NCBI GenBank assembly: GCA_965231215.1
Contig: OZ246423.1
Span: forward strand, 1,088,001 to 1,152,000
From: Candidatus Altimarinota bacterium
GTDB taxonomy: Bacteria > Patescibacteriota > Gracilibacteria > UBA4473
Length of the DNA: 64,000 nt
Direction of reading: 5' to 3'
Part shown: piece by piece, positions 1-64,000 of the stretch
How positions within the stretch are numbered: the first letter of the stretch is position 1
Layout of the letters: each line of letters opens with the position of its first letter
The notes under the pieces: model-generated
Databases searched by the model: none
What the model saw: the letters and a program-made list of their open reading frames with translations, nothing else
Told to the model about the DNA's origin: nothing
Position numbers and translations under genes: made by a program

Positions 1-123
1 ATGGGGTCTACTAAATCAGAAATTTTTAAAACCATCACTGATCCGGCTACAGATTACCATCAATTTCCGGCGAGAAAATTGCTTGCTTGGGATAATGTGG
101 AGATTTTATTCCTCAATAATTAG
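1..123 (+). CDS. Probable 3' end of a CDS entering from the left edge, product unknown
   Basis: Frame 1 is open from base 1 to TAG at 121-123 (MGSTKSEIFKT...EILFLNN). Confidence 0.45.
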   Translation: MGSTKSEIFKTITDPATDYHQFPARKLLAWDNVEILFLNN

Positions 124-210
124 TCCGTTCAGGAAAGGAGTAAAGTTTTGAAGAAATCCGTTTTGGCTTTAGAATCTAAGACAACTCTTATTTTTTATTT
201 CCACATTTAT

Positions 211-429
211 ATGAAAAAAGAAGGATGGAATTGCTGTCCCGTTACTATGGCTGCTTATATTTTAGTACTCGTTGGAGGCCTAAACTGGGGGGCTGTAGCT
301 TTTGATCTGAACCTGGTAAACACGCTTGTAGGGTCATGGCCAATGGTAGAAAAAGTAGTATATGCTGCTGTTGGTTTTGCAGCGGTATTCTTGGTTATCA
401 AAATGGCTTCTAGTTGCAGTAAAAAGTAA
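211..429 (+). CDS. DUF378-family small membrane protein
   Basis: LVLVGGLNWG...FDLNLV...VVYAAVG signature; ATG at 211 preferred over TTG at 148. Confidence 0.8.
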   Translation: MKKEGWNCCPVTMAAYILVLVGGLNWGAVAFDLNLVNTLVGSWPMVEKVVYAAVGFAAVFLVIKMASSCSKK

Positions 430-550
430 CGGAAACACCACGAGTGTGTGAGTGGCTATGCGAAAATGTTATCCCTTCTTGATATTAAGAGGAGGTTTGT
501 AGGTAATAAAAAGGTGGGATATCTTTCTCGTTTTACTACACTTAAAATAG

Positions 551-1234
551 ATGGAATTAGAGTACAAAATCCGACGCAGTCAGCGAGCCCGGAAGATGCA
601 GATCAGTATAGATCAAAAAGGGGAGGTAGTCTTAGTTTTACCTCGATTTATACCGGAATGGATAGGGCGGAATTTTGTAATCCAAAACCAGCACTGGATT
701 TCTAAAAAAAAGCAAAAAATTTCATTTACTTTACCAGATCAAAAAGCCTGGAAATCGGGTGATGAATTGGTTTTTTTTGATCAAAAATTTTATACAATAA
801 AAGTGCTTAAACCGACGAAAAAATCTCAGTTTGAAACGGTGTTTCAGGCACTACATATTTACGCTGATACTCAAGGAGATATCAATTATCAGATAGAACG
901 ATTCTATCGTCAGCAGGCTCAGAAATATTTAACTTCTAGATCCCATTACTTTGCTGCAATTTTAGGCGTTGATTTTAATAGAATTACTATCAAAAATACG
1001 AAGTCCCGGTGGGGGAGTTGCTCCTCTAAAAAGAACCTGAATTACAATTGGCGTATTATGATGGCTCCCAGAGAGGTGATTGATTATCTAGTAGTTCATG
1101 AGGTTTGTCATTTAAAAGAAATGAACCACTCCCAGGCTTTTTGGAATTTGGTGGCAGGTCTCGATTCAGACTTCAAAACTCATAAAAAGTGGCTTCGAGA
1201 AAACCAAAACAAGCTCCTCAATTTTCTTTTATAA
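551..1234 (+). CDS. YgjP-like (M48/SprT-type) zinc metallohydrolase
   Basis: RWGSCS motif, DYLVVHEVCH (HExxH), NHSQAFW. Confidence 0.9.
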   Translation: MELEYKIRRSQRARKMQISIDQKGEVVLVLPRFIPEWIGRNFVIQNQHWISKKKQKISFTLPDQKAWKSGDELVFFDQKFYTIKVLKPTKKSQFETVFQALHIYADTQGDINYQIERFYRQQAQKYLTSRSHYFAAILGVDFNRITIKNTKSRWGSCSSKKNLNYNWRIMMAPREVIDYLVVHEVCHLKEMNHSQAFWNLVAGLDSDFKTHKKWLRENQNKLLNFLL

Positions 1235-1309
1235 TATTCTGACTTGTTCAGCATACTCAAGTTTATATCATGAGTTCGTTTTTTATCAGACTCTGGGCGA
1301 GCCAGAGTG
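1235..1309 (+). repeat. REP-like palindrome doublet
   Basis: TATTCTGACTTGTTCAGCAT (1235-1254) and inverted ACTCTGGGCGAGCCAGAGT (~1290-1308); related to the 27023 and 29601 copies. Confidence 0.6.
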
Positions 1310-1313
1310 TTAA

Positions 1314-3026
1314 ATGAATATGCCTAAAATAAAAAGACCGCCCCGCCATTTTTTACCCGAAGATTTTATACCCACCACTTGGGAGGCGCTTTCACCCTAT
1401 TTTATGGAGCTTTTAGCCCAGAAGGTTGATTCTGTAAAAGATTTAGAAACGCTACTCAAAAATCGAAGTGAATTAGAAGCCGTGCTAGAAGAAGACTTTG
1501 CGTGGAAGTATATTAAAATGAATAAAGATACCACAGACCAAGAAGCCCAAAAAGCATTCCATGATTTTGTAGAAAATATTCAACCAAAGCTGGCATTAGA
1601 AGGCGATAAATTGAATAAAAAAATTGTTCAAAATGAGCATTTTGAAGCCCTGCCTGATGCCCCTTATTTAACGTATAAAAGAAACCTAAAATCTTCTGTA
1701 GAAATTTTTAGAACTGAAAATGTACCACTCTTTACAGAACTAGAAAAAGAGGCTCAACAATTTGGGTCTATCCAGGGAGCGATGACCATTGAACATGAAG
1801 GTGAAGAACTCACTATGCAGCAGGCGAGCCTGAAACTGCAAGAAAATGATCGAGGTTTGCGTGAAGCAGTGTATCGTAAAACTTCATCCCGAAGAATGCA
1901 GGATCAAAAACCCTTGGACCAACTTTGCTCTGACCTAGTTACTAAAAGACATAAAGTCGCCCAAAATGCGGGATTTGAGAACTTTAGAGATTATATGTTT
2001 GTGGCTCTCGGACGGTTTGATTACACACCACAAGATTGTTTTGACTTTCATCAAGCCGTAAAGACCCATGTAGTTCCAGTAGTGAAAAAAATTCTCCAAC
2101 AGAGAGCCTCAAAGCTGAAGCTGGATACACTTCGTCCTTGGGATATGCATGTAGATGTCTCTGGTAAACCAGCACTTAAACCTTTTGATGGAGCTGATGA
2201 TTTGATTGTAAAGACCAAAGAATGTTTTAATCGTTTAGATCCGTTTTTCGGAGAAGTGATTCAAACTATGGATGATTTAGGTCACTTTGATTTAGAGAGT
2301 CGAAAAGGAAAAGCTCCAGGGGGATTTATGTATCCGCTTTATGAAATTGGAGTGCCATTCATTTATATGAATTCAGTAAACGCGCACCGTGATTTAGAAA
2401 CGATAGTGCATGAAGGCGGGCACGCTATTCACTCAATGCTGACTCGCGACTATCCACTCAATGAATGGAAATCTACACCATCAGAAGTGGCAGAACTGGC
2501 CTCAATGAGCATGGAACTGATTTCTATGGCACACTGGGATGTTTTTTACAGTGCAGAAGAGTTGGAAAGAGCGCGTCAAGAAAAGTTTGAAGAAGTGGTT
2601 ATGGCATTGCCTTGGATTGCGATTGTAGATGCGTTCCAGCACTGGTTGTATGAAAATCCAGATCATACTCCAAAACAACGAAAAGACACCTGGCTTAATA
2701 TCTTGAGCGATTTTGATACTGGAATGGTAGATTATACCGACTTTGAAACCGATAGAGCTATAAAGTGGCAGTCTCAGATGCACATTTATGAAGTGCCTTT
2801 TTACTACATTGAATATGGTTTTGCTCAATTAGGAGCTATTGCCATGTGGAAAAACTTTGAAACCGACAATGTCAAAGGACTTGAAGGCTATCAGGATTTT
2901 ATGAAACTTGGATATACTAAGACCATTCCTGAAATATATGAGGCTGCTGGGATCAAATTTGATTTTTCACCGAGCTATATCAAAGATTTAATGGACTTTG
3001 TTGAAGGTCACATGCAGTTTGATTAA
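1314..3026 (+). CDS. M3-family oligoendopeptidase (PepF-like)
   Basis: HEGGH zinc motif, EVAELASMSME, HIYEVPFYYIEY, RKGKAPGG. Confidence 0.92.
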   Translation: MNMPKIKRPPRHFLPEDFIPTTWEALSPYFMELLAQKVDSVKDLETLLKNRSELEAVLEEDFAWKYIKMNKDTTDQEAQKAFHDFVENIQPKLALEGDKLNKKIVQNEHFEALPDAPYLTYKRNLKSSVEIFRTENVPLFTELEKEAQQFGSIQGAMTIEHEGEELTMQQASLKLQENDRGLREAVYRKTSSRRMQDQKPLDQLCSDLVTKRHKVAQNAGFENFRDYMFVALGRFDYTPQDCFDFHQAVKTHVVPVVKKILQQRASKLKLDTLRPWDMHVDVSGKPALKPFDGADDLIVKTKECFNRLDPFFGEVIQTMDDLGHFDLESRKGKAPGGFMYPLYEIGVPFIYMNSVNAHRDLETIVHEGGHAIHSMLTRDYPLNEWKSTPSEVAELASMSMELISMAHWDVFYSAEELERARQEKFEEVVMALPWIAIVDAFQHWLYENPDHTPKQRKDTWLNILSDFDTGMVDYTDFETDRAIKWQSQMHIYEVPFYYIEYGFAQLGAIAMWKNFETDNVKGLEGYQDFMKLGYTKTIPEIYEAAGIKFDFSPSYIKDLMDFVEGHMQFD

Positions 3027-3036
3027 GAATCATCAT

Positions 3037-4458
3037 TTAAGACTCTGTGCCCCCTCTGAGTTTTTTGATGAGTTCTGTACAAGTGCCAACGAAATTATGG
3101 ATACTTGGAGCAGGCGCTTCAGCTCGACCATCGTGATGAAAATCTACATAAAAGAGAGAAGCACAAGCCTGAAATTGCTCTGAGAGGTTGCTCGTCACAT
3201 TGAGCAGGTATTCTGCTCGAGCTGCCATAGCGCCCGTAAATTCATCGGGGTCACTCGCAATATTAAAAAAAACTTCAGGTCTCTGTACTCCATGCTGAAC
3301 TGCATTTTTTTTATTGATGGGAACCCCCGCTTCAGCCGCTGATTTAAATTCTGCTTCGTAGTTTTCCCAAGTATAGCTACTATCATTCGTAGCCTGATTT
3401 TTTAGGAGTGTTTCAGTTTGGAATACGCTTCTAATAGCGTGGGCTTCACTGGTAGCTTTTGGGCCCCAAAACTTGACGCTTTTCATCGCTCTAGCTCTGA
3501 GCCGTTCTACTACTTTAGCGGCTTGTTCCCGGCTTTCATTTTTTTCGGTTAATCTTGCGATTTCTTCCTGAACTTCAGGTGGTTCATCATCGTGGGCGGC
3601 GATCTCTGGAATATCTAGAGAGCTTCCAGTAATGGCTTCATACTGCTCATTTAGAGTTTCAAATTGATCAACGGCCTGGGATTCAATATTTTCAGCCTCG
3701 ATGAGGCGACTTTCAATATCACTTACCTCGGGATGTCTTTCATAAAAACTACGGCTCCCACAAAGCTCTAAAAGATTATCTAATTCAGTGCGACAATCAC
3801 TGGTGGGAGTTCCAATACTTTGATTATATTTTTTGATAAAAGTTTTGATATACTTTTGTTTAATATTTCGAGCCTTCATTACCTCTTGTCGCCAGGCTTT
3901 TACGGCATTTTCGTTGCCGCTAACTTCATCTAATTTTTCGTACCAGGCATCAATTTCATTTTGGGGGAAGTAGTTTTGGAGGTCTCGATCTAAGTCTGTT
4001 TTAGCCTTTTCTAAAGCTTTCTCTTTGAACTTTGCAATGTTTTCATATTCGAGCTTGGTTTCTTCAAAGATTTTATGAAGGGCTTTTAACTTTGGATCAA
4101 GATACTGACTTGTGAGGGTTTCAGGATTAAATGGAATAAAATCCTCCCAGAAAGTTTTTAAATATTCTTTCATCAAGGCCGTTGTTCCATAGGGTGTCAT
4201 CTCTAGTTCGAAAGCTTCTACAGAGTTTTTGAGCGTAACCGCATTTTGAATTAAATTTTCAATACTGCGTTTAGCCATCTCACTTTGATCAACATCAAAA
4301 ATACGCTGAATGTGATCAGTTAAAGGCTTATGTAATCTAGAGTTGGTTTGTTCTCGGATAATTTTTTTCTGATACTCTAGAAAGCTTACATCTGCAGGGC
4401 TTATGCTGCTTTCTATAGACGGATCATCTTCACTCGTACTGGGTTCTGACACATTCAT
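3037..4458 (-). CDS. Hypothetical helical/coiled-coil protein, 473 aa
   Basis: Long E/K-rich ORF, acidic disordered N-terminus, no recognisable motif. Confidence 0.75.
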   Translation of the reverse strand: MNVSEPSTSEDDPSIESSISPADVSFLEYQKKIIREQTNSRLHKPLTDHIQRIFDVDQSEMAKRSIENLIQNAVTLKNSVEAFELEMTPYGTTALMKEYLKTFWEDFIPFNPETLTSQYLDPKLKALHKIFEETKLEYENIAKFKEKALEKAKTDLDRDLQNYFPQNEIDAWYEKLDEVSGNENAVKAWRQEVMKARNIKQKYIKTFIKKYNQSIGTPTSDCRTELDNLLELCGSRSFYERHPEVSDIESRLIEAENIESQAVDQFETLNEQYEAITGSSLDIPEIAAHDDEPPEVQEEIARLTEKNESREQAAKVVERLRARAMKSVKFWGPKATSEAHAIRSVFQTETLLKNQATNDSSYTWENYEAEFKSAAEAGVPINKKNAVQHGVQRPEVFFNIASDPDEFTGAMAARAEYLLNVTSNLSEQFQACASLFYVDFHHDGRAEAPAPSIHNFVGTCTELIKKLRGGTES

Positions 4459-4478
4459 TCCACGAAGGATTATATGAT

Positions 4479-4504
4479 AAAAGGCTCGGATTGCCGAGCC
4501 TTTT
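4479..4504. terminator. Intrinsic terminator
   Basis: AAAAGGCTCGG-ATTG-CCGAGCCTTTT just downstream of the minus-strand gene ending at 4526. Confidence 0.8.
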
Positions 4505-4525
4505 ATTTATTTTTTAAATTTTTTT

Positions 4526-4882
4526 TTACTGAGTAGTTTCTTCAACTTCTGCTTCTGTTGCTGGTGAAGCAATTGGATCAACTTCAACCGGAGTTTCTAC
4601 AGGGGCTTGGATTTCAGGAAGTTCTAAAGCCTCACATTCAACATTGATGAGATTTACTTCAACTTTGTTGTTTTCATCTAGATGATTAAACAGATTGACT
4701 GGTTGACATGGAGCATTCTTTGCTCGAGCAATAATTTCACTAATAGCTTGGGCTTGTCCAGTCCTGAGGGCGGCTTCAATAGTTTGTTTGTCTACCTCAT
4801 CATTTCGGTGTTTTCCATCTTTACAGGCAGTAATAGCAAGAGCAACGATGATAAGGCTACAGAAAGTAATAAAATTTTTCAT
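4526..4882 (-). CDS. Hypothetical lipoprotein
   Basis: MKNFITFCSLIIVALAITAC lipobox-type signal; acidic P/E/T tail. Confidence 0.7.
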   Translation of the reverse strand: MKNFITFCSLIIVALAITACKDGKHRNDEVDKQTIEAALRTGQAQAISEIIARAKNAPCQPVNLFNHLDENNKVEVNLINVECEALELPEIQAPVETPVEVDPIASPATEAEVEETTQ

Positions 4883-4997
4883 GGGTGAAAATAGGATTAA
4901 AAATTTAAATCGGAACAATTTTAGCGACTTCAAAAACTAAGGGCAATTATTAATATATTTACTTTCTATGAATAGATTTTTATGATATAATTATGGG

Positions 4998-6692
4998 ATG
5001 AAAATTTATTTTAGTTCAGTGTCTTTCAATTCTTTAAAATTATTTTTAAAGCGTCATGATGATTTGATTGGGGATGAAGTGCTTAACGATCAAGTGGATC
5101 TCAGTGTTGATTGGGGCGAAGAAATGAAGAAAAGTAAGATTTGGACTACTTCAACCCAAAATCGTCTAGCGCTTCAGATTGAGGCGGAGAGTAATACTAC
5201 TCAAAAAAAAGTAAGACAAGTTCAACGAGGAGATACCTTGGGTGCTATTGTTAAAGGATTAACTGGAAGCCTGGACTGGAGCCAGTCTGTAGATTATAAA
5301 AGCTCAAAATTGGGAAATAGACGTAAGCCAAAGGTTTTGCATAAAGCCAATCTCATCTATCCTGGACAGTATGTTTGGGTAGAAAATGGGGTTATTATTG
5401 TGTCGGACACAAAACCAGCCACAAAGCCAAGGCCAAGACCTCAACCAAGGCAAGAACCATCAAAAGATGATTCAGAACCAGTACCACTACCTCAGCATAA
5501 GCCTAAAGATGAACCAGAGATTGAGGTTAAACCTAAAAAGAAGTCTAAGAAAAAACCCAAAAAACAACCTGAAAAAGCACCCTCTAGCCCTGAACCACCA
5601 GCAACTCAAGAATCACCAAAACAACCTCCAAAGAAACAAAAACCCCCTGAAAAAGTACTGGTCCCTCAACAACCTCATCCTTTGCCAAAGAGGCCTGAGA
5701 TGACTAACTGGGATCCCCAATTGAGATTTAAACAGCAAGTACGTTTTAATCAATTAGAGCCAGAAAAGAAAAAGACTTTAAACTCTTTTTTTAATGTATC
5801 ACCAACAGATAGGTTTGATAAATATACATTTTCTGTAGTGAACCTGCCGCGCAGAACTCAGGGTATTTTAGATCAAGCACGGGAGGGTTTTCCAAAGGAT
5901 ACAGAGATTGATGTTTTAGGAAGTCGTGATATAGATATTCCAGGGTTTGCTAGTTTCTTACGCTCAGAAAACTCTGTGAATTTTACTTTAAGTAGAAAAA
6001 GAGTTAAAAACATAGAAGTAGAGCGACGCGGAGAATCACTAATTCTACTAAATTTTTTTGAAGGAAATAAATCGATCCTTAAAACTAAAGGAGGGCTTAA
6101 TGGTGATTTTACCAAAACAGCTCTTCTGAACGAATACAGTCATCAAGTAACGAATGACCTAGTTCATCGATACAAAAGCCTATGGGTTAAACAATATGTA
6201 GGAAAACCAGATCATGAGCTCCCAAGCAATATTCATGAGGTTATGAAAGCTTCACTCATAGATGGATTTTCTCACCCAGATATTCCATCTGGGAGGTATA
6301 ATTTCAATATGTTTAATGAGCTGCAATCTGATTGTATGTCTCATTCAGTCTATCCAGAAAGTTTGGAGGCAGTGTATTTTGTCTATGGGCAACAACCACT
6401 AGAGCCTGTACAGTATGCTTTGAATCGTGATTTTGTAGCTTTTCAATTGAGTAAATTTTTAAAAGAAAATGGTCACGGAAACTATACAAAAGATCAAATT
6501 AATCAAGCTTTTAGAGATTACTTTAATGCTTGGAGTCAAGGTCAAGCAACAAGAGTTGAAGAAATTATTGATCGATTCCACTTTAAAGATCCAGCTTTTT
6601 ATGCTCATATGCAAGAGAAATACACTGTAGTAGGAGAGGCGTTTTACGCGCATCTAGCTCAAAAAATTCAGAATATAAAACTAACTGCCTAG
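4998..6692 (+). CDS. LysM-domain protein with Pro/Lys-rich linker and unknown C-terminal domain
   Basis: VQRGDTLGAIV...ANLIYPGQ LysM motif followed by a ~100-aa P/K/Q/E linker. Confidence 0.75.
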   Translation: MKIYFSSVSFNSLKLFLKRHDDLIGDEVLNDQVDLSVDWGEEMKKSKIWTTSTQNRLALQIEAESNTTQKKVRQVQRGDTLGAIVKGLTGSLDWSQSVDYKSSKLGNRRKPKVLHKANLIYPGQYVWVENGVIIVSDTKPATKPRPRPQPRQEPSKDDSEPVPLPQHKPKDEPEIEVKPKKKSKKKPKKQPEKAPSSPEPPATQESPKQPPKKQKPPEKVLVPQQPHPLPKRPEMTNWDPQLRFKQQVRFNQLEPEKKKTLNSFFNVSPTDRFDKYTFSVVNLPRRTQGILDQAREGFPKDTEIDVLGSRDIDIPGFASFLRSENSVNFTLSRKRVKNIEVERRGESLILLNFFEGNKSILKTKGGLNGDFTKTALLNEYSHQVTNDLVHRYKSLWVKQYVGKPDHELPSNIHEVMKASLIDGFSHPDIPSGRYNFNMFNELQSDCMSHSVYPESLEAVYFVYGQQPLEPVQYALNRDFVAFQLSKFLKENGHGNYTKDQINQAFRDYFNAWSQGQATRVEEIIDRFHFKDPAFYAHMQEKYTVVGEAFYAHLAQKIQNIKLTA

Positions 6693-6696
6693 AGCC

Positions 6697-8175
6697 CTAT
6701 CCTCTGTATCGGAAAAATAACCGAAGCCATCTTCGAACTTTTTCAGAAAAAAGCTTAGACCCATAATGTGATCCGGCGGCCCACTTACTGGCTTCACCAA
6801 AAGTTGGGTAAATAAAGGTCGATCTGGCAATTTTACTGAGTTTGAGTTTTTGATTTATGGCCAGCTGCCATTCACGGATCATCTCGCCGGCACGCGATCC
6901 TACAATTTGAGCGCCAATGACGCGTTCTTTCTTATCAATGATAATTTTTACAAATCCCATAGTTTCACTTTCAGTGAGAGCTCTATCATTTTTAGCAAAA
7001 TCAAACTTTACAATGGTATGTGGGATTTTGGCTTTTTTAACGGTGTGTTCGCTGTAGCCGATGCTAGCGACTTCGGGGTCAGTATAGATAGTCCATCCAA
7101 TGGTTTGGTAGTCTGCCTTGGCTGGGATATGTAAAATTTCATTAGCCAAAACGATGCCAGCTTCATAATTGGCAGTATGGGTAAACATGGATTTACCGTT
7201 TACATCCCCAATGGCGGTAATGTGTTTTTTGTTAGTACGGCATTTTTTATCCACGGTAATACCTCGTTCTGTGAATTTTACGCCGGCGGCACCTAAGTCT
7301 AATGCTGTATTGGGTTGCCTGCCAGCGGCGACCAAAATTTCATGGGCTTCAAGAACACTGGTTTCACCAGTTTCACTATTTTTAATATAGATATTTTTGT
7401 AAATATCATTCTTTTCAACTTTCTCAATCTCGGTGTTTAGTAGTACTTTTACGCCTTCTTCTTCGAATACTTGATTCATAGTATTGGCTATGTCATCAGC
7501 AAAACGTCCAAAAAATTTAGCATGTTGTTCTAAGATAGTTACTTCACTTCCAAGTCGTGTAAATGACTGAGCCAGCTCTGAGGCAATAACGCCACCTCCA
7601 ATAATGGCCAGTTTTTTAGGAAATTCACGAATTCGGAAAACGTCTTCATTGGTAATGAAACCAGTTTCTTTTAACCCTGGGATTTCTGGAATCCTTGGGT
7701 GAGAACCTGTAGCAATACAGATTTTTTTTCCCTGTACTTGAGCATTCCCAGCGGTAGTCATACCTTCCGGTTGCAGAGAGGTAAGCCGAGGATTAAACCT
7801 AATGTTTACTTTGTGTGATCCAAGAAAATTAGCGGTTCCAAAAACCACCTCACACCCTAGTTTTCTAAATCTATCTGGGTGATCATGTTTTTGTATATGA
7901 CCTTGTATATTAGCTATTCGATTCACCACATTAGACCAATCAACTTTAAGCGCTGTTGATTCTAGGCCATATTTTTGTGCGTGTTTGATTTGATGAGCTA
8001 GCTTAGAAGTCTTTATCAAAGATTTACTCGGTACACATCCGTAATGCAGACAATCACCTCCCAACATCTCGGCTGATATGAGTAAGGTTTTAACCCCTAA
8101 CTGAGCCGCTCCAGAAGCTAAGCTCAACCCTCCTGAACCACCTCCAATAATGATAAGATCGTAGTCGTAAGCCAT
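6697..8175 (-). CDS. FAD-dependent pyridine nucleotide-disulfide oxidoreductase (LPD/MerA-like)
   Basis: GGGSGG FAD motif, GGDCLHYGCVPSK redox disulfide, IATGS, AIGDV. Confidence 0.9.
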   Translation of the reverse strand: MAYDYDLIIIGGGSGGLSLASGAAQLGVKTLLISAEMLGGDCLHYGCVPSKSLIKTSKLAHQIKHAQKYGLESTALKVDWSNVVNRIANIQGHIQKHDHPDRFRKLGCEVVFGTANFLGSHKVNIRFNPRLTSLQPEGMTTAGNAQVQGKKICIATGSHPRIPEIPGLKETGFITNEDVFRIREFPKKLAIIGGGVIASELAQSFTRLGSEVTILEQHAKFFGRFADDIANTMNQVFEEEGVKVLLNTEIEKVEKNDIYKNIYIKNSETGETSVLEAHEILVAAGRQPNTALDLGAAGVKFTERGITVDKKCRTNKKHITAIGDVNGKSMFTHTANYEAGIVLANEILHIPAKADYQTIGWTIYTDPEVASIGYSEHTVKKAKIPHTIVKFDFAKNDRALTESETMGFVKIIIDKKERVIGAQIVGSRAGEMIREWQLAINQKLKLSKIARSTFIYPTFGEASKWAAGSHYGSKLFSEKVRRWLRLFFRYRG

Positions 8176-8187
8176 AAATATAAAGAG

Positions 8188-8853
8188 TTATTTTTCTTCG
8201 CCTTGGAATTTTTTCACTATTTTGGGGACGAGTAAAACCAAAACAATCAGAACCGCTGGTAAAATCAGCGCCTTTGGGCCTTTTAACAAAGAGTCTCCAA
8301 AAAACACAAAGGCTGGACTAAAAATCATATTCGTCACCAATGTAGCGATGAAAAAGTCTCGAGCCTTAGCCGTCTTAATCATTCCAGCTGCATAGCTGAG
8401 TGGAGCGTAGGGGAGGAATAAGCATCTTAAGATGAAAAAGTTTCTGAGTCCGTTTTTTTGGCATTTTTCTTCGAGTGTTTTGATGAGGCTCCCAATGCCT
8501 TTTTTCTGTTTAAGGGCGTGTACTTTGTCTGAACCCAAATTCTTACTAACATAAAAGGCTGTTTGAGCCGCTGCTGTGGCCGCAATTATCACATAAATTG
8601 ATCCCCAAAGTTTCCCAAAAAGGAGTCCGGCTAAAACTGTAAAAAGCGCCGCAGAGACAAACAATAAAGTCAAAACGTAATAGATCACTATAAACACTAT
8701 CGGCGCAAAAACGCCGAAGGATTCTATAGTAGATTTCAAGTTCTCAGGGCTTGTAAAGGCCTTAATCTCATCAAAATACTGTAGCTGGTGTATACAATAA
8801 ATGCCACTTCCCATGAGGGTGAGCACCAAAAGCAGGATAAGCCATTTTCGCAT
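8188..8853 (-). CDS. TVP38/TMEM64 (DedA/VTT) family membrane protein
   Basis: AGLLFGKLWG, LRCLFLPYAPLSYAAG; adjacent to an LPD-like oxidoreductase, a common pairing. Confidence 0.85.
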   Translation of the reverse strand: MRKWLILLLVLTLMGSGIYCIHQLQYFDEIKAFTSPENLKSTIESFGVFAPIVFIVIYYVLTLLFVSAALFTVLAGLLFGKLWGSIYVIIAATAAAQTAFYVSKNLGSDKVHALKQKKGIGSLIKTLEEKCQKNGLRNFFILRCLFLPYAPLSYAAGMIKTAKARDFFIATLVTNMIFSPAFVFFGDSLLKGPKALILPAVLIVLVLLVPKIVKKFQGEEK

Positions 8854-8909
8854 TGGTGTATATTTTATGAGAGGGCGGGAGAAATTAAAAGGAAGAGATG
8901 TGGTCTATG

Positions 8910-9812
8910 CTACTGGTTTGGGAAACCACTTTTGGAAACCCAGATATCATCAACATACAGCGTTTGGATGTTTGTTTCATTAGTATTTCCAGTCCCACCA
9001 ATCTCTAGGATGTTATAGACACTGCTAGGAGTTGGGAGAGTTCGCCCTTTATGGTGAATAAGTTTGCGATCATTTTGCCATACTTCCATCTGCCCACTAG
9101 TGGTTCCAGAGAGCTTCATTTTAACCCGAATATTCACCCATTTATTACGCGGAACTGAAATCTGTTCCATGAGGTCTTGGCTAAAGAGCTTGGCTTTGGG
9201 CATCCAGTTGTCTAGGTCTGAATAGATGTAGTTTTGCCCCTCAAAAAACAACCTTCTGCCGGGTTCTCCTAGGTATCTAAGAGAATGATGAGGAGACCTA
9301 ATAGCCAAAAATGAAAGTCCCTTTAGGTTCTGGACAGAATCTTCTGGTCCCTCGAAATAAAACCACCCAGAAAAATAAAAATCATCGCCTTCTTTAAAAT
9401 CAAAAAGCTGCCTCCTGATGGCGACTTTAGAATCTCCAAACCACTGCCTTTTAAAAGGATGTACAGTGAATTTTAAAGCATTGCGACCGCGGAAGGTGTT
9501 TTCATTTTGGATTTCAAAATGGTTTTGGTTTTCATCCATAGTACAATTATAAACCCCCAGCATACAGTATTTGATAGGGCGACGGATTTTTTTCTCATTA
9601 TTTTGGACGATCACTTCATGCCATCGTGAGTAATCTTGAGGAAATAAATCACTAATACTGCTGGCCTTCTCAAATCCATCAAAAAACTGATTTGTCTTTG
9701 GCTGAGTTGTGTAGGCTTCCTTCATTTTTTTTTGCTCAGGAGTCTGGTAAGCCACGTTGTATCCTACCCAGAGGAGTCCTAGTAAGATAGCGATTTTTAT
9801 AATTTTTCCCAT
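8910..9812 (-). CDS. Membrane-anchored polysaccharide-lyase-like (jelly-roll) protein
   Basis: N-terminal TM; GRNALKF, FYFSGWFYF, VPRNKWV, MEVWQND, LYVDDI pattern. Confidence 0.55.
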   Translation of the reverse strand: MGKIIKIAILLGLLWVGYNVAYQTPEQKKMKEAYTTQPKTNQFFDGFEKASSISDLFPQDYSRWHEVIVQNNEKKIRRPIKYCMLGVYNCTMDENQNHFEIQNENTFRGRNALKFTVHPFKRQWFGDSKVAIRRQLFDFKEGDDFYFSGWFYFEGPEDSVQNLKGLSFLAIRSPHHSLRYLGEPGRRLFFEGQNYIYSDLDNWMPKAKLFSQDLMEQISVPRNKWVNIRVKMKLSGTTSGQMEVWQNDRKLIHHKGRTLPTPSSVYNILEIGGTGNTNETNIQTLYVDDIWVSKSGFPNQ

Positions 9813-9829
9813 ATGTTTTTGTTTTTTTT

Positions 9830-10165
9830 TTAGCACAGGCGTGTACCGTTTTGTACGCTAGATTCTGTGGTTGTAAGTATAACACCATTAGGGCAATGAA
9901 ATCCAGTAATCAGTACTTCGGACATAAAATTGGCTACCTGTTTGGGCTTAAAGTTAGTCACACAAATGACCTGTAGACCTATTAAATTTTTAGGTGAATA
10001 GTTCTTGGTGAGTTGGGCTGAAGATTTTTTGACGCCAAGCTCATCACCCAAATCCACCCAGACTTTGTAGGCTGGATTTTTGGCTTTGGGAAATATCTCT
10101 GCTTTGGTGATGGTTCCAACGCGTAGATCTACTTTTTCAAAATCAGCCCATGAAATTTTTTCCAT
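9830..10165 (-). CDS. csaA: tRNA-binding/chaperone CsaA
   Basis: ISWADFEKVDLRVGTI, KKSSAQLT, NFKPKQVANFMSEVL. Confidence 0.9.
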   Translation of the reverse strand: MEKISWADFEKVDLRVGTITKAEIFPKAKNPAYKVWVDLGDELGVKKSSAQLTKNYSPKNLIGLQVICVTNFKPKQVANFMSEVLITGFHCPNGVILTTTESSVQNGTRLC

Positions 10166-10279
10166 GAGCTGATTGTAGTTAAGTTTTATAAAAACTTTAA
10201 GCGGCTAAAAAAAATTAAGGGCTAAATATAGTAGAAGTTTTTTTGTAGTTCTTGAAATTTTAACCTAAAATTCAGATTA

Positions 10280-10891
10280 ATGATTTCCCCACGAACATTA
10301 ATTTTTTGTCTGGTGTTTTTTCTTGCAGGGTGTTCTGTGAACCCAGAGCCGAAAGCCTCACACATTGCGGATCAAAATATCCCACTAGCGGTGATTTTAG
10401 AAGATGAAGCAGGAGGGGTTATCGGAAAGGGAACTCAATTTCAAGAGGATATCTACATTGCGCCAGATCACCTCTGGCAGCAAGGAGGTAAATTGTATGC
10501 TGATGGTTATCCTATAAAAGTTTTAGTGCGAGACTTTCGGCATGATTTACTCTTTTTTAGAACCGCTTCTAAACCCTCAGGTTCAGCACTTACTTGGGTA
10601 GAGACTCCGCCAGGGGTTGGAACCAAGCTTTTTTGGCATGATGGGAATCGCATCCATGAAGTACATGTAATGTCTACCAAAGGAACATTTGCCACTCAAC
10701 AGGTCGAGATAGAACAACTCATGACGGTAGATGATACGCTGAGTCATGGAGATTCGGGAAGTGCGGTGTTTGATGAAAAAGGACATATTCATGGTATTTT
10801 GATTGCTACAGATTTAGTAGAAGGGGTGTCTTATTTTGTGAGAGGCGACCGAATTCGAGCCTTAGCTGAAGAATATTTAGAAGATCTATAA
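10280..10891 (+). CDS. Trypsin-like serine protease lipoprotein
   Basis: FLAGC lipobox; APDH, HDL and GDSGS catalytic-triad-like motifs. Confidence 0.7.
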   Translation: MISPRTLIFCLVFFLAGCSVNPEPKASHIADQNIPLAVILEDEAGGVIGKGTQFQEDIYIAPDHLWQQGGKLYADGYPIKVLVRDFRHDLLFFRTASKPSGSALTWVETPPGVGTKLFWHDGNRIHEVHVMSTKGTFATQQVEIEQLMTVDDTLSHGDSGSAVFDEKGHIHGILIATDLVEGVSYFVRGDRIRALAEEYLEDL

Positions 10892-11080
10892 AAAACCTAA
10901 AAACCTTCAGTCTCCTTTGTCAGAAAAAAAAGAGCCTGTCATACGTTAAGTAGGTTTATTTACCGTCTTTTTAGCTTTCGTGAACCCTTCGTTTTTAAGC
11001 CTTTTATTCTTCCCTCTTTTTTAAGCTTGACCACTACACAAAAGCCCCTAAAATCACGCGGCTAATTAACTTTTTTATTA

Positions 11081-11344
11081 ATGGTATCTAAAGACAAGAA
11101 AGCGGTGATCGGTGATCATCAAATGCACGGAAAAGATACAGGCTCTGCTCCCGTTCAGGTTGCAATTTTGACTGACCGAATTAATTCGCTGACCGAACAC
11201 CTTAAAACTCACCCAAAAGATAAACACTCCAGACGAGGCCTTATCGGGTTGGTGGGGAAACGACGCCGACTGCTCAGGTATTTACAGCTTAACGACCCCA
11301 AAAAATACAGAGAAGTTGTGAAAGCCCTTGAACTCAGATCGTAA
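11081..11344 (+). CDS. rpsO: 30S ribosomal protein S15
   Basis: [22 protein letters not shown]. Confidence 0.98.
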
Positions 11345-11353
11345 AAAACTAAA

Positions 11354-11423
11354 AACGCTGCGGAGTAACGACCGGGCGTTTTTCTTTTAATAGGAAAATT
11401 CCTCATCGTTTTTCTGTGGCGTT
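11354..11423 (+). promoter_or_regulatory. Long stem-loop in the pnp leader (candidate RNase III site)
   Basis: AACGCTGCGGAGTAACGA pairs with TCGTTTTTCTGTGGCGTT, including G-U pairs. Confidence 0.55.
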
Positions 11424-11456
11424 GCAGTAATACTTTTATTTTTTAACGTTTAACAA

Positions 11457-13565
11457 ATGACAAACGTACAACGCTTCGCTACCCAACTCGGCGATCAACA
11501 AATAGAGTTTGAAACCGGTTTACTTGCGCCTCAGGCTCAAGGTTCAGTTTTGGTAAAATACGGAGAACAAAGACTTTTGGTAACCGTAGGTGTCGGAGCT
11601 GGAAGAGAAGGAACAGATTTTTTTCCGCTCGTAGTGGAGTACGAACCAAAGACATATGCTCTTGGGTTCTTAAAACACTCAAAAATTAGTAAACGAGAAG
11701 GCCGAAAAAGTGACCGAGATATACTAACTTGCCGAATTGCTGATAGACCTCTCCGGCCAATGTTTCCAAAAGGAATCCGAGATGAAGTGCAAATTATTGC
11801 GACTCAACTTCAGACAGACGGAACTAAAACTCCTGCTCCACACGTAATTAACGGAGCCAGCGTGGCGATTCAACTAGCCGGACTTCCATTTGAAGCTTCA
11901 GTGGCTTCTGTGCAAGTAGGGAAGGATGATGAAGGCAACTTTGTCACGTGCCCAACCTATGAACAAGTAGACAAAAATGGTCTGGATCTCATCCTAGCTG
12001 GAACCGCTGATGCCATTACTATGGTAGAAGCTGGAGCCGATTTGATCACTAATGAAGAAATGTTGGCCGCTCTAGAATACGGTCATCAAGAGATCAAAAA
12101 ACTGTGTGCTGAACAAGACAAATTCATCGCTCAGTTTGATATTGAACCAGTAGAAATGACCCTCGCTTCCGAATCTGAAACCTACGAAGCCGCAAGCGTG
12201 GCTGTAGATTCTCTTATTTCTGAAGATGCACTTAGTGAAGTTCGCGGAACGACGAAGAAAGAAATTAAAAAGAAAATGAAGGTTCTAGAAGCAAAACTTT
12301 GCCAAGCTTGTGAAGCTCAGATAGAAGCCGAAGAATTCTCGGAAAGCGAACTTATGACCGCCCTTGAAAAACGGTTTGCTAAAAATATGCGTAAAGGCGT
12401 ATTTGAAACCGGAAAACGAGCTGATGGAAGAGCTATTGATGAAATCCGACCACTTTACACGGAAGTCGGAATGCTGAACCGAGTGCATGGTTGTGGATTC
12501 TTTCAACGAGGAGAAACTCAAGCTCTTTCGGTGCTAACTCTGGGGGGGCCAGATGAAGAAATGCATGTGCCAGACACAGATCGACCAGAATTTAAACAAC
12601 GATATATCCATCACTATAACTTTCCTCCCTTCTCCGTGGGGGAAGTTCGGCCACTGCGTGGCCCGGGACGACGAGAGATTGGACACGGAGCTCTGGCTGA
12701 ACGAGCCCTCAAATATGTAGTTCCAGGCCCAGAAGAAGGATGGGCGTACACCATGCGTGTCGTATCAGAAATTTTGGCTTGTAATGGCTCAAGCTCTATG
12801 GCGTCTGTGTGCGGATCAACTCTAGCGCTTATGCACGGAGGAGTACCACTAAAAGCTCCAGTAGCCGGAATCGCTATGGGACTCCTTATGGATGAAGAAA
12901 CCGGTGATTACCGAATCCTTACCGATATCCAAGGACTAGAGGACTTTGATGGAGATATGGACTTCAAAGTAACCGGAGACGGTGAACGAATCACGTGTCT
13001 ACAACTAGATATCAAGATCAAAGGTCTAGATCTAAGCCTGCTTAAAGATGCCCTTGAAAGAGCTCAAACGGCTCGAAAAACCATCTTGGATAATATGCTG
13101 GCCACTATCCCAGAGCCAAGGAGTGAGATGAATGAATTTGCGCCACTCATTGAAGTAATGAAAGTAGATGAAGACGATATTCGCATCGTGATTGGGAAAG
13201 GAGGAGAAACCATCCAAGGAATGACGGCTGAATACGACGTTAAAATCTCTATTGAAGATGATGGGACCGTAACTATTGCTGGACTTCGTGAAAACATAAA
13301 AGGCGCTCGTGAAGCCATCGAAAAACTCACTTACAAACCTTCAGCAGGGGATGTTTTCACCGAATGCCCAGTAAAAACTATTATGGACTTTGGAGCGTTT
13401 GTAGAATACGTTCCAGGCAAAGACGGACTCGTACACATTTCTGAAATCGCTGAAGAACGGGTAGAAAAAGTAGAAGACTACCTCAAAGAAGGTGATTTAG
13501 TAACCGTTAAAATCAAAGAAATTGACCGACAAGGTCGAGTAAAACTCACCATCAAAGGTGTGTAA
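11457..13565 (+). CDS. pnp: Polyribonucleotide nucleotidyltransferase
   Basis: DFFPLVVEY, RREIGHG, NGSSSMAS, DGDMDFKV; KH and S1 domains. Confidence 0.98.
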   Translation: MTNVQRFATQLGDQQIEFETGLLAPQAQGSVLVKYGEQRLLVTVGVGAGREGTDFFPLVVEYEPKTYALGFLKHSKISKREGRKSDRDILTCRIADRPLRPMFPKGIRDEVQIIATQLQTDGTKTPAPHVINGASVAIQLAGLPFEASVASVQVGKDDEGNFVTCPTYEQVDKNGLDLILAGTADAITMVEAGADLITNEEMLAALEYGHQEIKKLCAEQDKFIAQFDIEPVEMTLASESETYEAASVAVDSLISEDALSEVRGTTKKEIKKKMKVLEAKLCQACEAQIEAEEFSESELMTALEKRFAKNMRKGVFETGKRADGRAIDEIRPLYTEVGMLNRVHGCGFFQRGETQALSVLTLGGPDEEMHVPDTDRPEFKQRYIHHYNFPPFSVGEVRPLRGPGRREIGHGALAERALKYVVPGPEEGWAYTMRVVSEILACNGSSSMASVCGSTLALMHGGVPLKAPVAGIAMGLLMDEETGDYRILTDIQGLEDFDGDMDFKVTGDGERITCLQLDIKIKGLDLSLLKDALERAQTARKTILDNMLATIPEPRSEMNEFAPLIEVMKVDEDDIRIVIGKGGETIQGMTAEYDVKISIEDDGTVTIAGLRENIKGAREAIEKLTYKPSAGDVFTECPVKTIMDFGAFVEYVPGKDGLVHISEIAEERVEKVEDYLKEGDLVTVKIKEIDRQGRVKLTIKGV

Positions 13566-13592
13566 TTTAAAAAAGTTTGAATCTTAAAGAAG

Positions 13593-13627
13593 AAGAGGCC
13601 AACACGCTCGCGCGGTTGGCCTCTTTT
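13593..13627. terminator. Intrinsic terminator between convergent genes
   Basis: AAGAGGCCAAC...GTTGGCCTCTTTT. Confidence 0.8.
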
Positions 13628-13651
13628 CAAGGTGTCGGTTTTTTTACTGAC

Positions 13652-14947
13652 TCACCCTAAGATGAGGAATCCGATAATGCTCCCTGGAATCAGTAAGAGC
13701 AAGGAAGCTCGCTTTATAGCTCCGAAAGGAGTTAGGCGAACAATCTTCCCTTTTCTAGCCTGCATGTCGCCGCCGCTTAGCCGCCCATCGTGAGAGATGA
13801 GAGCCAGAGCTGCAAAGGCAGGCATGAGCCCCAGTATGAAGACTGAGACAAGGGCGAACAGCTGTACCATCCAACGCTCGGGTAGTTGAGTCCTGATCCA
13901 CCCGAGTAGCTCATAGGCTACTTGCAGCAAAGTAGGCCACTCATGCCGTTGCTCAAAGAGCACGGTCATAAAGGGGGCTCCAGCCAAATGGAGTAACATC
14001 ATCACCCAGGCAGCTGCCCAGATAGGAGCAAAACCAAATTTATTTTTTTCTTGGGAATAGCGACCAAAAACGGTAGCCGCTACCCCAATAGCAACGTATG
14101 CTACTTCTCTCCAAGGGATGAGTTCCCACCACTCCTCGCGGATACGGTAGGATTTTCCCTGAAGTTTGTTCCACAAAGCCTCAGCCATCCTTTCGTGGAT
14201 GTCAGGGAGTGTATACTGAGCAATCACCAAGGCCGCAAAGCCAGCGATCATCAGAACGAACCCGTAACCATTATGAGGACGTAGAAGCTCCAAGTACCCA
14301 GTGGGAAACTTGTAGTGTTTGTTGTTTTCTCGAGCCCAGAGAAGGGCCGTGAAGTAGTGGAGGAACATCAGAATTAGCAAAGTCACCACAATGGTAACCC
14401 GCACCTGATTTTCGTCCCACAACAACTGGAACCCCAAGGGTTGAGCTTGAGTGGCTTGCACAAATGAGCCGAACGGACCGAAGCCCGTGAAAACGGCACT
14501 CCCAAGCAAGGTGGCGATTGTCGCGGCAACGACGGTTATAGCCGGCCCACGTAACCGAAGCACGTGGTAGATAACCGCAATGAGTGAAAGCAATGGGTCA
14601 ACCCACAAAGCTAGCACAAATGCGATAAATACCAGCATGGTTAGATTCCACGGAGTTGGGCTCAGTGGACTCTTTGGGTAGAAGGCGCTGAAAACCGAGA
14701 TAGCCGCAAACAGCAGCGTCACTCGACCCAACCCCCACATAAACGTTAGAAAAAGGGAGCGAGTCCCGTCTTCCATATCTACCAATAGAGCTCCACTAAC
14801 GGCTGTTAGGACCAAGGCCCCGACCGTTACATGGAAATTTTTCCATCCGCCGAATGGATCCCGCCACAGGATCCACAGAAGTATTACCAGAGGCGTCACC
14901 GACGCCGTCCAGCCTACCACACCAGGTAGTTCAAGCAAGTTTGTCAT
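13652..14947 (-). CDS. Polytopic membrane protein, possibly a divergent IT-superfamily (CitMHS_2/Na+:H+ antiporter-like) transporter
   Basis: About 11-12 TMs; WREVAYVAIG...EKNKFGFAPI resembles the CitMHS_2 pattern; GGAGGTG SD. Confidence 0.5.
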   Translation of the reverse strand: MTNLLELPGVVGWTASVTPLVILLWILWRDPFGGWKNFHVTVGALVLTAVSGALLVDMEDGTRSLFLTFMWGLGRVTLLFAAISVFSAFYPKSPLSPTPWNLTMLVFIAFVLALWVDPLLSLIAVIYHVLRLRGPAITVVAATIATLLGSAVFTGFGPFGSFVQATQAQPLGFQLLWDENQVRVTIVVTLLILMFLHYFTALLWARENNKHYKFPTGYLELLRPHNGYGFVLMIAGFAALVIAQYTLPDIHERMAEALWNKLQGKSYRIREEWWELIPWREVAYVAIGVAATVFGRYSQEKNKFGFAPIWAAAWVMMLLHLAGAPFMTVLFEQRHEWPTLLQVAYELLGWIRTQLPERWMVQLFALVSVFILGLMPAFAALALISHDGRLSGGDMQARKGKIVRLTPFGAIKRASLLLLIPGSIIGFLILG

Positions 14948-14983
14948 CGGTTTTCACCTCCATTTTTCAATTTAATTTCGCTT

Positions 14984-15031
14984 GTTTGAGACTCTTCTAA
15001 AGACAAATATATCTTCACAAGAGTCTCAAAC
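14984..15031. repeat. 13-bp perfect inverted repeat in the 5' leader
   Basis: GTTTGAGACTCTT-N22-AAGAGTCTCAAAC. Confidence 0.75.
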
Positions 15032-15117
15032 TTGAGCATCATCAGAATCTGTAAAAGAACCAAAACCTATCACGAGTTTAAAAACTAAGCACAAAGCTTG
15101 TTTTTAAACATATTTAT

Positions 15118-15145
15118 ATTATAACTTATTTCTTAAAAAAGTCAA
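15118..15145 (-). promoter_or_regulatory. Sigma70-type promoter
   Basis: TTGACT-N16-TATAAT on the minus strand. Confidence 0.65.
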
Positions 15146-15217
15146 TAAATTTCAATCCTGTAAAGCGTTTTTCATTATATTGACTTTTTTTAAAAAACAT
15201 TTTATAAATAATTATAG

Positions 15218-15595
15218 ATGAGAGAAGATCCAAAATTTGAAAATTTTAAAAAAGCCATTCCTGTCGCAAAAAAATTTGCAGAAGGTATTGTAATATCCAT
15301 TCTAGACACTCTGAATACGGCTTCACCTCCAGGGTTTGAGATATGGCTATGGTCTGAGTATTCAAAGCTTTCTAATGTTACATTAGGCGTTCTTTATAAT
15401 TTAGAGAGAATTCGTAAAGTTATCGAAGATATGCCACTGGAACACTATCCTTTAGTTTCAAAAAAAATTGCCCGAGGGATACTCATTCAGGAAGGACGCT
15501 TAGGGGACATAAAAAGGTTTAGAGAGTTAGTTCGGGCGATAGAATCGGGGAAACCAGTGGAATCTAATTCACCACTGGCAAACCACCACTCTTAA
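15218..15595 (+). CDS. Hypothetical protein
   Basis: 125-aa ORF preceded by TTGACT-N17-TATAAA. Confidence 0.6.
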   Translation: MREDPKFENFKKAIPVAKKFAEGIVISILDTLNTASPPGFEIWLWSEYSKLSNVTLGVLYNLERIRKVIEDMPLEHYPLVSKKIARGILIQEGRLGDIKRFRELVRAIESGKPVESNSPLANHHS

Positions 15596-16010
15596 CCTTA
15601 TGACTATGCTGTTCATGAAGGAACTGTTCTAGTTTTTCAGTCGCTTCTGGACTGATAAGATGTTCAATCTTGCATGAATCGGCATCAGCGATGTCTTTGT
15701 TTACCCCTAAAATATTGACAAAAAAATCCATGAAGAGCGCTTTGTTTTTTTTAATCTGTTCAGCAACCCCCAGAGCGTTTTGGGTGAGTGAAAAAGACTT
15801 ATCTTCGTTTTGAACCAGCCAGCCTTTTTTGACCAAAGTTTTGAGCGCTTGAGAAACAGTAGGAGCGGCAATTTCTAAAGCTTTTACGATATCTGCAGCG
15901 CGAGCTTTTCCCAACTCATGAACCGTTACAAGGTAATGAGCCTCACTGTGGGTGAGCGGATTTTCTTGAAAGTGTTTCCATACGGCGTTAGTACTAGTGC
16001 ATCTCATCAA
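15564..16010 (-). CDS. Metal-dependent transcriptional regulator (DtxR/MntR family)
   Basis: HYLVTVHEL, wHTH APTVSQALKTL, DSCKIEH. Confidence 0.88.
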   Translation of the reverse strand: MMRCTSTNAVWKHFQENPLTHSEAHYLVTVHELGKARAADIVKALEIAAPTVSQALKTLVKKGWLVQNEDKSFSLTQNALGVAEQIKKNKALFMDFFVNILGVNKDIADADSCKIEHLISPEATEKLEQFLHEQHSHKVKSGGLPVVN

Positions 16011-16204
16011 TGTCTATCTTAAAAATTCCTTTGAAATGAGCAATTACTTTGTTGCCCCTAAAATCCTAGATCGGTTCCCTGTTAGTAGATTTTATTCAGA
16101 AAACTTGATGACGCCTAGAACGTACTAATTTTCAAAAATTTTGACTGTTGCTTTCCTCTCTATTTTGAAATTGATACAATCGGAGGTACATAAACTATAA
16201 AGGT

Positions 16205-16996
16205 ATGAAAGAATTAATCTGGATCGGCTTTAAAAATCCTATGATTCAGTTTGTGGGACTTCTTGGAGTGGTTGTTTTAGGGGCTTTATATTTTAATCCC
16301 AGAATAGAAGTTTGGGCTCATGCGGGGCTAGTGACAGGATTTTTGATTTTGTGGGCGGCTCTTTTTTCCACTCTTTTTAAAGTCAAAAAAAATTTCTGGA
16401 GCACCCTAATTGAGGCCTTTATGTTGCTTTTGCTGATGCACCCTCCCTCGGAGTTGGATGTTAACAGCGTGCTTATAATTGCGGGAACAACATTAGTGGT
16501 AGTAGCTTCACGATTTTTAATTTTGTATCGTAAGCAGGTTATTTTTAATCCCGTTGCTTTGGGGTTGATAGTTGCGTCCTTTTTTGGAGCATTTGGGTCT
16601 TGGTGGGGGATGACCTATGGAGACGGATTTTCTCTGATTGCCATAGGGATGCTGGTGCTTTTTGCGGTATGGAAGATGAAAAAGTTCTGGTTAGGAGCTA
16701 CTTTCTTATTACTAAATTTAGTACTATTAGCAGCCACGGGTGAAGCCCAAAGCCTTAGTTATGTGTATACCGATTCTACTATTTATTTCTTTGCGGGGAT
16801 TATGTTGATGGAGCCTAAAACGTCTCCAAGGCATATACCACTGCAAATTCTCAGTGGAGTTTTGGCAGCTCTGTTCTATAGAGCTGGAGCTCACTTTGGG
16901 CTACCCGAAACGGAGTTAATGACTATCGTGTTTGTGAATGTGTTAAATTGCCTGGATAAAGCCACGCCTGTATTTCGCTTTCTCAAGAAAAAATAG
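16205..16996 (+). CDS. RnfD/NqrB-like membrane protein
   Basis: IFNPVALG and FAGIMLMEPKTSP motifs; multiple TMs. Confidence 0.65.
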   Translation: MKELIWIGFKNPMIQFVGLLGVVVLGALYFNPRIEVWAHAGLVTGFLILWAALFSTLFKVKKNFWSTLIEAFMLLLLMHPPSELDVNSVLIIAGTTLVVVASRFLILYRKQVIFNPVALGLIVASFFGAFGSWWGMTYGDGFSLIAIGMLVLFAVWKMKKFWLGATFLLLNLVLLAATGEAQSLSYVYTDSTIYFFAGIMLMEPKTSPRHIPLQILSGVLAALFYRAGAHFGLPETELMTIVFVNVLNCLDKATPVFRFLKKK

Positions 16997-17012
16997 CTCA
17001 AACCTATAATAA

Positions 17013-17051
17013 AAAAATACTTAGGGGCTTGTGGGTTCCCTAAGTATTTTT
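17013..17051. terminator. Bidirectional intrinsic terminator
   Basis: AAAAATACTTAGGG...CCCTAAGTATTTTT between convergent genes. Confidence 0.8.
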
Positions 17052-17108
17052 ATTCGATATAGAGGAAAGGGGCACTTGGGGAAACCTTAGGTTTCAGTCC
17101 AAGAAGTT

Positions 17109-17498
17109 TTATTCCCAAATAATACCCTGGTAGCAGGTGTTCTCACTATGATCCCAAGTTTTTCCAGCCTCCAGACATTCATCAATCATTTGAACGATAG
17201 GCGACACTTGGTTTAAGTCTACGGTAGCGGTGTTTGCTCTATGCCGTAGGGCATTATTAGTATATACAGCAGGTTGTGGTGTCCAGGTGAAGTTACTCCA
17301 GTCTTCTCCTTCATCGAAGGTTGAAGCCCAGGCTTCAGAGGAACCACCAAGATAATGGTAAACATGGATAACGTTTCCAGTTTCAATAATATTTTCGGCC
17401 CATCCGGCGTCACGATCAGTAATAGTGCTGTGTTGAGCCATTACTGAAAAAGTCACCCCAAAGGCCACGAGAGCGATACCTGCGAATAGAGATTTCAT
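17109..17498 (-). CDS. Hypothetical secreted protein
   Basis: Signal peptide MKSLFAGIALVAFGVTFSVMA; C-terminal C...W...C motif. Confidence 0.65.
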   Translation of the reverse strand: MKSLFAGIALVAFGVTFSVMAQHSTITDRDAGWAENIIETGNVIHVYHYLGGSSEAWASTFDEGEDWSNFTWTPQPAVYTNNALRHRANTATVDLNQVSPIVQMIDECLEAGKTWDHSENTCYQGIIWE

Positions 17499-17642
17499 GA
17501 AAATGTAAGTTATTTCAATTTTTATATTAACGAATTTTTGCATTTGTCAAAGCCAAGTACATAAAAAAGCATGAGATCCCCACTCTACTTGGATCATTTC
17601 TTAAAGAGATTTCGGCCTAGAGGCTCATGTTTGGCAGGGGGC

Positions 17643-19052
17643 TCATTTAGCGCCCAAATCTTTTTTGAGAGCATGGATATGTCTGGCGGTTGCCGAATCT
17701 TTTCGGATCAAGTCTTGGATTTTTTTGATTCCATGCATAATAGTGGTGTGGTTCTTACCACCAAAGGCTTCACCAATAGCTTCATAGCTCATTTTCAAAA
17801 CCTCTTTACACAGTAGCCAGCAGATTTGTCGAGGAAACACTATTTCCTTTTTTCGAGATTCTCCCAGCAGATCTGTAGCAGGTATTTGGAAATAATCTGA
17901 GATGAGAGTAATCAGATCATCGGGGCTTTTGGCTAAACTGATATTTCCATCGGTGTCAGTAATAAGGTCTTCTTCTGGATTGAGTTGTCTAAAGATTTTC
18001 CCAACACTCTGGACGGTAGGGGACACCTGGTTGATTTCTACTTCAATAGAAATTTTGTTCAGCACATTTTCTAGCTCTCGTAGATTTTTCCGCGTATTAG
18101 TAGCAATAAAGGCTTGGACATCTTCTGGAAGAATAAGCCCCATGGCTTTGGCTTTTTCTTGAATAATAGCTAATTTAGTCTCAAAGTTAGGCATCTGAAT
18201 ATCCACAATAAGCCCCCACCCAAGCCGAGAACTGAGTCTATCCATCATGTCTTGGAGTTGAGCTGGTGGACGATCAGCTGAAAAAACCATTTGTTTTTCT
18301 AGATCTCGGAGGTCATTAAAGGTATTAAAAACCTCTACCTGAGTTTGTTCTTTACCAGAAAAGAATTGTACATCATCAATCAGCAATGCATCAGCCCGTC
18401 GGTATTTTTTTCTGAGGGCTTCGGTTTTACGCTCTTTAATAGCTTTGATAATCTCATTCATAAATCTTTCGGCCGTGGTGTAGATCACCAAAGACTCAGG
18501 ATGTCTTCGTAGAATTTCATTCGCCAGCCCCTGAAGTAAGTGAGTTTTCCCTAGTCCTACCCCTCCGTAAATGTACAAAGGATTATATTTTTTAGGCTGT
18601 CCGGCTTCGGTTTCAGCCACAGCGCTACAGGCAGCATGTGCCAAACGATTTTCTTCCCCTACGACAAAGTTTTGGAGGGTGAATTTAGGCTGGATTAATC
18701 GAGATTCCAACCCCTCTTCTAGACGGACTTCAGGTTTGTTTGGAAGTTTTCTTGGAGTGCGTTTTTCTTCAAACGCAACAGGGTCACTGACAGGTTTATC
18801 GGCCAAGCTAAGGTCTACATCAAAAAAAACTTTATGAACCTCAGGCAGTATTTTTTGAACATTAGCCAAGATCATATTGGCATATTTATTCTCCAGCCAA
18901 TTTTTGTTCATCTCAGTGGGACAACTAATCAGAATAGCCCCGCCAGAGATTTCTTTGAGATGAACTTTTTTAAACCAGGTATGGAACTCCATTCGGGAAA
19001 GTTTCCTCGATAGATTTTCTAGCACTTGGTGCCATACTTGAGTTTTATCCAT
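17643..19052 (-). CDS. dnaA: Chromosomal replication initiator DnaA
   Basis: YNPLYIYGGVGLGKTHLL, LLIDDVQF, RLSSRL, FGGKNHTTIMHG. Confidence 0.97.
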   Translation of the reverse strand: MDKTQVWHQVLENLSRKLSRMEFHTWFKKVHLKEISGGAILISCPTEMNKNWLENKYANMILANVQKILPEVHKVFFDVDLSLADKPVSDPVAFEEKRTPRKLPNKPEVRLEEGLESRLIQPKFTLQNFVVGEENRLAHAACSAVAETEAGQPKKYNPLYIYGGVGLGKTHLLQGLANEILRRHPESLVIYTTAERFMNEIIKAIKERKTEALRKKYRRADALLIDDVQFFSGKEQTQVEVFNTFNDLRDLEKQMVFSADRPPAQLQDMMDRLSSRLGWGLIVDIQMPNFETKLAIIQEKAKAMGLILPEDVQAFIATNTRKNLRELENVLNKISIEVEINQVSPTVQSVGKIFRQLNPEEDLITDTDGNISLAKSPDDLITLISDYFQIPATDLLGESRKKEIVFPRQICWLLCKEVLKMSYEAIGEAFGGKNHTTIMHGIKKIQDLIRKDSATARHIHALKKDLGAK

Positions 19053-20336
19053 CTATCTAAAAATAAGGTCGGTTCTATCCATACCTATACCGATACTAGT
19101 AATAGGACACTTGATGAGGTTTTCCAGAGCCAAGACGTAGTCTTGAGCCTTTTGTGGGAGGTCTTCAAAATTTTTGGCGCCACTTAGATCCGTTTCCCAT
19201 CCAGGGAAGGTTTCATAGATAATTTCTAAATTTTGGTTGGCTTTTCGGGTCGTTGGAACCGTTCGTAATTCTTGGCCATCCAACATATATTTTGTAGCGA
19301 CTTTAATTTCTTTAAGTCCTGTGAGTACATCTAGTTTTGTGAGGTTGATAGCATCAAGCCCATTAAATTCGACAGCATTACGCACTACTACTGCATCAAA
19401 CCATCCACATCGCCGTGGTCTTCCAGTAGTAGCCCCGTATTCACCTCCCTTTTCACGAAGTTTTTCGCCCAGTTCATTTTCAAGCTCACTAGGGAACGGC
19501 CCGGTTCCGACTCGAGTTGTATAAGCTTTGGCAATCCCAATGAGGTTATTAATCTTGCGAGGCGGAATCCCCAGCCCAGTAGCAATGCCCCCAGCGGAGA
19601 CGCTAGAACTCGTCACAAAAGGATAGGTTCCATGATCAATGTCTAAGTGATGAGCTTGGGCGCCTTCAAAGAGTACTCTTTTCCCGTTCTTTAGCGCTTC
19701 TAACAAAACAATTCTAGTATCACACAGCAGCGGTTTTATCTGGTCTCGGAGAGACATGATTTTTTGGTATTCAGCTGCTGGATCCAGCTCTAAATCAAGG
19801 GTTTGACCATGAAGGGTGCAGGCTTGTTCAATCTTGTCCTTGAGTAGTTCGGTATCCAGTAAGTCTTCACATCGGATGCCTCTTCGTGCAATTTTATCTT
19901 GGTAACAAGGGCCAATTCCACGGCAGGTAGTACCGAGCTTGTCCTTGCCTTTGAGCCGTTCCAATTCGGCATCTACTTGCATGTGATAGTCAAGCACTAG
20001 GTGGGCGTGTAAGGATATTTTGATTCGATCACGGACTTGTAGCCCCGAACTTTCTAAAGATTCAATTTCCTTTAATAGATCGGGCAAAGAAATCACCGTT
20101 CCGTTTCCAATAATGCCTATAGTGTGTGGATGTAAAAGGCCTGAAGGAAAAAGGTGAAAGACAAATTTTTGTCCTTCTGTGTAAATAGTATGTCCGGCAT
20201 TGGCCCCTCCTGTACTTCGGCAAATAAAATCAAAACTACCAGACATAGCGTCTACTAATTTTCCTTTGCCCTCGTCTCCCCATTGGGTACCAATAATCCC
20301 GACATTAGGTCCGAGACTGGCTAAAAAATCCTGCAT
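19053..20336 (-). CDS. purA: Adenylosuccinate synthetase
   Basis: QWGDEGKGK, GGANAGHT, GTYPFVTSS, TTGRPRRCGWFD. Confidence 0.98.
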   Translation of the reverse strand: MQDFLASLGPNVGIIGTQWGDEGKGKLVDAMSGSFDFICRSTGGANAGHTIYTEGQKFVFHLFPSGLLHPHTIGIIGNGTVISLPDLLKEIESLESSGLQVRDRIKISLHAHLVLDYHMQVDAELERLKGKDKLGTTCRGIGPCYQDKIARRGIRCEDLLDTELLKDKIEQACTLHGQTLDLELDPAAEYQKIMSLRDQIKPLLCDTRIVLLEALKNGKRVLFEGAQAHHLDIDHGTYPFVTSSSVSAGGIATGLGIPPRKINNLIGIAKAYTTRVGTGPFPSELENELGEKLREKGGEYGATTGRPRRCGWFDAVVVRNAVEFNGLDAINLTKLDVLTGLKEIKVATKYMLDGQELRTVPTTRKANQNLEIIYETFPGWETDLSGAKNFEDLPQKAQDYVLALENLIKCPITSIGIGMDRTDLIFR

Positions 20337-20395
20337 AAACGATTAAAAAATGTGGGGTGGTGAGTGTCTTTGACACCAAGGCCGAACTTAGCAAG

Positions 20396-20452
20396 TTTTC
20401 CCCATAAGATCAAACCAAAAGTGCAAAATTTGTGACAAAAAAGTTTTGCACA
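20396..20452. promoter_or_regulatory. Cluster of DnaA-box-like 9-mers upstream of purA-dnaA
   Basis: TTTTGCACA (20444-20452) fits TTWTNCACA; one-mismatch boxes at 20396 (+), 20420 (-) and 20431 (-). Confidence 0.5.
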
Positions 20453-20528
20453 TTTTTATCAGATTTGAACTTGAGTCATGAATAATTTTACAAGAAGTGA
20501 ATTTTTTTTAGAATTCGCCCGTTATTAA

Positions 20529-21575
<1,047 letters not shown>

Positions 21576-21615
21576 AAAAGGGTAAAAAATTTACCATTCT
21601 TTGTTAGCCAAAAAG

Positions 21616-21662
21616 ATCCTCAGACGTGTATGAAATAAAACCTTTGTCTCTGAGGATTTTTT
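21616..21662 (+). terminator. Probable ilvC terminator
   Basis: ATCCTCAGA...TCTGAGGAT followed by a T-run; the loop is long. Confidence 0.5.
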
Positions 21663-21848
21663 GTTTCCTTTAAATTTAGAGAAGCTAGTTGAAAAGGATT
21701 TATACCTTTAATTTTGCCTGTTTTTAAAAATATATAAAAAACATAAATCCAAAAAAGGTACTACTAGAAAAAGAATAAAAAAATTGTACATGATCAAAAA
21801 AAGTAATTTAATTATGGTTGAATAATTTTTGTGAACTCGAGCAAAAAA

Positions 21849-23168
21849 ATGAGACAACCCCTAATATTCACCTTCAGTTTAGCTTGCTTGGCTGTAGCTT
21901 TCACCGCTCAGGCTCAAGAGACTCATTTTGGTGATGTGAATGAGGATCTCTATTTTCCTAATGGAGTTCTTTTAGAAGGGACTAACTCTACGACGCCAGG
22001 AACGGCCAATATAGAGATCGGTGGATCGGGGACCCTTACTATAGGGAACCAAGCCGGGGGAGGTTTTCCTCGTCTTATGATTGTAGGAGGTACCAAAATC
22101 ACAAGTGTCAGAAGTTTTGCCCCAGAAGAAATTAATGTAACTACTTGGGATGGACAATTTACAGCCCCTGGGAGTTCGGTTAAGCCGAATTCAGATGAAA
22201 TAACTTTCAGCGGATATACTCCGTCTCCAGATGTTGAGGCGGTTGCGGCTTTTAATTGGGGACTAGCGAATGAAAAATTCACCTTTGCTCCTAAGGCCGA
22301 AGTAGCACTACCAGTAGATGAGCAAGATGGGCAGAAGTTATGGACTGCTTATGAAGCATCAGATGATTGGCAGGTGAAGTCTATTGAAGATTTTTGTATT
22401 GCTGATAAGGGGCTTTGTACGCTTTCGGTAGGAGATGTAAATAAGATTGCTTTGGTTAAAGAGAATTTTGATACCTGTCCTATTACAAATATCAGTAATG
22501 GGAGTGTGGGGAGTATTCCTAGTTGTGTAATTACATGTGACAGTGGGTATGAACTTAATAGTGAGGCCAATGGTTGTGAAACCATCTCTTTTGGAGACGG
22601 TGAAACGGCTTTTGATGATACTACTACTGAAACCGGGTTTACTGGGGATGACAACTTTTTGCCAACAGAATTTGTAGCGCCAGCTAAAGAATATGAATTC
22701 CCTCCAGGACACTTTAGATACAGAGCCTCTAGTGAAAAGTTTTATAGAATGCTTGACGAAGAGGGTTTGGATGAAACAGATCTAGAAGTTGTTCGACACC
22801 AAAATACAACTTACCTTTCACGAAATCCTCGCACAGCGGCTGAGCAGATTGCTGCACGTGAAGCTCGCGAAGGAAATAGAGGTGAGACTGCGGCTGAAAA
22901 AGATGGATTTATCAGCTATTTGATTGAAATGCGAAATAAATTTGGAGATAACGCTCAAGAAAACCACTTTACCGCTCTTAGTGATGAGGGAGGAGAGAGT
23001 CATGCTTCAGCTCCCGTTGACGGAGCCGGAGACGATGATGATGGAGACTACTATGCCGCTGGCGGCGGAAGCACTGGAGGACTACTCCCCAGTACTGGAC
23101 CCGGTATGTTCCTCGGAATTGCTGTGGTCGGATTTATGCTCATGCTTTTCGGAGCAAGAAGGAGCTAA
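21849..23168 (+). CDS. Secreted surface protein with Cys-rich module and C-terminal LPxTG-like anchor
   Basis: Signal peptide; CVITCDSGYELN...GC module; LPSTG + TM + RRS. Confidence 0.7.
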   Translation: MRQPLIFTFSLACLAVAFTAQAQETHFGDVNEDLYFPNGVLLEGTNSTTPGTANIEIGGSGTLTIGNQAGGGFPRLMIVGGTKITSVRSFAPEEINVTTWDGQFTAPGSSVKPNSDEITFSGYTPSPDVEAVAAFNWGLANEKFTFAPKAEVALPVDEQDGQKLWTAYEASDDWQVKSIEDFCIADKGLCTLSVGDVNKIALVKENFDTCPITNISNGSVGSIPSCVITCDSGYELNSEANGCETISFGDGETAFDDTTTETGFTGDDNFLPTEFVAPAKEYEFPPGHFRYRASSEKFYRMLDEEGLDETDLEVVRHQNTTYLSRNPRTAAEQIAAREAREGNRGETAAEKDGFISYLIEMRNKFGDNAQENHFTALSDEGGESHASAPVDGAGDDDDGDYYAAGGGSTGGLLPSTGPGMFLGIAVVGFMLMLFGARRS

Positions 23169-23213
23169 TTAACTATTGCTATAATTGATTTCTGGATATT
23201 TTGTGGGTCCAAT

Positions 23214-23238
23214 TACCCTCCGCTTGCGGGGGGTTTTT
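23214..23238 (+). terminator. Intrinsic terminator
   Basis: ACCCTCCGC-TT-GCGGGGGGT followed by a T-run. Confidence 0.6.
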
Positions 23239-23364
23239 GGTAAAGTATGGGCTGGAGGTTTTACCTCCCCCCAGGAGCCCCCCACCAAGAAGGAGCTCAC
23301 TTAATTTAAGGAAATCACAAGACCTTAAATTAGTTTGCGGTTTAAATATAGGTTTAAGAAGTTT

Positions 23365-24441
23365 TTAGATATAGGAACAAATCTTATCACCCATCTCATT
23401 ACAACTGAGTTTGGTTTCACCTTCTTTGTTGGCAAAGATGTCGCCGGTTCGGAATCCGTCTTTTATGGTTGATTTAATAGCGTTATCAATGGCGTCAGCT
23501 TCGGTGTGAAGATCAAAAGAATGTCTGAGCATCATGCTAGCAGACATAATCTGAGCGATAGGATTAGCAATATTCTTGCCAGCAATGTCTGGAGCAGAAC
23601 CTCCTGAAGGTTCATAAAGGTGAATCTTTTCTCCAAAGCTCGCAGAACCGAGCATCCCTAAACTTCCAGGGAAAACACTCGTAAGATCACTTATAATATC
23701 TCCAAACAGGTTAGGGCAGGCGAGTACATCAAATTGGCGAGGCCATTTTACGAGCTGCTGTACGGCATTATCTACATACAAACTTTGAAATTGTATCTCT
23801 GGCCAGTTTTTAGATTCTGCTTCAAACACTTCTCGCCACAAACGAGACGTCTCAAGGACGTTAGCTTTGTCGATGGAGTGTAGGACCTTTTTTCTTTTTT
23901 GAGCCGCCTCAAACGACGCTCTAGCTATTTTTTGTATAGTGGTTCTGTCATAGGTTGAAGTATCTAGAGCCAAGTCTTCTGTGGGACGTCTATGTTCTCC
24001 AAAATAAATTCCACCAGAAAGTTCTCTTATGACTAAAATTTCAAAGCTGTCTTCCCCAATAATGTCTTTTCTAAGAGGACAAAATTCATTGAGTTCTTTG
24101 AATACAGGAGCCGGTCTGAGGTTGATTGACGCTCCGATAAATTTTCGGATGGCTAAGATTGAGTTTTTTTCACAGTCCATCCATTGAGGCTCAAATTGGG
24201 CTTCTACTGGCCCACCAACAGAGCCAAAGAGTACCGCATCGGATTGGTTTACGAGGGCTTTAGTTGCTTCTGGAAAGTGGTTTTGATGCTTGGGCCAAGC
24301 CGCACCACCAATCAGTCCATGATTAATTTCAAAACTATGTCCATATTTTATTTCGATTCTTTGTAAAACCTTTACGGCCTCAGCGCAGACTTCTTCTCCG
24401 ATACCGTCTCCGGGGAGTAGGGCAATTTTGTAGCTTTTCAT
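23365..24441 (-). CDS. leuB: 3-isopropylmalate dehydrogenase
   Basis: GDGIGEEV, DKANVL, NLFGDIISD, GGSAPDIAGK. Confidence 0.96.
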   Translation of the reverse strand: MKSYKIALLPGDGIGEEVCAEAVKVLQRIEIKYGHSFEINHGLIGGAAWPKHQNHFPEATKALVNQSDAVLFGSVGGPVEAQFEPQWMDCEKNSILAIRKFIGASINLRPAPVFKELNEFCPLRKDIIGEDSFEILVIRELSGGIYFGEHRRPTEDLALDTSTYDRTTIQKIARASFEAAQKRKKVLHSIDKANVLETSRLWREVFEAESKNWPEIQFQSLYVDNAVQQLVKWPRQFDVLACPNLFGDIISDLTSVFPGSLGMLGSASFGEKIHLYEPSGGSAPDIAGKNIANPIAQIMSASMMLRHSFDLHTEADAIDNAIKSTIKDGFRTGDIFANKEGETKLSCNEMGDKICSYI

Positions 24442-24482
24442 GTGGTGCGATTGTAAAAAAATTTATATAATCATCAACAGTT

Positions 24483-24890
24483 ATGAAAAAATCTAAAAAT
24501 CATATTCGGGGGTTTAAAGTACTTTCGGTGTTCGCTTTTTTTCTGCATCTCTGTATTGTGATTTTATTTTTTAGTTCGCCGTTTTTGCCTTTTTGGTGGC
24601 AAATAACATTTTTAGTTTTGGGCGTGGTAACACTGCCTCTTCGAATTCTGTTTTTTGAGGGGAAATGCCCCTTTACTGGGTGGGAGAGGTATTGTCGTAG
24701 AGAAGCCGGGGATATGAAGGCCAAAATTCACACACACACTTTTATGGAGGCTTATTTTGGTATGCCAGATGCTGTTTTCAAAAAAGTTGAAAAAAGTATC
24801 ATGGGACTTTTGGTCATCACGATACTTTTTTATATTTTTATGGGACAAAGTTTGTGGCAGTGGTGTTTTACCGCTCTTGTCCAAACATAA
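24483..24890 (+). CDS. Small membrane protein (DUF2784-like)
   Basis: LH...TM...CPFTGWE motif. Confidence 0.55.
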   Translation: MKKSKNHIRGFKVLSVFAFFLHLCIVILFFSSPFLPFWWQITFLVLGVVTLPLRILFFEGKCPFTGWERYCRREAGDMKAKIHTHTFMEAYFGMPDAVFKKVEKSIMGLLVITILFYIFMGQSLWQWCFTALVQT

Positions 24891-25890
24891 CGACCCAATA
24901 AGCTCCTTTGTAGTAGGTTCCCTTGGTCACCGGTTGACGGCCAATACCTACTTCCAGAAAGTTTGGGTTCATTACATCTTTCCATTGATTTTCAGAACCT
25001 CTCCATTTGGTGATCAAACCAGCAGGGGAGTAATCACCCACAGTAGTATTTTCTCCTAAAGCCATATAGTCATAGTCTACTTCTCGAGCTCGGTCAGCGA
25101 CTTTTTTGCCTTGTGGATCAATATAATGGAAAAATTCTTCCTCGTTCATTCGTTCAGAATAGTACTGCGAAGCCGCTTCTAGCTTTACGTCTCGTTTAAA
25201 ACTTGGAAGATTGTTGGCACGACGTACTTGGTTGAGCAATAAAAAGAACTTGTCTTTGTACGGATCAATACCTTCGAGTGAGGCATAAGATCGGAAATTA
25301 AATTCTCTTGAAGGCTTGTCGGTTCGATTAGTCATAATCCGGAAGATGAGTTCCGCCATTTCTCCTCGAGTGATGGCTTTTTCAACTTTGTCGATGTCAA
25401 AAGGAATAGCCCTTCTGTCAGACAAAATCTGTACAAAGGGGGCATACCAAGGCTGGAGCTCTTCTAGAGGGAGGTTAAAGCTCTGGGCGATAATTTTAGC
25501 CGCTTCACTAAAGATAATATTTTGTCCTGGTTTGAAGGTTCCGTCTGGGTATCCATCTACGATCCCTTCACTTTTGGCCACGCAAATGTAAGGCGCAAAC
25601 CAGGCATTTTTAGGAACATCGGTAAAACTAAAGCTATTTAGATTACAGGTATCTATTTCTAGCTGATTAAACTGACTAGCTACCAAAATTTTAGTAAATT
25701 CGGCCCGGTTAATATTGTTTTTGGGGCGGTAGTAGCCGTCTTTATAACCTTCTACCACGGCCTTACTTTTGAGATAAGAAACCGATTCGCTGTAAATATT
25801 GTTTCGGCTGACATCTGGAAAACTCGCACTTTGGGCGAGGGCTAAAAATGGAAAGACTAACACCGACAGCCCAAAGATTATTTGTTTCAT
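24868..25890 (-). CDS. S-layer homology (SLH) + CAP-domain protein
   Basis: Signal peptide; GYKDG..INRAEF, TRGEMA SLH repeats; C-terminal GEN...EVGIG...YWVVMFG. Confidence 0.88.
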   Translation of the reverse strand: MKQIIFGLSVLVFPFLALAQSASFPDVSRNNIYSESVSYLKSKAVVEGYKDGYYRPKNNINRAEFTKILVASQFNQLEIDTCNLNSFSFTDVPKNAWFAPYICVAKSEGIVDGYPDGTFKPGQNIIFSEAAKIIAQSFNLPLEELQPWYAPFVQILSDRRAIPFDIDKVEKAITRGEMAELIFRIMTNRTDKPSREFNFRSYASLEGIDPYKDKFFLLLNQVRRANNLPSFKRDVKLEAASQYYSERMNEEEFFHYIDPQGKKVADRAREVDYDYMALGENTTVGDYSPAGLITKWRGSENQWKDVMNPNFLEVGIGRQPVTKGTYYKGAYWVVMFGQER

Positions 25891-25921
25891 TTTTTTTTAG
25901 ATTGTATACCAAGTTAAAAAT

Positions 25922-26956
25922 TTATTCCATTGGGGTTCCAAAAACCTGAACCCAAATAAAACCTGCATATCGAGGATCATTGGTTTCCTGAACTTTGCCT
26001 ATCCCTATTTCTTTATATTCGGATTTGATAATGTTGCCCCAATGAGGAGGCGATTTTTTCCAGGTATCAAAGACTTCTTGAGCCGTTACTTGCCCCTTGG
26101 CGATATTTTCACCAACAAACCTATAGCGATATCCGGCGTCTCGGACTCTATCGCTAGGAGTAGAACCTTCTGGGCCAATATGGTCAAAGAAGTTTTCATC
26201 ATCCATAAGTTGGGCAAACTCTTGGGCTACTTCTTGGAGCACTGGATTAAAGGTTAATGGAGCCGCCCCTAAATCCTTTCTGGCTTCGTTTACTAAATCC
26301 AATACGTCTTCAATATGGGCACTACCATCAGGAACATTTGGATCTCTCGGTTTTATTTCAATTTCTGGAGTGGCATTAAATTCAAAGAGGCTAGCCGGTT
26401 TGTTCTGAGTATTGGTTTTAACTCGGAAAATAAGCTCAGCCATTTCGCCTCTAGTGATGGTTTTGTCTACCTTGGTAATACTTTGAGGAATGGCTTTGGC
26501 GTCAGAAAGGCTTTTGACGTAAGGCGCATACCAAGGCTCTCTACGTTGAGTAGCGAGACTGAAACTCTCTACAATAATTTTAGCGGCTTCCGTAAAAAGT
26601 ATGTTATTGGCCGGATCAAACGTCCCATTTGGGTAGCCTTCTATAAGGCCCTGTTTTTTAGCTATACAAATGTAAGGGGCAAACCAGGCTTGACTGGGAA
26701 CATCCTCAAAGGTGTATTTTTGAGTGTCACATTCACGGATGGAGTTATCTGCAAATCTAGAATGCATTATAATTTTGGTAAATTCAGCTCGATTAATGGA
26801 GGCGTTTGGCCGAAAGGTGCCATCAGGATATCCGCTTATAATTTCTAACTTCCTTAAATGTTCAATAGCTTCCCCAAAAGGCAGCGCATCAACATCACTA
26901 AAATTAGCATGAGCCAAAAGGGGAAATCCGAGAATAAGGAGTAGAAGTTTTTTCAT
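25922..26956 (-). CDS. SLH + CAP-domain protein (tandem paralog)
   Basis: GYPDGTFRP..INRAEF; FFDH, GENIAKG, SPPHWGNI, WVQVFG. Confidence 0.9.
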   Translation of the reverse strand: MKKLLLLILGFPLLAHANFSDVDALPFGEAIEHLRKLEIISGYPDGTFRPNASINRAEFTKIIMHSRFADNSIRECDTQKYTFEDVPSQAWFAPYICIAKKQGLIEGYPNGTFDPANNILFTEAAKIIVESFSLATQRREPWYAPYVKSLSDAKAIPQSITKVDKTITRGEMAELIFRVKTNTQNKPASLFEFNATPEIEIKPRDPNVPDGSAHIEDVLDLVNEARKDLGAAPLTFNPVLQEVAQEFAQLMDDENFFDHIGPEGSTPSDRVRDAGYRYRFVGENIAKGQVTAQEVFDTWKKSPPHWGNIIKSEYKEIGIGKVQETNDPRYAGFIWVQVFGTPME

Positions 26957-27022
26957 TTTTTTCCATAGGCTCTTTTTTTGAGAAGCCGATAAATAAACAA
27001 ATCTAGGATATAAGTTTGCCAG

Positions 27023-27042
27023 ATTCTGGACAAGCCAGAATA
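27023..27042 (-). repeat. 20-bp palindromic element abutting the leuD stop
   Basis: ATTCTGGACAAGCCAGAATA, identical to 29601-29620. Confidence 0.85.
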
Positions 27043-27669
27043 TTAGAGACCAAAAGCCTTTTGCTGGTCATCAAAATGGTGAATTTTTGGCTGAAACTCT
27101 AAAAGGTAGTCCATATCAGAAAGCCCCTCAAGGAGTCGTTTTTTGCTAAACTCAGAAATTTCAAATTTATAGAGAGTTTCATCACTATCGGTTACGGTTT
27201 GAGTTTGGAGATCCACCGATAACCTTTCTCCAGATTTGAGAAATTTTTGGACTACGGCTTCAGGCAATACTACTGGTAGAATACCGTTTTTTTCAGCATT
27301 CCCTTTAAAGATATCAGCAAAGTCAGAAGCAATAATTACATCGATCCCCGCATCTTTGAGTCCCCAGGGGGCATGTTCACGACTGGAACCACATCCAAAG
27401 TTTTGTCCCGCTACCAAAATGCTTTGCCCACTGAATTGTGGGAAATTCGGATCACTTTTTCTAAGATTAAAAAATACGTGTTTTCCCAGGCCTTCTTTGG
27501 TAGTTACCTTTAGAAACTGAGCGGGCATGATCATATCCGTATCAATGTCTTTGATAGAGAGACAGATAGTTTCGGCTTGGTATTTTTTAAATTCCATTGA
27601 GGCCTCTGCCTCTACGTTTTGATGAGTAGATTTATGTCCTTGAGTGGAGTCAAATAAGTGATTATTCAT
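27043..27669 (-). CDS. leuD: 3-isopropylmalate dehydratase small subunit
   Basis: DIDTDMIMPAQFL, NFGCGSSREHAPW, FADIF. Confidence 0.96.
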   Translation of the reverse strand: MNNHLFDSTQGHKSTHQNVEAEASMEFKKYQAETICLSIKDIDTDMIMPAQFLKVTTKEGLGKHVFFNLRKSDPNFPQFSGQSILVAGQNFGCGSSREHAPWGLKDAGIDVIIASDFADIFKGNAEKNGILPVVLPEAVVQKFLKSGERLSVDLQTQTVTDSDETLYKFEISEFSKKRLLEGLSDMDYLLEFQPKIHHFDDQQKAFGL

Positions 27670-27672
27670 ACT

Positions 27673-29070
27673 CTAAAAGAAATCATCTGGGTCAGTAATT
27701 TTTCCAGTTACAGCGGCTATGGCCACCATCTTGGGGCTCATCAAGTGCGTGAAGCTCCCTTGCCCTTGTCGACCAACAAAGTTTCGGTTCGAGGTTGAGG
27801 CGCATCTAGATCCTGCTGGCACGGCATCGCCGTTCATGGCAATACACATAGAGCATCCAGAACCCCGGACCATAGCTCCGGCTTTTTGAAAAATTTCAAC
27901 AAGGCCTTCAGCTTCACATTGAGCTCGAACTTTTTCCGAGCCTGGAACCACGAACGCCTTTACCCCTTCAGCTACAGAGTTGGTAGCCAGGATCTCAGCG
28001 ACAGCTCGCATATCTTCAATGCGGGAGTTGGTGCAGCTGCCCATAAAGGCATAATCAATGGGAGTATCTTTAATAGGAGTACCCATTCTAAGGCCATTGT
28101 ATTTAAGTGATTTTTCAGCGGCTAAGATTTTGGCTTCATCGCCGATTTCTGCAGCTGTAGGAATATTTTGAGTCACCTCTATGCCTTGTTCAGGATTCGT
28201 GCCCCAGGTGACAAATGGATGCCTTCCTTCTAAATCAATTTTTATAATCGTGTCGTATTCAGCGTCTTGATCTGAAGTCCAGATAGACCATCTTTTAACT
28301 TCTTGATCAAAATTTTTATTCACAAATTCTCTGTCTTTTAAATATTCAAAAGTCTTTTCATCTGGACTGACAATCCCAAATCTACCACCGGCTTCAATAC
28401 TCATATTGCACATGGTCATTCGGCCTTCCATCGAGAGGGCTTTAATGTAGTCACCACAAAATTCCATAGCATGGCCATTAGCCCCTTGGATTCCAATCTG
28501 GGCAATCAAAGCTAAAATAGCATCTTTAGCGGTGAAATGTTTGGTAGGGGTTCCGCTGAATTCCACTTTCATCGTTTTTGGTCGATCCAACAGCAAAGTC
28601 TGTGTAGCCATTACATGTCCAATCTGAGTAGTTCCAATACCAAAAGCTAAGGCCCCGAAGGCTCCGTGAGTAGAAGTATGACTGTCTCCGCACACGATAG
28701 TGCGTCCCGGTTGAGTTAGGCCTAATTCGGGTCCAATCACATGAACAATTCCCTGGGAGCCAGATCCAAAGTCAAAGAGAGGAATCTCAAACTCTTTGCA
28801 GTTAGCCCTCAGTTTGTCTACTTGGGCTTTGGCCTGGTTGTCCACGTAGGCTTTTCGAGTCTTGTCAGTAGGCACCGAGTGATCAAGGGTTGCAAAGTTC
28901 CTATGAGGGCAGGCAAATTTGGTAATACCTCGTTTTCGAAGCCCCTCAAAAGCCTGAGGACTAGTCACTTCATGAATGAGCTGTAGATCAATAAAAAACA
29001 CGTCTGGTGCGCCGGCTTCATGATGCACTTGGTGTGCCTCCCAAATCTTATCAATAATGTTCTGTTTCAT
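27673..29070 (-). CDS. leuC: 3-isopropylmalate dehydratase large subunit
   Basis: HEVTSPQAF, CGDSHTSTHGA, GSCTNSRIED, CSMC, STSNRNF. Confidence 0.97.
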   Translation of the reverse strand: MKQNIIDKIWEAHQVHHEAGAPDVFFIDLQLIHEVTSPQAFEGLRKRGITKFACPHRNFATLDHSVPTDKTRKAYVDNQAKAQVDKLRANCKEFEIPLFDFGSGSQGIVHVIGPELGLTQPGRTIVCGDSHTSTHGAFGALAFGIGTTQIGHVMATQTLLLDRPKTMKVEFSGTPTKHFTAKDAILALIAQIGIQGANGHAMEFCGDYIKALSMEGRMTMCNMSIEAGGRFGIVSPDEKTFEYLKDREFVNKNFDQEVKRWSIWTSDQDAEYDTIIKIDLEGRHPFVTWGTNPEQGIEVTQNIPTAAEIGDEAKILAAEKSLKYNGLRMGTPIKDTPIDYAFMGSCTNSRIEDMRAVAEILATNSVAEGVKAFVVPGSEKVRAQCEAEGLVEIFQKAGAMVRGSGCSMCIAMNGDAVPAGSRCASTSNRNFVGRQGQGSFTHLMSPKMVAIAAVTGKITDPDDFF

Positions 29071-29244
29071 TAGCTCAAATAATGTAGGGAATTTTGCGGT
29101 TTTGGGAAGGTGATATAAAGAGAAATAAAGTTTATTTAATAGCAGATTTGGCGGTAAGAGGTAGAGAGTTACCTAACTTTGTTTGGACGCAGATTTAAAG
29201 CCTGGGGTACCTGAAACTAAATCACGTTGAGGGAAAGCCCCTGA

Positions 29245-29574
29245 CTACTCCCAAAATTTCCACTGATCAAATCGCACATTTTGAAATGGGGCGAGCGTTT
29301 CTTTTACCGTACTGAACTGATCACTAATAGAGGTTTTTACACCGTTAATTTGTTGATTCACAGCATCGAGTGAAGTCTGAATCGCTTGTACTATTTCCCA
29401 TACCTGCCAGAGCACGTAACCAATAATTGCCAAAAATATAAACGTCCATAAATTACTAAAAATCCAGCTAATCAAGCTTTTATAAAACGGTGGATGAACG
29501 GCTCTATCAATATCTTCTAGCCGGCTCATGATGTAGTCGAGTTTTTGTTCTACGGTTTTTGGTTTTCTAGCCAT
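29245..29574 (-). CDS. Hypothetical single-TM coiled-coil protein
   Basis: 109 aa with one central TM, between leuA and leuC. Confidence 0.7.
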   Translation of the reverse strand: MARKPKTVEQKLDYIMSRLEDIDRAVHPPFYKSLISWIFSNLWTFIFLAIIGYVLWQVWEIVQAIQTSLDAVNQQINGVKTSISDQFSTVKETLAPFQNVRFDQWKFWE

Positions 29575-29600
29575 CGGTATTTAGGATAGTAAATGATCTA

Positions 29601-29620
29601 ATTCTGGACAAGCCAGAATA
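29601..29620 (-). repeat. 20-bp palindromic element 1 bp after the leuA stop
   Basis: ATTCTGGACAAGCCAGAATA. Confidence 0.85.
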
Positions 29621-29621
29621 A

Positions 29622-31145
29622 CTATTGTTTGGCTAAAAGGGCTTTATTAACAACTTCAAGATACGCCAGGATAGCGGCTTTTACAATATCTTCATTTCCG
29701 GCTCGGCCAGTAATCACGTGTCCATTTTTATGTTCTATCCGAACACTAACAACGGCTTGAGCATCAATACCAGAGGTTACGGCATCCATAGTAAATTCAG
29801 TGAGTTTTCCGTGATCGCCACAAATATCTTTAATGCAAGCGTAGGCTCCATCTACCATCCCAGTGCCCTCATGACGAGTAGTTTGGGTTTTGCCTGATTT
29901 TAAATTTTTAAGCGTGACTTCAGCAAAGGGTTTGTCCCTATCTCCAGAACCAACCGCAAAGGCTTCAAGCTCCCAAATATGGTTCTTATGCGCTTCTTCA
30001 CCCATCACTAAGATCATCAAGTCTGAGTCTGATATTTCTTTTTTCTTATCAGCGAGGGCTTTAAATTCTGTAAAAATTTCATTGAGCTGAGTTTCATTGA
30101 GTTGGTAGCCAAGTGCTTTGAGTCTATCGGCCAGGGCGGCGCGCCCAGAGTGTTTTCCTAATACCATTTCGGTCTTTTCTGCGCCGACAGATTCAGGTGT
30201 CATTATTTCATAAGTTTCTCGATTAGCTAAGATTCCGTGTTGATGAATGCCCGCCTCATGAGCAAAAGCATTGCGTCCAACAATAGCTTTGTTAGCCTGA
30301 ACTTTTTGTCCGGTAATCTGCTCAAGCAGTTTAGAAGTTTGATATATCTCAGGGCTTTTAATTCCAGTTTTAATATTATAAAAATCTTTACGAGTTTGTA
30401 GTGCCATTACGACTTCCTCGAGTGAAGCGTTCCCAGCTCGTTCACCGATTCCATTGATAGTACATTCTATTTGCCTCGCTCCATTTTGGACTCCGGCTAG
30501 GCTGTTGGCTACCGCTAAACCTAAGTCATTGTGGCAGTGCGTAGACCAAATGGCTTTATCTGAGTTTGGTACTTGTTTGATCAAGTAGGCTATAAGATCT
30601 CCAAACTCATCTGGGGTAAGATAGCCAACAGTGTCTGGAATATTTATGGTATCGGCTCCAGCCTCGATAGCAGCCGTCAAAACCTTCACTAAAAAATCCC
30701 TATCAGATCGGCTCCCGTCTTCGGGTGAAAAATCGACTCTATCGCATAAAGATTTGGCCAATTTCACCCCTTTAACGGCCATCTCTAGGACTGCTTCTGG
30801 CGATTTTTTCAATTTATATTCCATATGAATAGGGCTGGTAGCAATAAACGTATGGATACGTGGCTTTTCGGCTAATTTTATCGCGTCAGCTGTGGCTTTT
30901 ATATCGTTTTCCATGGCTCGAGCCAGTCCACAAACTTCAGATTTTTTTACCACTTTGGCAATACGTTCCACAGCCGTGAAGTCATCAGGACTGGCCGCGG
31001 GAAATCCAGCCTCCATAACATCTACCCCAAGGCGCTCAAGCTGTAGGGCGAGACGAATTTTTTCTTCAATGTTCATAGAAAATCCAGGAGATTGTTCCCC
31101 GTCTCGAAGAGTTGTATCGAAAATTTTTACGTAGTTTGGGTTCAT
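29622..31145 (-). CDS. leuA: 2-isopropylmalate synthase
   Basis: [33 protein letters not shown]; C-terminal regulatory domain. Confidence 0.97.
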
Positions 31146-31157
31146 ATTTTAATTTTT

Positions 31158-31190
31158 AAAAAAAACAGCTCTGAGTTTTGCTCGAGCTGT
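31158..31190 (-). terminator. Attenuator terminator upstream of leuA
   Basis: ACAGCTC-GAGCAAAACTCA-GAGCTGT followed by a U-run, ending 12 nt before the leuA ATG. Confidence 0.85.
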
Positions 31191-31217
31191 CTAGTAATTT
31201 GAAAAATTTTTTCACAC

Positions 31218-31271
31218 CTAAACCGCTCGAATTTCGAGAGTAAGCAGCAGGAGCAGAGAAAAGTTTTTCAT
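31218..31271 (-). CDS. leuL: leu leader (attenuator) peptide MKNFSLLLLLTLEIRAV
   Basis: ATG AAA AAC TTT TCT CTG CTC CTG CTG CTT ACT CTC GAA ATT CGA GCG GTT TAG; five tandem Leu codons ahead of antiterminator and terminator. Confidence 0.85.
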   Translation of the reverse strand: MKNFSLLLLLTLEIRAV

Positions 31272-31282
31272 TTAGCTCAACG

Positions 31283-31310
31283 AGTATACGATTTAACGTG
31301 TGTGAGTCAA
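31283..31310 (-). promoter_or_regulatory. leuL/leuA promoter
   Basis: TTGACT-N16-TATACT, 11 nt before the leader ATG. Confidence 0.75.
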
Positions 31311-31395
31311 TATTATAAAATATTGAATGTTTCTTCATAGAAACGCTAAGAGATATTTAATGATAAAAATCCAAAAACCATTGTGACTTAAAAAT

Positions 31396-31887
31396 TTAAT
31401 CCAACTTTTCTATGAGTTGGTCAATGCCATTCAAAAACAACACCAGAATGATAACCAGCATAATAGCTCCGCTTATCCCCAATATAAGACGTCCGTTATG
31501 GCTTTTTTGAGGTTTAGTGTGTTTGAGCTCAACTTTGTGTACCAACCCATCTCTTATCCACACAATGATGGCAAAAAGACTTACGGTAAGTATCATGAGG
31601 GTTAGCATGATAATCGGGTCAGTCTTCTCTACGATTTTGTAGAGTAAGAAGGCCCCACACAGATTCACCATGAAATGACAGGCAGCATCAATAGCTTCCC
31701 GTATTTGATTTACAGAAATATAATAGACGAAACATCCAATGGGAACAACAAGCCCAATGAAGATAAAGAGTAGGCCCATAATAGGGGCGGCAGTACTAAA
31801 ATATCCGAGTCCTACAATCACCATAAAATAAACCAAAAGCCGAAAGGTAAGTCCGTGACCGTACCACTGATCAAGCCATTTGTCCAT
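31396..31887 (-). CDS. Hypothetical membrane protein
   Basis: 163 aa with about 5 TMs. Confidence 0.7.
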   Translation of the reverse strand: MDKWLDQWYGHGLTFRLLVYFMVIVGLGYFSTAAPIMGLLFIFIGLVVPIGCFVYYISVNQIREAIDAACHFMVNLCGAFLLYKIVEKTDPIIMLTLMILTVSLFAIIVWIRDGLVHKVELKHTKPQKSHNGRLILGISGAIMLVIILVLFLNGIDQLIEKLD

Positions 31888-32023
31888 AGTGATGAGAAGT
31901 GCTAAAAAATGATAATTTCATTGTTGAAATTCAGAACCTTGCACATCGTACAGCCCAAGTACGATTTAGACAAGAACCTAGATTTTGCCTTGAACTTATC
32001 TATTTTTTTAGACCTTCTAATTT

Positions 32024-32398
32024 TTAAGATTTGTGTGCAATTATTTCTATTTCTACCTTCGCGCCTTTTGGGAGCTTACTGACTTCAACACAACTTCGAG
32101 CGGGTTTGTGATCACCGAAAAAATCAGCATAGATGTCATTTACAACTGCAAAATCATTGATGTCAGATAAAAATACAGTGGTTTTCACGACCTTGTTTTT
32201 TTCAAGCTGAGCGGCGTCTAAAAGAGCTGCAATATTTTTTAATACTTGTTTGGTTTGTCCTGAAACATCCGTATCCAAAAAATCACCCTCTGGAGTTAGA
32301 GCAATTTGCCCAGAAAAAAACACCAGATTTCCGGCAGAAACCCCTTGGCTATAAGGTCCAATGGCACTTGGCGCCTGAGGAGTGTTTATTATTTTCAT
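32024..32398 (-). CDS. ridA: RidA-family enamine/imine deaminase
   Basis: APSAIGPYSQG, SGQI, PARSCVEVSKLP, VEIE. Confidence 0.92.
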   Translation of the reverse strand: MKIINTPQAPSAIGPYSQGVSAGNLVFFSGQIALTPEGDFLDTDVSGQTKQVLKNIAALLDAAQLEKNKVVKTTVFLSDINDFAVVNDIYADFFGDHKPARSCVEVSKLPKGAKVEIEIIAHKS

Positions 32399-32523
32399 TT
32401 TAAAAAGGTAAGACTCATACATGATAGGGCGCAATAGGCGCCTCTACAACTAAAAAATAACTTGACTTGGATCGCGATAATTCTATATTTCTGCGGCTTT
32501 GTACTTATCAAAAGTATTTATTC

Positions 32524-32781
32524 ATGAAAAAAGACACTCACCCGAAAGCCCATCCTGTTATTTTTAGGGATGCTAACGCCAAAAAAGATTTTTTTATGAT
32601 GTCTACCATGACATCAGAAGAAACAGAAACTCACGACGGTACACAATACTATGTAATCCGTGTTGATGTAAGTTCAGCTTCTCATCCATTTTACACTGGT
32701 AAACAAAGCCTGATTGATACATCAGGTCGAGTTGAGAAATTTAAAGCGAAACAAGCCAAAGCTCAAACGCTTAGTAAATAA
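32524..32781 (+). CDS. rpmE2: 50S ribosomal protein L31 type B
   Basis: [26 protein letters not shown]; no Cys. Confidence 0.93.
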
Positions 32782-32807
32782 GTTCTTATACCTAATCTTT
32801 AATTTTC

Positions 32808-33983
32808 ATGGCGACCAAAAAAACAACGGCTTCTCCCAAAAAGTCTACGGCCACTAAGGCGAAGAAGACTACCGCCAAAGCTAAATCTACCACAAAAGGA
32901 GCGCTCAAAAAAGTCGCCCCAAAAAAGGCCGTAAAGAAGTCAGTAGCACCAAAGAAAAAAGTGCCAAACAAAAAATCGGTTGTCCCAAAAAACAGCCCCA
33001 AAAAAGCTACTCGGGCCAAAACTAAAGCCACATCAAGCGTAACTCAAAAAGCAACTTCAGCCCTTAGTTCTGACCAATGGAAAGGAGTTGTAGGCGCTAC
33101 TTTTTCAGCGTTTCCTACGCTCTGGTGGAGAGTGGGAATTGTTAATATGTTGGCCCTAGTATTAATGGTTGTCGGAGTCGGTTTAGCGACCGCTATTTTT
33201 ATTTTGATGTCAGGCGGTATTGGATCTTTAGAAAACCTTTTTGCCAATATGAGAGTAACAGGGGTTATGCCAGACTCTTCCGTGATATTCAGTTTTTCAG
33301 CAGCTCTTATATTTTGGATAGTTTGGGTCGTTGTTTTTGGGATTATTGCCAAGATTAGTAGTTTTATGATTGTAAAGTCTTACGCTCACAAAGCCGTAAA
33401 AAATCCACTCACAGTTTTCTTCCAAGAGAGCTGGTCTCTCTTCTGGAGTTGGGCTTGGCTTGGACTTAAAATCTTTTGGTATATAGTGTGGCCTTTGCTT
33501 CTATTCTCTGTATTTGTAGGTATTATTGGAGTAAGTGCAGGTATTGCTAGAATAGGTGAAGTTAATCAAGGGCTTGAGGTTGGATTATTAGCTGTTATTA
33601 TGGCACTAGTAGGGCTCTTTATTTTTGCAATTACATTTTATAGAGGCACTAAAGTTATTTTTTCTCAAGCAGCACTTGTACATGGAGGCGCTCCAGCTAG
33701 TAAAGCCATGAACACTTCCTTGAGTCTGCTAGAAGGGAATTGGTGGAGAGTCTTTGGAGGACTTTTGGGATTCTTTGCGCTGATTGCGTTGGTACAAGTG
33801 ATTATTAATATCCCAGCTATTATGGGAGATATAGGGAGGCTTCCAGAAGGGATGGAAGGACTTTATATTGCTTCAAGTCTGCTTGATTTTTTATTCAACT
33901 TTTTTATTTTGGCGCCGTTAGCCGTCACCTTTATCTATTTCCTTATGCTTCAAGTAGCAAAAAACAAAGGAATCAAAATTTAA
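32808..33983 (+). CDS. Membrane protein with histone-H1-like K/A/T-rich N-terminus
   Basis: About 80 aa of KKT/AKK/APKK repeats followed by ~6 TMs; GNWWRVFG. Confidence 0.75.
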   Translation: MATKKTTASPKKSTATKAKKTTAKAKSTTKGALKKVAPKKAVKKSVAPKKKVPNKKSVVPKNSPKKATRAKTKATSSVTQKATSALSSDQWKGVVGATFSAFPTLWWRVGIVNMLALVLMVVGVGLATAIFILMSGGIGSLENLFANMRVTGVMPDSSVIFSFSAALIFWIVWVVVFGIIAKISSFMIVKSYAHKAVKNPLTVFFQESWSLFWSWAWLGLKIFWYIVWPLLLFSVFVGIIGVSAGIARIGEVNQGLEVGLLAVIMALVGLFIFAITFYRGTKVIFSQAALVHGGAPASKAMNTSLSLLEGNWWRVFGGLLGFFALIALVQVIINIPAIMGDIGRLPEGMEGLYIASSLLDFLFNFFILAPLAVTFIYFLMLQVAKNKGIKI

Positions 33984-33995
33984 TAATTTTATCTT

Positions 33996-34235
33996 ATGTC
34001 TAAGAAACCAACGCCTAAAAAACAACTCGATAAATCTCGTAGTAGATCACGATCTAGTAAGTATGATTACGAACAAAGATCAAAACTGAGCAAAAAAATA
34101 CAACTCACTACTTGTAGTAACTGTGGAGCTAAACGAAGAATCCATTACGCCTGTGAAGCCTGCGGATTTTACCGAGGTCGTCAGGTACTGAATGTTAAGA
34201 CTAAATCAGCGCCAAAAGCTGAAATTGAAGCCTAG
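33996..34235 (+). CDS. rpmF: 50S ribosomal protein L32
   Basis: PKK...SRSR, CSNCG...HYACEACGFYRGR. Confidence 0.93.
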   Translation: MSKKPTPKKQLDKSRSRSRSSKYDYEQRSKLSKKIQLTTCSNCGAKRRIHYACEACGFYRGRQVLNVKTKSAPKAEIEA

Positions 34236-34284
34236 TTTGAGATTTAGTGATCCTACCTTTAATATTAACCTATAAGGTTTGTTT

Positions 34285-34725
34285 ATGAGTGAAAAAAGAA
34301 AGCTTCGCCGTCAGAGTAGAGTCTTGGCGCTTGAGGCTCTTTTTTATTACCTAGAACGAGAAGGGAAAGCAAGCGTCGAAGATTGTTTCCAATATACCCT
34401 AGAACAAGTTGAAGAACGCAAAGAAGATACATTTGCTTGGGAAATTATGTCTACCGCCATTGAAAATATGGGAAAGATAAAAATAATCATCCATGCTTTT
34501 GCTCCAGAGTTCACCTTTGAAAAAATTGCGCCCATCAACAGAGCTTTATTGGTTTTAGGGATTTGCGAAATGAAATTTTTAGAAACACCACCGGTAGTGG
34601 TTATCAACGAGTATATTGAGCTGGCTAAAGACTTTGGTGAAGATAAATCACCATCACTTGTAAATGGAGTATTAGATAACTACCGTAAGAGCTTAGGATT
34701 AGATAGAACTAAAGACAACAGTTGA
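34285..34725 (+). CDS. nusB: Transcription antitermination factor NusB
   Basis: RRQSRVLALEAL, PPVVVINEYIELAKDFG, VNGVLD. Confidence 0.93.
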   Translation: MSEKRKLRRQSRVLALEALFYYLEREGKASVEDCFQYTLEQVEERKEDTFAWEIMSTAIENMGKIKIIIHAFAPEFTFEKIAPINRALLVLGICEMKFLETPPVVVINEYIELAKDFGEDKSPSLVNGVLDNYRKSLGLDRTKDNS

Positions 34726-34806
34726 TACAATAATCATATTACAAGCGACGTCATATTGATTGGCTGAAATCTAGATTTTAGGGACAAATCAATATATACT
34801 TAGACT

Positions 34807-35526
34807 ATGTCAGCTATTCACAATTTATTTGAAACACTTAAAGTTAATTTTTTGGTATACGAGAATAATAAAGCCGTATTTGATGAGGCTTTTACTCACC
34901 GTTCTGCCGTAGGGGAAGGGCATGAAAAGTTAAACAATGAGCGGTTAGAATTTTTAGGAGATGCGGTATTAGAACTCGTCACTACAGAGTTTTTATTTAA
35001 ATCGTATGACAAGCCAGAAGGAGAACTTACCAATTACCGTTCAGCTTTGGTAAAAAAAGAAAATTTAGCACAAGTGGCTCGCAAGCTTCAGCTTGGAGAC
35101 TTAATTAACATGTCTAAAGGCGAGGAACGTTCTGGGGGGCGAGATAAGGACTACTTGCTGGCCAATACCCTTGAGGCCTTGATTGGAGCCTTATATTTAA
35201 GCTTAGGACAAGAGAAGACCGCTGAAGTGATTAAAACCTTTGTCATGATAGAGTTAGACTCCATTCTGCAGGCTGGTAACCATATTGATGCTAAATCGGC
35301 TTTCCAAGAATTTACCCAAGGTCAATTTGGGATTACCCCAGAGTACAAGGTCTTAACCGAAACTGGGAAAGACCATGAAAAAGAGTTTGAAATTGGAGCC
35401 TATCTAGAGCAAATATGTGTAGGCAAAGGCAAAGGAGGCTCAAAGAAAGAAGCTCAAACAGCCGCGGCCGCTGAGGCCCTGGAATCTAAAAAAGAGTGGA
35501 GAAATAACTTTTCTCTAAAGGTTTAA
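34807..35526 (+). CDS. rnc: Ribonuclease III
   Basis: NNERLEFLGDAVL, EALIGALY, dsRBD with GGSKKEAQ. Confidence 0.97.
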   Translation: MSAIHNLFETLKVNFLVYENNKAVFDEAFTHRSAVGEGHEKLNNERLEFLGDAVLELVTTEFLFKSYDKPEGELTNYRSALVKKENLAQVARKLQLGDLINMSKGEERSGGRDKDYLLANTLEALIGALYLSLGQEKTAEVIKTFVMIELDSILQAGNHIDAKSAFQEFTQGQFGITPEYKVLTETGKDHEKEFEIGAYLEQICVGKGKGGSKKEAQTAAAAEALESKKEWRNNFSLKV

Positions 35527-36377
35527 ATTCTTATACCGCGGCGGATCTCATCGGCGAGGCCTAAAACGAGACTAAATCGATCGCTTTGGGGCCCAGAGCC
35601 TAATTCGTTTGGCGGACGATCAGTTATAGGGCTCATAGCTGTAGCCACTTTTTCCCCAACAGTTTTATCCTCTGGATCCGTCCTGACAGTAGCTTCACGC
35701 AACTCCAAAAGCACATCAGATAAAGTACTGGGGTTTGTAGTGCTGACTTCGTCTTTATTGCTTAATCTGGTGCTTACAATATTATTCATAATTTGAATAC
35801 TTGTGTGCACCCCAACCTTTTCTAGTATAAGGTCTCTCAGGATTATTCTTTCTGCTTCATCAAGTTCTGTGCCCACTTTTTTTCTTAACGCTTCTAAAGA
35901 AAATGTTTTGGTAGGGATCGATTCTTTCACACCAGAGTCTTTATTTTTGATATCTTCATATAATGACTCAAGTAGGTGAATAACTTTGCCACGAGTTTTG
36001 TGACTTAACCTTTTAAATAGAATTTTAAGTTTTTCTTCCGACTCTAAAGCTTCAATTTCTGTTTCTTCTAAATTTTGATCCTGTTGAATGCTTGGAAAAT
36101 TTTCGCTCAACATTTGCAGAACTTCAGCAGTGCCTAAAGAAATAATTTCTTGGGCTAACCCAATTATCTTATTCCTATCAAGTGGAGGACCTAAATGATT
36201 AAGGTTATTCGAAATAGCCCGGGCTAGAGTTTTTCTAGTGACTTTTTTTTGGCTTAAAGAAGCTTTTTCTAATTCTGCGTATATGGCTTTGGCTAAAGCT
36301 TGGTTTAATACCGCTCTAAGTTCTGGGCTTAAGTCTTCTAATCCAAGTTTATTACCTTCTTCAACAGCTAATTTCAT
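35523..36377 (-). CDS. Hypothetical helical protein
   Basis: 284-aa ORF, no motif recognised. Confidence 0.7.
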   Translation of the reverse strand: MKLAVEEGNKLGLEDLSPELRAVLNQALAKAIYAELEKASLSQKKVTRKTLARAISNNLNHLGPPLDRNKIIGLAQEIISLGTAEVLQMLSENFPSIQQDQNLEETEIEALESEEKLKILFKRLSHKTRGKVIHLLESLYEDIKNKDSGVKESIPTKTFSLEALRKKVGTELDEAERIILRDLILEKVGVHTSIQIMNNIVSTRLSNKDEVSTTNPSTLSDVLLELREATVRTDPEDKTVGEKVATAMSPITDRPPNELGSGPQSDRFSLVLGLADEIRRGIRI

Positions 36378-36458
36378 TTATTGTTTTTTAGTGTTTTCCA
36401 CGAAAAAGTCAATAAAATCTTAACTTGAGTAACCTTGTATTCACGTTAGACTAATCCT

Positions 36459-37544
36459 GTGATAAAAGCATTTGAGGCCTTTGCTCATCATATTCTCTCT
36501 GGCAAAGAGGGGATTTTGTTTAGTATGAAAAATGATGTGGTGGGGCATAAAATCTATTTTGGGGTGGGGGACAGGGTTAAGGCTGATTTCAACAAGGGGC
36601 CGTTTCCATTTTTTTCAGTAGTAGACTGGCAAGGGGAAAAGTCATCTTTTTGGCATTTTGACCAATTTTATACTGATGAAGATGACTTTGACTCATATGC
36701 TGATCTAGAAAGTCTTAAAGCCACACTTAATATTAAAAACCTTGAGTCCTACGCCTCAGAAACTCAAGCAAGCTTTAAATCAAAAGTGGAAGTTCTCAAA
36801 TCCCTAGAACAGGATGGTGAATTCTGGGTCGCTAATTTCACTCAAGATATTACCGGAGATTTACCAAAGGCTATAAAACCAGAACAGGTAGCATTAAAGT
36901 GTTTTCATAATTTTTTGAAGTTAGGAAAAAACCATTGTGGTGGAGTCGTGCTCACTAAAGAACAAATTTTTTGTTCATTATCTCCAGAAACCTTTCTCGT
37001 ACAAAATGAAAACGTTATAAAGACTTTTCCGATTAAAGGGACAGGGAGCCAAAAATTTTTAGAAAATTCTGAAAAAGAAATATCTGAACTCGCTATGATC
37101 ACAGACTTACTCAGAAATGATTTGGGAGAGATCTGTACACAGGTCGAACTAAAAAGAGAAAGATATCTTACTGAGGAGCAAAATTTCTATCATGCTCGTG
37201 CAGAAGTGGAGGGAAAACTTTCAGAATCTGAAATTGTGTGGGATAAATACAAAGCCTTACTACCCGCTGGCTCTATCTCTGGAGCTCCCAAAAAAAGAGT
37301 TTTAGAAACTTTAAGCATACTAGAAAGTTTTAACAGAGATTTTTATACTGGGACTTTTGGTCTAAAATTAAAGCCTGAAAAGTCTATTTTTAATATTTTG
37401 ATTAGGACGCTTTTTATTGATCAAAAAAATTGTTCATTCAGTTTCCCTGTAGGAGCGGGTATTACTATTGATTCTAACGCTCAGTTAGAGTGGGAAGAGA
37501 CGTTTAGGAAGGCGCAGATACTTCTTGACTGCCTTAAACCATAA
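36459..37544 (+). CDS. Chorismate-binding enzyme (PabB/TrpE-like, short)
   Basis: SPETFL, PIKGT, EKEISELAMITDLLRNDL, PAGSISGAPK, RDFYTG, NILIRT, GAGIT. Confidence 0.88.
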   Translation: MIKAFEAFAHHILSGKEGILFSMKNDVVGHKIYFGVGDRVKADFNKGPFPFFSVVDWQGEKSSFWHFDQFYTDEDDFDSYADLESLKATLNIKNLESYASETQASFKSKVEVLKSLEQDGEFWVANFTQDITGDLPKAIKPEQVALKCFHNFLKLGKNHCGGVVLTKEQIFCSLSPETFLVQNENVIKTFPIKGTGSQKFLENSEKEISELAMITDLLRNDLGEICTQVELKRERYLTEEQNFYHARAEVEGKLSESEIVWDKYKALLPAGSISGAPKKRVLETLSILESFNRDFYTGTFGLKLKPEKSIFNILIRTLFIDQKNCSFSFPVGAGITIDSNAQLEWEETFRKAQILLDCLKP

Positions 37545-39015
37545 TCAAAGCTGCTCGGCTTCGTCTAATCTCTGGAAGACATTTTTCTTCAATGTAGGTA
37601 TCTATCTCAGCCCTAGTTTTTTGGTCTTGGGTGGCTTTAAACAGATTTTGACCAAATTGATTTGTCACTAGCGTAGACAATTCATCTATAACTGAAGAAG
37701 GTACGGAATCTATATCAATGAAGTCAAAAGACTGTCTATTATTGAATTCTTTAACTTTGTCATAGATAAATGTCCAGGCCATTTGTTCCATGCATTGCTG
37801 AGTTTCTCTGAATTCATCAGCTTCAATAATTCTATACCCACCTTTTATTTGCATGTCTTGGACTCTATCTTTGTTTGGTTTTGGGTACATTCTGATACCA
37901 GCAAGGTAGGTAGGGGGAAGGGATTCAGATGAAGTCTCTTGTACTACAAAATCGGTAATAATTGGTGAGGCTAGAGTTTGTAAAAAAGCAGTTAACTCTG
38001 GGTAATAAAGCCTGTAACTATAGGAGCTCACTACGCCATCAGAGATATATAAACCATGATGGGCATCCATAACTTGACTCATTGTTTTCATAAAGCTGTA
38101 TACATCTCCATGTAAAAATGCATCTGAGCGGGACCCTTCAATAAGCTGGAACCTTAAATCATCTTCTGGAGCAAAGTACTTAGCTACGTTTCTGAAGTCA
38201 TCACGAATTATGTTGTCGCAATTGGCAAGCATTCTCCTTAATCTTCCAAACATTACCTCTGATGCAGTCCTTGGGTCTCTAGGGAAGATTCTTTTTAAAC
38301 GGTTTCTTATATCCTTCATAAGTAATCTTTCATCTTCTCCAATAAGTTGAATTTCATGTAAATTTTTCCCTAAAGGAGAGATATGTCTTCTGAATTCGTC
38401 ACTTTCAGGCAAGAGTAATTCAGGACTTTCTGTTACAATGGATGTTAGGGTCCTTAAATTTCCAAAGCTTTCAGGTCTACCATGAGCCGCAGCTTCCGCT
38501 AGGTTTTTGGCCCGTACGCCTCTAATGAGACTGTCTTTTCCTGCAAATTTTGAAAACTTTAACTCCATACCTGCACCACTAGTAACATCATTAATACTAG
38601 CTGGGATTAGTAATTCACTTCTGAGAATAGCTGATACGGAAGCTGTAGTGTTATTACGCAATCCTAGCTCTCTTTCCATAAAAGCTTCAATCAAATCACG
38701 TGGGTCAATATAAACTTTGTCAGCAAAAGAATAAGAAACATGCTCACGAGCATGAGCTTTAAAATACTCATTAGCAGTACCATCTCCCATACCTAGGTGT
38801 AGAACATTAGGAGTTCCGGGGAGATTACTAATATAACGAACCAATTCTGAAGCTTCTACAAATGGTGGGGCAAGCCTATCAACAAGCCAGTCTTGTTTTT
38901 CAACCATAGCAGCAACTCCTCCTTGGATAAGGTTTTGGGTTAACTCTGCCGCCTCAACAGGACTTAACTGTCCGAAATCACTAGATCTAAAGTGTTTAAA
39001 GTTTGCCTTGTTCAT
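37534..39015 (-). CDS. Hypothetical protein with probable interrupted class I SAM-methyltransferase fold
   Basis: VLHLGMGDG motif I-like; distal FQLIE...MDAHHGLYISD resembles motifs II/III. Confidence 0.5.
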   Translation of the reverse strand: MNKANFKHFRSSDFGQLSPVEAAELTQNLIQGGVAAMVEKQDWLVDRLAPPFVEASELVRYISNLPGTPNVLHLGMGDGTANEYFKAHAREHVSYSFADKVYIDPRDLIEAFMERELGLRNNTTASVSAILRSELLIPASINDVTSGAGMELKFSKFAGKDSLIRGVRAKNLAEAAAHGRPESFGNLRTLTSIVTESPELLLPESDEFRRHISPLGKNLHEIQLIGEDERLLMKDIRNRLKRIFPRDPRTASEVMFGRLRRMLANCDNIIRDDFRNVAKYFAPEDDLRFQLIEGSRSDAFLHGDVYSFMKTMSQVMDAHHGLYISDGVVSSYSYRLYYPELTAFLQTLASPIITDFVVQETSSESLPPTYLAGIRMYPKPNKDRVQDMQIKGGYRIIEADEFRETQQCMEQMAWTFIYDKVKEFNNRQSFDFIDIDSVPSSVIDELSTLVTNQFGQNLFKATQDQKTRAEIDTYIEEKCLPEIRRSRAALIMV

Positions 39016-39113
39016 GTAATTCTTTTAAAATATAAATCTCATTTTGTAAAGTATTGACTTGTTTTTTTATAAAAGTTTGAAAAACTTTATTTTTTAGTTT
39101 AAAAGGAATTTAA

Positions 39114-39582
39114 TCTAACAAGTTGGAGGTGTTGAAGGTTGTTGGAAGTGTCGGAAAAAGTACCCCCTCTGCAGGGACTCAAATCTTGCTTACAAAATGC
39201 GAGAATGTTGAAGATGTGGTAAATATTGGATTATGTGGTGGTGTTCAGCCAAATATTGATATCACCCTCAGATTTAGTTAATAGATTAAGAGAAAAGGGA
39301 CTTGAGACTCCTACAGCTCGAATTGCGATCGGAGTTTATGGCCTCTCCTCCTGTTAGTGATAGTGAATTTAGTATGGCTAGTATGTGGAATTTGGGATTC
39401 ATGAAAAGCCCTCGAAAAGAATATCATACTCTAGAAGCGGTTATTACTGAACTTCAAAAAGTATCAGACATTACTGAAATGGAAGCTCATACTATAGCTA
39501 GAGTTTGTAGCGAGCATGGTATTACTCCGCTTATGGTGTTAAAGCTGCTTCTGATAATGTAACGCAACTAGAGTTAAAGTAG
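39114..39582 (+). pseudogene. mtnN: Degraded MTA/SAH nucleosidase (MtnN/Pfs, PNP_UDP_1 family)
   Basis: Fragments in different frames: VVGSVGKSTPSAGTQILL...VVNIGLCGG (39114-39281), EMEAHTIARVCSEHG (in ORF 39302-39562), KAASDN (from 39541). Confidence 0.75.
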
Positions 39583-39647
39583 CTGGAGTTTAGGGCATAT
39601 AACTTTGCCAAATATAAATCTTTTTTGTATAACTGCAGGCAAGACTT

Positions 39648-40538
39648 ATGAATACCAAGCCTGACGTATTTGAAAAATACATTTCACAATTTCCGGCAAA
39701 ATCTCAGCCGGAATTAAAACGCAGGCTCAAACACAAGAAAGCCCTTGAAGAAAAGGGGGATTTGGAGGTAACTAGTTTAGTATGGGAATCGTTTTTGGTG
39801 ACTTCTGATATTGCTAAAGACTCAAAGGTTAAAGTACTAAAAACTCAAGCTATTGAAATCAGAAACTCGCCAAAGAAGTTTATCAAAAGCGAGCATTTTG
39901 AAGCTAAAACACTATGTTTATTGGAGATTCTTTTTGATTTGAGTGAGGGGATAGTGATGTTTCCTTATGAAACTTATCAAGAATGGAGTGAAGTAGCTAA
40001 TGAATTTGGTTTTTGGAGATTAAGGTATGAACTTGAAGATGCAATTTTTAAGCATTTTGATCCAGAAAATTATGAACTCTTTAAAAGTGTTATTGGCAGA
40101 AAGATGAAGGCCGATGAAGCTCTACTTAGAGATATAAGATTTTTAATAGAAATATCAGCTACAAAGCAGTGTATAAAAAGCCTCAAAATCTATAACCGAC
40201 AAAAAAACATTTATGGAGTCTATAAAAAGATACAGATAAAGCAGAAAAATATTAATGATATCTATGATATTTATGGATTTAGACTTATTGTCGAAAGCCA
40301 GGCCGAGTGTTATGCGTTAATAGATATGATTCATAGATTATGGCCCCATTATCCTAATAGGTTTAAAGATTACATAAAACACCCTAAACCTAATGGATAT
40401 CAAAGTTTGCATACAGTGGTAAACTGCCTGCAAAAGAGTGTTATAGAATTTCAAATCCGTACGAACGAAATGGATGCTGTGGCTAGTTCAGGTATGGCAA
40501 ATCATGCCGCCTATAAAAAGAATACAGGAAAGAAGTAA
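39648..40538 (+). CDS. Short RelA/SpoT synthetase (Rel-derived, no intact HD hydrolase)
   Basis: RQKNIYG, YDIYGFR, RFKDYI, KPNGYQSLHT, EFQIRT, HAAYK; no HD motif and no TGS/ACT. Confidence 0.88.
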   Translation: MNTKPDVFEKYISQFPAKSQPELKRRLKHKKALEEKGDLEVTSLVWESFLVTSDIAKDSKVKVLKTQAIEIRNSPKKFIKSEHFEAKTLCLLEILFDLSEGIVMFPYETYQEWSEVANEFGFWRLRYELEDAIFKHFDPENYELFKSVIGRKMKADEALLRDIRFLIEISATKQCIKSLKIYNRQKNIYGVYKKIQIKQKNINDIYDIYGFRLIVESQAECYALIDMIHRLWPHYPNRFKDYIKHPKPNGYQSLHTVVNCLQKSVIEFQIRTNEMDAVASSGMANHAAYKKNTGKK

Positions 40539-41339
40539 TTATTTCTTCTTTTTGAGCTCAGCTCGAAGTATTGCATTTTTTTCATACATTTCAGCCATTC
40601 GCCAAGAGATATCAAAGACTTCTCGCATACTATCAGCAATCATGTTGCTTTTAACCACAACGGCTAATTTTTCATGAATAGAAAAATACGCGACTTTATC
40701 ATCATAGATGTTTAGCTCAATAGAGATATCTAGCATGTCTTTTGGGAGAAGGCGGCTGATCCGGAGTTCTTTATCGTCTAGTTTCTGTCTTTCACGAGAC
40801 ATCTTAGTGTCAGGAAAGAGGGCTTTAATCACAATATTGGCGGCTTTTCTCCTTTTGTAGTATTTAGGCACATAGTTTGGGAACAAAGATTCAGTATCAT
40901 CAATAGAGGCCATAGCGAGAATTTCAGTCTTTGTTGTTAGCGTGTCTTCATAGGCAGCAATCAAACCTTCACGTCCTTCATATAAAGCAATCTCAGGCTT
41001 AGTGAAAGCTGGGTTCATATAATCTTGGAATCGAGGAAGGTTTTTTTTGAACGTATCAATATTCTTTTCTAGTTTGAATTTGCTGTTTTCCAGTATTTTC
41101 AAAAGCACATCAGGTTGCTCAGGTGTAAAAAAGTCTTTTTCTCGTGCAAATTTACTCACAAAACCTCTATCAAGAAGGCTAGTCATGATCACACTTACAT
41201 CAAAAGTAGAAAGTTTTGTTTCCTCACTAAGAGTAGGAATATCCTGAGTTCCAAGCTTTAGTGAAGCCAAATATACTTCCGCTTCATTAGGGTTTAGGCC
41301 GATGTCTTCAAGGATTTTTCTGAGCATCTTGTTTGGCAT
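40539..41339 (-). CDS. TrmB-family HTH regulator (CPR-type)
   Basis: IGLNPNEAEVYLASL, PEIALYEGREG, ELNIYDDKVAYFS. Confidence 0.85.
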   Translation of the reverse strand: MPNKMLRKILEDIGLNPNEAEVYLASLKLGTQDIPTLSEETKLSTFDVSVIMTSLLDRGFVSKFAREKDFFTPEQPDVLLKILENSKFKLEKNIDTFKKNLPRFQDYMNPAFTKPEIALYEGREGLIAAYEDTLTTKTEILAMASIDDTESLFPNYVPKYYKRRKAANIVIKALFPDTKMSRERQKLDDKELRISRLLPKDMLDISIELNIYDDKVAYFSIHEKLAVVVKSNMIADSMREVFDISWRMAEMYEKNAILRAELKKKK

Positions 41340-41368
41340 TTAAGCCTTGTTTGGACTTTATTGCAAGT

Positions 41369-44300
41369 TTATTTTCTAACAGAAGGACTAATACTTTGAA
41401 GTTGTTTTATTGAAATAATTCTATTACCCTTATTTCTCTTCCATAAGTTATTCATTTGAACCTCTCCAATAACCCTAAACAGCTCATCAACATTGGCTTT
41501 TTCATGAAGATAGTGAAATGAAATTCTTATAGAATGATCTTTATCTCCTTTTTCTTTTGTTTCTCCAGGTATAACACTAGGAGAAAAGTGTTCTACCTGA
41601 TATCCTTTGCTTTTTAGTTCTGAAACCAGACTGTTACCACTAATCCCAGGAACAGAAATAGTCAATATTCCAATATAGTCAGAGCGTTTTTGGTCTGAGT
41701 TGGGGGTTGTAATATTCCAATTTAGGATAGAGGCAACTTTTGGCATTTCCTCAGGCGATATTGTTTCTAGATCGCCCTCTTTGGGCTTTATGGGAATTGA
41801 ATTTTGAATAATATCTGAAAAAGCTTTTTTATGGGTTTGTGCGACTTCTAACCCAATACTTTGAACTTTTTCTATAGCATAAGTAGTCAGTTCTTGCATG
41901 TGTTTTGCCCATTTACCACGCATAGACATATGTTCACTACTTTCGTCTTGGACATATCCTTTCCAGAAGTCAAAACGGCTTCTTAAATATCTCATAGCTA
42001 TAGCAGAGGCTACAAAGTTTTCCACAGGCCTGGTCCCAGCTGTCCCTTGAAGGCCTTCACTTTTGATAATAGGTTTTTTTCTTTCAGGTGAAGGTTGTTG
42101 GTAAGCAATACATCCACATCTACCTGCGCCCATAGCTTTTCCAAAACTAAACAGTATTACATCTGATTTGTAGCCAGACTCTGGATTGTCTCTTCCTACA
42201 CTTTGTGCAGCGTCTGTGATAGTTACAATGTTTTCTTCAGGTATGCCTTCTGCAGTAGCTTTTGCCTTAACTTTTTCAAAAAAACGGTTTAAATCATCTA
42301 AATGTTTTTTGGTTGATGTTTTTCTACTCATCGGAGCCGTTCCAAATCTAGTGTGGCAACTGAGGATTACAATATGTTTAGCTTCTGGATTAGCTTCATA
42401 ATTTGCTATTATTTGATTAGCAAAATTTGTAGCCATTTCTTCTACAGGTTTGGTATTTCCTTGTTTATCAGCTATATAAATGGCTTGTCCAGGTTCTGCT
42501 CCAGCCTTAGTAAAAGCGGCAATGACATCTTCATACTCTTGGTTGGAAAAGTATACATGTATAGGAACATTCGGATTTTCCGCACTATATCTTCCAGCAA
42601 AATCTCCAATAGCTGCACTAGCACTAACATACCATTCAGGATCATAATTACTGGCTTTAAAATGTTTTTGAAATTCCTTATTTATAAAAGTTAAAGCTCC
42701 ATCATAACCAAGATGCTTGATAGTAGCTCTTGCAGCCCTATGTAAAAAATCACGAGTCATCCCCAATTTAGCTGTAGTAAAATTCTTTGGCTCCCAATTA
42801 AGACTATTAGTTTCTATTGGGGGTATTACAGACTGATCGAGCATTGGCTTCTTTCTTTCTGGGAAAAAACAATATGGACCATTAAGAAGCATTTCTTCAG
42901 GTAAAACATCATAGGCCAATTGAGCTACCGCAATTCGGATTGTAGCCAATCCTTTCTTTTCAAGGGGGACATCTAGAGCAGGGTTTGTATCACTTAAAAC
43001 TTCAAATATAGATCGAGCCAAGATAGGGTTGGCACATTTTTCAGGCAGGCCTAATTGATATCTAATTAAGTCTGCTTTTTTTTTGTCATTTACATTTTCA
43101 GCTTTTCGTAAGTCTTCCGTTAACTTCTTTTTTCTTTCTGGGTAATCTTGCTGATATTTGGCCGCTTTGGTTCGTATGATTTTTAACATCATCAAAAATC
43201 TTTGTTGAGACTCATGAGAATGAACAATATTTTCTGGCTCTATAGTTCGTAAAAGGGCCTCATATCCAATGAAAGCCATTTCACTTCCTTCTGGAGTAAC
43301 AGGTTGAATAAGAGCTTTATTATCAGATAGTACACGCCTTAAGTCTCCTAAATTAGTCTTAGTGGGAGGACCTTTCTGTTGTGCTTGTTTATTTTTTGTT
43401 CGAGGTATAACGTCTAAAGGTTCAGCTACTGCATGTAAAGTATTAATTTTGGATTTGGTTTTCGGTGGTATATTATCTTCGGTTTCTCGAGTTATGTTCC
43501 TATTTAGATCTTGAATCTGAGAGACTAGTATTGGAAGGGGATGTTTATTGATCATTAAAAGTGCATTGGCCAAGAGTTCCCTAGGAATATCTCTAGTGAC
43601 CAACTTTGCAAGACCTGCTCCAGAACCAAACATGGATTCAGTGCTATCAGGCATAACCCATGGGTGGTTTTCTGGGTTTTCAGCCCAAATTTGTCTATGC
43701 ACTTCGTGTAAGTTAACTTTTGGGTCTACTACTAAATTTGGATGCCTTAATAAATCTCTCAAAAACCCCACCATTCTTTCTGTTTGTTTTGTAGGATCTT
43801 TAAATCCCCCAGAATTTAAAAGTCTATTGCACACGTCAGCATAAATACCTAAAAATTTAGCTAACTGAATTAAAAAATTAGGGTTGTATTCACACTGAAA
43901 TTGTAGGAGTTGAGTCATTCTACGAAGACTTTCTTCACCAGGTTTTCTTTTTGCTCCATTATGTGCATCATCTTTAAAGAGAAAAAATAGAAAATCTACA
44001 AGGTAGGTTAGATTCTCTTCCTCAAAGGTTGTTATTTTTCTGTGGATTGATTGTTTTATAGTATGTTTTAAGAGTGCCAATTGATTTTGTAAATTGAAAC
44101 TTTCATCTTGAATGAAAGCATTCTTTACTTTTCCTTGCCCAGAAGCAACTACTTCTTGTAAAAAATTTTCACCTTTAAATTCTGTGCTTTTCCTAGTCAT
44201 GACAAAGCTTGATGAGGTAAAAGCCAGAGCTGATTTTCTTGTGTGAGTTTCTACATCTTGAGGTTTTAAATCTATCTCAAATGGAGGCTGCGCTAGTTTT

Positions 44301-44533
44301 TGCCTTAGAGCTGGACCAAGCGGAAATTTTAATAATAAATCCCCAACCATTTTCTTAGTGGTATTTACTTGTGTAGAGAGGGGTCGTAAGTTATTTTCAA
44401 GCTCTAATAGGCTTAAAGCTATTACTTCTCCAATGGAGTCACCTATAACTTCAGATATAGCAGTACTAAAGTCGCTAACTGTTTTGGATAGATCTTCTAT
44501 AGCTTCTTGACTCAGTAGAGGTTCTCGCATCAA
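41369..44533 (-). CDS. 1054-aa protein with C-terminal PLP-dependent class V aminotransferase-like domain
   Basis: ITDAAQSVG, SDVILFSFGKAMG (putative PLP Lys), GTAGT, IRISFHYLH...VDEL. Confidence 0.7.
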   Translation of the reverse strand: MMREPLLSQEAIEDLSKTVSDFSTAISEVIGDSIGEVIALSLLELENNLRPLSTQVNTTKKMVGDLLLKFPLGPALRQKLAQPPFEIDLKPQDVETHTRKSALAFTSSSFVMTRKSTEFKGENFLQEVVASGQGKVKNAFIQDESFNLQNQLALLKHTIKQSIHRKITTFEEENLTYLVDFLFFLFKDDAHNGAKRKPGEESLRRMTQLLQFQCEYNPNFLIQLAKFLGIYADVCNRLLNSGGFKDPTKQTERMVGFLRDLLRHPNLVVDPKVNLHEVHRQIWAENPENHPWVMPDSTESMFGSGAGLAKLVTRDIPRELLANALLMINKHPLPILVSQIQDLNRNITRETEDNIPPKTKSKINTLHAVAEPLDVIPRTKNKQAQQKGPPTKTNLGDLRRVLSDNKALIQPVTPEGSEMAFIGYEALLRTIEPENIVHSHESQQRFLMMLKIIRTKAAKYQQDYPERKKKLTEDLRKAENVNDKKKADLIRYQLGLPEKCANPILARSIFEVLSDTNPALDVPLEKKGLATIRIAVAQLAYDVLPEEMLLNGPYCFFPERKKPMLDQSVIPPIETNSLNWEPKNFTTAKLGMTRDFLHRAARATIKHLGYDGALTFINKEFQKHFKASNYDPEWYVSASAAIGDFAGRYSAENPNVPIHVYFSNQEYEDVIAAFTKAGAEPGQAIYIADKQGNTKPVEEMATNFANQIIANYEANPEAKHIVILSCHTRFGTAPMSRKTSTKKHLDDLNRFFEKVKAKATAEGIPEENIVTITDAAQSVGRDNPESGYKSDVILFSFGKAMGAGRCGCIAYQQPSPERKKPIIKSEGLQGTAGTRPVENFVASAIAMRYLRSRFDFWKGYVQDESSEHMSMRGKWAKHMQELTTYAIEKVQSIGLEVAQTHKKAFSDIIQNSIPIKPKEGDLETISPEEMPKVASILNWNITTPNSDQKRSDYIGILTISVPGISGNSLVSELKSKGYQVEHFSPSVIPGETKEKGDKDHSIRISFHYLHEKANVDELFRVIGEVQMNNLWKRNKGNRIISIKQLQSISPSVRK

Positions 44534-44602
44534 AAATATTTATAAAACTTATAAAAAAAATGTCAACTATTATTTGGCATATAAAAAAGTACATTATTAC
44601 CG

Positions 44603-45052
44603 ATGAGAAGAGGACTCTACACTGTTTTAATGACTATTTTTTTGCTAGTAGTTTTTGACCAGTTGTCAAAATACCTTTCGCGCCTTTATTTAGTCGATGA
44701 ATCATGGCAAATATTCCCGTATTTTAAGCTTGAATTGGCGTATAACACGGGGATCGCGTTTTCACTCCCAGTACCACAAATATTGGTTCTGTTACTTACA
44801 GTAGTGATTGTTACGGTTCTCATATGGCAGATGTATAAAATGGCATTAAGTAAATACCTTTTATGGGCCTATATGTTGATTGTGGCTGGGGCAATAGGGA
44901 ACTTCATAGACAGAGTGCTTTTTGGCAAAGTAACCGACTTTATAGCGGTGTGGGATTTCCCAATCTTTAACCTAGCCGATACCTGGGTATCCCTAGGGGT
45001 AGTATGCTTTTTGTATGATGAATTTTTTGGTAAAAAAAAGCCGAACCTTTGA
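44603..45052 (+). CDS. lspA: Lipoprotein signal peptidase II
   Basis: DQLSK, NTGIAFS, GAIGNFIDR, VTDF, FNLAD. Confidence 0.96.
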   Translation: MRRGLYTVLMTIFLLVVFDQLSKYLSRLYLVDESWQIFPYFKLELAYNTGIAFSLPVPQILVLLLTVVIVTVLIWQMYKMALSKYLLWAYMLIVAGAIGNFIDRVLFGKVTDFIAVWDFPIFNLADTWVSLGVVCFLYDEFFGKKKPNL

Positions 45053-45087
45053 GTCCGACTTTCATAGGTTCAGATTAAAGACCTAAA

Positions 45088-45429
45088 TTATTTTTCAGCT
45101 TTTTCTTCCTTTTTGTCTTTGGCGCTAGCTTTTGGAGCGGTTTTTTTAGGAGCGACCGCTTTTTTAGCTGGCTTAGCCGCGAGCATTTTAGCCAGATTAG
45201 ATTTTTTTCGGGCGGCGTTTCGTTTATGTAGTAAGTTTTTCTTAGCGGCCATATCAATAGATTTTTGTACTTGTGGAAAGAGTTTTTCAGCTTCGGCTGT
45301 TTTTCCGTCTTCAATAAGCTTTGTATATTCTTTGATAAGTTCTTTGTATCGGTTTTTTGCAACCTGATTACGTTTAGTTCGTCGAGCCTCCACTCGCATT
45401 CGTTTCTGTGCAGATTTGATAATTGGCAT
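45088..45429 (-). CDS. rpsT: 30S ribosomal protein S20 with K/A-rich C-terminal extension
   Basis: MPIIKSAQKRMR, KKNLLHKRNAARKKS. Confidence 0.95.
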   Translation of the reverse strand: MPIIKSAQKRMRVEARRTKRNQVAKNRYKELIKEYTKLIEDGKTAEAEKLFPQVQKSIDMAAKKNLLHKRNAARKKSNLAKMLAAKPAKKAVAPKKTAPKASAKDKKEEKAEK

Positions 45430-45517
45430 GTTTTTAGCGTTTGAGCTTAATTTAGATCGAGCCGAGAATAGGAAAAAGTAGGGCTCCGTCAAGTTTTGAT
45501 CTATAATTTTTTCATAA

Positions 45518-45778
45518 ATGTCAAAATTCAGAACAATTAATGTACATTGTAGCTGCGGGTGTTTATTGGCTCGCTACAACAAAGGAGGGAAGGGGAGACT
45601 GCGTAAAATGTATTTTGAACGAATTGATAAAGATTTATTAGGGATTTTTTTAAAAGAACCACCCCTGCCACTCAATACGGATGTGTTTTGTCCTGGTTGT
45701 GGTAAGCGTGTTGGAACAGTACAGATTATGTCTGGAAAATATGTGATAAAAATAAATCAGGGAGTAGTTCGGGAATAA
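45518..45778 (+). CDS. Small Cys-rich (zinc-ribbon-like) protein
   Basis: CSCG...CPGCG; KGGKGRLRK. Confidence 0.7.
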   Translation: MSKFRTINVHCSCGCLLARYNKGGKGRLRKMYFERIDKDLLGIFLKEPPLPLNTDVFCPGCGKRVGTVQIMSGKYVIKINQGVVRE

Positions 45779-45807
45779 AAAAAACCGCTGAAATTTCAGC
45801 GGTTTTT
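45779..45807. terminator. Bidirectional terminator
   Basis: AAAAACCGCTGAA-A-TTTCAGCGGTTTTT between convergent genes. Confidence 0.85.
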
Positions 45808-45827
45808 AAAATACACAGAGTAAAAAC

Positions 45828-46418
45828 CTATTTACTGGTCATAAATTTGTGAACCCACATAGCACAGACAGCCCCAATGATTGGGCCAGCAATATAAGCA
45901 ACAGAAAGAGATCCAAGACCAAAGGCTACAGCAGGGTTAAGAATTCCATTAGAAACTCCAGCCGCGGCTAAAATCCCAACCAGTAATGAACTTCCGACAA
46001 TAAGACCACTGGTGTTGTCGTTTCCATTTTTTACGGCAGTGGCGACCCCAAACCCAAGCATAAACGCGCCTAGGATTTCAGCTCCCATAACCATATAACT
46101 GTTTTCTGCTACAACCATGACTTCTTTTCCAAACATGGCGAGAGCGGCCATCATAGCGAGTAAAGCTCCCAGTACCTGAGAAACGATATACATAACCGCA
46201 TCAAGTGGAGAGATTTTTTGGAGTGTGGCGAGGGCGACGGTAATAGCCGGGTTAATGTGAGCGCCACTCACACCACCAACCATATAAACAAAAAGCCCAA
46301 CAGTAAGGGCCGCAGCTACAGGGGTGGCAACAGGAAGATCACCTAAAAGCGTGGCTGATACAACGAAGGTGAGAGCGAAGGTGGCAATAAGTTCCGCCAG
46401 ATATTTTTTTATTGGCAT
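45828..46418 (-). CDS. Aquaporin (MIP family)
   Basis: SGAHINPA and ILNPAV (two NPA motifs); YIAGPIIG. Confidence 0.92.
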   Translation of the reverse strand: MPIKKYLAELIATFALTFVVSATLLGDLPVATPVAAALTVGLFVYMVGGVSGAHINPAITVALATLQKISPLDAVMYIVSQVLGALLAMMAALAMFGKEVMVVAENSYMVMGAEILGAFMLGFGVATAVKNGNDNTSGLIVGSSLLVGILAAAGVSNGILNPAVAFGLGSLSVAYIAGPIIGAVCAMWVHKFMTSK

Positions 46419-46676
46419 GACAATAAGGGTTAAGTGTTGGGGTAATTCTAAGGTAGATTTTAAAAAACACCAAATTATCATGGCTCTATGGAAGGAGTGT
46501 GTAATTAAATTTAGCTATAACTTTATATTTTTTTGATTGTTCTTAGAAGAGTCAGAACTCCCCAGAAATAAAGGGAACGCCTTTAGCGATTATGAGTAGA
46601 AAGTCGCATAGATTCTAGATCAACGTCGCTAACTCTATACCGAGAGGAAGTTCCTCAAAGTTCGGTTTCACAACTT

Positions 46677-47279
46677 TCACAGGAGGGCTTGTAAATGGAA
46701 AGCCATCATCATTAATCCTACCGCAAATAGCCAGCCGCCTAAGGTTCTGATTATGACCCAATGCCACTCCTGTTTGATAAAATCTTTAAACAGTACCGAA
46801 TAACTAAGAAAAGCAAAAATTCCAACTATCGCTCCCAGATAAAAGACCATATTTAGAGCTATATCTTGGCTCTCAGAAACGGTATCTACACCAATTAAAA
46901 ATCCACACAAAGCGAGTGGAAGACTGAGAATTTGAAAAGAAATCGGTTTATGAAGTGCCACAAGCCCTCCCCAAAGCACTAGACACAAACTGAAAGCAAC
47001 CTCAAGCGCCAAAGACGGGAGCAACCACTGCCCTAAAAATCCTGTAAGTAAGGCCCCCAGAAAAGTGCCTAAAAAGTGTTCTGGTTTTTTTTGAGAAAAT
47101 AGAGTGAGCCACAACGCTATTAACAATAACAAATGTGGAACTGTCAGGAAAGGGTGAGCCCCCCCATTAAGCAGTGGTTGAGTATCTCCAAAAAAGTTAT
47201 GGGCTTGCACTCTTGCAGGCACAACTGCACATATCACGCAAAAAAAGAACAGCACTCGTTGAAGATTGGCTAAAGCCAT
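46677..47279 (-). CDS. HupE/UreJ-family protein (divergent paralog)
   Basis: AH...GGAHPFLTVPHLLLL, IRTLGGW. Confidence 0.75.
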   Translation of the reverse strand: MALANLQRVLFFFCVICAVVPARVQAHNFFGDTQPLLNGGAHPFLTVPHLLLLIALWLTLFSQKKPEHFLGTFLGALLTGFLGQWLLPSLALEVAFSLCLVLWGGLVALHKPISFQILSLPLALCGFLIGVDTVSESQDIALNMVFYLGAIVGIFAFLSYSVLFKDFIKQEWHWVIIRTLGGWLFAVGLMMMAFHLQALL

Positions 47280-47851
47280 CCCATGAAAAAAGCTAGACCA
47301 CAAAGAGCAATCACGCCTCCCATAGCTCTAACCAAGTAAATACCTTTCGGCAGTTTCTCGGCAAACCCTAGACCAATACCCGCTAAATGCAGCAAGCCAG
47401 TTCCTAAGACGAAGCCTACAGCATAGGCTAACGGATTAGCCGCTTCGGGTAGCTCAGTACCATGAGCATGTCCGTGGAAGAGCGCAAAGATTCCCACCAA
47501 CACCATAGCTGCCCAGAGTGGGGCTTTCCAAGCCAGTAAAATGACGAGCCCCAGCACAAGACCTGACAAAGCAATACCGGGCTCTACAAAAGGAATTGGC
47601 ACTCCTAGGATACCAAGAACTGCCCCGAGAGCCATTACCATCGGAAAGGTGATGGGTAATACCCAGATAGCAGGGCGTAACAAAATGGCTCCCCAAAGCC
47701 CAACCGCAACCATCGCCACTAAGTGATCCCAACCCATAATGGGGTGTTTAAAACCACTTACAAATCCGCCCATAACCCCCTCTCCACTATGAGCAAAAAC
47801 AAGACTTGGTAGTCCCAAGGCTAACAAAAGTAGAAGTAAATTTTGTTTCAT
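47270..47851 (-). CDS. HupE/UreJ-family Ni/Co transporter
   Basis: AH...GFKHPIMGWDHLVAMVAVG, FHGHAHGTE, LLHLAG. Confidence 0.92.
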   Translation of the reverse strand: MKQNLLLLLLALGLPSLVFAHSGEGVMGGFVSGFKHPIMGWDHLVAMVAVGLWGAILLRPAIWVLPITFPMVMALGAVLGILGVPIPFVEPGIALSGLVLGLVILLAWKAPLWAAMVLVGIFALFHGHAHGTELPEAANPLAYAVGFVLGTGLLHLAGIGLGFAEKLPKGIYLVRAMGGVIALCGLAFFMGWL

Positions 47852-48035
47852 TTTGAAGTAAATAAAAAATTACCATAAGTCTATTCAAGTTTTTGTTTTT
47901 GTAAAAATTTAGTAACTGGACGGGAGGTATTAAGTTTTCTAAATACTTTATGGTTAGTGACGCACTAGTAATTTTCGGCTTCTTTAAAAACCCCTGCTAT
48001 ACGAGGTTTTAGATGGTTTTTTTGAGTTTTAAATA

Positions 48036-48470
48036 TGGTGGAGATGGCGGGAGTCGAACCCGCGTCCAAAGTGGAAAATATGTACCTTCTACGCTTATAG
48101 TGTGTTTTAGTACGATTGAAGCTATGAACACACAAACTACTTCAAAAGGTTCAGTAAGATTTTCGAATCAAATAGCACTGAGAACTATCTGACCTACACC
48201 GCTAAATAAGATGCATTACTTCACGGTAAAGTAATGCATCACCTAGGAGCAAAAGGCTCAACTAGGGTTTACCTATGAGCTCAAATTAAGCTACACGAGC
48301 GTAAGCTGGCATAGTCATAGCATCTGCGAAAGATCGAAGTGCTTTGTGAGCTCGAGCAAATGGTTTAGCATTTGTCTTTGTACCATCGTGGATAACTGCT
48401 ACGTCGGTACCTCAAGCAGAAACGCCAATAGATATTTTGCGAATCACCTTGTCGAATCCGGGACATCCCC
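48036..48470 (-). ncRNA. ssrA: tmRNA, 435 nt
   Basis: 5' GGGGATGTCCCGGATTCGAC; 3' GGTTCGACTCCCGCCATCTCCACCA; tag frame at 48369-48286. Confidence 0.95.
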
Positions 48471-48751
48471 TTGTAAGCGCGGGTGGAAACCAGTTTCCCC
48501 CGTGAGCCCCCTTCTAAAATATGTGTTTGTTTCAGTTAAGGAAACCACGAGACCTTAACTTCACTCACTGGGATTGAATATCAAAGAACAAAAGGAGGAT
48601 TTTTATTTTAGCGGAAAATTGAACGTTTGTCGAGCGGGTTTTGTTACAGAAGTTAGACTTTTATTTTTAGTTAAAAAAATATATTTTTCATTTGACAAGT
48701 TGACTAAAAGTTAGTAAACACTACAAAAGAGTTATACACCATAAAATAACC

Positions 48752-50134
48752 ATGAAAGTAGATTCAGGACATGATACAGTAGAAAGTCCTAGTGGATTGG
48801 GAGATAATCCTAAATTTACTAAACTAGATAGACTTGTATCTGATGATGACATACGGCAATTTGTTTTTGAAGGTATACAAGAAGTAGCTGAGGGTTGGGG
48901 GGTTTTAGATGCTCCATTTGATAATGTTATGGAACAAGTGAGAGAAAATAGAGAAGAAATTAAAAAGGCAGTTATTACTCTATTGGGAAACGCCTCACAG
49001 AATAGATTAAGAGAGGATAAACCTAAACATGATTCGGGGGTTTTTGATATGTTGAGCTTGTTGATTAGGGAAAGGTATTCTAAAAACGATATATCTAAGG
49101 CAGTTCTGGGGTTTGCGCACATTACCTCTACAGAGGCTAAAAAAGTCTTAGAAAAGCCTATTGATGGTCTCAATAAATGGCTTGGAGGTCTGGCAAATAT
49201 TGGTGACACCGAAAAAATGTGGCTTATAGAGAATTATGGAACTTCTGGTATTAGAATGTTTTTACCTAAAGGAGAGCAACTTTTTGGTATTGAACCTATT
49301 ACTTATCAAGACCTTTACGAAAGAGGTACGTATCGTTTTACAAGGGAGGCAGAAGCTACCCCGTTTTCAAAGAAATTTGTAGAAACTGCAACAGAATTCT
49401 CTGAATCAGAAGAACCATTCAAAGGAAAGCTTGTTTTGACTCTTGGTGGAGGACTTGGAGGAGATGAAGCGTACTTCTTAGAACAAGGGGCACGTGTTCA
49501 CAGTATTGATAAAAGTAAATCAGCTCGTAATGCTCAAAAAGCCAAGTTTGGAGAAACCAAAAAGGGATTCAGAGCTCTTTTGAAAAGTAACAAACCAGGT
49601 ATCCATATAGAAAATAAGAATACAGATATACTGACTGCATTAGCTGATCTAGCAGAGAGAATAGAAGCTGGAGATATTGAACCTTATGACTATATATATG
49701 CTCATTCAGTATTTCACCTTTTCTCTTATGAGGATTTTAAAACCTTAATAGAGCTATGTAAAAGAGTTCTAAAACCTGATGGACAACTTGGGTTTACTAT
49801 GAGAACCCCTAGCCCAAATGGGAAAGGAACACACTATGAAACGGGAGTGCCATTAAGAGTACGATCTGAAAGTTTAGTGCAGGCTACAGGTGATGTTATT
49901 GGAGCTTTTAATTACGACACAGATACGACTTCTTATTCAATAGATGCTGTCTTACATAATTTAGATGGAATTGATCGAAGATTTACTGACGGTGCTGGTA
50001 TTCAACAACTTTTAAGAGCTAATGGTTTTGATGTTTTGGTAAATGACCAATTACCAGTAAGCTCTTATAGCGTTAAGGGAACAGAACAAAGACAGCTTAG
50101 ATTTATATCTCAAAAGCTAGATGTAAGGCATTAA
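48752..50134 (+). CDS. Class I SAM-dependent methyltransferase with long N-terminal extension
   Basis: VLTLGGGLGGD, VHSID, YDYIYAHSVFH, RVLKPDG. Confidence 0.8.
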   Translation: MKVDSGHDTVESPSGLGDNPKFTKLDRLVSDDDIRQFVFEGIQEVAEGWGVLDAPFDNVMEQVRENREEIKKAVITLLGNASQNRLREDKPKHDSGVFDMLSLLIRERYSKNDISKAVLGFAHITSTEAKKVLEKPIDGLNKWLGGLANIGDTEKMWLIENYGTSGIRMFLPKGEQLFGIEPITYQDLYERGTYRFTREAEATPFSKKFVETATEFSESEEPFKGKLVLTLGGGLGGDEAYFLEQGARVHSIDKSKSARNAQKAKFGETKKGFRALLKSNKPGIHIENKNTDILTALADLAERIEAGDIEPYDYIYAHSVFHLFSYEDFKTLIELCKRVLKPDGQLGFTMRTPSPNGKGTHYETGVPLRVRSESLVQATGDVIGAFNYDTDTTSYSIDAVLHNLDGIDRRFTDGAGIQQLLRANGFDVLVNDQLPVSSYSVKGTEQRQLRFISQKLDVRH

Positions 50135-50142
50135 GAGCCATT

Positions 50143-50904
50143 TTAGCTTAGGTTGTCCCAGTGGTTTTTGAAAATAGTTCTGAGCATTTTTGCGAATGTT
50201 TCACCTTCTACACATATCCCAATTGGATGGTCTTCTTGGAAGGTAATGAAAGCTATTTTATTACCGTAGATTCGCACTTCGGCATCAATTTTTAGGTCTT
50301 TGGTTAGTTTTACTTGTCGATTACGTTCTTTGTCATGAGCATCTTCTTTTTCATATTCATTTTCAGGCTTTATAGCATAGGTTCTTATACCTTTTTCAAT
50401 ACGCTTTGTAATAAATTCCTTAGTATAATCGTCTCCAAAGGTTGAATAAATTTTAGCTAAATCTGTCCAAGAATAAAGATCTTCTCCAGTCTTGAGCATA
50501 TCTTCGTAAATCTCCTTGATTCCTTCTTCCCCTTCAAAGAAAAACACCTCGGGTTGCCATTGTTCTTCCTCAGTCACATCAAAAAAGTTGCTCATATCTT
50601 TCTCCGCTTTTTCGTAGAGAGTATCATGCTTATGTTTTTCTTCTTCTATCCATTCAAAGAACTTCTCTTTTTTACACGCTTCGTAGGTGTCTTCCTCCCC
50701 TCCACTAAGGATTACAAGGTCTTTTCGAGAAAGGTTGGCCAAGATGGCTTGCACAAGGTTAAAAGGGACAAGCGCTTCACGACTGATACGCTTTACTGAG
50801 GCCTTTTTAACTCTAAATAAATACAATAGGACTTTCACCTCTTGTCGGGTAAATCCTAACATACGAAGAGTTTGTTCTAGTTGAAGACTTTTATCTGGTG
50901 TCAT
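50143..50904 (-). CDS. TrmB-family HTH regulator (CPR-type)
   Basis: LGFTRQEVKVLLYL, PEVFFFEGEEGIKEIY, EVRIYGNKIAFI. Confidence 0.85.
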   Translation of the reverse strand: MTPDKSLQLEQTLRMLGFTRQEVKVLLYLFRVKKASVKRISREALVPFNLVQAILANLSRKDLVILSGGEEDTYEACKKEKFFEWIEEEKHKHDTLYEKAEKDMSNFFDVTEEEQWQPEVFFFEGEEGIKEIYEDMLKTGEDLYSWTDLAKIYSTFGDDYTKEFITKRIEKGIRTYAIKPENEYEKEDAHDKERNRQVKLTKDLKIDAEVRIYGNKIAFITFQEDHPIGICVEGETFAKMLRTIFKNHWDNLS

Positions 50905-50905
50905 C

Positions 50906-51508
50906 TTATATTTTGTGAGCAGCTACCGCTTCAAATTCATCCATGATATCTAAGTACATGGAGTGATATCTGAACGATATTTTATGAAAGTACTCAGAGA
51001 GCAGGGGAAGGTAGTCTTCATGTAACTCTCGGAGCCATTTTTTTTGTTTTTCAGGTTTGAGGTATTCAATGCTTTGTAAGTTGTGCAGTAAGTCTGCAAG
51101 TTTTATAAAAAAGACGCCGATGTCTTGGTCAAAGGCGCTTTTTAATTGGTTCACAAATTGGTTGTGGCGATCATGGCTAGAGGTGTTTTGGGTATCTTTA
51201 CTGAGCGCATCTACCATAAAGAAAACGTACTTACCAAATTCCTGGATAATGGTTTGTGCTAAGGCTTCAGGATTATCTCCATCCTCTAAAACGTCATGGA
51301 GCAGGGCCGCACAGATCATATCTTCATCCCCTCCAAATTGAGCAATCAGGCAGGCTACTTCTACGGGGTGTTTAATATAGGGTTCGCCTGAGAGTCTTTT
51401 TTGATTTTTATGAACTTCAGCCGCTATTTCATAGGCTCTTTGTACTCGAGCTTGGTTAAAGCTTGAAGACTTAGATTTTAGGGCTTTTTGAAGGACTGAA
51501 AATTCCAT
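50906..51508 (-). CDS. Stand-alone RelA/SpoT HD hydrolase (small alarmone hydrolase-like)
   Basis: HKNQKRLSGEPYIKHP, AALLHDVLED, IKLADLLHN; ends before any synthetase domain. Confidence 0.88.
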   Translation of the reverse strand: MEFSVLQKALKSKSSSFNQARVQRAYEIAAEVHKNQKRLSGEPYIKHPVEVACLIAQFGGDEDMICAALLHDVLEDGDNPEALAQTIIQEFGKYVFFMVDALSKDTQNTSSHDRHNQFVNQLKSAFDQDIGVFFIKLADLLHNLQSIEYLKPEKQKKWLRELHEDYLPLLSEYFHKISFRYHSMYLDIMDEFEAVAAHKI

Positions 51509-51554
51509 GTTTGAATGTAAAACTTTCTACTATTTATTAAAAAATTTGTCAAAA

Positions 51555-53609
51555 TTATGAACTATTTTCTTTCAGTTTTGTGTAAACACCTTTTTCCTGG
51601 ATTTCAACGACTCCCTCAAGACTTCGAATTTCTTGTATAGCCTTTTTATAAGCTTTTTCATCAGGAATATTGACGGTGAATTTAGCCAATAGAACATTGT
51701 CTTTGAGTTTTTTGAAATCCACCTTCCAGATAAAAATATGCTTTGGAGTGAGTACTTCTGAATAATCACGCATAAGGCCGAGTCGGTCTTTGGCTAAAAT
51801 TGAGAAATGTTTTTGCATAATAAATTCTGCTTCTAGAGTTCTTTCTGGGTCTAAATTTTTAAAAACTTTACAGTTTTTTTCGTGAATTACAAAATCCTTT
51901 CCACGAGTATTGTAGGCGCAGACTTCTTTGCCTGGTTGCGGATTACAACATTTGGCAAATCTATGAGGAAGTCCAAACTCCCCCCCTATCACCATCTGAT
52001 ATTTTTTGAGATCTTCAGGAGTTTTTACTTCTGGAGGCATAAATTTAGGTCTCCGATGCGGACGTGCATATTTTTTAGCTTCGGGTTTTTCGGTTAGGCT
52101 ATTTTCGGTTTGTTGTTTATGGACTTGATTGAGGTAGTTTTGGATTTTATGTCTGGCACTACTAGACTTTACAAACTTGAGCCATTGAGGATTTGGGGCT
52201 CGACCTGTTTTAGACATTATTTCTACGACATCACCGGCTTTAAGTTCTTCACTAAGTGGCTTGATAACCCCATTAACTTTAGCGCCTACACATCCATGAC
52301 CTATTTGGGTATGGATTGCATAAGCAAAATCAATAGGCGTGGCCCCGGTTGGGAGGTTTTTAACATCTCCCTTAGGCGTGAGTACATGAATCCTGGTTTT
52401 TGAGAGTGATTCTGTGACGTGCTGGAAAAAATGATTAGAGGATTCAATCTGAGCTAGCTCTTCCATGTCCTGAGGCACCCAACCAGTGGTTTCTCTATAT
52501 TTTTCATCAAAGTGAGAATCACCACGGGCTTTATAGGCCCAATGGGCGGCTGGCCCTAGTTCTGCATCAAGATGCATTTGCATTGTCCGAATCTGTATTT
52601 CTGTGGGCACTTTACTCTGAGCCAGCCCTAGTACGGTTGTATGGAGGCTTTGATACCCATTCGGCTTTGGGACAGCGATATAGTCTTTGAATCGTCCAGG
52701 AATAGGTTTCCAATGAGCATGGATAAGCCCTAAAGCTCGATAACAATCAGTATCATCACTTACAATTATTCTGAGCGCTAGTAAATCATGAATCTCAGAA
52801 GCGTGTTGAAGGTTTTTCTTTCTTAGTTTTTGTCGTACCGAATAGAGGTTTTTATCTCTTCCCTCGACTTTTTCAAACTCAATTTTGGATTTAGTAAGGA
52901 GCTTTTGAATTTCTTTTTTGGCTTCTTGAATATATTTAATTCGCTCTTTTTTGGATTGTTTAATCTGCGTAGTTAGACGGTCATGTTCTTCCTTGTAAAG
53001 AGCTTTAAAACAAAGATCTTCAATCTGAACTTTAAATTCATTGATCCCAAGTCTATCAGCCACCGGCACATATATCTGTAAAGATTCTCGAGCAATACGA
53101 GCTTGTTTTTCTTGTTTTACATGTCTGAGAGTTTTGAGGTTGTGGATTCGGTCTGCTAGTTTTATAAAAACTACGCGAATATCTTTGGCCATTGCCATAA
53201 AAAGTTTTCTCAAACTTTCTAGCTCTCGTTCTTTACCTTTAAGACGAATCTTTGAAATCTTTTCAACCCCTTCACACAAAAACCGAATATTTGATCCGAA
53301 CTCATTTTCTATCTCATCAGCTGTAGTGGCTGTGTCTTCAATCACATCGTGGAGCAAACACGCACAAATAGTTTCGATATCTGGCTGAATTTGAAGCAGT
53401 ATCTTTGTAGCCGCTATAGGATGAGAAAAATACGGCTCGCCAGAAAATCGTTTTTGATGTTCATGCGCTTTTTTCGCCATACAAAAAGCTTTTTTAATGA
53501 GGGCTTCATCCTTTTTTTTGAAGGATGGATGGTAGTGATTAATCTCATAGATGATTTCTTTAAAATCATCCTCAAAATTACACTCGCAATTAGCCGTATC
53601 TAAGCTCAT
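51555..53609 (-). CDS. rel: Bifunctional (p)ppGpp synthetase/hydrolase Rel
   Basis: LLHDVIED; RFKDY, NGYQSLHT, EIQIRT; TGS DFAYAIHT; AKCCNP; ACT DRLGLM. Confidence 0.95.
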   Translation of the reverse strand: MSLDTANCECNFEDDFKEIIYEINHYHPSFKKKDEALIKKAFCMAKKAHEHQKRFSGEPYFSHPIAATKILLQIQPDIETICACLLHDVIEDTATTADEIENEFGSNIRFLCEGVEKISKIRLKGKERELESLRKLFMAMAKDIRVVFIKLADRIHNLKTLRHVKQEKQARIARESLQIYVPVADRLGINEFKVQIEDLCFKALYKEEHDRLTTQIKQSKKERIKYIQEAKKEIQKLLTKSKIEFEKVEGRDKNLYSVRQKLRKKNLQHASEIHDLLALRIIVSDDTDCYRALGLIHAHWKPIPGRFKDYIAVPKPNGYQSLHTTVLGLAQSKVPTEIQIRTMQMHLDAELGPAAHWAYKARGDSHFDEKYRETTGWVPQDMEELAQIESSNHFFQHVTESLSKTRIHVLTPKGDVKNLPTGATPIDFAYAIHTQIGHGCVGAKVNGVIKPLSEELKAGDVVEIMSKTGRAPNPQWLKFVKSSSARHKIQNYLNQVHKQQTENSLTEKPEAKKYARPHRRPKFMPPEVKTPEDLKKYQMVIGGEFGLPHRFAKCCNPQPGKEVCAYNTRGKDFVIHEKNCKVFKNLDPERTLEAEFIMQKHFSILAKDRLGLMRDYSEVLTPKHIFIWKVDFKKLKDNVLLAKFTVNIPDEKAYKKAIQEIRSLEGVVEIQEKGVYTKLKENSS

Positions 53610-53726
53610 GGTTGATTAATTCCGATTATGTGATAGGTCGTGGATTTTGTCTATTTTTATTTGGCATTTTTACCACGTCACAAAGACTTTGAAGTAAAGC
53701 TAAATTTCTATATATTTGTTCCACTT

Positions 53727-55916
53727 ATGTCCTCCAGCTTAGCCTTTAGAATTCGAGTAATAAAAATTTTAGCCCTGATTGTAGGGCTTATTTTTACCTG
53801 GAGGCTTTTTGATCTACAGATTTTAAATCACAACACTTATTACAATGAAGCTAAAGCGCAACATGAGAAAAGGTCTATCTTGCCAGCTCGTCGGGGGAAG
53901 ATACTGGCTAAGAAAAATTATTTTTCAGAAGAGCTCACGCCCCTGGCCACGAACAATACATTAAAAATGTTGTATGTAGACCCTTTGGTCTTAGCCTATC
54001 CCAAATACGATCCTCAACTCCCTTTAGAATCTCAAGAGCGGGGAAGCCCCCGAGAGGTCGCCAACTTGCTGGCACCAATATTGATTCACTCACACTGTGA
54101 ACGCATAGAGGGATGCATTATAGAAACAGACCCAGACCAATGGACAGAACCTGAGCGCATTGCCATTGAGGCGTATGCGCGTGAACTTGAATCCATCTTT
54201 ACCCAAATAGAACGAGTAAGAGTCATCATAGAAACCGATATTGCTGAAAGTCGTATAGAACAAATTCAGAGCATGAATTTAACCGGAATTAGAGCAGAAG
54301 GGACTTCAGTTATAGCCGATCCTACTAGAGTGACCGATATGGCAAGCACAGCTGATAGTTTGGCTCAGGTCCTTAATCTAGATTCTGGAAAACTGCAAAA
54401 ACTACTTCAAAGACGTCCTCGGCGTTACGTAGAAGTCGTGAACAAAATGGTGCCAGAAGTATCACAATATATTACAGATCTAAAAGGAAATCCGCGCTAT
54501 AGAGAAATGCTCAGAGGGGTGCGAATGAAAGACGAACACTGGCGGTACTATCCAGAAAGAAACTTAGCATCGCAGGTTTTAGGGTTTGTAGACTCACAGG
54601 GGAACGGACAGTATGGAATTGAAGGACGATTTGACATTGATCTGCGTGGGCAAGAAGGCTTTATTTATGGAGCGACCAATACTCGTGGGCAACGGATTTT
54701 GGGAAAAGGATCGGGAATCACTCAGGCCCGTGATGGGGCCGATGTTGTCATCTCAATTGATCGTATTATTCAGGGACAGATAGAAGAAATACTAGCCGAA
54801 GATCTTGAGCGTTTTCAGGCAGACTTTGGACAAATTGTCGTAGTAGAACCAAGCACCGGAAGAGTACTGGCAATGGTACACGCACCAAGTTTTGATCCTA
54901 ATGAATATGGGAAAGCCTTTTTAAAGTATGAGATTTCTCATGAGCAGTACCAAGCCGATCAAGAAGACGAAAATTTCAATAAGCGTATCCCGACAGAAAA
55001 CATTGAAGGCAGCCTTTATCGTTACTTTAATACCTGGGGGCCGCAGGTATTTAGAAACAAAATTATCTCAGATTCATATGAACCAGGGTCAGTGATGAAA
55101 GCTATTACTATGGCAGCAGCCCTTAACTCAGATGAAGTAACACCAGAAACTATTTACATTGATGAGGGTCCAATTGAGGTAGATGAGTTTAAGATTAGAA
55201 ATTCAGATCATACCTACGCCGGGCCTACCTCGATGATCTCTGTGCTTAATCGATCTCTCAATACGGGTATTGCTTTTATTACACGAAAAATGGGAGCGAA
55301 ATTAACCTATGAGTATCTGCATAATTTTGGATTTGGACAGTTTACCGATATCGAACTTCCGGGGGAAGAAGAGGGGAATTTAGAATTCTGGAAAGATTGG
55401 GCGGAATCTGAGCTTATTACTCGAGGGTTTGGACAAGGGTTACTAGCTACACCACTACAAATGACAATGGCTTTTTCTGCTCTAGCTAATGGAGGATATT
55501 TAATGAAACCCATTGTGGTTGAAGAAATTAGATACAAAGATGGGCAAGCCTCCAAAATTATTCACCCAGAACGTATCAGGAGAGTGATTTCAGATTCGGC
55601 ATACAACACCATTAAGTCGATGCTGCTGAATGTGGTAAATACAGGGACTGGCAGAGGCGCTAGAGTCTTTGGATATTCAGTGATGGGAAAAACTGGAACC
55701 TCACAAACTTATAAAAACGGAAAAGTTCTAGAAGGCGTAGGAACCACCATTGCGACTTTTGCTGGTTTTGGGCCTATCAAAGAACCCAAGTTTGTGATTT
55801 TAGTGAAATACGATTATCCCAAAACTTCTCAGTGGGGATCAGAAACAGCCGCAGTCACATTCAAAACAGTAGCAGAGTTCCTTTTTGACTACTTTGAACT
55901 ACCACCAGATCGGTAG
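53727..55916 (+). CDS. Class B penicillin-binding protein (FtsI/PBP2-type) with insertions
   Basis: RRGKI, RYYP, EPGSVMK (SxxK), SLN, KTGT. Confidence 0.93.
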   Translation: MSSSLAFRIRVIKILALIVGLIFTWRLFDLQILNHNTYYNEAKAQHEKRSILPARRGKILAKKNYFSEELTPLATNNTLKMLYVDPLVLAYPKYDPQLPLESQERGSPREVANLLAPILIHSHCERIEGCIIETDPDQWTEPERIAIEAYARELESIFTQIERVRVIIETDIAESRIEQIQSMNLTGIRAEGTSVIADPTRVTDMASTADSLAQVLNLDSGKLQKLLQRRPRRYVEVVNKMVPEVSQYITDLKGNPRYREMLRGVRMKDEHWRYYPERNLASQVLGFVDSQGNGQYGIEGRFDIDLRGQEGFIYGATNTRGQRILGKGSGITQARDGADVVISIDRIIQGQIEEILAEDLERFQADFGQIVVVEPSTGRVLAMVHAPSFDPNEYGKAFLKYEISHEQYQADQEDENFNKRIPTENIEGSLYRYFNTWGPQVFRNKIISDSYEPGSVMKAITMAAALNSDEVTPETIYIDEGPIEVDEFKIRNSDHTYAGPTSMISVLNRSLNTGIAFITRKMGAKLTYEYLHNFGFGQFTDIELPGEEEGNLEFWKDWAESELITRGFGQGLLATPLQMTMAFSALANGGYLMKPIVVEEIRYKDGQASKIIHPERIRRVISDSAYNTIKSMLLNVVNTGTGRGARVFGYSVMGKTGTSQTYKNGKVLEGVGTTIATFAGFGPIKEPKFVILVKYDYPKTSQWGSETAAVTFKTVAEFLFDYFELPPDR

Positions 55917-55983
55917 CGTGTGTCATAGTGAGGCTGGCTCAGTTTGTTGTTTTATACCAAGTGTTCTAGACTCAATACTAGTC

Positions 55984-57072
55984 CTATTTAGATTTTTTTG
56001 AGTATGGATTTTCTTCACCATCCCAAATAACTTTTTGAACCGGGTAGGCAATCTTGATACCGTTTTTTTCTAAAGCTTCTTTTATCTGAATTAGAACGTC
56101 CTCTTGAGTATTTACATAGTCATACCAATCATCACTACTTAAAAAATATACAAATTGATAGCGCATGTAATAATCTTCAAAAGATCTTAAAGCGCCAAAA
56201 TCAAAGCGAGCGTCCTTTTCTAACTCTACAGCTTTTTGCACGATTTCACTGACTTTTTGGAGTTTTTTATTATCCGTGTAGTAGTCAATCCGGAGATCAA
56301 AAGAGATTCTTCGTTCTTTAAGTTCCCCGTAATTATTAATTCGAGTTTCGGTAAGTTCTCGGTTAGAGATAACCAACTCCTCGCCATCGAGGCTTCTGAG
56401 TCTTGTGGTTTTAAGTCCGATTTTTTCGACACTTCCACCGTTATCGCCTAATTGAATCCAATCGCCAACTTTGAAAGGTTTGTCAAAGTAAATGGTAAAA
56501 CTAGCAAAAAGATCAGACAAAATGTTCTGAATCGCTAGAGCTACCGCAATCCCTAAAATCCCAAGGGAAGTAGCCAAAGCCGAAACATCAATCCCAATAT
56601 TAGAAAGAATTAGCACTAGAGCCAAGCTCCAGAGTAAAAATTTCAACATCATTTTGGTTCCCTGAACAGCGGTTCGGTTTCCATGATTTTCGGCATCAAG
56701 TAAAAAGAGCTCAGCAATAAGCTGGACAATGCGAGTGCCTTCAATAACGCCCCAAATTACAATAACCGGAATAAACACATAATTAAAATGAATTGGCATA
56801 TTAAGGGTTTGAACCGCTATAAAAACAGAAAGAAGTCTCCAAAAATTTGGAGAAATATTTTCTATAGCGATGATGAGTTTTTCGTCCCAATAATATTTGT
56901 TATGCCCACAAAGAGCTTTAATGCGAAGAATGATCACGGTTCTAAAAAGTCGGAATCCTAAAAAAAGCCCCAAAAACAAGAGCATCGCGTGAATATAGTC
57001 GGCACAACTGTTCCCCCACAAAATGGTATTTTGGCATTGAATATAGATTTCGGTGATAGATTCCCAAATCAT
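55984..57072 (-). CDS. Small-conductance mechanosensitive channel family protein
   Basis: ALAIQNILSDLFAS, DKPFKVGD, IGLKTTR. Confidence 0.92.
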   Translation of the reverse strand: MIWESITEIYIQCQNTILWGNSCADYIHAMLLFLGLFLGFRLFRTVIILRIKALCGHNKYYWDEKLIIAIENISPNFWRLLSVFIAVQTLNMPIHFNYVFIPVIVIWGVIEGTRIVQLIAELFLLDAENHGNRTAVQGTKMMLKFLLWSLALVLILSNIGIDVSALATSLGILGIAVALAIQNILSDLFASFTIYFDKPFKVGDWIQLGDNGGSVEKIGLKTTRLRSLDGEELVISNRELTETRINNYGELKERRISFDLRIDYYTDNKKLQKVSEIVQKAVELEKDARFDFGALRSFEDYYMRYQFVYFLSSDDWYDYVNTQEDVLIQIKEALEKNGIKIAYPVQKVIWDGEENPYSKKSK

Positions 57073-57167
57073 CCTGCTATTATAGCAGAAATAAGCGGTT
57101 TTTTCAAATACAGACTTTAAAAAAAATGAAATTTTTGGTATAATGCTCAGATTTATTTTGAAAAATC

Positions 57168-57479
57168 ATGGCTTGGGGAAATATTTGGAAACGAAATCCA
57201 GAAAAGAAAGAGACAGCTCCACACACAGCTGAACTTGGACAATTGCGTCAAGAATTAGCTCACAAAGTAACCTTTGATCAGGCTGCTGAGGCTCAAGACC
57301 GATTAGCAGAGTCTCGCGCAAAGCTTGAGTATTTGGAGGAAAAAACCAAGCGAGGCGAAGCTGTTCCAGATTCCTATATGAGCTACGCTGAAGCTCGGGT
57401 TAGGACGGATGAAGCATTAGTGGCTCAATATGGTGATCAATCGGCCTTAGCGGACTTGAGTAAAGAAGTCCAAGCCTAA
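57168..57479 (+). CDS. Hypothetical helical protein
   Basis: 103-aa ORF preceded by extended -10 TGGTATAAT. Confidence 0.65.
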   Translation: MAWGNIWKRNPEKKETAPHTAELGQLRQELAHKVTFDQAAEAQDRLAESRAKLEYLEEKTKRGEAVPDSYMSYAEARVRTDEALVAQYGDQSALADLSKEVQA

Positions 57480-57620
57480 ACCATTCGATTCCGAAACTCA
57501 TTTGACGCGCCTCAATACGGCTCCAGGGGGGTAGTTTTTCAGGAGTTCTAAGTGAGAGGAGAGGAGATGGTTCTATAAAGAGAATAGCCCTCCAGAAAGT
57601 TATTTATACTGTGTAGTTAT

Positions 57621-57849
57621 CAGTTCATTCCACCTTGAATTTAGTTTTTTTAATGAGGTTTTCCTTATTTTTTTGAGATCCAGCTTTTAATTTTTTTTCA
57701 AAATTAAAAGCCTCTTTCATGGAATCTGTTTCATCAAACCAACCCAATTTTAGACAATTGTATTGAGTCGTAAATCCTGGTTTTTCTTTAGATTTATGCC
57801 GATTAATTTTGGCTTCGTGATTGAGTTTTAGCTTTTCAACATACCAAAC
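57621..57849 (-). pseudogene. Remnant of a small GIY-YIG (UPF0213-like) nuclease
   Basis: HKSKEKPGFTTQYNCLKLGWFDE...EAFNFEKKLKAGSQKNKENLI, then frameshifted NSRWNEL; no start codon and no GIY-YIG motif. Confidence 0.7.
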
Positions 57850-57894
57850 TTACTTTAGGCACAGAGTTCAAAATGCCGCCTATCATATGGGCCA

Positions 57895-58728
57895 TTATTT
57901 AATGGTGTGTAAATGTACATCCCTTTGTGGGTAAGGAATAGAGATGCCTGCGGCATCAAAGGCTTTTTTGACTTTTCGGTTCATAGTGTAGGGAAGCGTC
58001 CAAGAGTCATCAGTTTTAGCGAAAGCTCGGACTTGTAAATTAACAGAACTGTCAGCCAGTTCATGTACAAAAAAGGTTGGCTCAGGGGTGTCTAAGACAG
58101 TTTTTTCTTTTTTGATGAGGTCTTTGAGGATTTTTTCAGCCTTATCAATATCGTCTCCATACCCAATCCCAAAGATCATATCTACCCGGCGCGTTCCTTT
58201 TTTAGAGTAGTTCATCATAGGGTTATTCGAAAGTTCTCCATTGGGGATTACTACAATTTCATTGCTTGGAGTTTTTAAAAGCGTGTATAGAATTTCAATT
58301 TTTTGGACGGTTCCATTAAACCCTTGAGCTTCAATATAGTCTCCAATTTTAAAAGGTTTAAACACCAAGATAAGTACCCCTCCAGCAAAGTTGGCCAGAC
58401 TTCCTTGTAGTGCTAATCCAATAGCAAGACCGGCCGCCCCAAACATGGCTACAAACGTGGTCATTTGGATACCCAACATTCCCGCCACGGTGATAAAGAG
58501 GACAATTTTAAGGGCAATGCTAATAAGGCTTTCAATAAATCCTTCTAGCGCTTCATCAAAATTAAGTTTCTCAAAAGCTTGATGAATGCCCCGAATAAGC
58601 TGATTAATAATTATCCACCCAATAATAAGCACCACCATTGCACCAAATACTCGAGGCGTAATTTCTCCTATTTTTGCTAAAACAATACTAACATAGTTAT
58701 TCCAAGGGAGGTTCATCAACAATTCCAT
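57895..58728 (-). CDS. mscS: Small-conductance mechanosensitive channel
   Basis: GLAIGLALQGSLANFAGG, KPFKIGD, IPNG, IPYPQRDVH. Confidence 0.94.
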   Translation of the reverse strand: MELLMNLPWNNYVSIVLAKIGEITPRVFGAMVVLIIGWIIINQLIRGIHQAFEKLNFDEALEGFIESLISIALKIVLFITVAGMLGIQMTTFVAMFGAAGLAIGLALQGSLANFAGGVLILVFKPFKIGDYIEAQGFNGTVQKIEILYTLLKTPSNEIVVIPNGELSNNPMMNYSKKGTRRVDMIFGIGYGDDIDKAEKILKDLIKKEKTVLDTPEPTFFVHELADSSVNLQVRAFAKTDDSWTLPYTMNRKVKKAFDAAGISIPYPQRDVHLHTIK

Positions 58729-58788
58729 AGATCAAAAAATTAAATTCGACCTTAGTGTAAAAAAATCCTTGAAGCTCTACAACCCAAG

Positions 58789-59313
58789 TTATTGCAAAAA
58801 CCCTTCCTTCAGTAGTTCTTTAGCAGTCAATTTATCAACCCCTCGTGATTGGAAGTATAGCACTTTTTCTTTATCCACTGGGGCAATAGAGGCTCCATGA
58901 CCGGCTGACTTTACTTTATCGGTTTCCACTCGAAGCACAGGGAGAGATTTACCCTTAGCCTGGTCAAAGAGGATGATGTTTTCTTCAATATGGGCTTCAG
59001 CATTTTCAGATTCACTTGTCAGAGTGCCAGACCCATCAAATTCTAAAAAGCTCTCACCTTCGGCCGTTCCTTTGAGCTGGATAGAGCCGATTTGTTCTTT
59101 TCCTTTGAAAATCTGTTTAATCTGCCAGGTTTTACGATCGGTTCCTTTAGATTGAGCTCGACCTTGGATATGGCATTCAGCATTCTCGCCTTCTAATTTT
59201 ACAACGAGCTGGAAATCTCTAGACCCTTCATCAAAATCTTCTAAAAAAATTTCTAAGCATTCTTGTGCCTTGAGGGTTATATTTTTTTCACCAGTGGGGT
59301 TGGTCAGTTTCAT
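58789..59313 (-). CDS. sufD: Short SufD-like (SufBD C-terminal) protein
   Basis: PVLRV..VKSAGHGASI, YFQSRG; downstream of sufCB; only 174 aa. Confidence 0.75.
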   Translation of the reverse strand: MKLTNPTGEKNITLKAQECLEIFLEDFDEGSRDFQLVVKLEGENAECHIQGRAQSKGTDRKTWQIKQIFKGKEQIGSIQLKGTAEGESFLEFDGSGTLTSESENAEAHIEENIILFDQAKGKSLPVLRVETDKVKSAGHGASIAPVDKEKVLYFQSRGVDKLTAKELLKEGFLQ

Positions 59314-59500
59314 CAGTCACAAATGTAGTTAAAAGTCAGTAACAAGCAATTTAACTTTATTTATTAGATTATTATTAAGGTATTAAAAATGCTTATCCTA
59401 CATTGAATAGGCAAATGCAATGAGCAGGAGGAAGTTAGGGATTAGGCGGTAAGGAGAAGAAGACTTCGTGCGGAGTTTTGGTGCTTGAAGAATTGAATTT

Positions 59501-60913
59501 TTACCCCACACTTCCTTCCATCTCTAACTCAATTAATCGGTTTAGTTCTCCCGCGTATTCAAGTGGGAGGGTTTTTACAATTTCATTAAGGAAGCCATTT
59601 ACAATCATGCCTTTAGCGGTTTCTTCATCAATCCCTCGGGATTGAAAGTAGAGGAGTACCTCATCCGAAATTTTTCCAGCACTGGCTTCATGGTTTACTT
59701 GGGCGGTGTCATTTTCACAATTAATAAGCGGGATGGTGTCAGAAATTGACCCCAAATTATCTAGCATTAACGCATCACATTCTACAGTTACTATGGCGTT
59801 ATGAGCCGTTTTTTTGATATCTAAGAGTCCCCGATAGATAGAAATGCCACCTCCTTTGGATAAACTTTTACTCACCACAGAAGCGCGGCAGTTTTTTCCG
59901 GTAATGGTGATTTTGGCTCCAGTGTCTTGATTCTGATCTTTGTTAGCAAAAGCCACTCCTAGATGTTCGGCCCGGGCATTATCTCCTACTATTATAGAGG
60001 CTGGGTACAGCATAGTGGTTCCAGAACCGAGATTGCCCCCAACCCATTCCATTTTGGCGTTGTCCTGGATGATAGCTCTTTTTGTATTAAGGTTGTAGGT
60101 GTCTTGAGACCAGTTTTCTACAGAAGAGTATCTCGCTCGTGCCCCTTTCCCTACAAAGACCTCAACCCCTCCAGCATGGAGTGAGTTTTCTCCAAATTTT
60201 GGAGCAGAGCACCCTTCAATGTATTCTACATCAGCACTGTCTTCCACTACGATGAGGGTGTGTTCAAACTGACCCCCATTTTTGGCATTCATCCGGAAGT
60301 AGGCTTGTAGTGGTTGATCCACTTTTACTCCAGCTGGAACGTACAAAAAAGTACCGCCAGAAAAGATCGCATAGTGAAGCGCACTAAACTTATGGTCATT
60401 TATAGGGATACATTTGGTGAAATATTTTTGAACCAGATCTGGGTATTTTTCAATTGCCTGGTCAAAGTCTTCAAAGATTACGCCTTTATCAACCCATTCA
60501 TCCTTGAGATTGTGGTAGACAGTTTCACTATCGTATTGAGCGCCTACTCCGGCAAGAACGGCTCGTTCAGCTTCGGGAATTTTAAGCCGCTCGAAGGTTT
60601 GTTTGATTGCCTCTGGAACATCATCCCAAGATTTTTGATTTTTTTCACTTTCTGGAGAGGTAAAGTAGCGAATCTCACTCAGATCCAAATGGGACAAATC
60701 GGGGCCCCAAGTAGGCATTGGCTGAGACTGGAATTTTTTAAACGCTTTAAGGCGAATATTCAGAACCCATTGAGGTTCGTTTTTTTCTTTAGAAATAAGG
60801 CGGATTAGATTTTCAGAAAGCCCTTTTTCATACTTAGTCACATAGGACTGATCATCCGCATGATCTAGATCTTCCCGGGTAATTTTGTCGAAAGCCACAC
60901 TACTATCTGACAT
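59501..60913 (-). CDS. sufB: Fe-S cluster assembly protein SufB
   Basis: GVGAQYDSE, GQFEHTLI, YIEGCSAP, HEAS, EGSVG end. Confidence 0.96.
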   Translation of the reverse strand: MSDSSVAFDKITREDLDHADDQSYVTKYEKGLSENLIRLISKEKNEPQWVLNIRLKAFKKFQSQPMPTWGPDLSHLDLSEIRYFTSPESEKNQKSWDDVPEAIKQTFERLKIPEAERAVLAGVGAQYDSETVYHNLKDEWVDKGVIFEDFDQAIEKYPDLVQKYFTKCIPINDHKFSALHYAIFSGGTFLYVPAGVKVDQPLQAYFRMNAKNGGQFEHTLIVVEDSADVEYIEGCSAPKFGENSLHAGGVEVFVGKGARARYSSVENWSQDTYNLNTKRAIIQDNAKMEWVGGNLGSGTTMLYPASIIVGDNARAEHLGVAFANKDQNQDTGAKITITGKNCRASVVSKSLSKGGGISIYRGLLDIKKTAHNAIVTVECDALMLDNLGSISDTIPLINCENDTAQVNHEASAGKISDEVLLYFQSRGIDEETAKGMIVNGFLNEIVKTLPLEYAGELNRLIELEMEGSVG

Positions 60914-61671
60914 TAGGCAATAACGTTGAGTCCTGTTTTCTGGGGGAGGTGAGCATCAAACCCCTGGCTCTGAATTTCTTCAACTAGTTCTTTGCCTCCA
61001 GATTTGAGAATTTGTCCTTTGCTAAATATATGTACATGAGTGGGTTCAATTTCGGCTAAGAGTTTATCAGAGTGGGTTACAAGAATCAGAGCTTTTGAGC
61101 TATCTTCTGTGAATTTTCGTAGCGCTTTCCCAATTTTCCTAATAGTATCAACGTCAATTCCAGAGTCGATTTCATCTAAGAAAGCGATCTGAGGATCGAG
61201 AGTGAGCAGAGAAGCCACTTCAATTTTTTTTCGTTCCCCGCCAGAGAACCCTAAGTTGGTTTCTCTGTCAGCAAATTCGGCGGGTAATCGGAGATTTTCT
61301 AGGGTTTGGACGAGTGATTTTTTAAATTTAAAACTCGACGAAAATGACTCGTCATGAGCTTTTTTAGAGGCAAAAAGAAAGTCTTTTACACTGACTCCAT
61401 CAATCTCTGGTGGAGCTTGAAAAGTAAAAAAGAACCCAGCTTGAGCTCTTTCACTTGGTTCAAGTTCTAAAAAATTGACCCCCTCAAAGGTAATATCCCC
61501 ATCGGTTACTTCATATTTTTCGTCCCCTAAAATGACCCTTCCAAGAGTGGATTTGCCACTCCCATTTGGGCCGAGTAAAACATGAGTTTCTCCAGCTTTA
61601 ACAGAGAGGTCGACTCCTCGGAGTATTTTTTGGTCTTCAAATTGGGCTTTTAAGCCTTTTATGATGAGCAT
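60913..61671 (-). CDS. sufC: Fe-S cluster assembly ATPase SufC
   Basis: GPNGSGKST, GFSGGERKK, LDEIDSG; TAATG overlap with sufB. Confidence 0.96.
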   Translation of the reverse strand: MLIIKGLKAQFEDQKILRGVDLSVKAGETHVLLGPNGSGKSTLGRVILGDEKYEVTDGDITFEGVNFLELEPSERAQAGFFFTFQAPPEIDGVSVKDFLFASKKAHDESFSSSFKFKKSLVQTLENLRLPAEFADRETNLGFSGGERKKIEVASLLTLDPQIAFLDEIDSGIDVDTIRKIGKALRKFTEDSSKALILVTHSDKLLAEIEPTHVHIFSKGQILKSGGKELVEEIQSQGFDAHLPQKTGLNVIA

Positions 61672-61797
61672 TTCGGTATACCTAAATTTAGTAGAATAGT
61701 TTTAGAGGTTTGCAGGTAAAAGTCAAAGTGATTTTTTATATAAATATATTTAATCCGAATGCTTGATAAAAATGTCAATTTGTTGTAAAATAGTGGG

Positions 61798-63321
61798 ATG
61801 TTTTTATGCAAAAACGTACAAAAAACTGTGTCTTTACTCATCTTGAATGCCTTTTTAGCCTATTCTGTAGAGGCAGCGGTAGTGTTTACAACCGAAGAAA
61901 ATGGAACCCATGATCAGACTTTTTACATTGATTCTGGTGATATATCTACAGACTTCATCGACCTTGAGTTTGGGACCTCTATAGATGCCAAGTTACGGTA
62001 TGATGTGGTGAATGATAAATTTGAGTTGAATCGAGACTTGGGCATAGGCGATCCCACCCCAGATCACACGCTGGATGTAGCCGGAAATATCGGCGTAGAT
62101 GCTGGAGGATACTTTAATCTAGGAGATACCGATGGAGCTGCAGGATATGGTCTGCGTGATAATAGTGGGACGCTTGAATTTAGAGCCAACCAAACCACCG
62201 CGACTTGGAGGCCTCTTGGTACGGCTTTGGTAGATGCTGATGAAGATACAATGGTACAGGTAGAAGAATCGGCTAATGAGAATATGATTCGGTTTGATAG
62301 TAATGGGCTTCAGCGAATGGTAATTGATAACACCGGAAACATTGATATTAAAAATAGTACTGGAGCTACAGATGTAATAGTCATCAATGAAGGGAAGGGG
62401 AGTTCAGCAACTGCCCCAGATTTTCAATTTGATACAGATGGTTTGCTTTCAGCTACTTCAAATATGGTTTTAAATATTGATTCAGATAACAATGAAACGG
62501 GAGCCAATTTTAGAGTTATGCATAATGCCAATAACACGACGACCGCCACAGAACTTTTGCGGTTAGATGAAGAGGGGGATTTAGGTTTAGGGGGGGAAAC
62601 GAACCCTCAGCATAGTTTAGATATTGCGGGAACTGGTACTCAGATTGAGATAGGGGATGGAACGGCCAATGATCATATCATTAACTTTGATGAGGGGATT
62701 GACAGAAATTTTGGATGGGATGATTCTGATAGTACACTCTCTACCTTTAATAACCTTTTAGCTTTTAGAACCTATCAAAGCGCCACCCCTCCAGCGACAT
62801 GTTCTGCGACGGTAGCTGGGGCTCAGTGGATGGATACCGACACGGGGATATTGTATATCTGTGATACGAGTAATGGTCGAAACAAATGGTTATCGGTAAA
62901 CGAGTTCAATATCTTTGGGGATGAATCAGGCACTTGCCCTGCCGGACAAGATGCAAATTCTAATGCAAACTGTAATGTGGATTGGGGGAATGGACTTGGG
63001 CCAGATGGAGCAACCGATTTAGGGATTTATATTCCTCACAACACAACGATTACTGGGTATGGCTTTAGTGCGGACAATGATGCGTGTACTTCAGGTTCTT
63101 TTGATGTAGAAGTTTGGGGAACAAATTCTAATACAGATGATAACAATTATTCATTACTTCAGACCGTAGCGGCCGGACTGAATGGGGAAACCCATAATGG
63201 GAATAACCTCAATTTGGATTTGGTAGGTGATCAATATCTGGTTTGGGGGATTGATAATAATTGTGGGCAAAGCATTGATGACTGGAATGTAATTCTTTAT
63301 TTCCGGTATCGTCATAACTAG
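61798..63321 (+). CDS. Secreted fibre/adhesin-like beta-rich protein
   Basis: Signal peptide; IDLEFG...LRYD; two LG(I/L)G...P.H.LD(V/I)AG repeats; Cys-containing C-terminal domain. Confidence 0.65.
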   Translation: MFLCKNVQKTVSLLILNAFLAYSVEAAVVFTTEENGTHDQTFYIDSGDISTDFIDLEFGTSIDAKLRYDVVNDKFELNRDLGIGDPTPDHTLDVAGNIGVDAGGYFNLGDTDGAAGYGLRDNSGTLEFRANQTTATWRPLGTALVDADEDTMVQVEESANENMIRFDSNGLQRMVIDNTGNIDIKNSTGATDVIVINEGKGSSATAPDFQFDTDGLLSATSNMVLNIDSDNNETGANFRVMHNANNTTTATELLRLDEEGDLGLGGETNPQHSLDIAGTGTQIEIGDGTANDHIINFDEGIDRNFGWDDSDSTLSTFNNLLAFRTYQSATPPATCSATVAGAQWMDTDTGILYICDTSNGRNKWLSVNEFNIFGDESGTCPAGQDANSNANCNVDWGNGLGPDGATDLGIYIPHNTTITGYGFSADNDACTSGSFDVEVWGTNSNTDDNNYSLLQTVAAGLNGETHNGNNLNLDLVGDQYLVWGIDNNCGQSIDDWNVILYFRYRHN

Positions 63322-63363
63322 AAAAGATGGCTAAAAAACACTATGCTGTAAAAAAACAAATAA

Positions 63364-64000
63364 ATGGGAATTATAAGTGATATTATTGGGCACAAAATAA
63401 AAGCTTGGTTGTACGAAGCTTTTGAGAACCATGAGTCGAGAACGGGAAGATGTGTAGGGTATTTTTTGATGGGGCTTATTGTTGCCTCTATTGGACTTTT
63501 TATTTATGAAAGTACTCCAGAGGGAGCCCAGTACGCAGAGACGTTCCATAAATTTGATATTATAGTGGTTTCGATCTTTGCGATAGAGTATTTAGTCCGT
63601 TTTTATCTAGCCAACCGTAAATGGAGGTTTGTGGTTTCCCCCTTAGCTTTAATAGATCTGTTTGTAATTTTGACGTTCTATATTTCCGTTTCTAATTTCC
63701 TCTTTTTGCGAAGTTTTAGAGTGCTTAAAATCCTACAATTGCTAAAAATCTTTCGATACTCGGACGTACTTTTGGATTTCTTTAAGTCGTTCAAAAACTA
63801 CCATAATGAATTTAAGATCTTTGGATCGACCTTAATTGTGGCTTTGGTTTTGAGTTCAAGTGGACTCTATTATTTAGAACGGTATGAAAATCCAGATATC
63901 AATTCTATTCCTGATGCTATTTGGTGGGCGACAGTGACGATTTCTACCGTAGGATACGGAGACATTGTGCCGGTTACTTGGGGAGGAAAGTTATTGGCTG
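63364..64000 (+). CDS. Voltage-gated K+ channel (6-TM), runs off the window
   Basis: FAIEYLVR, S4-like LRSFRVLK, pore WWATVTISTVGYGD; absent from the ORF track because it has no stop in the window. Confidence 0.92.
   Translation, partial: MGIISDIIGHKIKAWLYEAFENHESRTGRCVGYFLMGLIVASIGLFIYESTPEGAQYAETFHKFDIIVVSIFAIEYLVRFYLANRKWRFVVSPLALIDLFVILTFYISVSNFLFLRSFRVLKILQLLKIFRYSDVLLDFFKSFKNYHNEFKIFGSTLIVALVLSSSGLYYLERYENPDINSIPDAIWWATVTISTVGYGDIVPVTWGGKLLA

Follow-up and report, generated by a model that had tools for sequence, protein, structure and literature searches.

The window analysed here, a stretch of 64,000 nucleotides, carries the leucine genes of its host on the minus strand (Table 1). 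The 2-isopropylmalate synthase gene leuA is followed by a 109-aa ORF, leuC and leuD, and these three genes probably share its transcript. Further on, leuD and leuB are separated by two YkwD/CAP-domain genes; leuB is located downstream on the same strand as leuA and has a promoter-like site of its own at 24477-24450. Immediately upstream of leuA, a first-pass annotation made from the letters alone had noticed a complete set of attenuator elements, and this element is the subject of the present study. The annotation had placed a promoter, TTGACT-N16-TATACT, at 31310-31283 and a 17-codon ORF with five tandem Leu codons at 31271-31218. We found the promoter at exactly these coordinates on the minus strand, and the ORF is likewise exact to the base. 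It had also claimed that the 3' end of the leader pairs at 12 of 13 positions with a downstream stretch. In our analysis 12 positions do pair, one of them as G-U, the thirteenth is a G/A mismatch, and the partner stretch is 31194-31181. Finally, a terminator with a U-run was proposed 12 nt before leuA, in agreement with the hairpin at 31192-31163, the U8 tract behind it and the start of leuA at 31145.

Table 1. Features of the leuA locus and of related units elsewhere in the genome. Positions without a prefix are those of the window.
Feature	Position	Strand	Basis or remark
-35 hexamer TTGACT	31305..31310	-	sequence and promoter scan
-10 hexamer TATACT	31283..31288	-	16-nt spacer after the -35 hexamer; 11 nt before the leader ATG
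Leader ORF MKNFSLLLLLTLEIRAV, 17 codons plus TAG	31218..31271	-	ATG at 31271, TAG at 31220-31218
Tandem Leu codons CTG CTC CTG CTG CTT (sensor and region 1)	31242..31256	-	pairs with region 2 in the free RNA
Region 2, antiterminator 5' arm UUCGAGCGGUUUAG	31218..31231	-	includes the leader stop codon; masked folds and duplex energy
Small A/U spacer hairpin within the antiterminator loop	31200..31214	-	masked folds
Region 3, antiterminator 3' arm	31181..31194	-	overlaps the terminator 5' arm; duplex energy, folds, pair counts
Intrinsic terminator	31158..31192	-	hairpin 31192-31163 and U8 tract 31165-31158
leuA, 2-isopropylmalate synthase (regulated gene)	29622..31145	-	NF002086, E 7.5e-226, 750.6 bits
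109-aa ORF between leuA and leuC	29245-29574	-	ORF list and profile search; no family match
leuC	27673-29070	-	same strand, downstream of leuA
leuD	27043-27669	-	same strand, downstream of leuC
Two YkwD/CAP-domain genes	within 24868-26956	-	gene order; between leuD and leuB
tmRNA gene	48036-48470	-	RF00023, 98 bits
Thr leader MQNTTNTTTAKAG	G000:C1:655326-655439, L149 327-440	+	before thrS, behind TTGACT-N17-TAATAT
Val leader MRQPFVVVVNV	G000:C1:743579-743467, L150 about 3080-2968	-	before valS, behind TTGACA-N17-TACATT
Leu/Val leader MKKLLVVLVK	G000:C1:249736-249850, L213 1386-1500	+	terminator with T6; before ilvB
Aromatic (Phe/Tyr/Trp) leader MQKFFYGFFYFWFNRGLA	G000:C1:464182-464311, L237 133-262	+	terminator; 19 nt before the DAHP synthase gene (aroFGH family)

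The promoter in front of the leader has 10 of 12 matches and is the joint best site that the promoter scan returned in 23000-32500. In addition to the tandem codons, the leader holds a sixth Leu codon (codon 12, CTC). The terminator hairpin comprises 12 pairs with one bulged A (-13.6 kcal/mol), and in the 12 nt that separate the U8 tract from the leuA start no Shine-Dalgarno sequence is visible for leuA. The RNA from the leader ATG to the terminator is only about 80 nt long and mostly coding. The choice of codons in the leader also deserves attention. CTG is the rarest Leu codon of the genome (0.11) and supplies three of the six Leu codons of the leader, and the tRNA-Leu anticodons encoded in the genome are caa, taa, gag and tag only. 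The rare codon and this tRNA set fit a sensitive sensor, without being proof of it. A 60-aa ORF that overlaps the element in another frame (31156-31338) was treated as spurious, because in the close relative L003, where it has no counterpart, the upstream gene stops just before the promoter.

Bacterial transcripts usually begin about 7 nt after the -10 box, and the distance between the promoter and the leader start codon is therefore informative. We determined this distance in 28 leaders of the host's own family, located before leuA, thrS and valS. A -35/-10 pair with at most three mismatches lies 7-19 nt before the ATG in 24 of the 28 leaders, as compared with 12% of random positions in the same regions, and the spacing is 7-11 nt in 22 of these 24. 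With up to four mismatches allowed, 26 leaders have such a pair, and in 24 of these the distance from the end of the -10 box to the ATG is 7-11 nt. This conserved spacing indicates that the leaders are probably translated from leaderless or nearly leaderless mRNAs, and supports the first-pass view of the leuA leader as near-leaderless and devoid of a Shine-Dalgarno sequence. For the leuA leader, the predicted transcript start is probably at the ATG or a few nucleotides before it. A different arrangement was seen in family f16, where the leader ATG overlaps the stop codon of an upstream membrane-protein gene (ATGA) at L010 and L128; this arrangement suggests that the leader is coupled translationally to that gene instead of having a promoter of its own. 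A similarly close junction between the upstream gene and the Leu leader is present at L125, also in f16.

The first-pass annotation had proposed to fold the leader with and without constraints; we folded the free RNA and then the RNA with a 27-nt ribosome footprint masked, bearing in mind that such folds describe equilibrium only and that the real decision is kinetic. In the free RNA (-31.7 kcal/mol), the Leu-codon stretch pairs with GAGCGGU of region 2 (1:2 pairing) and the terminator is formed. Both alternative pairings that had been pointed out within the leader, CTCGA/TCGAG and CTGCTC/GAGCGG, appear in the folds. Placing the A site at Leu codon 9 or 10 makes the antiterminator between regions 2 and 3 the lowest-energy fold (-20.9 kcal/mol) and abolishes the terminator. 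At codons 7 and 8, the balance still tips slightly towards the terminator state (-23.0 and -21.5 vs. about -20.9 kcal/mol). When the footprint sits on the stop codon, the terminator is back (-17.4 kcal/mol). The RNA switches as the classical model predicts for stalls at codons 9-10, and has a slight preference for the terminator at codons 7-8. Because the folds switch only at codons 9-10, the thermodynamic fit is best for late stalls in the Leu run.

The antiterminator duplex of leuA has an energy of -18.2 kcal/mol, vs. -7.9 kcal/mol for shuffled sequences. The same pairing, between the segment around the leader stop codon and the terminator 5' arm, is found at all 14 leuA loci where we detected a leader, with a mean duplex energy of -20.5 kcal/mol (shuffled, -7.9), and the fraction of shuffles as good as the real duplex is at most 0.017 at every locus. 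The core of the pairing differs from group to group: it is UCGAGC/GCUCGA in the host's own genus, CCGAGG/CCUCGG in G010 and GAGAGGCU/AGCCUCUC in family f16. Since the paired sequences are wholly different between genera, it is the architecture that is conserved. Covariation was also looked for, as the first-pass annotation had suggested. When six sequences from different genera were aligned with MAFFT, the two more distant genera had their helices out of register, and in the within-genus alignment the same was true of the terminator 3' arm; pair counting was consequently confined to the eight antiterminator pairs in four sequences of the genus. In this set, 31 of 32 cells pair and two of the eight pairs are changed on both sides, but the covariation is statistically weak, as 75 of 500 shuffles equal it with four sequences.

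The distribution of the element was examined with a detector that has two requirements. The first is an ATG-initiated ORF of 6-30 codons in which one amino acid occurs at least four times within seven codons; the second is a terminator-like hairpin plus T tract, beginning between -15 and +90 nt relative to the ORF stop. The gene leuA is present in 55 of the 401 genomes of the class sample, and all 56 loci were examined. The Leu detector is positive at 14 of these 56 upstream regions, so that the Leu-rich upstream ORFs for which the first-pass annotation had asked relatives to be searched do exist. The positive loci belong to the host's own family (6/12), f16 (7/12) and f18 (1/10); the leader architecture, with differing sequences, therefore occurs in other genera and in at least three families of the class. 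Two weaker cases, L008 and L122, were recognized by eye only and have weaker terminators. The same 56 regions gave no matches for Thr, Val, Ile or Phe, and one each for Ser and Lys. Within the host genome, the upstream regions of 776 ORFs of at least 200 aa contain four Leu detector matches, and only that of leuA scores six Leu in seven codons. Outside the CPR, none of the 79 upstream regions of the nearest leuA genes among the matches listed, from Proteobacteria and Anaerolineae at about 52-56% identity, was positive. These data show that the combination of leader and terminator before leuA is not due to chance. In other classes of the phylum, two of seven leuA loci (L246 and L247) have a Leu-rich ORF, a terminator and a stop-codon arm, as judged by reading the printed ORFs, terminators and sequence without the fixed detector and with one further locus, which belongs to an unpublished genome, left out.

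On the other hand, 42 of the 56 leuA loci of the class have no leader by the detector. At five f16 loci a leader ORF is missing; in four of these (L132, L134, L136 and L144), a terminator behind the upstream gene is all that is kept. Given the 42 loci without a detectable leader and the four f16 loci with a terminator alone, the leuA leader is often lost or replaced.

The leuA element has company in its own genome. Two genome-wide scans and a relaxed scan revealed four further units with this design, located beyond the window before ilvB, a DAHP synthase gene, thrS and valS (Table 1). The thrS terminator, CTCCGGGAAACCCCTGGAG with T9, ends 20 nt upstream of the gene, and a copy of its 3' arm lies directly after the leader stop. 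The valS terminator, GCTCGCTGTATTTTAGCGAGT with T6, ends 30 nt upstream of valS. In all four units, a copy of the terminator 3' arm at or just after the leader stop can be read from the sequence (the comparison with shuffled sequences concerns leuA only), and these copies could serve as the antiterminator arm. In the family of 43 genomes, thrS is present in 43 and valS in 42, and we looked at 30 loci for either gene. At 14 of the 30 thrS loci, an ORF with four or more Thr in seven codons comes before the gene, and the full detector is positive at 8 of 30. For valS, at least five Val in seven codons were found at 7 of 30 loci, and the full detector likewise gave 7 of 30. Non-cognate matches amount to none for Leu or Val at the thrS loci, and to three for Leu and none for Thr at the valS loci. 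A short ORF rich in Ile, Leu and Val is present at 6 of 16 ilvB loci of relatives, the T-tract hairpins behind these ORFs being recognized by eye only. By eye, no cognate leader was seen before putative leuS, ileS, proS and metS/cysS genes or a 605-aa ThrS relative, whose identities come from local phmmer matches only. Met-rich short ORFs before a sugar transferase gene and a methyltransferase-like gene were set aside as probable chance occurrences.

Some properties of the proteins encoded behind the leaders were recorded as well. The ThrRS of the host genome, G000 (L149 441-2228), is poor in Thr, which makes up 3.4% of its residues and puts it at the 4.5th percentile among ORFs of 300 aa or longer; the Leu content of LeuA and the Val content of ValRS are unremarkable. 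A shortage of the sensed amino acid in the regulated enzymes is therefore only faintly visible. About 46 extra residues interrupt the profile match of IlvB, between positions 338 and 339 of the profile. In many ValS proteins of relatives (L193-L211), the match breaks near query residues 473/484 within one open frame of 1050-1340 aa, which suggests an insertion, some 200 aa long or longer, absent from G000.

A few other sites may be of interest for regulation. In the gap between purA and ilvC of the window (20420-20460, plus strand), the 5' region of ilvC contains a hairpin, GTGCAAAA...TTTTGCAC, with ATTTTT behind it; the short ORF near this hairpin, MNNFTRSEFFLEFARY, has no amino-acid run. Elsewhere in the genome (G000:C1:787027-787010, minus strand), a promoter-like TTGACA is followed by a terminator-like hairpin, CGCCCCATTTTGGGGGTG with T5, located 31 nt before a 957-aa ORF; having no leader ORF, this site could be an attenuator of another kind. 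Two short ORFs ending in ...RPSGKGRKEI and ...RPSGKGRKEV, at about G000:C1 628100 (plus) and 634600 (minus), are each followed by a terminator and a gene (409 or 425 aa), and the pair looks like a repeated leader or a mobile repeat.

The leuA element closely resembles the leucine attenuator of Escherichia coli and Salmonella. In both, a short ORF with tandem Leu codons precedes leuA, and the RNA offers a 1:2 pairing, a 2:3 pairing that acts as antiterminator and a 3:4 pairing that forms the terminator with its U tract. The logic, here as predicted, is also the same, namely read-through when charged tRNA-Leu is scarce. The reading of the element as a classical leuL-type attenuator was already that of the first-pass annotation, and it has gained from our analysis: every sequence hallmark is present, and the architecture recurs in other genera. 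The leader described here differs from leuL in being shorter, with 17 codons, and in starting 11 nt behind the -10 box without a Shine-Dalgarno sequence; moreover, the stop codon itself is part of the antiterminator arm, and the host belongs to a different phylum. There is no detectable homology in sequence or structure either. The RNA family of enterobacterial leuL, Rfam RF00512 (Leu_leader), has no match at the gathering threshold in the 64-kb window and none in 31000-31500 even when E values up to 10 are admitted. Neither the leuA element nor any of the four sister loci has an Rfam match above threshold; Yfr10, the best match below it (28 bits vs. a gathering threshold of 43), was discarded, as it merely reflects the terminator hairpin. 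The leuA element is accordingly a predicted functional analogue of leuL that falls outside RF00512.

Leaderless leaders have a parallel in Corynebacterium. In C. diphtheriae, transcription of the ilvB leader begins at the start codon of that leader, and leuA is preceded by a leu leader that has four Leu in tandem (PMC5784534). An aromatic leader, aroR, precedes the DAHP synthase gene aroF in Corynebacterium (Neshat et al., 2014, as cited in PMC11802643). Corynebacterium (leuA, ilvB, trp and aroR-aroF) shares with the host studied here both the leaderless design, which is probable here, and the targets leuA, ilvB and DAHP synthase; it differs in belonging to an unrelated phylum with no shared sequence, and in that the design is here also found at aminoacyl-tRNA synthetase genes. 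For the latter use there are precedents too. In E. coli, a leader peptide with cognate codons, pheM, controls the synthetase genes pheST (Springer et al., 1985, cited in PMC11802643), and attenuators have been predicted before trpS and leuS in Streptomyces (PMC1262725). Both are precedents for switches at thrS and valS, with other amino acids (Thr and Val) and another lineage in the present case. In the literature that we covered, which lies largely outside subscription journals, we found no paper on leader-peptide attenuators of thrS or valS, nor any on leader-peptide attenuation or on a T-box or riboswitch in Patescibacteria/CPR. The first-pass annotation knew of no description of such an attenuator in the CPR, and in this respect it stands; what has to be qualified is the novelty of the leaderless leader, which is not unique to this lineage because Corynebacterium has one (PMC5784534). 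The leuA element is a textbook mechanism in a lineage for which we found no published example.

Taken as a whole, the data make it very likely that a ribosome-mediated leader-peptide attenuator sets the expression of leuA, and probably of leuA-orf109-leuCD, according to the supply of charged tRNA-Leu. The elements of this attenuator, their mutual exclusivity, their conservation and their specificity were established by computation. In the model, transcription would begin at the promoter of Table 1 and the 17-codon leader would be translated off a leaderless or near-leaderless 5' end. With Leu-tRNA plentiful, the ribosome would reach the TAG codon and cover region 2; regions 3 and 4 would then fold as the terminator, and the polymerase would stop 12 nt before leuA. 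With Leu-tRNA scarce, the ribosome would stall in the run of five Leu codons and hold region 1, leaving region 2 free to pair with region 3 as the antiterminator, and the polymerase would enter leuA. In the absence of any ribosome, the 1:2 pairing would let the terminator form. It is the transcript start, the translation of the leader and the response to leucine that we infer here from the arrangement of these parts.

Several other explanations were weighed against this attenuator. The leader ORF and hairpins might be conserved without operating a classical switch, expression being controlled in a Rho-dependent manner, at the level of translation or by a protein that binds the leader. A warning in this direction comes from S. 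coelicolor, whose look-alike ilvB and leuA leaders did not fit attenuation, since mutations of the regulatory codons had no effect or an effect unlike attenuation (PMC1262725). The preference of the equilibrium folds for the terminator at codons 7-8 and the missing Shine-Dalgarno sequence of leuA would also suit such control. However, a strong terminator with a U8 tract is present here, a terminator with a matching antiterminator is kept in 14 of 14 detected loci, and leaders with cognate codons before five different genes fit ribosome sensing, so that we regard non-classical control as improbable. Still less probable is an antitermination driven by tRNA or a small molecule, like that of a T-box or riboswitch, with an incidental short ORF. 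Alternative terminator and antiterminator hairpins alone would suit a switch of this type, and T-boxes (RF00230) likewise sense tRNA charging and choose between terminator and antiterminator before amino-acid and synthetase genes. Unlike leader-peptide systems, though, they bind the uncharged tRNA directly and need no translation. RF00230 has no match in the whole genome, with 5 of 14 control genomes positive, and the Rfam searches of the element and of the four sister loci were equally empty. Moreover, some 80 nt of mostly coding RNA are all that is available between ATG and terminator, and the amino-acid run matches the downstream gene in every case.

The two remaining explanations concern the ORF itself, and we give each of them very little credence. 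No residue is commoner than leucine, and raw six-frame scans often return short ORFs rich in it, which account for 303 of the 878 short ORFs with at least four of one residue in six codons; a chance ORF could therefore lie beside an ordinary terminator, for instance that of the upstream 163-aa gene (31396-31887), or beside an insulator. Yet a promoter stands between that gene and the leader, the score of the leuA leader is reached by only one of the 776 gene upstream regions, and both the ORF and the pairing are conserved across genera despite differing sequences. Alternatively, the 17-residue peptide might be the actual product, a small membrane peptide or a toxin, rather than a sensor. It is hydrophobic, and the N-terminus MKN is common to four of the six leaders that the detector found in the host's own family. 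Nothing but the Leu run and the RNA pairings, in contrast, is conserved across families, and a role in the membrane leaves unexplained why the sister leaders are rich in Thr, Val or aromatic residues according to the gene that follows.

The host of this attenuator has a genome consisting of a single closed contig of 1,326,059 bp, 99.3% complete and with 35 tRNA genes. Ribosomal protein uL30 (PF00327) was not found in it; 13 of 14 control genomes have this protein. The genomes listed in the class and phylum samples range from 0.6 to 2.0 Mb; more than 140 families are represented in the phylum sample. These features fit the CPR/Patescibacteria, an affiliation of the host that is supported only indirectly. 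Members of this group are mostly uncultured and usually described as amino-acid auxotrophs, a premise that the first-pass annotation had adopted. For the present organism it does not apply to leucine: ilvB, ilvC, ilvD and leuABCD are all present, and the organism is therefore not a Leu auxotroph. In the phylum sample, leuA was found in 15 of 401 genomes. To our knowledge, almost nothing is known about gene regulation in the CPR/Patescibacteria.

Looking beyond leuA, we lean slightly towards the view that leaderless leader-peptide attenuation is the general means of amino-acid sensing in this CPR-like lineage. It would gate the entry enzymes of the few pathways kept (leuA, ilvB and DAHP synthase) and do the job of the T-box at thrS and valS, and this small modular regulon would have been built by placing a copy of the terminator 3' arm at the leader stop. 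As the mechanism is a textbook one, the value of the finding lies in the lineage and in the breadth of the regulon and not in a new principle. Leaders with cognate codons could be used to predict the amino-acid specificity of downstream genes, as metatranscriptomic read-outs of nutrient limitation and as test cases for leaderless translation. Altogether, a member of this group with a full branched-chain pathway probably also regulates that pathway through ribosome sensing of charged tRNA, and the same compact, probably leaderless design is reused at two other biosynthetic entry enzymes and two tRNA synthetase genes.

Follow-up and report, generated by a model that had tools for sequence, protein, structure and literature searches.

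The small alarmone synthetase gene SAS, the TrmBL2-like regulator gene TrmB1 and the gene of a large protein with a PLP-enzyme C-terminal half (BIG) constitute a conserved three-gene module of CPR genomes, within which the linkage between SAS and TrmB1 is far beyond chance. In the window, i.e. the whole stretch of 64,000 nucleotides analysed here, SAS (positions 39648-40538, plus strand, 296 aa) and TrmB1 (40539-41339, minus strand, 266 aa) converge with their stop codons back to back (TAATTA), and BIG (41369-44533, minus strand, 1054 aa) precedes TrmB1 in the same orientation, 29 bp away. RelA_SpoT was the only domain detected in SAS, TrmB1 displayed Pfam domain TrmB at residues 10-75, and the PLP-enzyme half of BIG was recognised through its family profile and a structural model. 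The window also contained a second cluster, on the minus strand, composed of a long bifunctional-type Rel (51555-53609, 684 aa; Pfam HD_4, RelA_SpoT, TGS and ACT_4), a small alarmone hydrolase, SAH (50906-51508, 200 aa; HD_4/HD only, HD_4 at 25-169), and a further TrmB-type gene, TrmB2 (50143-50904, 253 aa; Pfam TrmB at 13-78), toward which a gene coding for a class-I SAM methyltransferase (48752-50134, plus strand, 460 aa; Pfam Methyltransf_12/11/25/23) runs convergently. Spacings were 46 bp between rel and SAH, 1 bp between SAH and TrmB2 (TAA-G-ATG) and 8 bp between TrmB2 and the methyltransferase gene. There were thus three RSH genes (Rel, SAH and SAS) and only two genuine TrmB-like genes, each adjoining an RSH gene; the N-terminal TrmB winged helix was the sole Pfam domain of both regulators. 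Genes, coordinates, gaps and domains agreed with the initial annotation, which had read them as one three-part alarmone toolkit linked twice to TrmB-type regulators; the observation was confirmed and its interpretation partly supported. On balance, the window probably holds two separate things, the conserved SAS/TrmB1/BIG module and a lineage-restricted rel-SAH-TrmB2 cluster.

Conservation of the module was assessed with the SAS-specific motif A-x3-G-x-W-x2-R-Y-x-[LM]-E-D-x2-F, scanned as a DNA pattern over genome_contigs, a collection of species-representative genomes from which the window's own genome is absent. Twenty loci were retrieved, all from CPR genomes, and 19 of them carried an SAS gene; the other one (L020) was a chance motif match between topA and rpsB and was discarded. 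Since only exact matches were scanned for, SAS genes with a variant motif, possibly having other neighbours, would be missed. Among these loci, selected via SAS, a TrmB1 orthologue was the convergent neighbour of SAS in all 18 with DNA past the SAS 3' end (19/19 counting the window); L003, where the contig ends at the SAS 3' end, was not assessable, and in L011 a contig end cuts TrmB1 to 146 aa. Window included, the stop codons overlapped in 12 pairs, by up to 73 bp, abutted in three and were separated by 3-6 bp in four. BIG occurred upstream of TrmB1 in 14 of the 16 assessable loci (contig ends made L008 and L011 not assessable) and was absent from L012 and L016; hence it is not obligatory to the module. 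Identity to the window copy was 52-74% for TrmB1, 35-49% for SAS and 21-26% for BIG. Genes beyond the module varied from one locus to another, with uvrB, gmk, tgt, rseP, an AI-2E transporter and a Na/Ca exchanger among those upstream of SAS, and across the 19 loci SAS was preceded by no fewer than 13 distinct gene contexts. Several loci are close kin (L009/L010/L014, L015/L017 and L003/L006), so that the 19 are not independent and correspond to perhaps ten separate lineages.

The TrmB background around these loci was low. When a superfamily HMM was applied to all ORFs of at least 80 aa in 356,144 bp (window and flanks), it matched the 19 convergent TrmB1, the TrmB2 of the window, one weak MarR-like sequence and nothing else; no further TrmB-like gene was found in about 292 kb of flanks, and the adjacency pointed out initially was upheld against chance for the SAS-TrmB1 pair. 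Both proteins also co-evolve: in trees built from the window and 17 loci (all but L003 and L011), TrmB1 and SAS had in common the clade {window, L004, L008, L009, L010, L014, L019}, with SH-aLRT values of 97 and 100, and the clade {L001, L015, L016, L017}, with values of 98 and 97. Neither SAH nor long Rel was found within 10 kb of SAS in the 19 other loci, from which it follows that the SAS locus and the rel-SAH locus are not one conserved unit, contrary to the three-part reading.

SAS is, as judged from its sequence, a truncated derivative of long Rel and not an enzyme of the RelP/RelQ type. Its residues 108-293 corresponded to the HD-SYN linker and SYNTH domain of long Rel (Pfam RelA_SpoT at 184-292; NCBIfam TIGR00691 positions 136-320), and the best PDB match was Rel_Seq 1vj7 (E 2.6e-39, segment aligned with residues 165-349), compared with about 1e-7 for RelP/RelQ-type chains. 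The motif ANEFG...ELED, previously highlighted, was present in the translation. Residues 1-107 were family-specific, and the loss of HD claimed at the outset agreed with the lack of any detectable HD domain in Pfam searches and with an hhalign probability of 1% against the SAH family; neither TGS nor ACT was detected by Pfam. The protein would thus correspond to the N-terminal half of long Rel, stripped of its hydrolase domain and of every C-terminal sensor domain. Against 46 long Rels, the SAS family formed one clade (SH-aLRT 100), whose 32 members displayed invariant R184, K186, K194, D207, R212, D241 and K247, as well as N249, Y251, H255, E267, Q269 and R271. Since every synthetase active-site residue is kept, the product is most likely (p)ppGpp, made from GDP/GTP and ATP.

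Likewise, SAH is by its sequence a truncated long-Rel derivative and not of the Mesh1 type. It corresponded to the long-Rel HD domain, ended just past the KPEKQ...YLPL helix noted initially, matched TIGR00691 positions 1-144 and found its best PDB matches among the N-terminal halves of long RSHs (6s2t, E 8e-27), Mesh1-type chains reaching about 1e-11. Residues H47, H71, D72, E75 and N143 were invariant in a family of 40. Rel itself scored 618 bits with TIGR00691 (cutoff 499), and its HD and SYNTH motifs were intact in the translation. The initial annotation was therefore right in describing both small enzymes as long-Rel-like rather than as RelP/RelQ types; the term "split", in the sense of gene fission, was not borne out.

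TrmB2 was only distantly paralogous to TrmB1 (24% identity, BLASTP E 1e-18). It had three detectable homologues and belonged to its own clade of four (SH-aLRT 100), apart from the TrmB1 clade. One of the three homologues was located on a contig of the same size (5385 bp) as that of an SAH homologue; SAH homologues on contigs of 100,496 and 446,014 bp had no TrmB2 homologue on an equal-sized contig. The rel-SAH-TrmB2 cluster is thus lineage-restricted and the SAH-TrmB2 pairing is not widely kept, so that the double linkage initially put forward did not hold for its second half. The idea of a large enzyme beside each regulator held for BIG. The methyltransferase, with a partial PADLOC mad2 match confined to the methyltransferase domain, is a neighbour only, and nothing ties this 460-aa protein to the system.

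Comparable domain losses have been described for RickRel and RickSpo of Rickettsiales, which, according to the available sections of PMC7229694, are single-function enzymes derived from long RSHs by secondary loss of domains. In the alignment file of that paper, rickSpo ends just past the ...PEK... helix, like the SAH of the window, and rickRel keeps the linker and SYNTH, like SAS; yet a degenerate HD region remains in rickRel, whereas the 107-aa N-terminus of SAS has no detectable HD. This comparison, made by description and alignment file, involves enzymes of another phylum for which no TrmB or PLP neighbours were described. RelP/RelQ (YwaC/YjbM) resemble SAS as stand-alone SYNTH enzymes without hydrolase or C-terminal sensor domains, but are remote from it (28.5 bits with the NCBIfam YjbM model, cutoff 320), and SAS differs from them in keeping the linker helices between HD and SYN of long Rel.

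In the AlphaFold2 model of TrmB1 (pLDDT 96.8), a winged helix is followed by a long dimerisation helix and then by a C-terminal domain of PLD-like fold. Its top Foldseek matches were TrmBL2 5bqt/5box (E 2e-15), and structural matches of the C-domain included Nuc, Zucchini and PLD3/4. Conservation was centred on this C-terminal domain, with invariant Y156, Y160, R164, K165, R193, R196 and K215. In a tree of 69 TrmB-like sequences, 18 SAS-linked TrmB1 and four database representatives (protein-library sequences devoid of genomic context) formed one clade (SH-aLRT 99). A TrmB superfamily search among 1.84 billion representatives yielded 2162 matches at E<=1e-10 and 39 at E<=1e-30, and TrmB1 appears to be a rare, specialised clade inside a very large CPR family.

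TrmBL2 of Thermococcales is presented in the available parts of PMC3031468 and PMC4877046 as a highly conserved chromatin protein and global repressor also occurring in some bacteria; the text of the latter that was available depicts an abundant, non-specifically DNA-binding protein without sugar-binding subdomain and describes no effector. The domains of TrmB1 follow one another as in TrmBL2, from the winged helix through the dimerisation helix to the C-terminal domain, likewise with no extra sugar-binding subdomain, at 16-18% sequence identity (Foldseek); TrmB1 differs by its RSH neighbour, none being reported for TrmBL2 in the portions of the searched literature that were accessible. As TrmBL2 is a non-specific chromatin protein without sugar-binding subdomain, the C-domain of TrmB1 could, by analogy, serve oligomerisation rather than sensing. 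The sugar-sensing regulators TrmB and TrmBL1 share with TrmB1 the N-terminal winged helix (Pfam PF01978) and, in part, the structure of the first subdomain of the effector domain (2f5t, 3qph), but the NCBIfam TrmBL1 model aligned over positions 7-144 of 341 only (26.8 bits, cutoff 650).

The window BIG had no Pfam or NCBIfam match, and weak Aminotran_5 matches, with sub-threshold or marginal Pfam scores, appeared in 10 of the 14 homologues scanned. Searched against the PDB, its family profile matched cysteine desulfurases (best E 1e-10), the model (pLDDT 75.9) matched NifS/IscS/SufS in Foldseek, and its atlas look-alikes were Aminotran_5 clusters. D774, Q777, R781, S796 and K799 were invariant in the family alignment, Asp774 and Lys799 being the predicted PLP residues. 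The "PLP" label initially given to this protein was thus justified, and profile and model confirmed a predicted class-V (fold-type I) PLP-enzyme fold for the C-terminal half. BIG has this fold, and the Asp and Lys that bind PLP, in common with NifS/IscS/SufS, but differs from them by an additional N-terminal half, all-helical and some 560 aa long, for which no match was found; its family alignment displayed no universally conserved catalytic Cys; an FGC Cys present in most copies is missing from that of the window.

The explanation favoured here, with slightly more confidence than doubt, is an operon of BIG and TrmB1 running head-on into SAS, TrmB1 controlling SAS expression. Being devoid of ribosome-sensing domains and of a built-in hydrolase, SAS would have its output set mainly by the amount of enzyme made. 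SAS and TrmB1 are convergent, hence not co-transcribed, and the usual operon argument is inapplicable; TrmB1 may act as a dedicated controller of SAS expression through binding of promoters. A further route would be geometric: as there is no space for a terminator between the two genes, each transcript would read as antisense into the opposing gene, with reciprocal expression of the two units. No terminator fits there in the window sequence; a scan barely over background (7 found versus 4.0 +/- 1.8 in shuffles) placed a hairpin resembling a terminator of the SAS transcript at 40550-40568, within the TrmB1 3' end, and the following minus-strand one at 39757-39742, deep within SAS. Leading candidate signals for the PLD-like domain would be the nucleotide product of SAS, as feedback, or a metabolite of BIG. 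In this genome, (p)ppGpp would be degraded by Rel and the stand-alone SAH, with which TrmB2 is probably co-transcribed.

Other readings of TrmB1 differ in what it would sense. Regulators encoded beside an enzyme often sense the substrate of that enzyme, and TrmB1 might accordingly sense a substrate or product of BIG (an amino-acid or sulfur metabolite) and set SAS expression, in replacement of ribosome-based starvation sensing. We regard this relay as possible if unlikely: the close, same-strand BIG-TrmB1 arrangement of the window, its frequency in the other loci, the PLP lysine and aspartate kept in BIG and the lack of TGS and ACT in SAS fit with it, but TrmB1-SAS persists without BIG in two loci, the fast divergence of BIG compared with that of TrmB1 would be odd for a sensor of its ligand, and the FGC Cys is missing in the window. 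The circuit proposed in the initial annotation, in which Rel, SAH and SAS would be one toolkit with two sensors, the C-terminal domains of both TrmB regulators binding (p)ppGpp or a similar nucleotide and transcription being adjusted in response, seems rather improbable. It could account for the contact of both window regulators with RSH genes, the translational coupling of SAH and TrmB2 across 1 bp, the homologues of these two on 5385-bp contigs and the invariant Arg/Lys/Tyr cluster of the TrmB1 C-domain, enzymes of PLD-like fold binding phosphate esters (the Foldseek matches include, for instance, tungstate-bound Zucchini and ssDNA-bound PLD3). Against it stand the distance and separate clades of TrmB1 and TrmB2, the scarcity of TrmB2 homologues, without counterpart for the large SAH contigs, and the absence of SAH and Rel from the vicinity of SAS elsewhere.

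Still less tenable, in our opinion, is neighbourhood by descent or joint movement between CPR lineages without functional coupling. CPR genomes are compact and abutting convergent genes are common in them. A block transfer is hinted at by a mismatch in affinities: the window looks Peribacteria-like, all homologues of its SLH-CAP proteins coming from loci labelled Peribacteria or from unclassified Patescibacteria, whereas the module grouped in trees with copies from Kaiserbacteria, Nomurabacteria and Paceibacterota. Yet the surroundings of SAS are reshuffled while the SAS-TrmB1 pair is kept without exception in the 18 assessable loci, and three very different divergence rates argue against a recent en-bloc transfer as sole cause. 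The toxSAS/SAH alternative raised initially, where SAS would be a toxSAS (like FaRel, FaRel2, PhRel, PhRel2 and CapRel) with TrmB1 as antitoxin, or SAH as type-IV antitoxin, is disfavoured by gene orientation, context and conservation pattern, and we consider it very improbable. Admittedly, a stand-alone synthetase without hydrolase is potentially growth-inhibiting, and in the available sections of PMC7229694 toxSASs are flagged by small conserved two-gene neighbourhoods with a partner of an unrelated family, as in SAS, and are neutralised by SAHs. The same sections describe co-directional bicistronic or tricistronic operons; SAS is convergent in 19/19 cases, with a predicted, highly conserved DNA-binding protein as partner. 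The sole PADLOC match of SAS, candidate family PDC-S33 (E 1.9e-17), is generic since it also matched the housekeeping Rel (E 2.5e-13). TrmB1 is far more conserved than SAS across CPR classes, and we know of no antitoxin with such a pattern. Flanks carry housekeeping genes (uvrB, tgt, gmk, prfB-like, clpP and tsaD), no phage or mobile genes were found there in the Pfam tables, and SAH is unlinked to SAS outside the window.

The SAS/TrmB1/BIG module had no earlier description in the literature searched, and the recurrent pairing of SAS with TrmB1 points to an undescribed control circuit.

A neighbourhood of three genes has been kept across deep CPR lineages amid changing surroundings, and its core is a convergent, overlapping pair composed of a small alarmone synthetase and a TrmB-type regulator. 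In the window, the synthetase-only gene (SAS, 296 aa, 39648-40538, plus strand) and the gene of the regulator (TrmB1, 266 aa, 40539-41339, minus strand) were convergent, with their stop codons back to back (TAATTA). A 1054-aa ORF coding for a putative PLP protein (BIG, 41369-44533, minus strand) lay 5' of TrmB1. The remaining genes of interest were rel (51555-53609), an HD-only gene of 200 aa (SAH, hereafter the hydrolase, 50906-51508) and a second TrmB-type gene of 253 aa (TrmB2, 50143-50904), all on the minus strand, as well as a 460-aa ORF with class-I methyltransferase domains in Pfam (48752-50134, plus strand). The gap between rel and the hydrolase was 46 bp, and a single base pair separated the hydrolase stop from the TrmB2 start (TAA-G-ATG). 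The ORF list reproduced every gene coordinate of the initial annotation, and its gaps, back-to-back stops and domains agreed with the ORF positions and Pfam calls. Among the other window ORFs of at least 110 aa, Pfam disclosed no further TrmB-type gene beyond a marginal MarR/DtxR-like protein.

PF04607 (RelA_SpoT, residues 184-292 of 296) was the sole Pfam domain of SAS, which is a small alarmone synthetase in that it has the SYNTH domain and is devoid of hydrolase, TGS and ACT domains. Its residues 108-293 were covered by positions 136-320 of the long-RSH model TIGR00691, and it shared 37% identity with the window's own Rel over their common part. In comparisons with solved structures, residues 107-293 matched Rel_Seq 165-349 with an E-value of 2.6e-39, against about 1e-7 for RelP/RelQ-type PDB chains; membership of the latter types was further contradicted by a score of 28.5 bits for NCBIfam NF053588 (YjbM), the cutoff being 320. 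The hydrolase gave a similar picture. It displayed HD_4 only (residues 25-169 of 200), was matched by TIGR00691 positions 1-144, showed the same 37% identity to the window's Rel in the segment common to both and reached 8e-27 with the N-terminal halves of long RSHs in the PDB, against about 1e-11 with Mesh1-type hydrolases. Both small enzymes thus resemble pieces of long Rel rather than RelP or RelQ, as had been proposed. The accompanying idea of a split, i.e. one gene broken in two, found no support; the complementary profile coordinates do no more than follow the domain boundary.

Residues R184, K186, K194, D207, R212, D241, K247, N249, Y251, H255, E267, Q269 and R271 were invariant in 32 SAS-family sequences. 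They match D264, E323 and the nucleotide-binding Arg, Lys, Tyr and His of Rel_Seq, which we take to be its catalytic and binding set. With this set invariant throughout, SAS looks active and, its active site being complete and Rel-like, its product would be (p)ppGpp. The first 107 residues are family-specific and not detectably a degenerate HD domain, since profile comparison of the SAS family with the hydrolase family (hhalign) gave a probability of 1%; a resemblance of the type LLEIL/LLHDV was not significant and was dropped. The SAS search returned 772 matches at E<=0.001, and the best 120 of these comprised 12 full-length relatives at 42-49% identity, more distant relatives of 250-325 aa and, next among the matches listed, Rel proteins of CPR origin, about 485 aa long, that combine HD, SYNTH and TGS domains. 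When 35 of its members were placed in a tree with 46 long Rels (the window's Rel and 45 of the 71 collected of at least 470 aa), the SAS family formed one clade (SH-aLRT 100). It is a small family, as is that of the hydrolase.

Other occurrences of the module were sought in a species-representative genome collection by means of a degenerate DNA pattern for A-x3-G-x-W-x2-R-Y-x-[LM]-E-D-x2-F, a motif common to all SAS-family members and absent from long Rels (alignment A1). The scan demanded an exact match, so that variant synthetases would be missed, and the window's own genome was not among the loci returned. It yielded 20 loci (L001 to L020), several of them close relatives, all from CPR metagenome-assembled genomes labelled in their source records as Peribacteria/Peribacterales, Gracilibacteria, Kaiserbacteria, Nomurabacteria, Paceibacterota, Saccharibacteria or "Patescibacteria group". 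A SAS gene was present in 19 of them, the exception (L020) being a chance motif match between topA and rpsB. Wherever the sequence continued past the SAS 3' end (18/18 loci, L003 being omitted because of its contig edge and L011 showing only 146 aa of TrmB1 before the contig end), the next gene was a TrmB1 orthologue convergent with SAS. This pairing was established by both tblastn with the window proteins and Pfam, run on the 104 of 150 nearby ORFs closest to the motif match, and the two agreed. Counting the window, the pair was convergent in 19 of 19 cases: measured from stop to stop, 12 pairs overlapped (by up to 73 bp), three abutted and four were separated by 3-6 bp.

The third member was less constant. 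A BIG homologue was recognised by the family HMM directly upstream of TrmB1 in 14 of the 16 assessable loci; it was absent in L012 and L016, and the contigs of L008 and L011 ended too early. A small methyltransferase gene separated BIG from TrmB1 in L014. Outside these three genes the neighbourhoods varied between loci, the upstream neighbours of SAS including uvrB, gmk, tgt, rseP, an AI-2E transporter, a Na/Ca exchanger and SLH proteins. In L005 a guanylate kinase gene (9009-9581, plus strand) stood directly upstream of SAS on the same strand with an 11-bp gap; guanylate kinase makes GDP, a likely substrate of SAS. A pair composed of an HD protein (PF01966, about 220 aa) and a 190-204-aa protein without family was divergent from SAS in L004 (8251-9530), L009 (1-1214), L010 (10532-11772) and L014 (2771-4017), and also occurred in L008 (3227-4048). 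Being confined to the Kaiserbacteria-type subclade, this pair was not retained as part of the core module. Its HD protein is not of the RSH type HD_4 and could be a local hydrolase partner.

TrmB-like proteins form a very large superfamily, and the pairing had to be read against that background. With the family member P0004 as query, 6100 of 1.84 billion representatives matched at E<=0.001; a threshold of 1e-10 left 2162 of them, and one of 1e-30 only 39. All ORFs of at least 80 aa in the 20 loci and the window (356,144 bp) were searched with a superfamily HMM (99-sequence alignment A3), which recovered the 19 SAS-convergent genes, the window's TrmB2, a weak MarR-like protein and nothing else. 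With a background nearly empty, the pairing of SAS and TrmB1 is no by-product of many paralogues. A tree of 69 TrmB-like proteins placed the 18 SAS-linked TrmB1 sequences in one clade with four library representatives (SH-aLRT 99), and an AU test did not reject the 18 as a clade by themselves (p 0.61). These four representatives came without genomic context and the loci were chosen via SAS, so TrmB1-clade genes without a synthetase could exist.

The SAS and TrmB1 trees had strongly supported clades in common, which indicates that the two genes have travelled together. Identity to the window copies was 52-74% for TrmB1, 35-49% for SAS and 21-26% for BIG, TrmB1 being the slowest-evolving of the three. 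The window's module grouped with Kaiserbacteria, Nomurabacteria and Paceibacterota copies. Elsewhere in the window, where leucine-biosynthesis, SUF and SLH-CAP genes are also present, two tandem paralogues (24868-26956, minus strand) each carried SLH and CAP domains, and their homologues were found solely in loci labelled Peribacteria or belonging to unclassified Patescibacteria (L016, L012, L007 and L002). This discordance between a Kaiserbacteria-type module and Peribacteria-type SLH-CAP proteins hints that the block has at times moved from one CPR lineage to another.

The N-terminal TrmB winged helix (PF01978) was the sole Pfam domain of both window regulators (34.4 and 34.7 bits, cutoff 25.6), and it was likewise detected in all 16 full-length TrmB1 neighbours scanned from the loci. 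The TrmB1 model (pLDDT 96.8) consisted of helices H2-57 and H76-107 followed by a beta/alpha domain (116-230), that is, a winged helix, a 30-residue helix and an alpha/beta domain arranged as in TrmBL2. Structures of the latter (5bqt, 5box and 5bpd) were its best Foldseek matches (E 2e-15 to 7e-14, about 270 columns), with TrmB next, and the C-terminal domain alone retrieved PLD-superfamily proteins such as Nuc, Zucchini and PLD3/4. The model stops after the PLD-like domain and a C-terminal helix, leaving no sugar-binding subdomain, and TrmBL1 aligned with the 266-aa protein only at model positions 7-144 of 341. TrmBL2 itself is built from these three elements and is without the sugar-binding subdomain found in TrmB and TrmBL1 (PMC4877046); it is described there and in PMC3031468 as a tetrameric, abundant and largely non-specific DNA binder. 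Across 18 aligned TrmB1 sequences, the C-terminal domain was far more conserved than the DNA-binding domain, with Y156, Y160, R164, K165, R193, R196 and K215 invariant. Such features would suit the binding of a phosphorylated ligand, and just as well a surface for oligomerisation or for nucleic acids.

The C-terminal half of BIG adopts a class-V PLP fold. Its model (pLDDT 75.9) matched NifS, IscS and SufS in Foldseek with TM-scores of 0.6-0.73 relative to the target, all matches falling in the PLP half; the family profile reached 1e-10 at best with cysteine desulfurases of the PDB, and D774 and K799, corresponding to the PLP Asp and Lys of class-V enzymes, were invariant in 15 BIG sequences. 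The PLP label first given to this protein is consistent with all three results. We do not call it a cysteine desulfurase because the sole recurrent Cys of the family (FGC) is missing from the window copy, as it is from several others. The N-terminal half is all-helical and gave no match in Pfam, the atlas (residues 1-560) or the PDB. Two Peribacteraceae loci, L015 (5583-7310, minus strand) and L017 (4146-5879, plus strand), carried a second, shorter class-V aminotransferase-like gene (about 575 aa) immediately 5' of BIG. Within the 200 nt before the called BIG start, three Kaiserbacteria-type loci had a tRNA-like sequence and, after it, a hairpin bearing a T-run (L004 ~14640-14840, L010 ~5080-5280 and L014 ~10255-10455); the ORF-based BIG start codons of these loci were probably called too far upstream.

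Linkage was much weaker at the second locus (rel, hydrolase and TrmB2). Rel displayed all four long-RSH domains (HD_4, RelA_SpoT, TGS and ACT_4) and scored 618.4 bits with TIGR00691 (cutoff 499.2). The hydrolase is a stand-alone RSH-type HD protein with the metal- and substrate-binding residues of a SAH: H47, H71, D72, E75 and N143 were invariant in 40 family sequences and D139 was present in at least 90%, so that it looks active judging from its residues. Together with Rel it would supply alarmone degradation in the window's genome. The search with the hydrolase gave 475 matches; 41 of these were relatives about 200 aa long that were 40-59% identical to it, and some bore the name Gracilibacteria or Peregrinibacteria in their source records. 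A terminator scan between rel, hydrolase and TrmB2 found none and, given also the 1-bp gap, hydrolase and TrmB2 are almost certainly co-transcribed in the window. TrmB2 was only 24% identical to TrmB1, fell into a four-member clade of its own in the tree of 69 TrmB-like proteins and had just three homologues in 5.8 billion proteins, in a search that requires shared 5-residue words and in a comparison that reveals co-location and not gene order. One of them (P0244) and a hydrolase homologue (P0129) were each on a 5385-bp contig, probably one and the same; the second (P0245) was on a contig too short to judge (1185 bp) and the third (P0246) had no counterpart among the listed hydrolase homologues on its 4044-bp contig. 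Close hydrolase homologues on contigs of 100,496 and 446,014 bp had no TrmB2 homologue with a contig of either length. Neither hydrolase nor long Rel occurred within 10 kb of SAS in the 19 other SAS loci, and the spacing of roughly 10 kb between the two loci is therefore particular to the window's genome. The alarmone toolkit had been described as linked twice to TrmB-type regulators: this holds for SAS and TrmB1, paired in 18 of 18 assessable loci, and not for TrmB2, with its three homologues and one probable co-location.

Around the second locus, the 460-aa methyltransferase gene converged on TrmB2 with an 8-bp gap, tail-to-tail like SAS and TrmB1, and its product gave a partial PADLOC mad2 match (E 2.4e-11) restricted to the methyltransferase domain. 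A tmRNA gene (48036-48470, minus strand; Rfam RF00023, 98 bits; ARAGORN tag peptide ending in AYARVA) lay between the methyltransferase and two adjacent HupE/UreJ-family membrane protein genes (46677-47851, minus strand), whose ORFs overlapped by 34 bp, the second being a far poorer match to the family model (E 8e-11, the first 2.5e-59). At 58789-60913 (minus strand), a 174-aa ORF that matched just the C-terminal part of the SufBD core adjoined sufC and a complete SufB/D gene (470 aa); it may encode a short protein resembling SufD or else represent a truncated copy. The branched-chain amino-acid biosynthesis genes ilvC, leuB, leuD, leuC and leuA occupied 20541-31145, and purA and dnaA 17643-20336. 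The contig measures 1,326,059 bp, and the biosynthesis seen in the window is richer than expected for a CPR genome of about 1.3 Mb.

Two simpler explanations of the SAS/TrmB1 pair are disfavoured. A toxin-antitoxin pair of the toxSAS or SAH-like kind, the alternative raised in the initial annotation, would be expected as a co-directional, often overlapping operon, whereas SAS and TrmB1 were convergent in every case; moreover, TrmB1 shows strong conservation, and housekeeping genes flank the pair. The sole PADLOC match of SAS, PDC-S33, is to a candidate family that also matches the housekeeping Rel and is thus generic for RSHs, and a defence role on this ground was rejected. Pure frozen synteny, i.e. 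a block merely inherited in place, is at odds with the lack of a single exception in 18 assessable loci although everything outside the block had been reshuffled.

We rather favour a regulatory link. Having neither sensor domains nor a hydrolase, SAS would be controlled chiefly through the amount made, and TrmB1 would be the controller of that level. There is no room for a terminator between the two genes, so each transcript would run antisense into the other gene, and the convergent layout would render the two units mutually exclusive in expression. Terminator-like hairpins were found in the window at 40550-40568 (plus strand) and 39757-39742 (minus strand), in a scan weakly above background (7 found, 4.0 +/- 1.8 expected). 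The signal for TrmB1 may be the product of SAS itself or a metabolite of the co-transcribed PLP enzyme BIG. The PLD-like fold is built to hold phosphate esters, and the most direct form of the first option would have this domain bind (p)ppGpp or a related product through its invariant Arg, Lys and Tyr, making TrmB1 the receptor for the SAS nucleotide; we consider this unlikely, though worth stating. It would constitute the first dedicated cassette of an alarmone synthetase and a receptor transcription factor, turn the terminator-less overlapping layout into a two-state switch (SAS on, or BIG and TrmB1 on) and give CPR bacteria, which are without the classical targets, a specific path of their own linking alarmone and transcription.

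Complex prediction for TrmB1 (18-row alignment) and SAS (32-row alignment), run without controls, scored 0.15 against a mark of 0.32 and is counted neither for nor against a complex. Seven longer TrmB-like proteins (P0283, P0284, P0296, P0306, P0310, P0322 and P0354), considered as candidate fusions, showed no RSH or PLP domain in Pfam. A shared TrmB1 operator was looked for upstream of SAS and BIG in seven loci, by eye and without statistics; promoter-like -35/-10 elements appeared and, in some loci, an inverted repeat that was insufficiently conserved for such an operator to be retained. These elements (TTGCCC or TTGCCA, about 17 nt, TATAAA or TATAAC) were located ~15-60 nt upstream of SAS in L004, L009, L010 and L014, and similar ones near the SAS start in the window (39590-39640). 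In L010, L004 and L014 an imperfect TTATT-N9-AATAA inverted repeat, which could be an operator, lay over the -10.

The enzyme classes and the regulator fold are already known. What is new in the literature searched is the Rel-derived CPR synthetase family, its fixed convergent TrmBL2-like partner and the associated PLP enzyme. Publications on SAS or SAH in CPR, TrmB in CPR/Patescibacteria, ppGpp in CPR and TrmB with alarmone, together with the readable portions of the main RSH census, described neither the family nor the pairing; those on the last topic, as far as the available texts go, mostly concern the same-named tRNA methyltransferase. The RSH census of Jimmy et al. (2020), in the portions available, distinguishes 30 SAS, 11 SAH and 13 long subfamilies and offers in RickSpo/RickRel a precedent for long RSHs that have secondarily lost domains (PMC7229694). 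Its readable supplements held no Kaiserbacteria, Peregrinibacteria, Parcubacteria, Nomurabacteria, Saccharibacteria, GW2011 or RIFCSP names, and the CPR SAS family may already bear a subfamily name in its classification tables.

This study defines a Rel-derived synthetase family that is CPR-restricted in every genome where the motif scan found SAS. It also defines the regulator invariably encoded beside SAS, which is specialised and, within the large TrmB-like family, unusually conserved, as well as a large PLP enzyme that is often the third gene of the module and whose helical half is uncharacterised. CPR bacteria have small genomes, are mostly uncultured and are often episymbiotic; to our knowledge, their starvation sensing and growth control are largely uncharted. 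The module yields three concrete proteins and a direct question open to refutation, namely whether a protein of the TrmBL2 type senses an alarmone or governs its synthesis. Were the answer no, there would remain a clean, conserved convergent gene pair calling for explanation; were it yes, the result would be a new class of alarmone effector and the first functional handle on the TrmB-like family of CPR bacteria.
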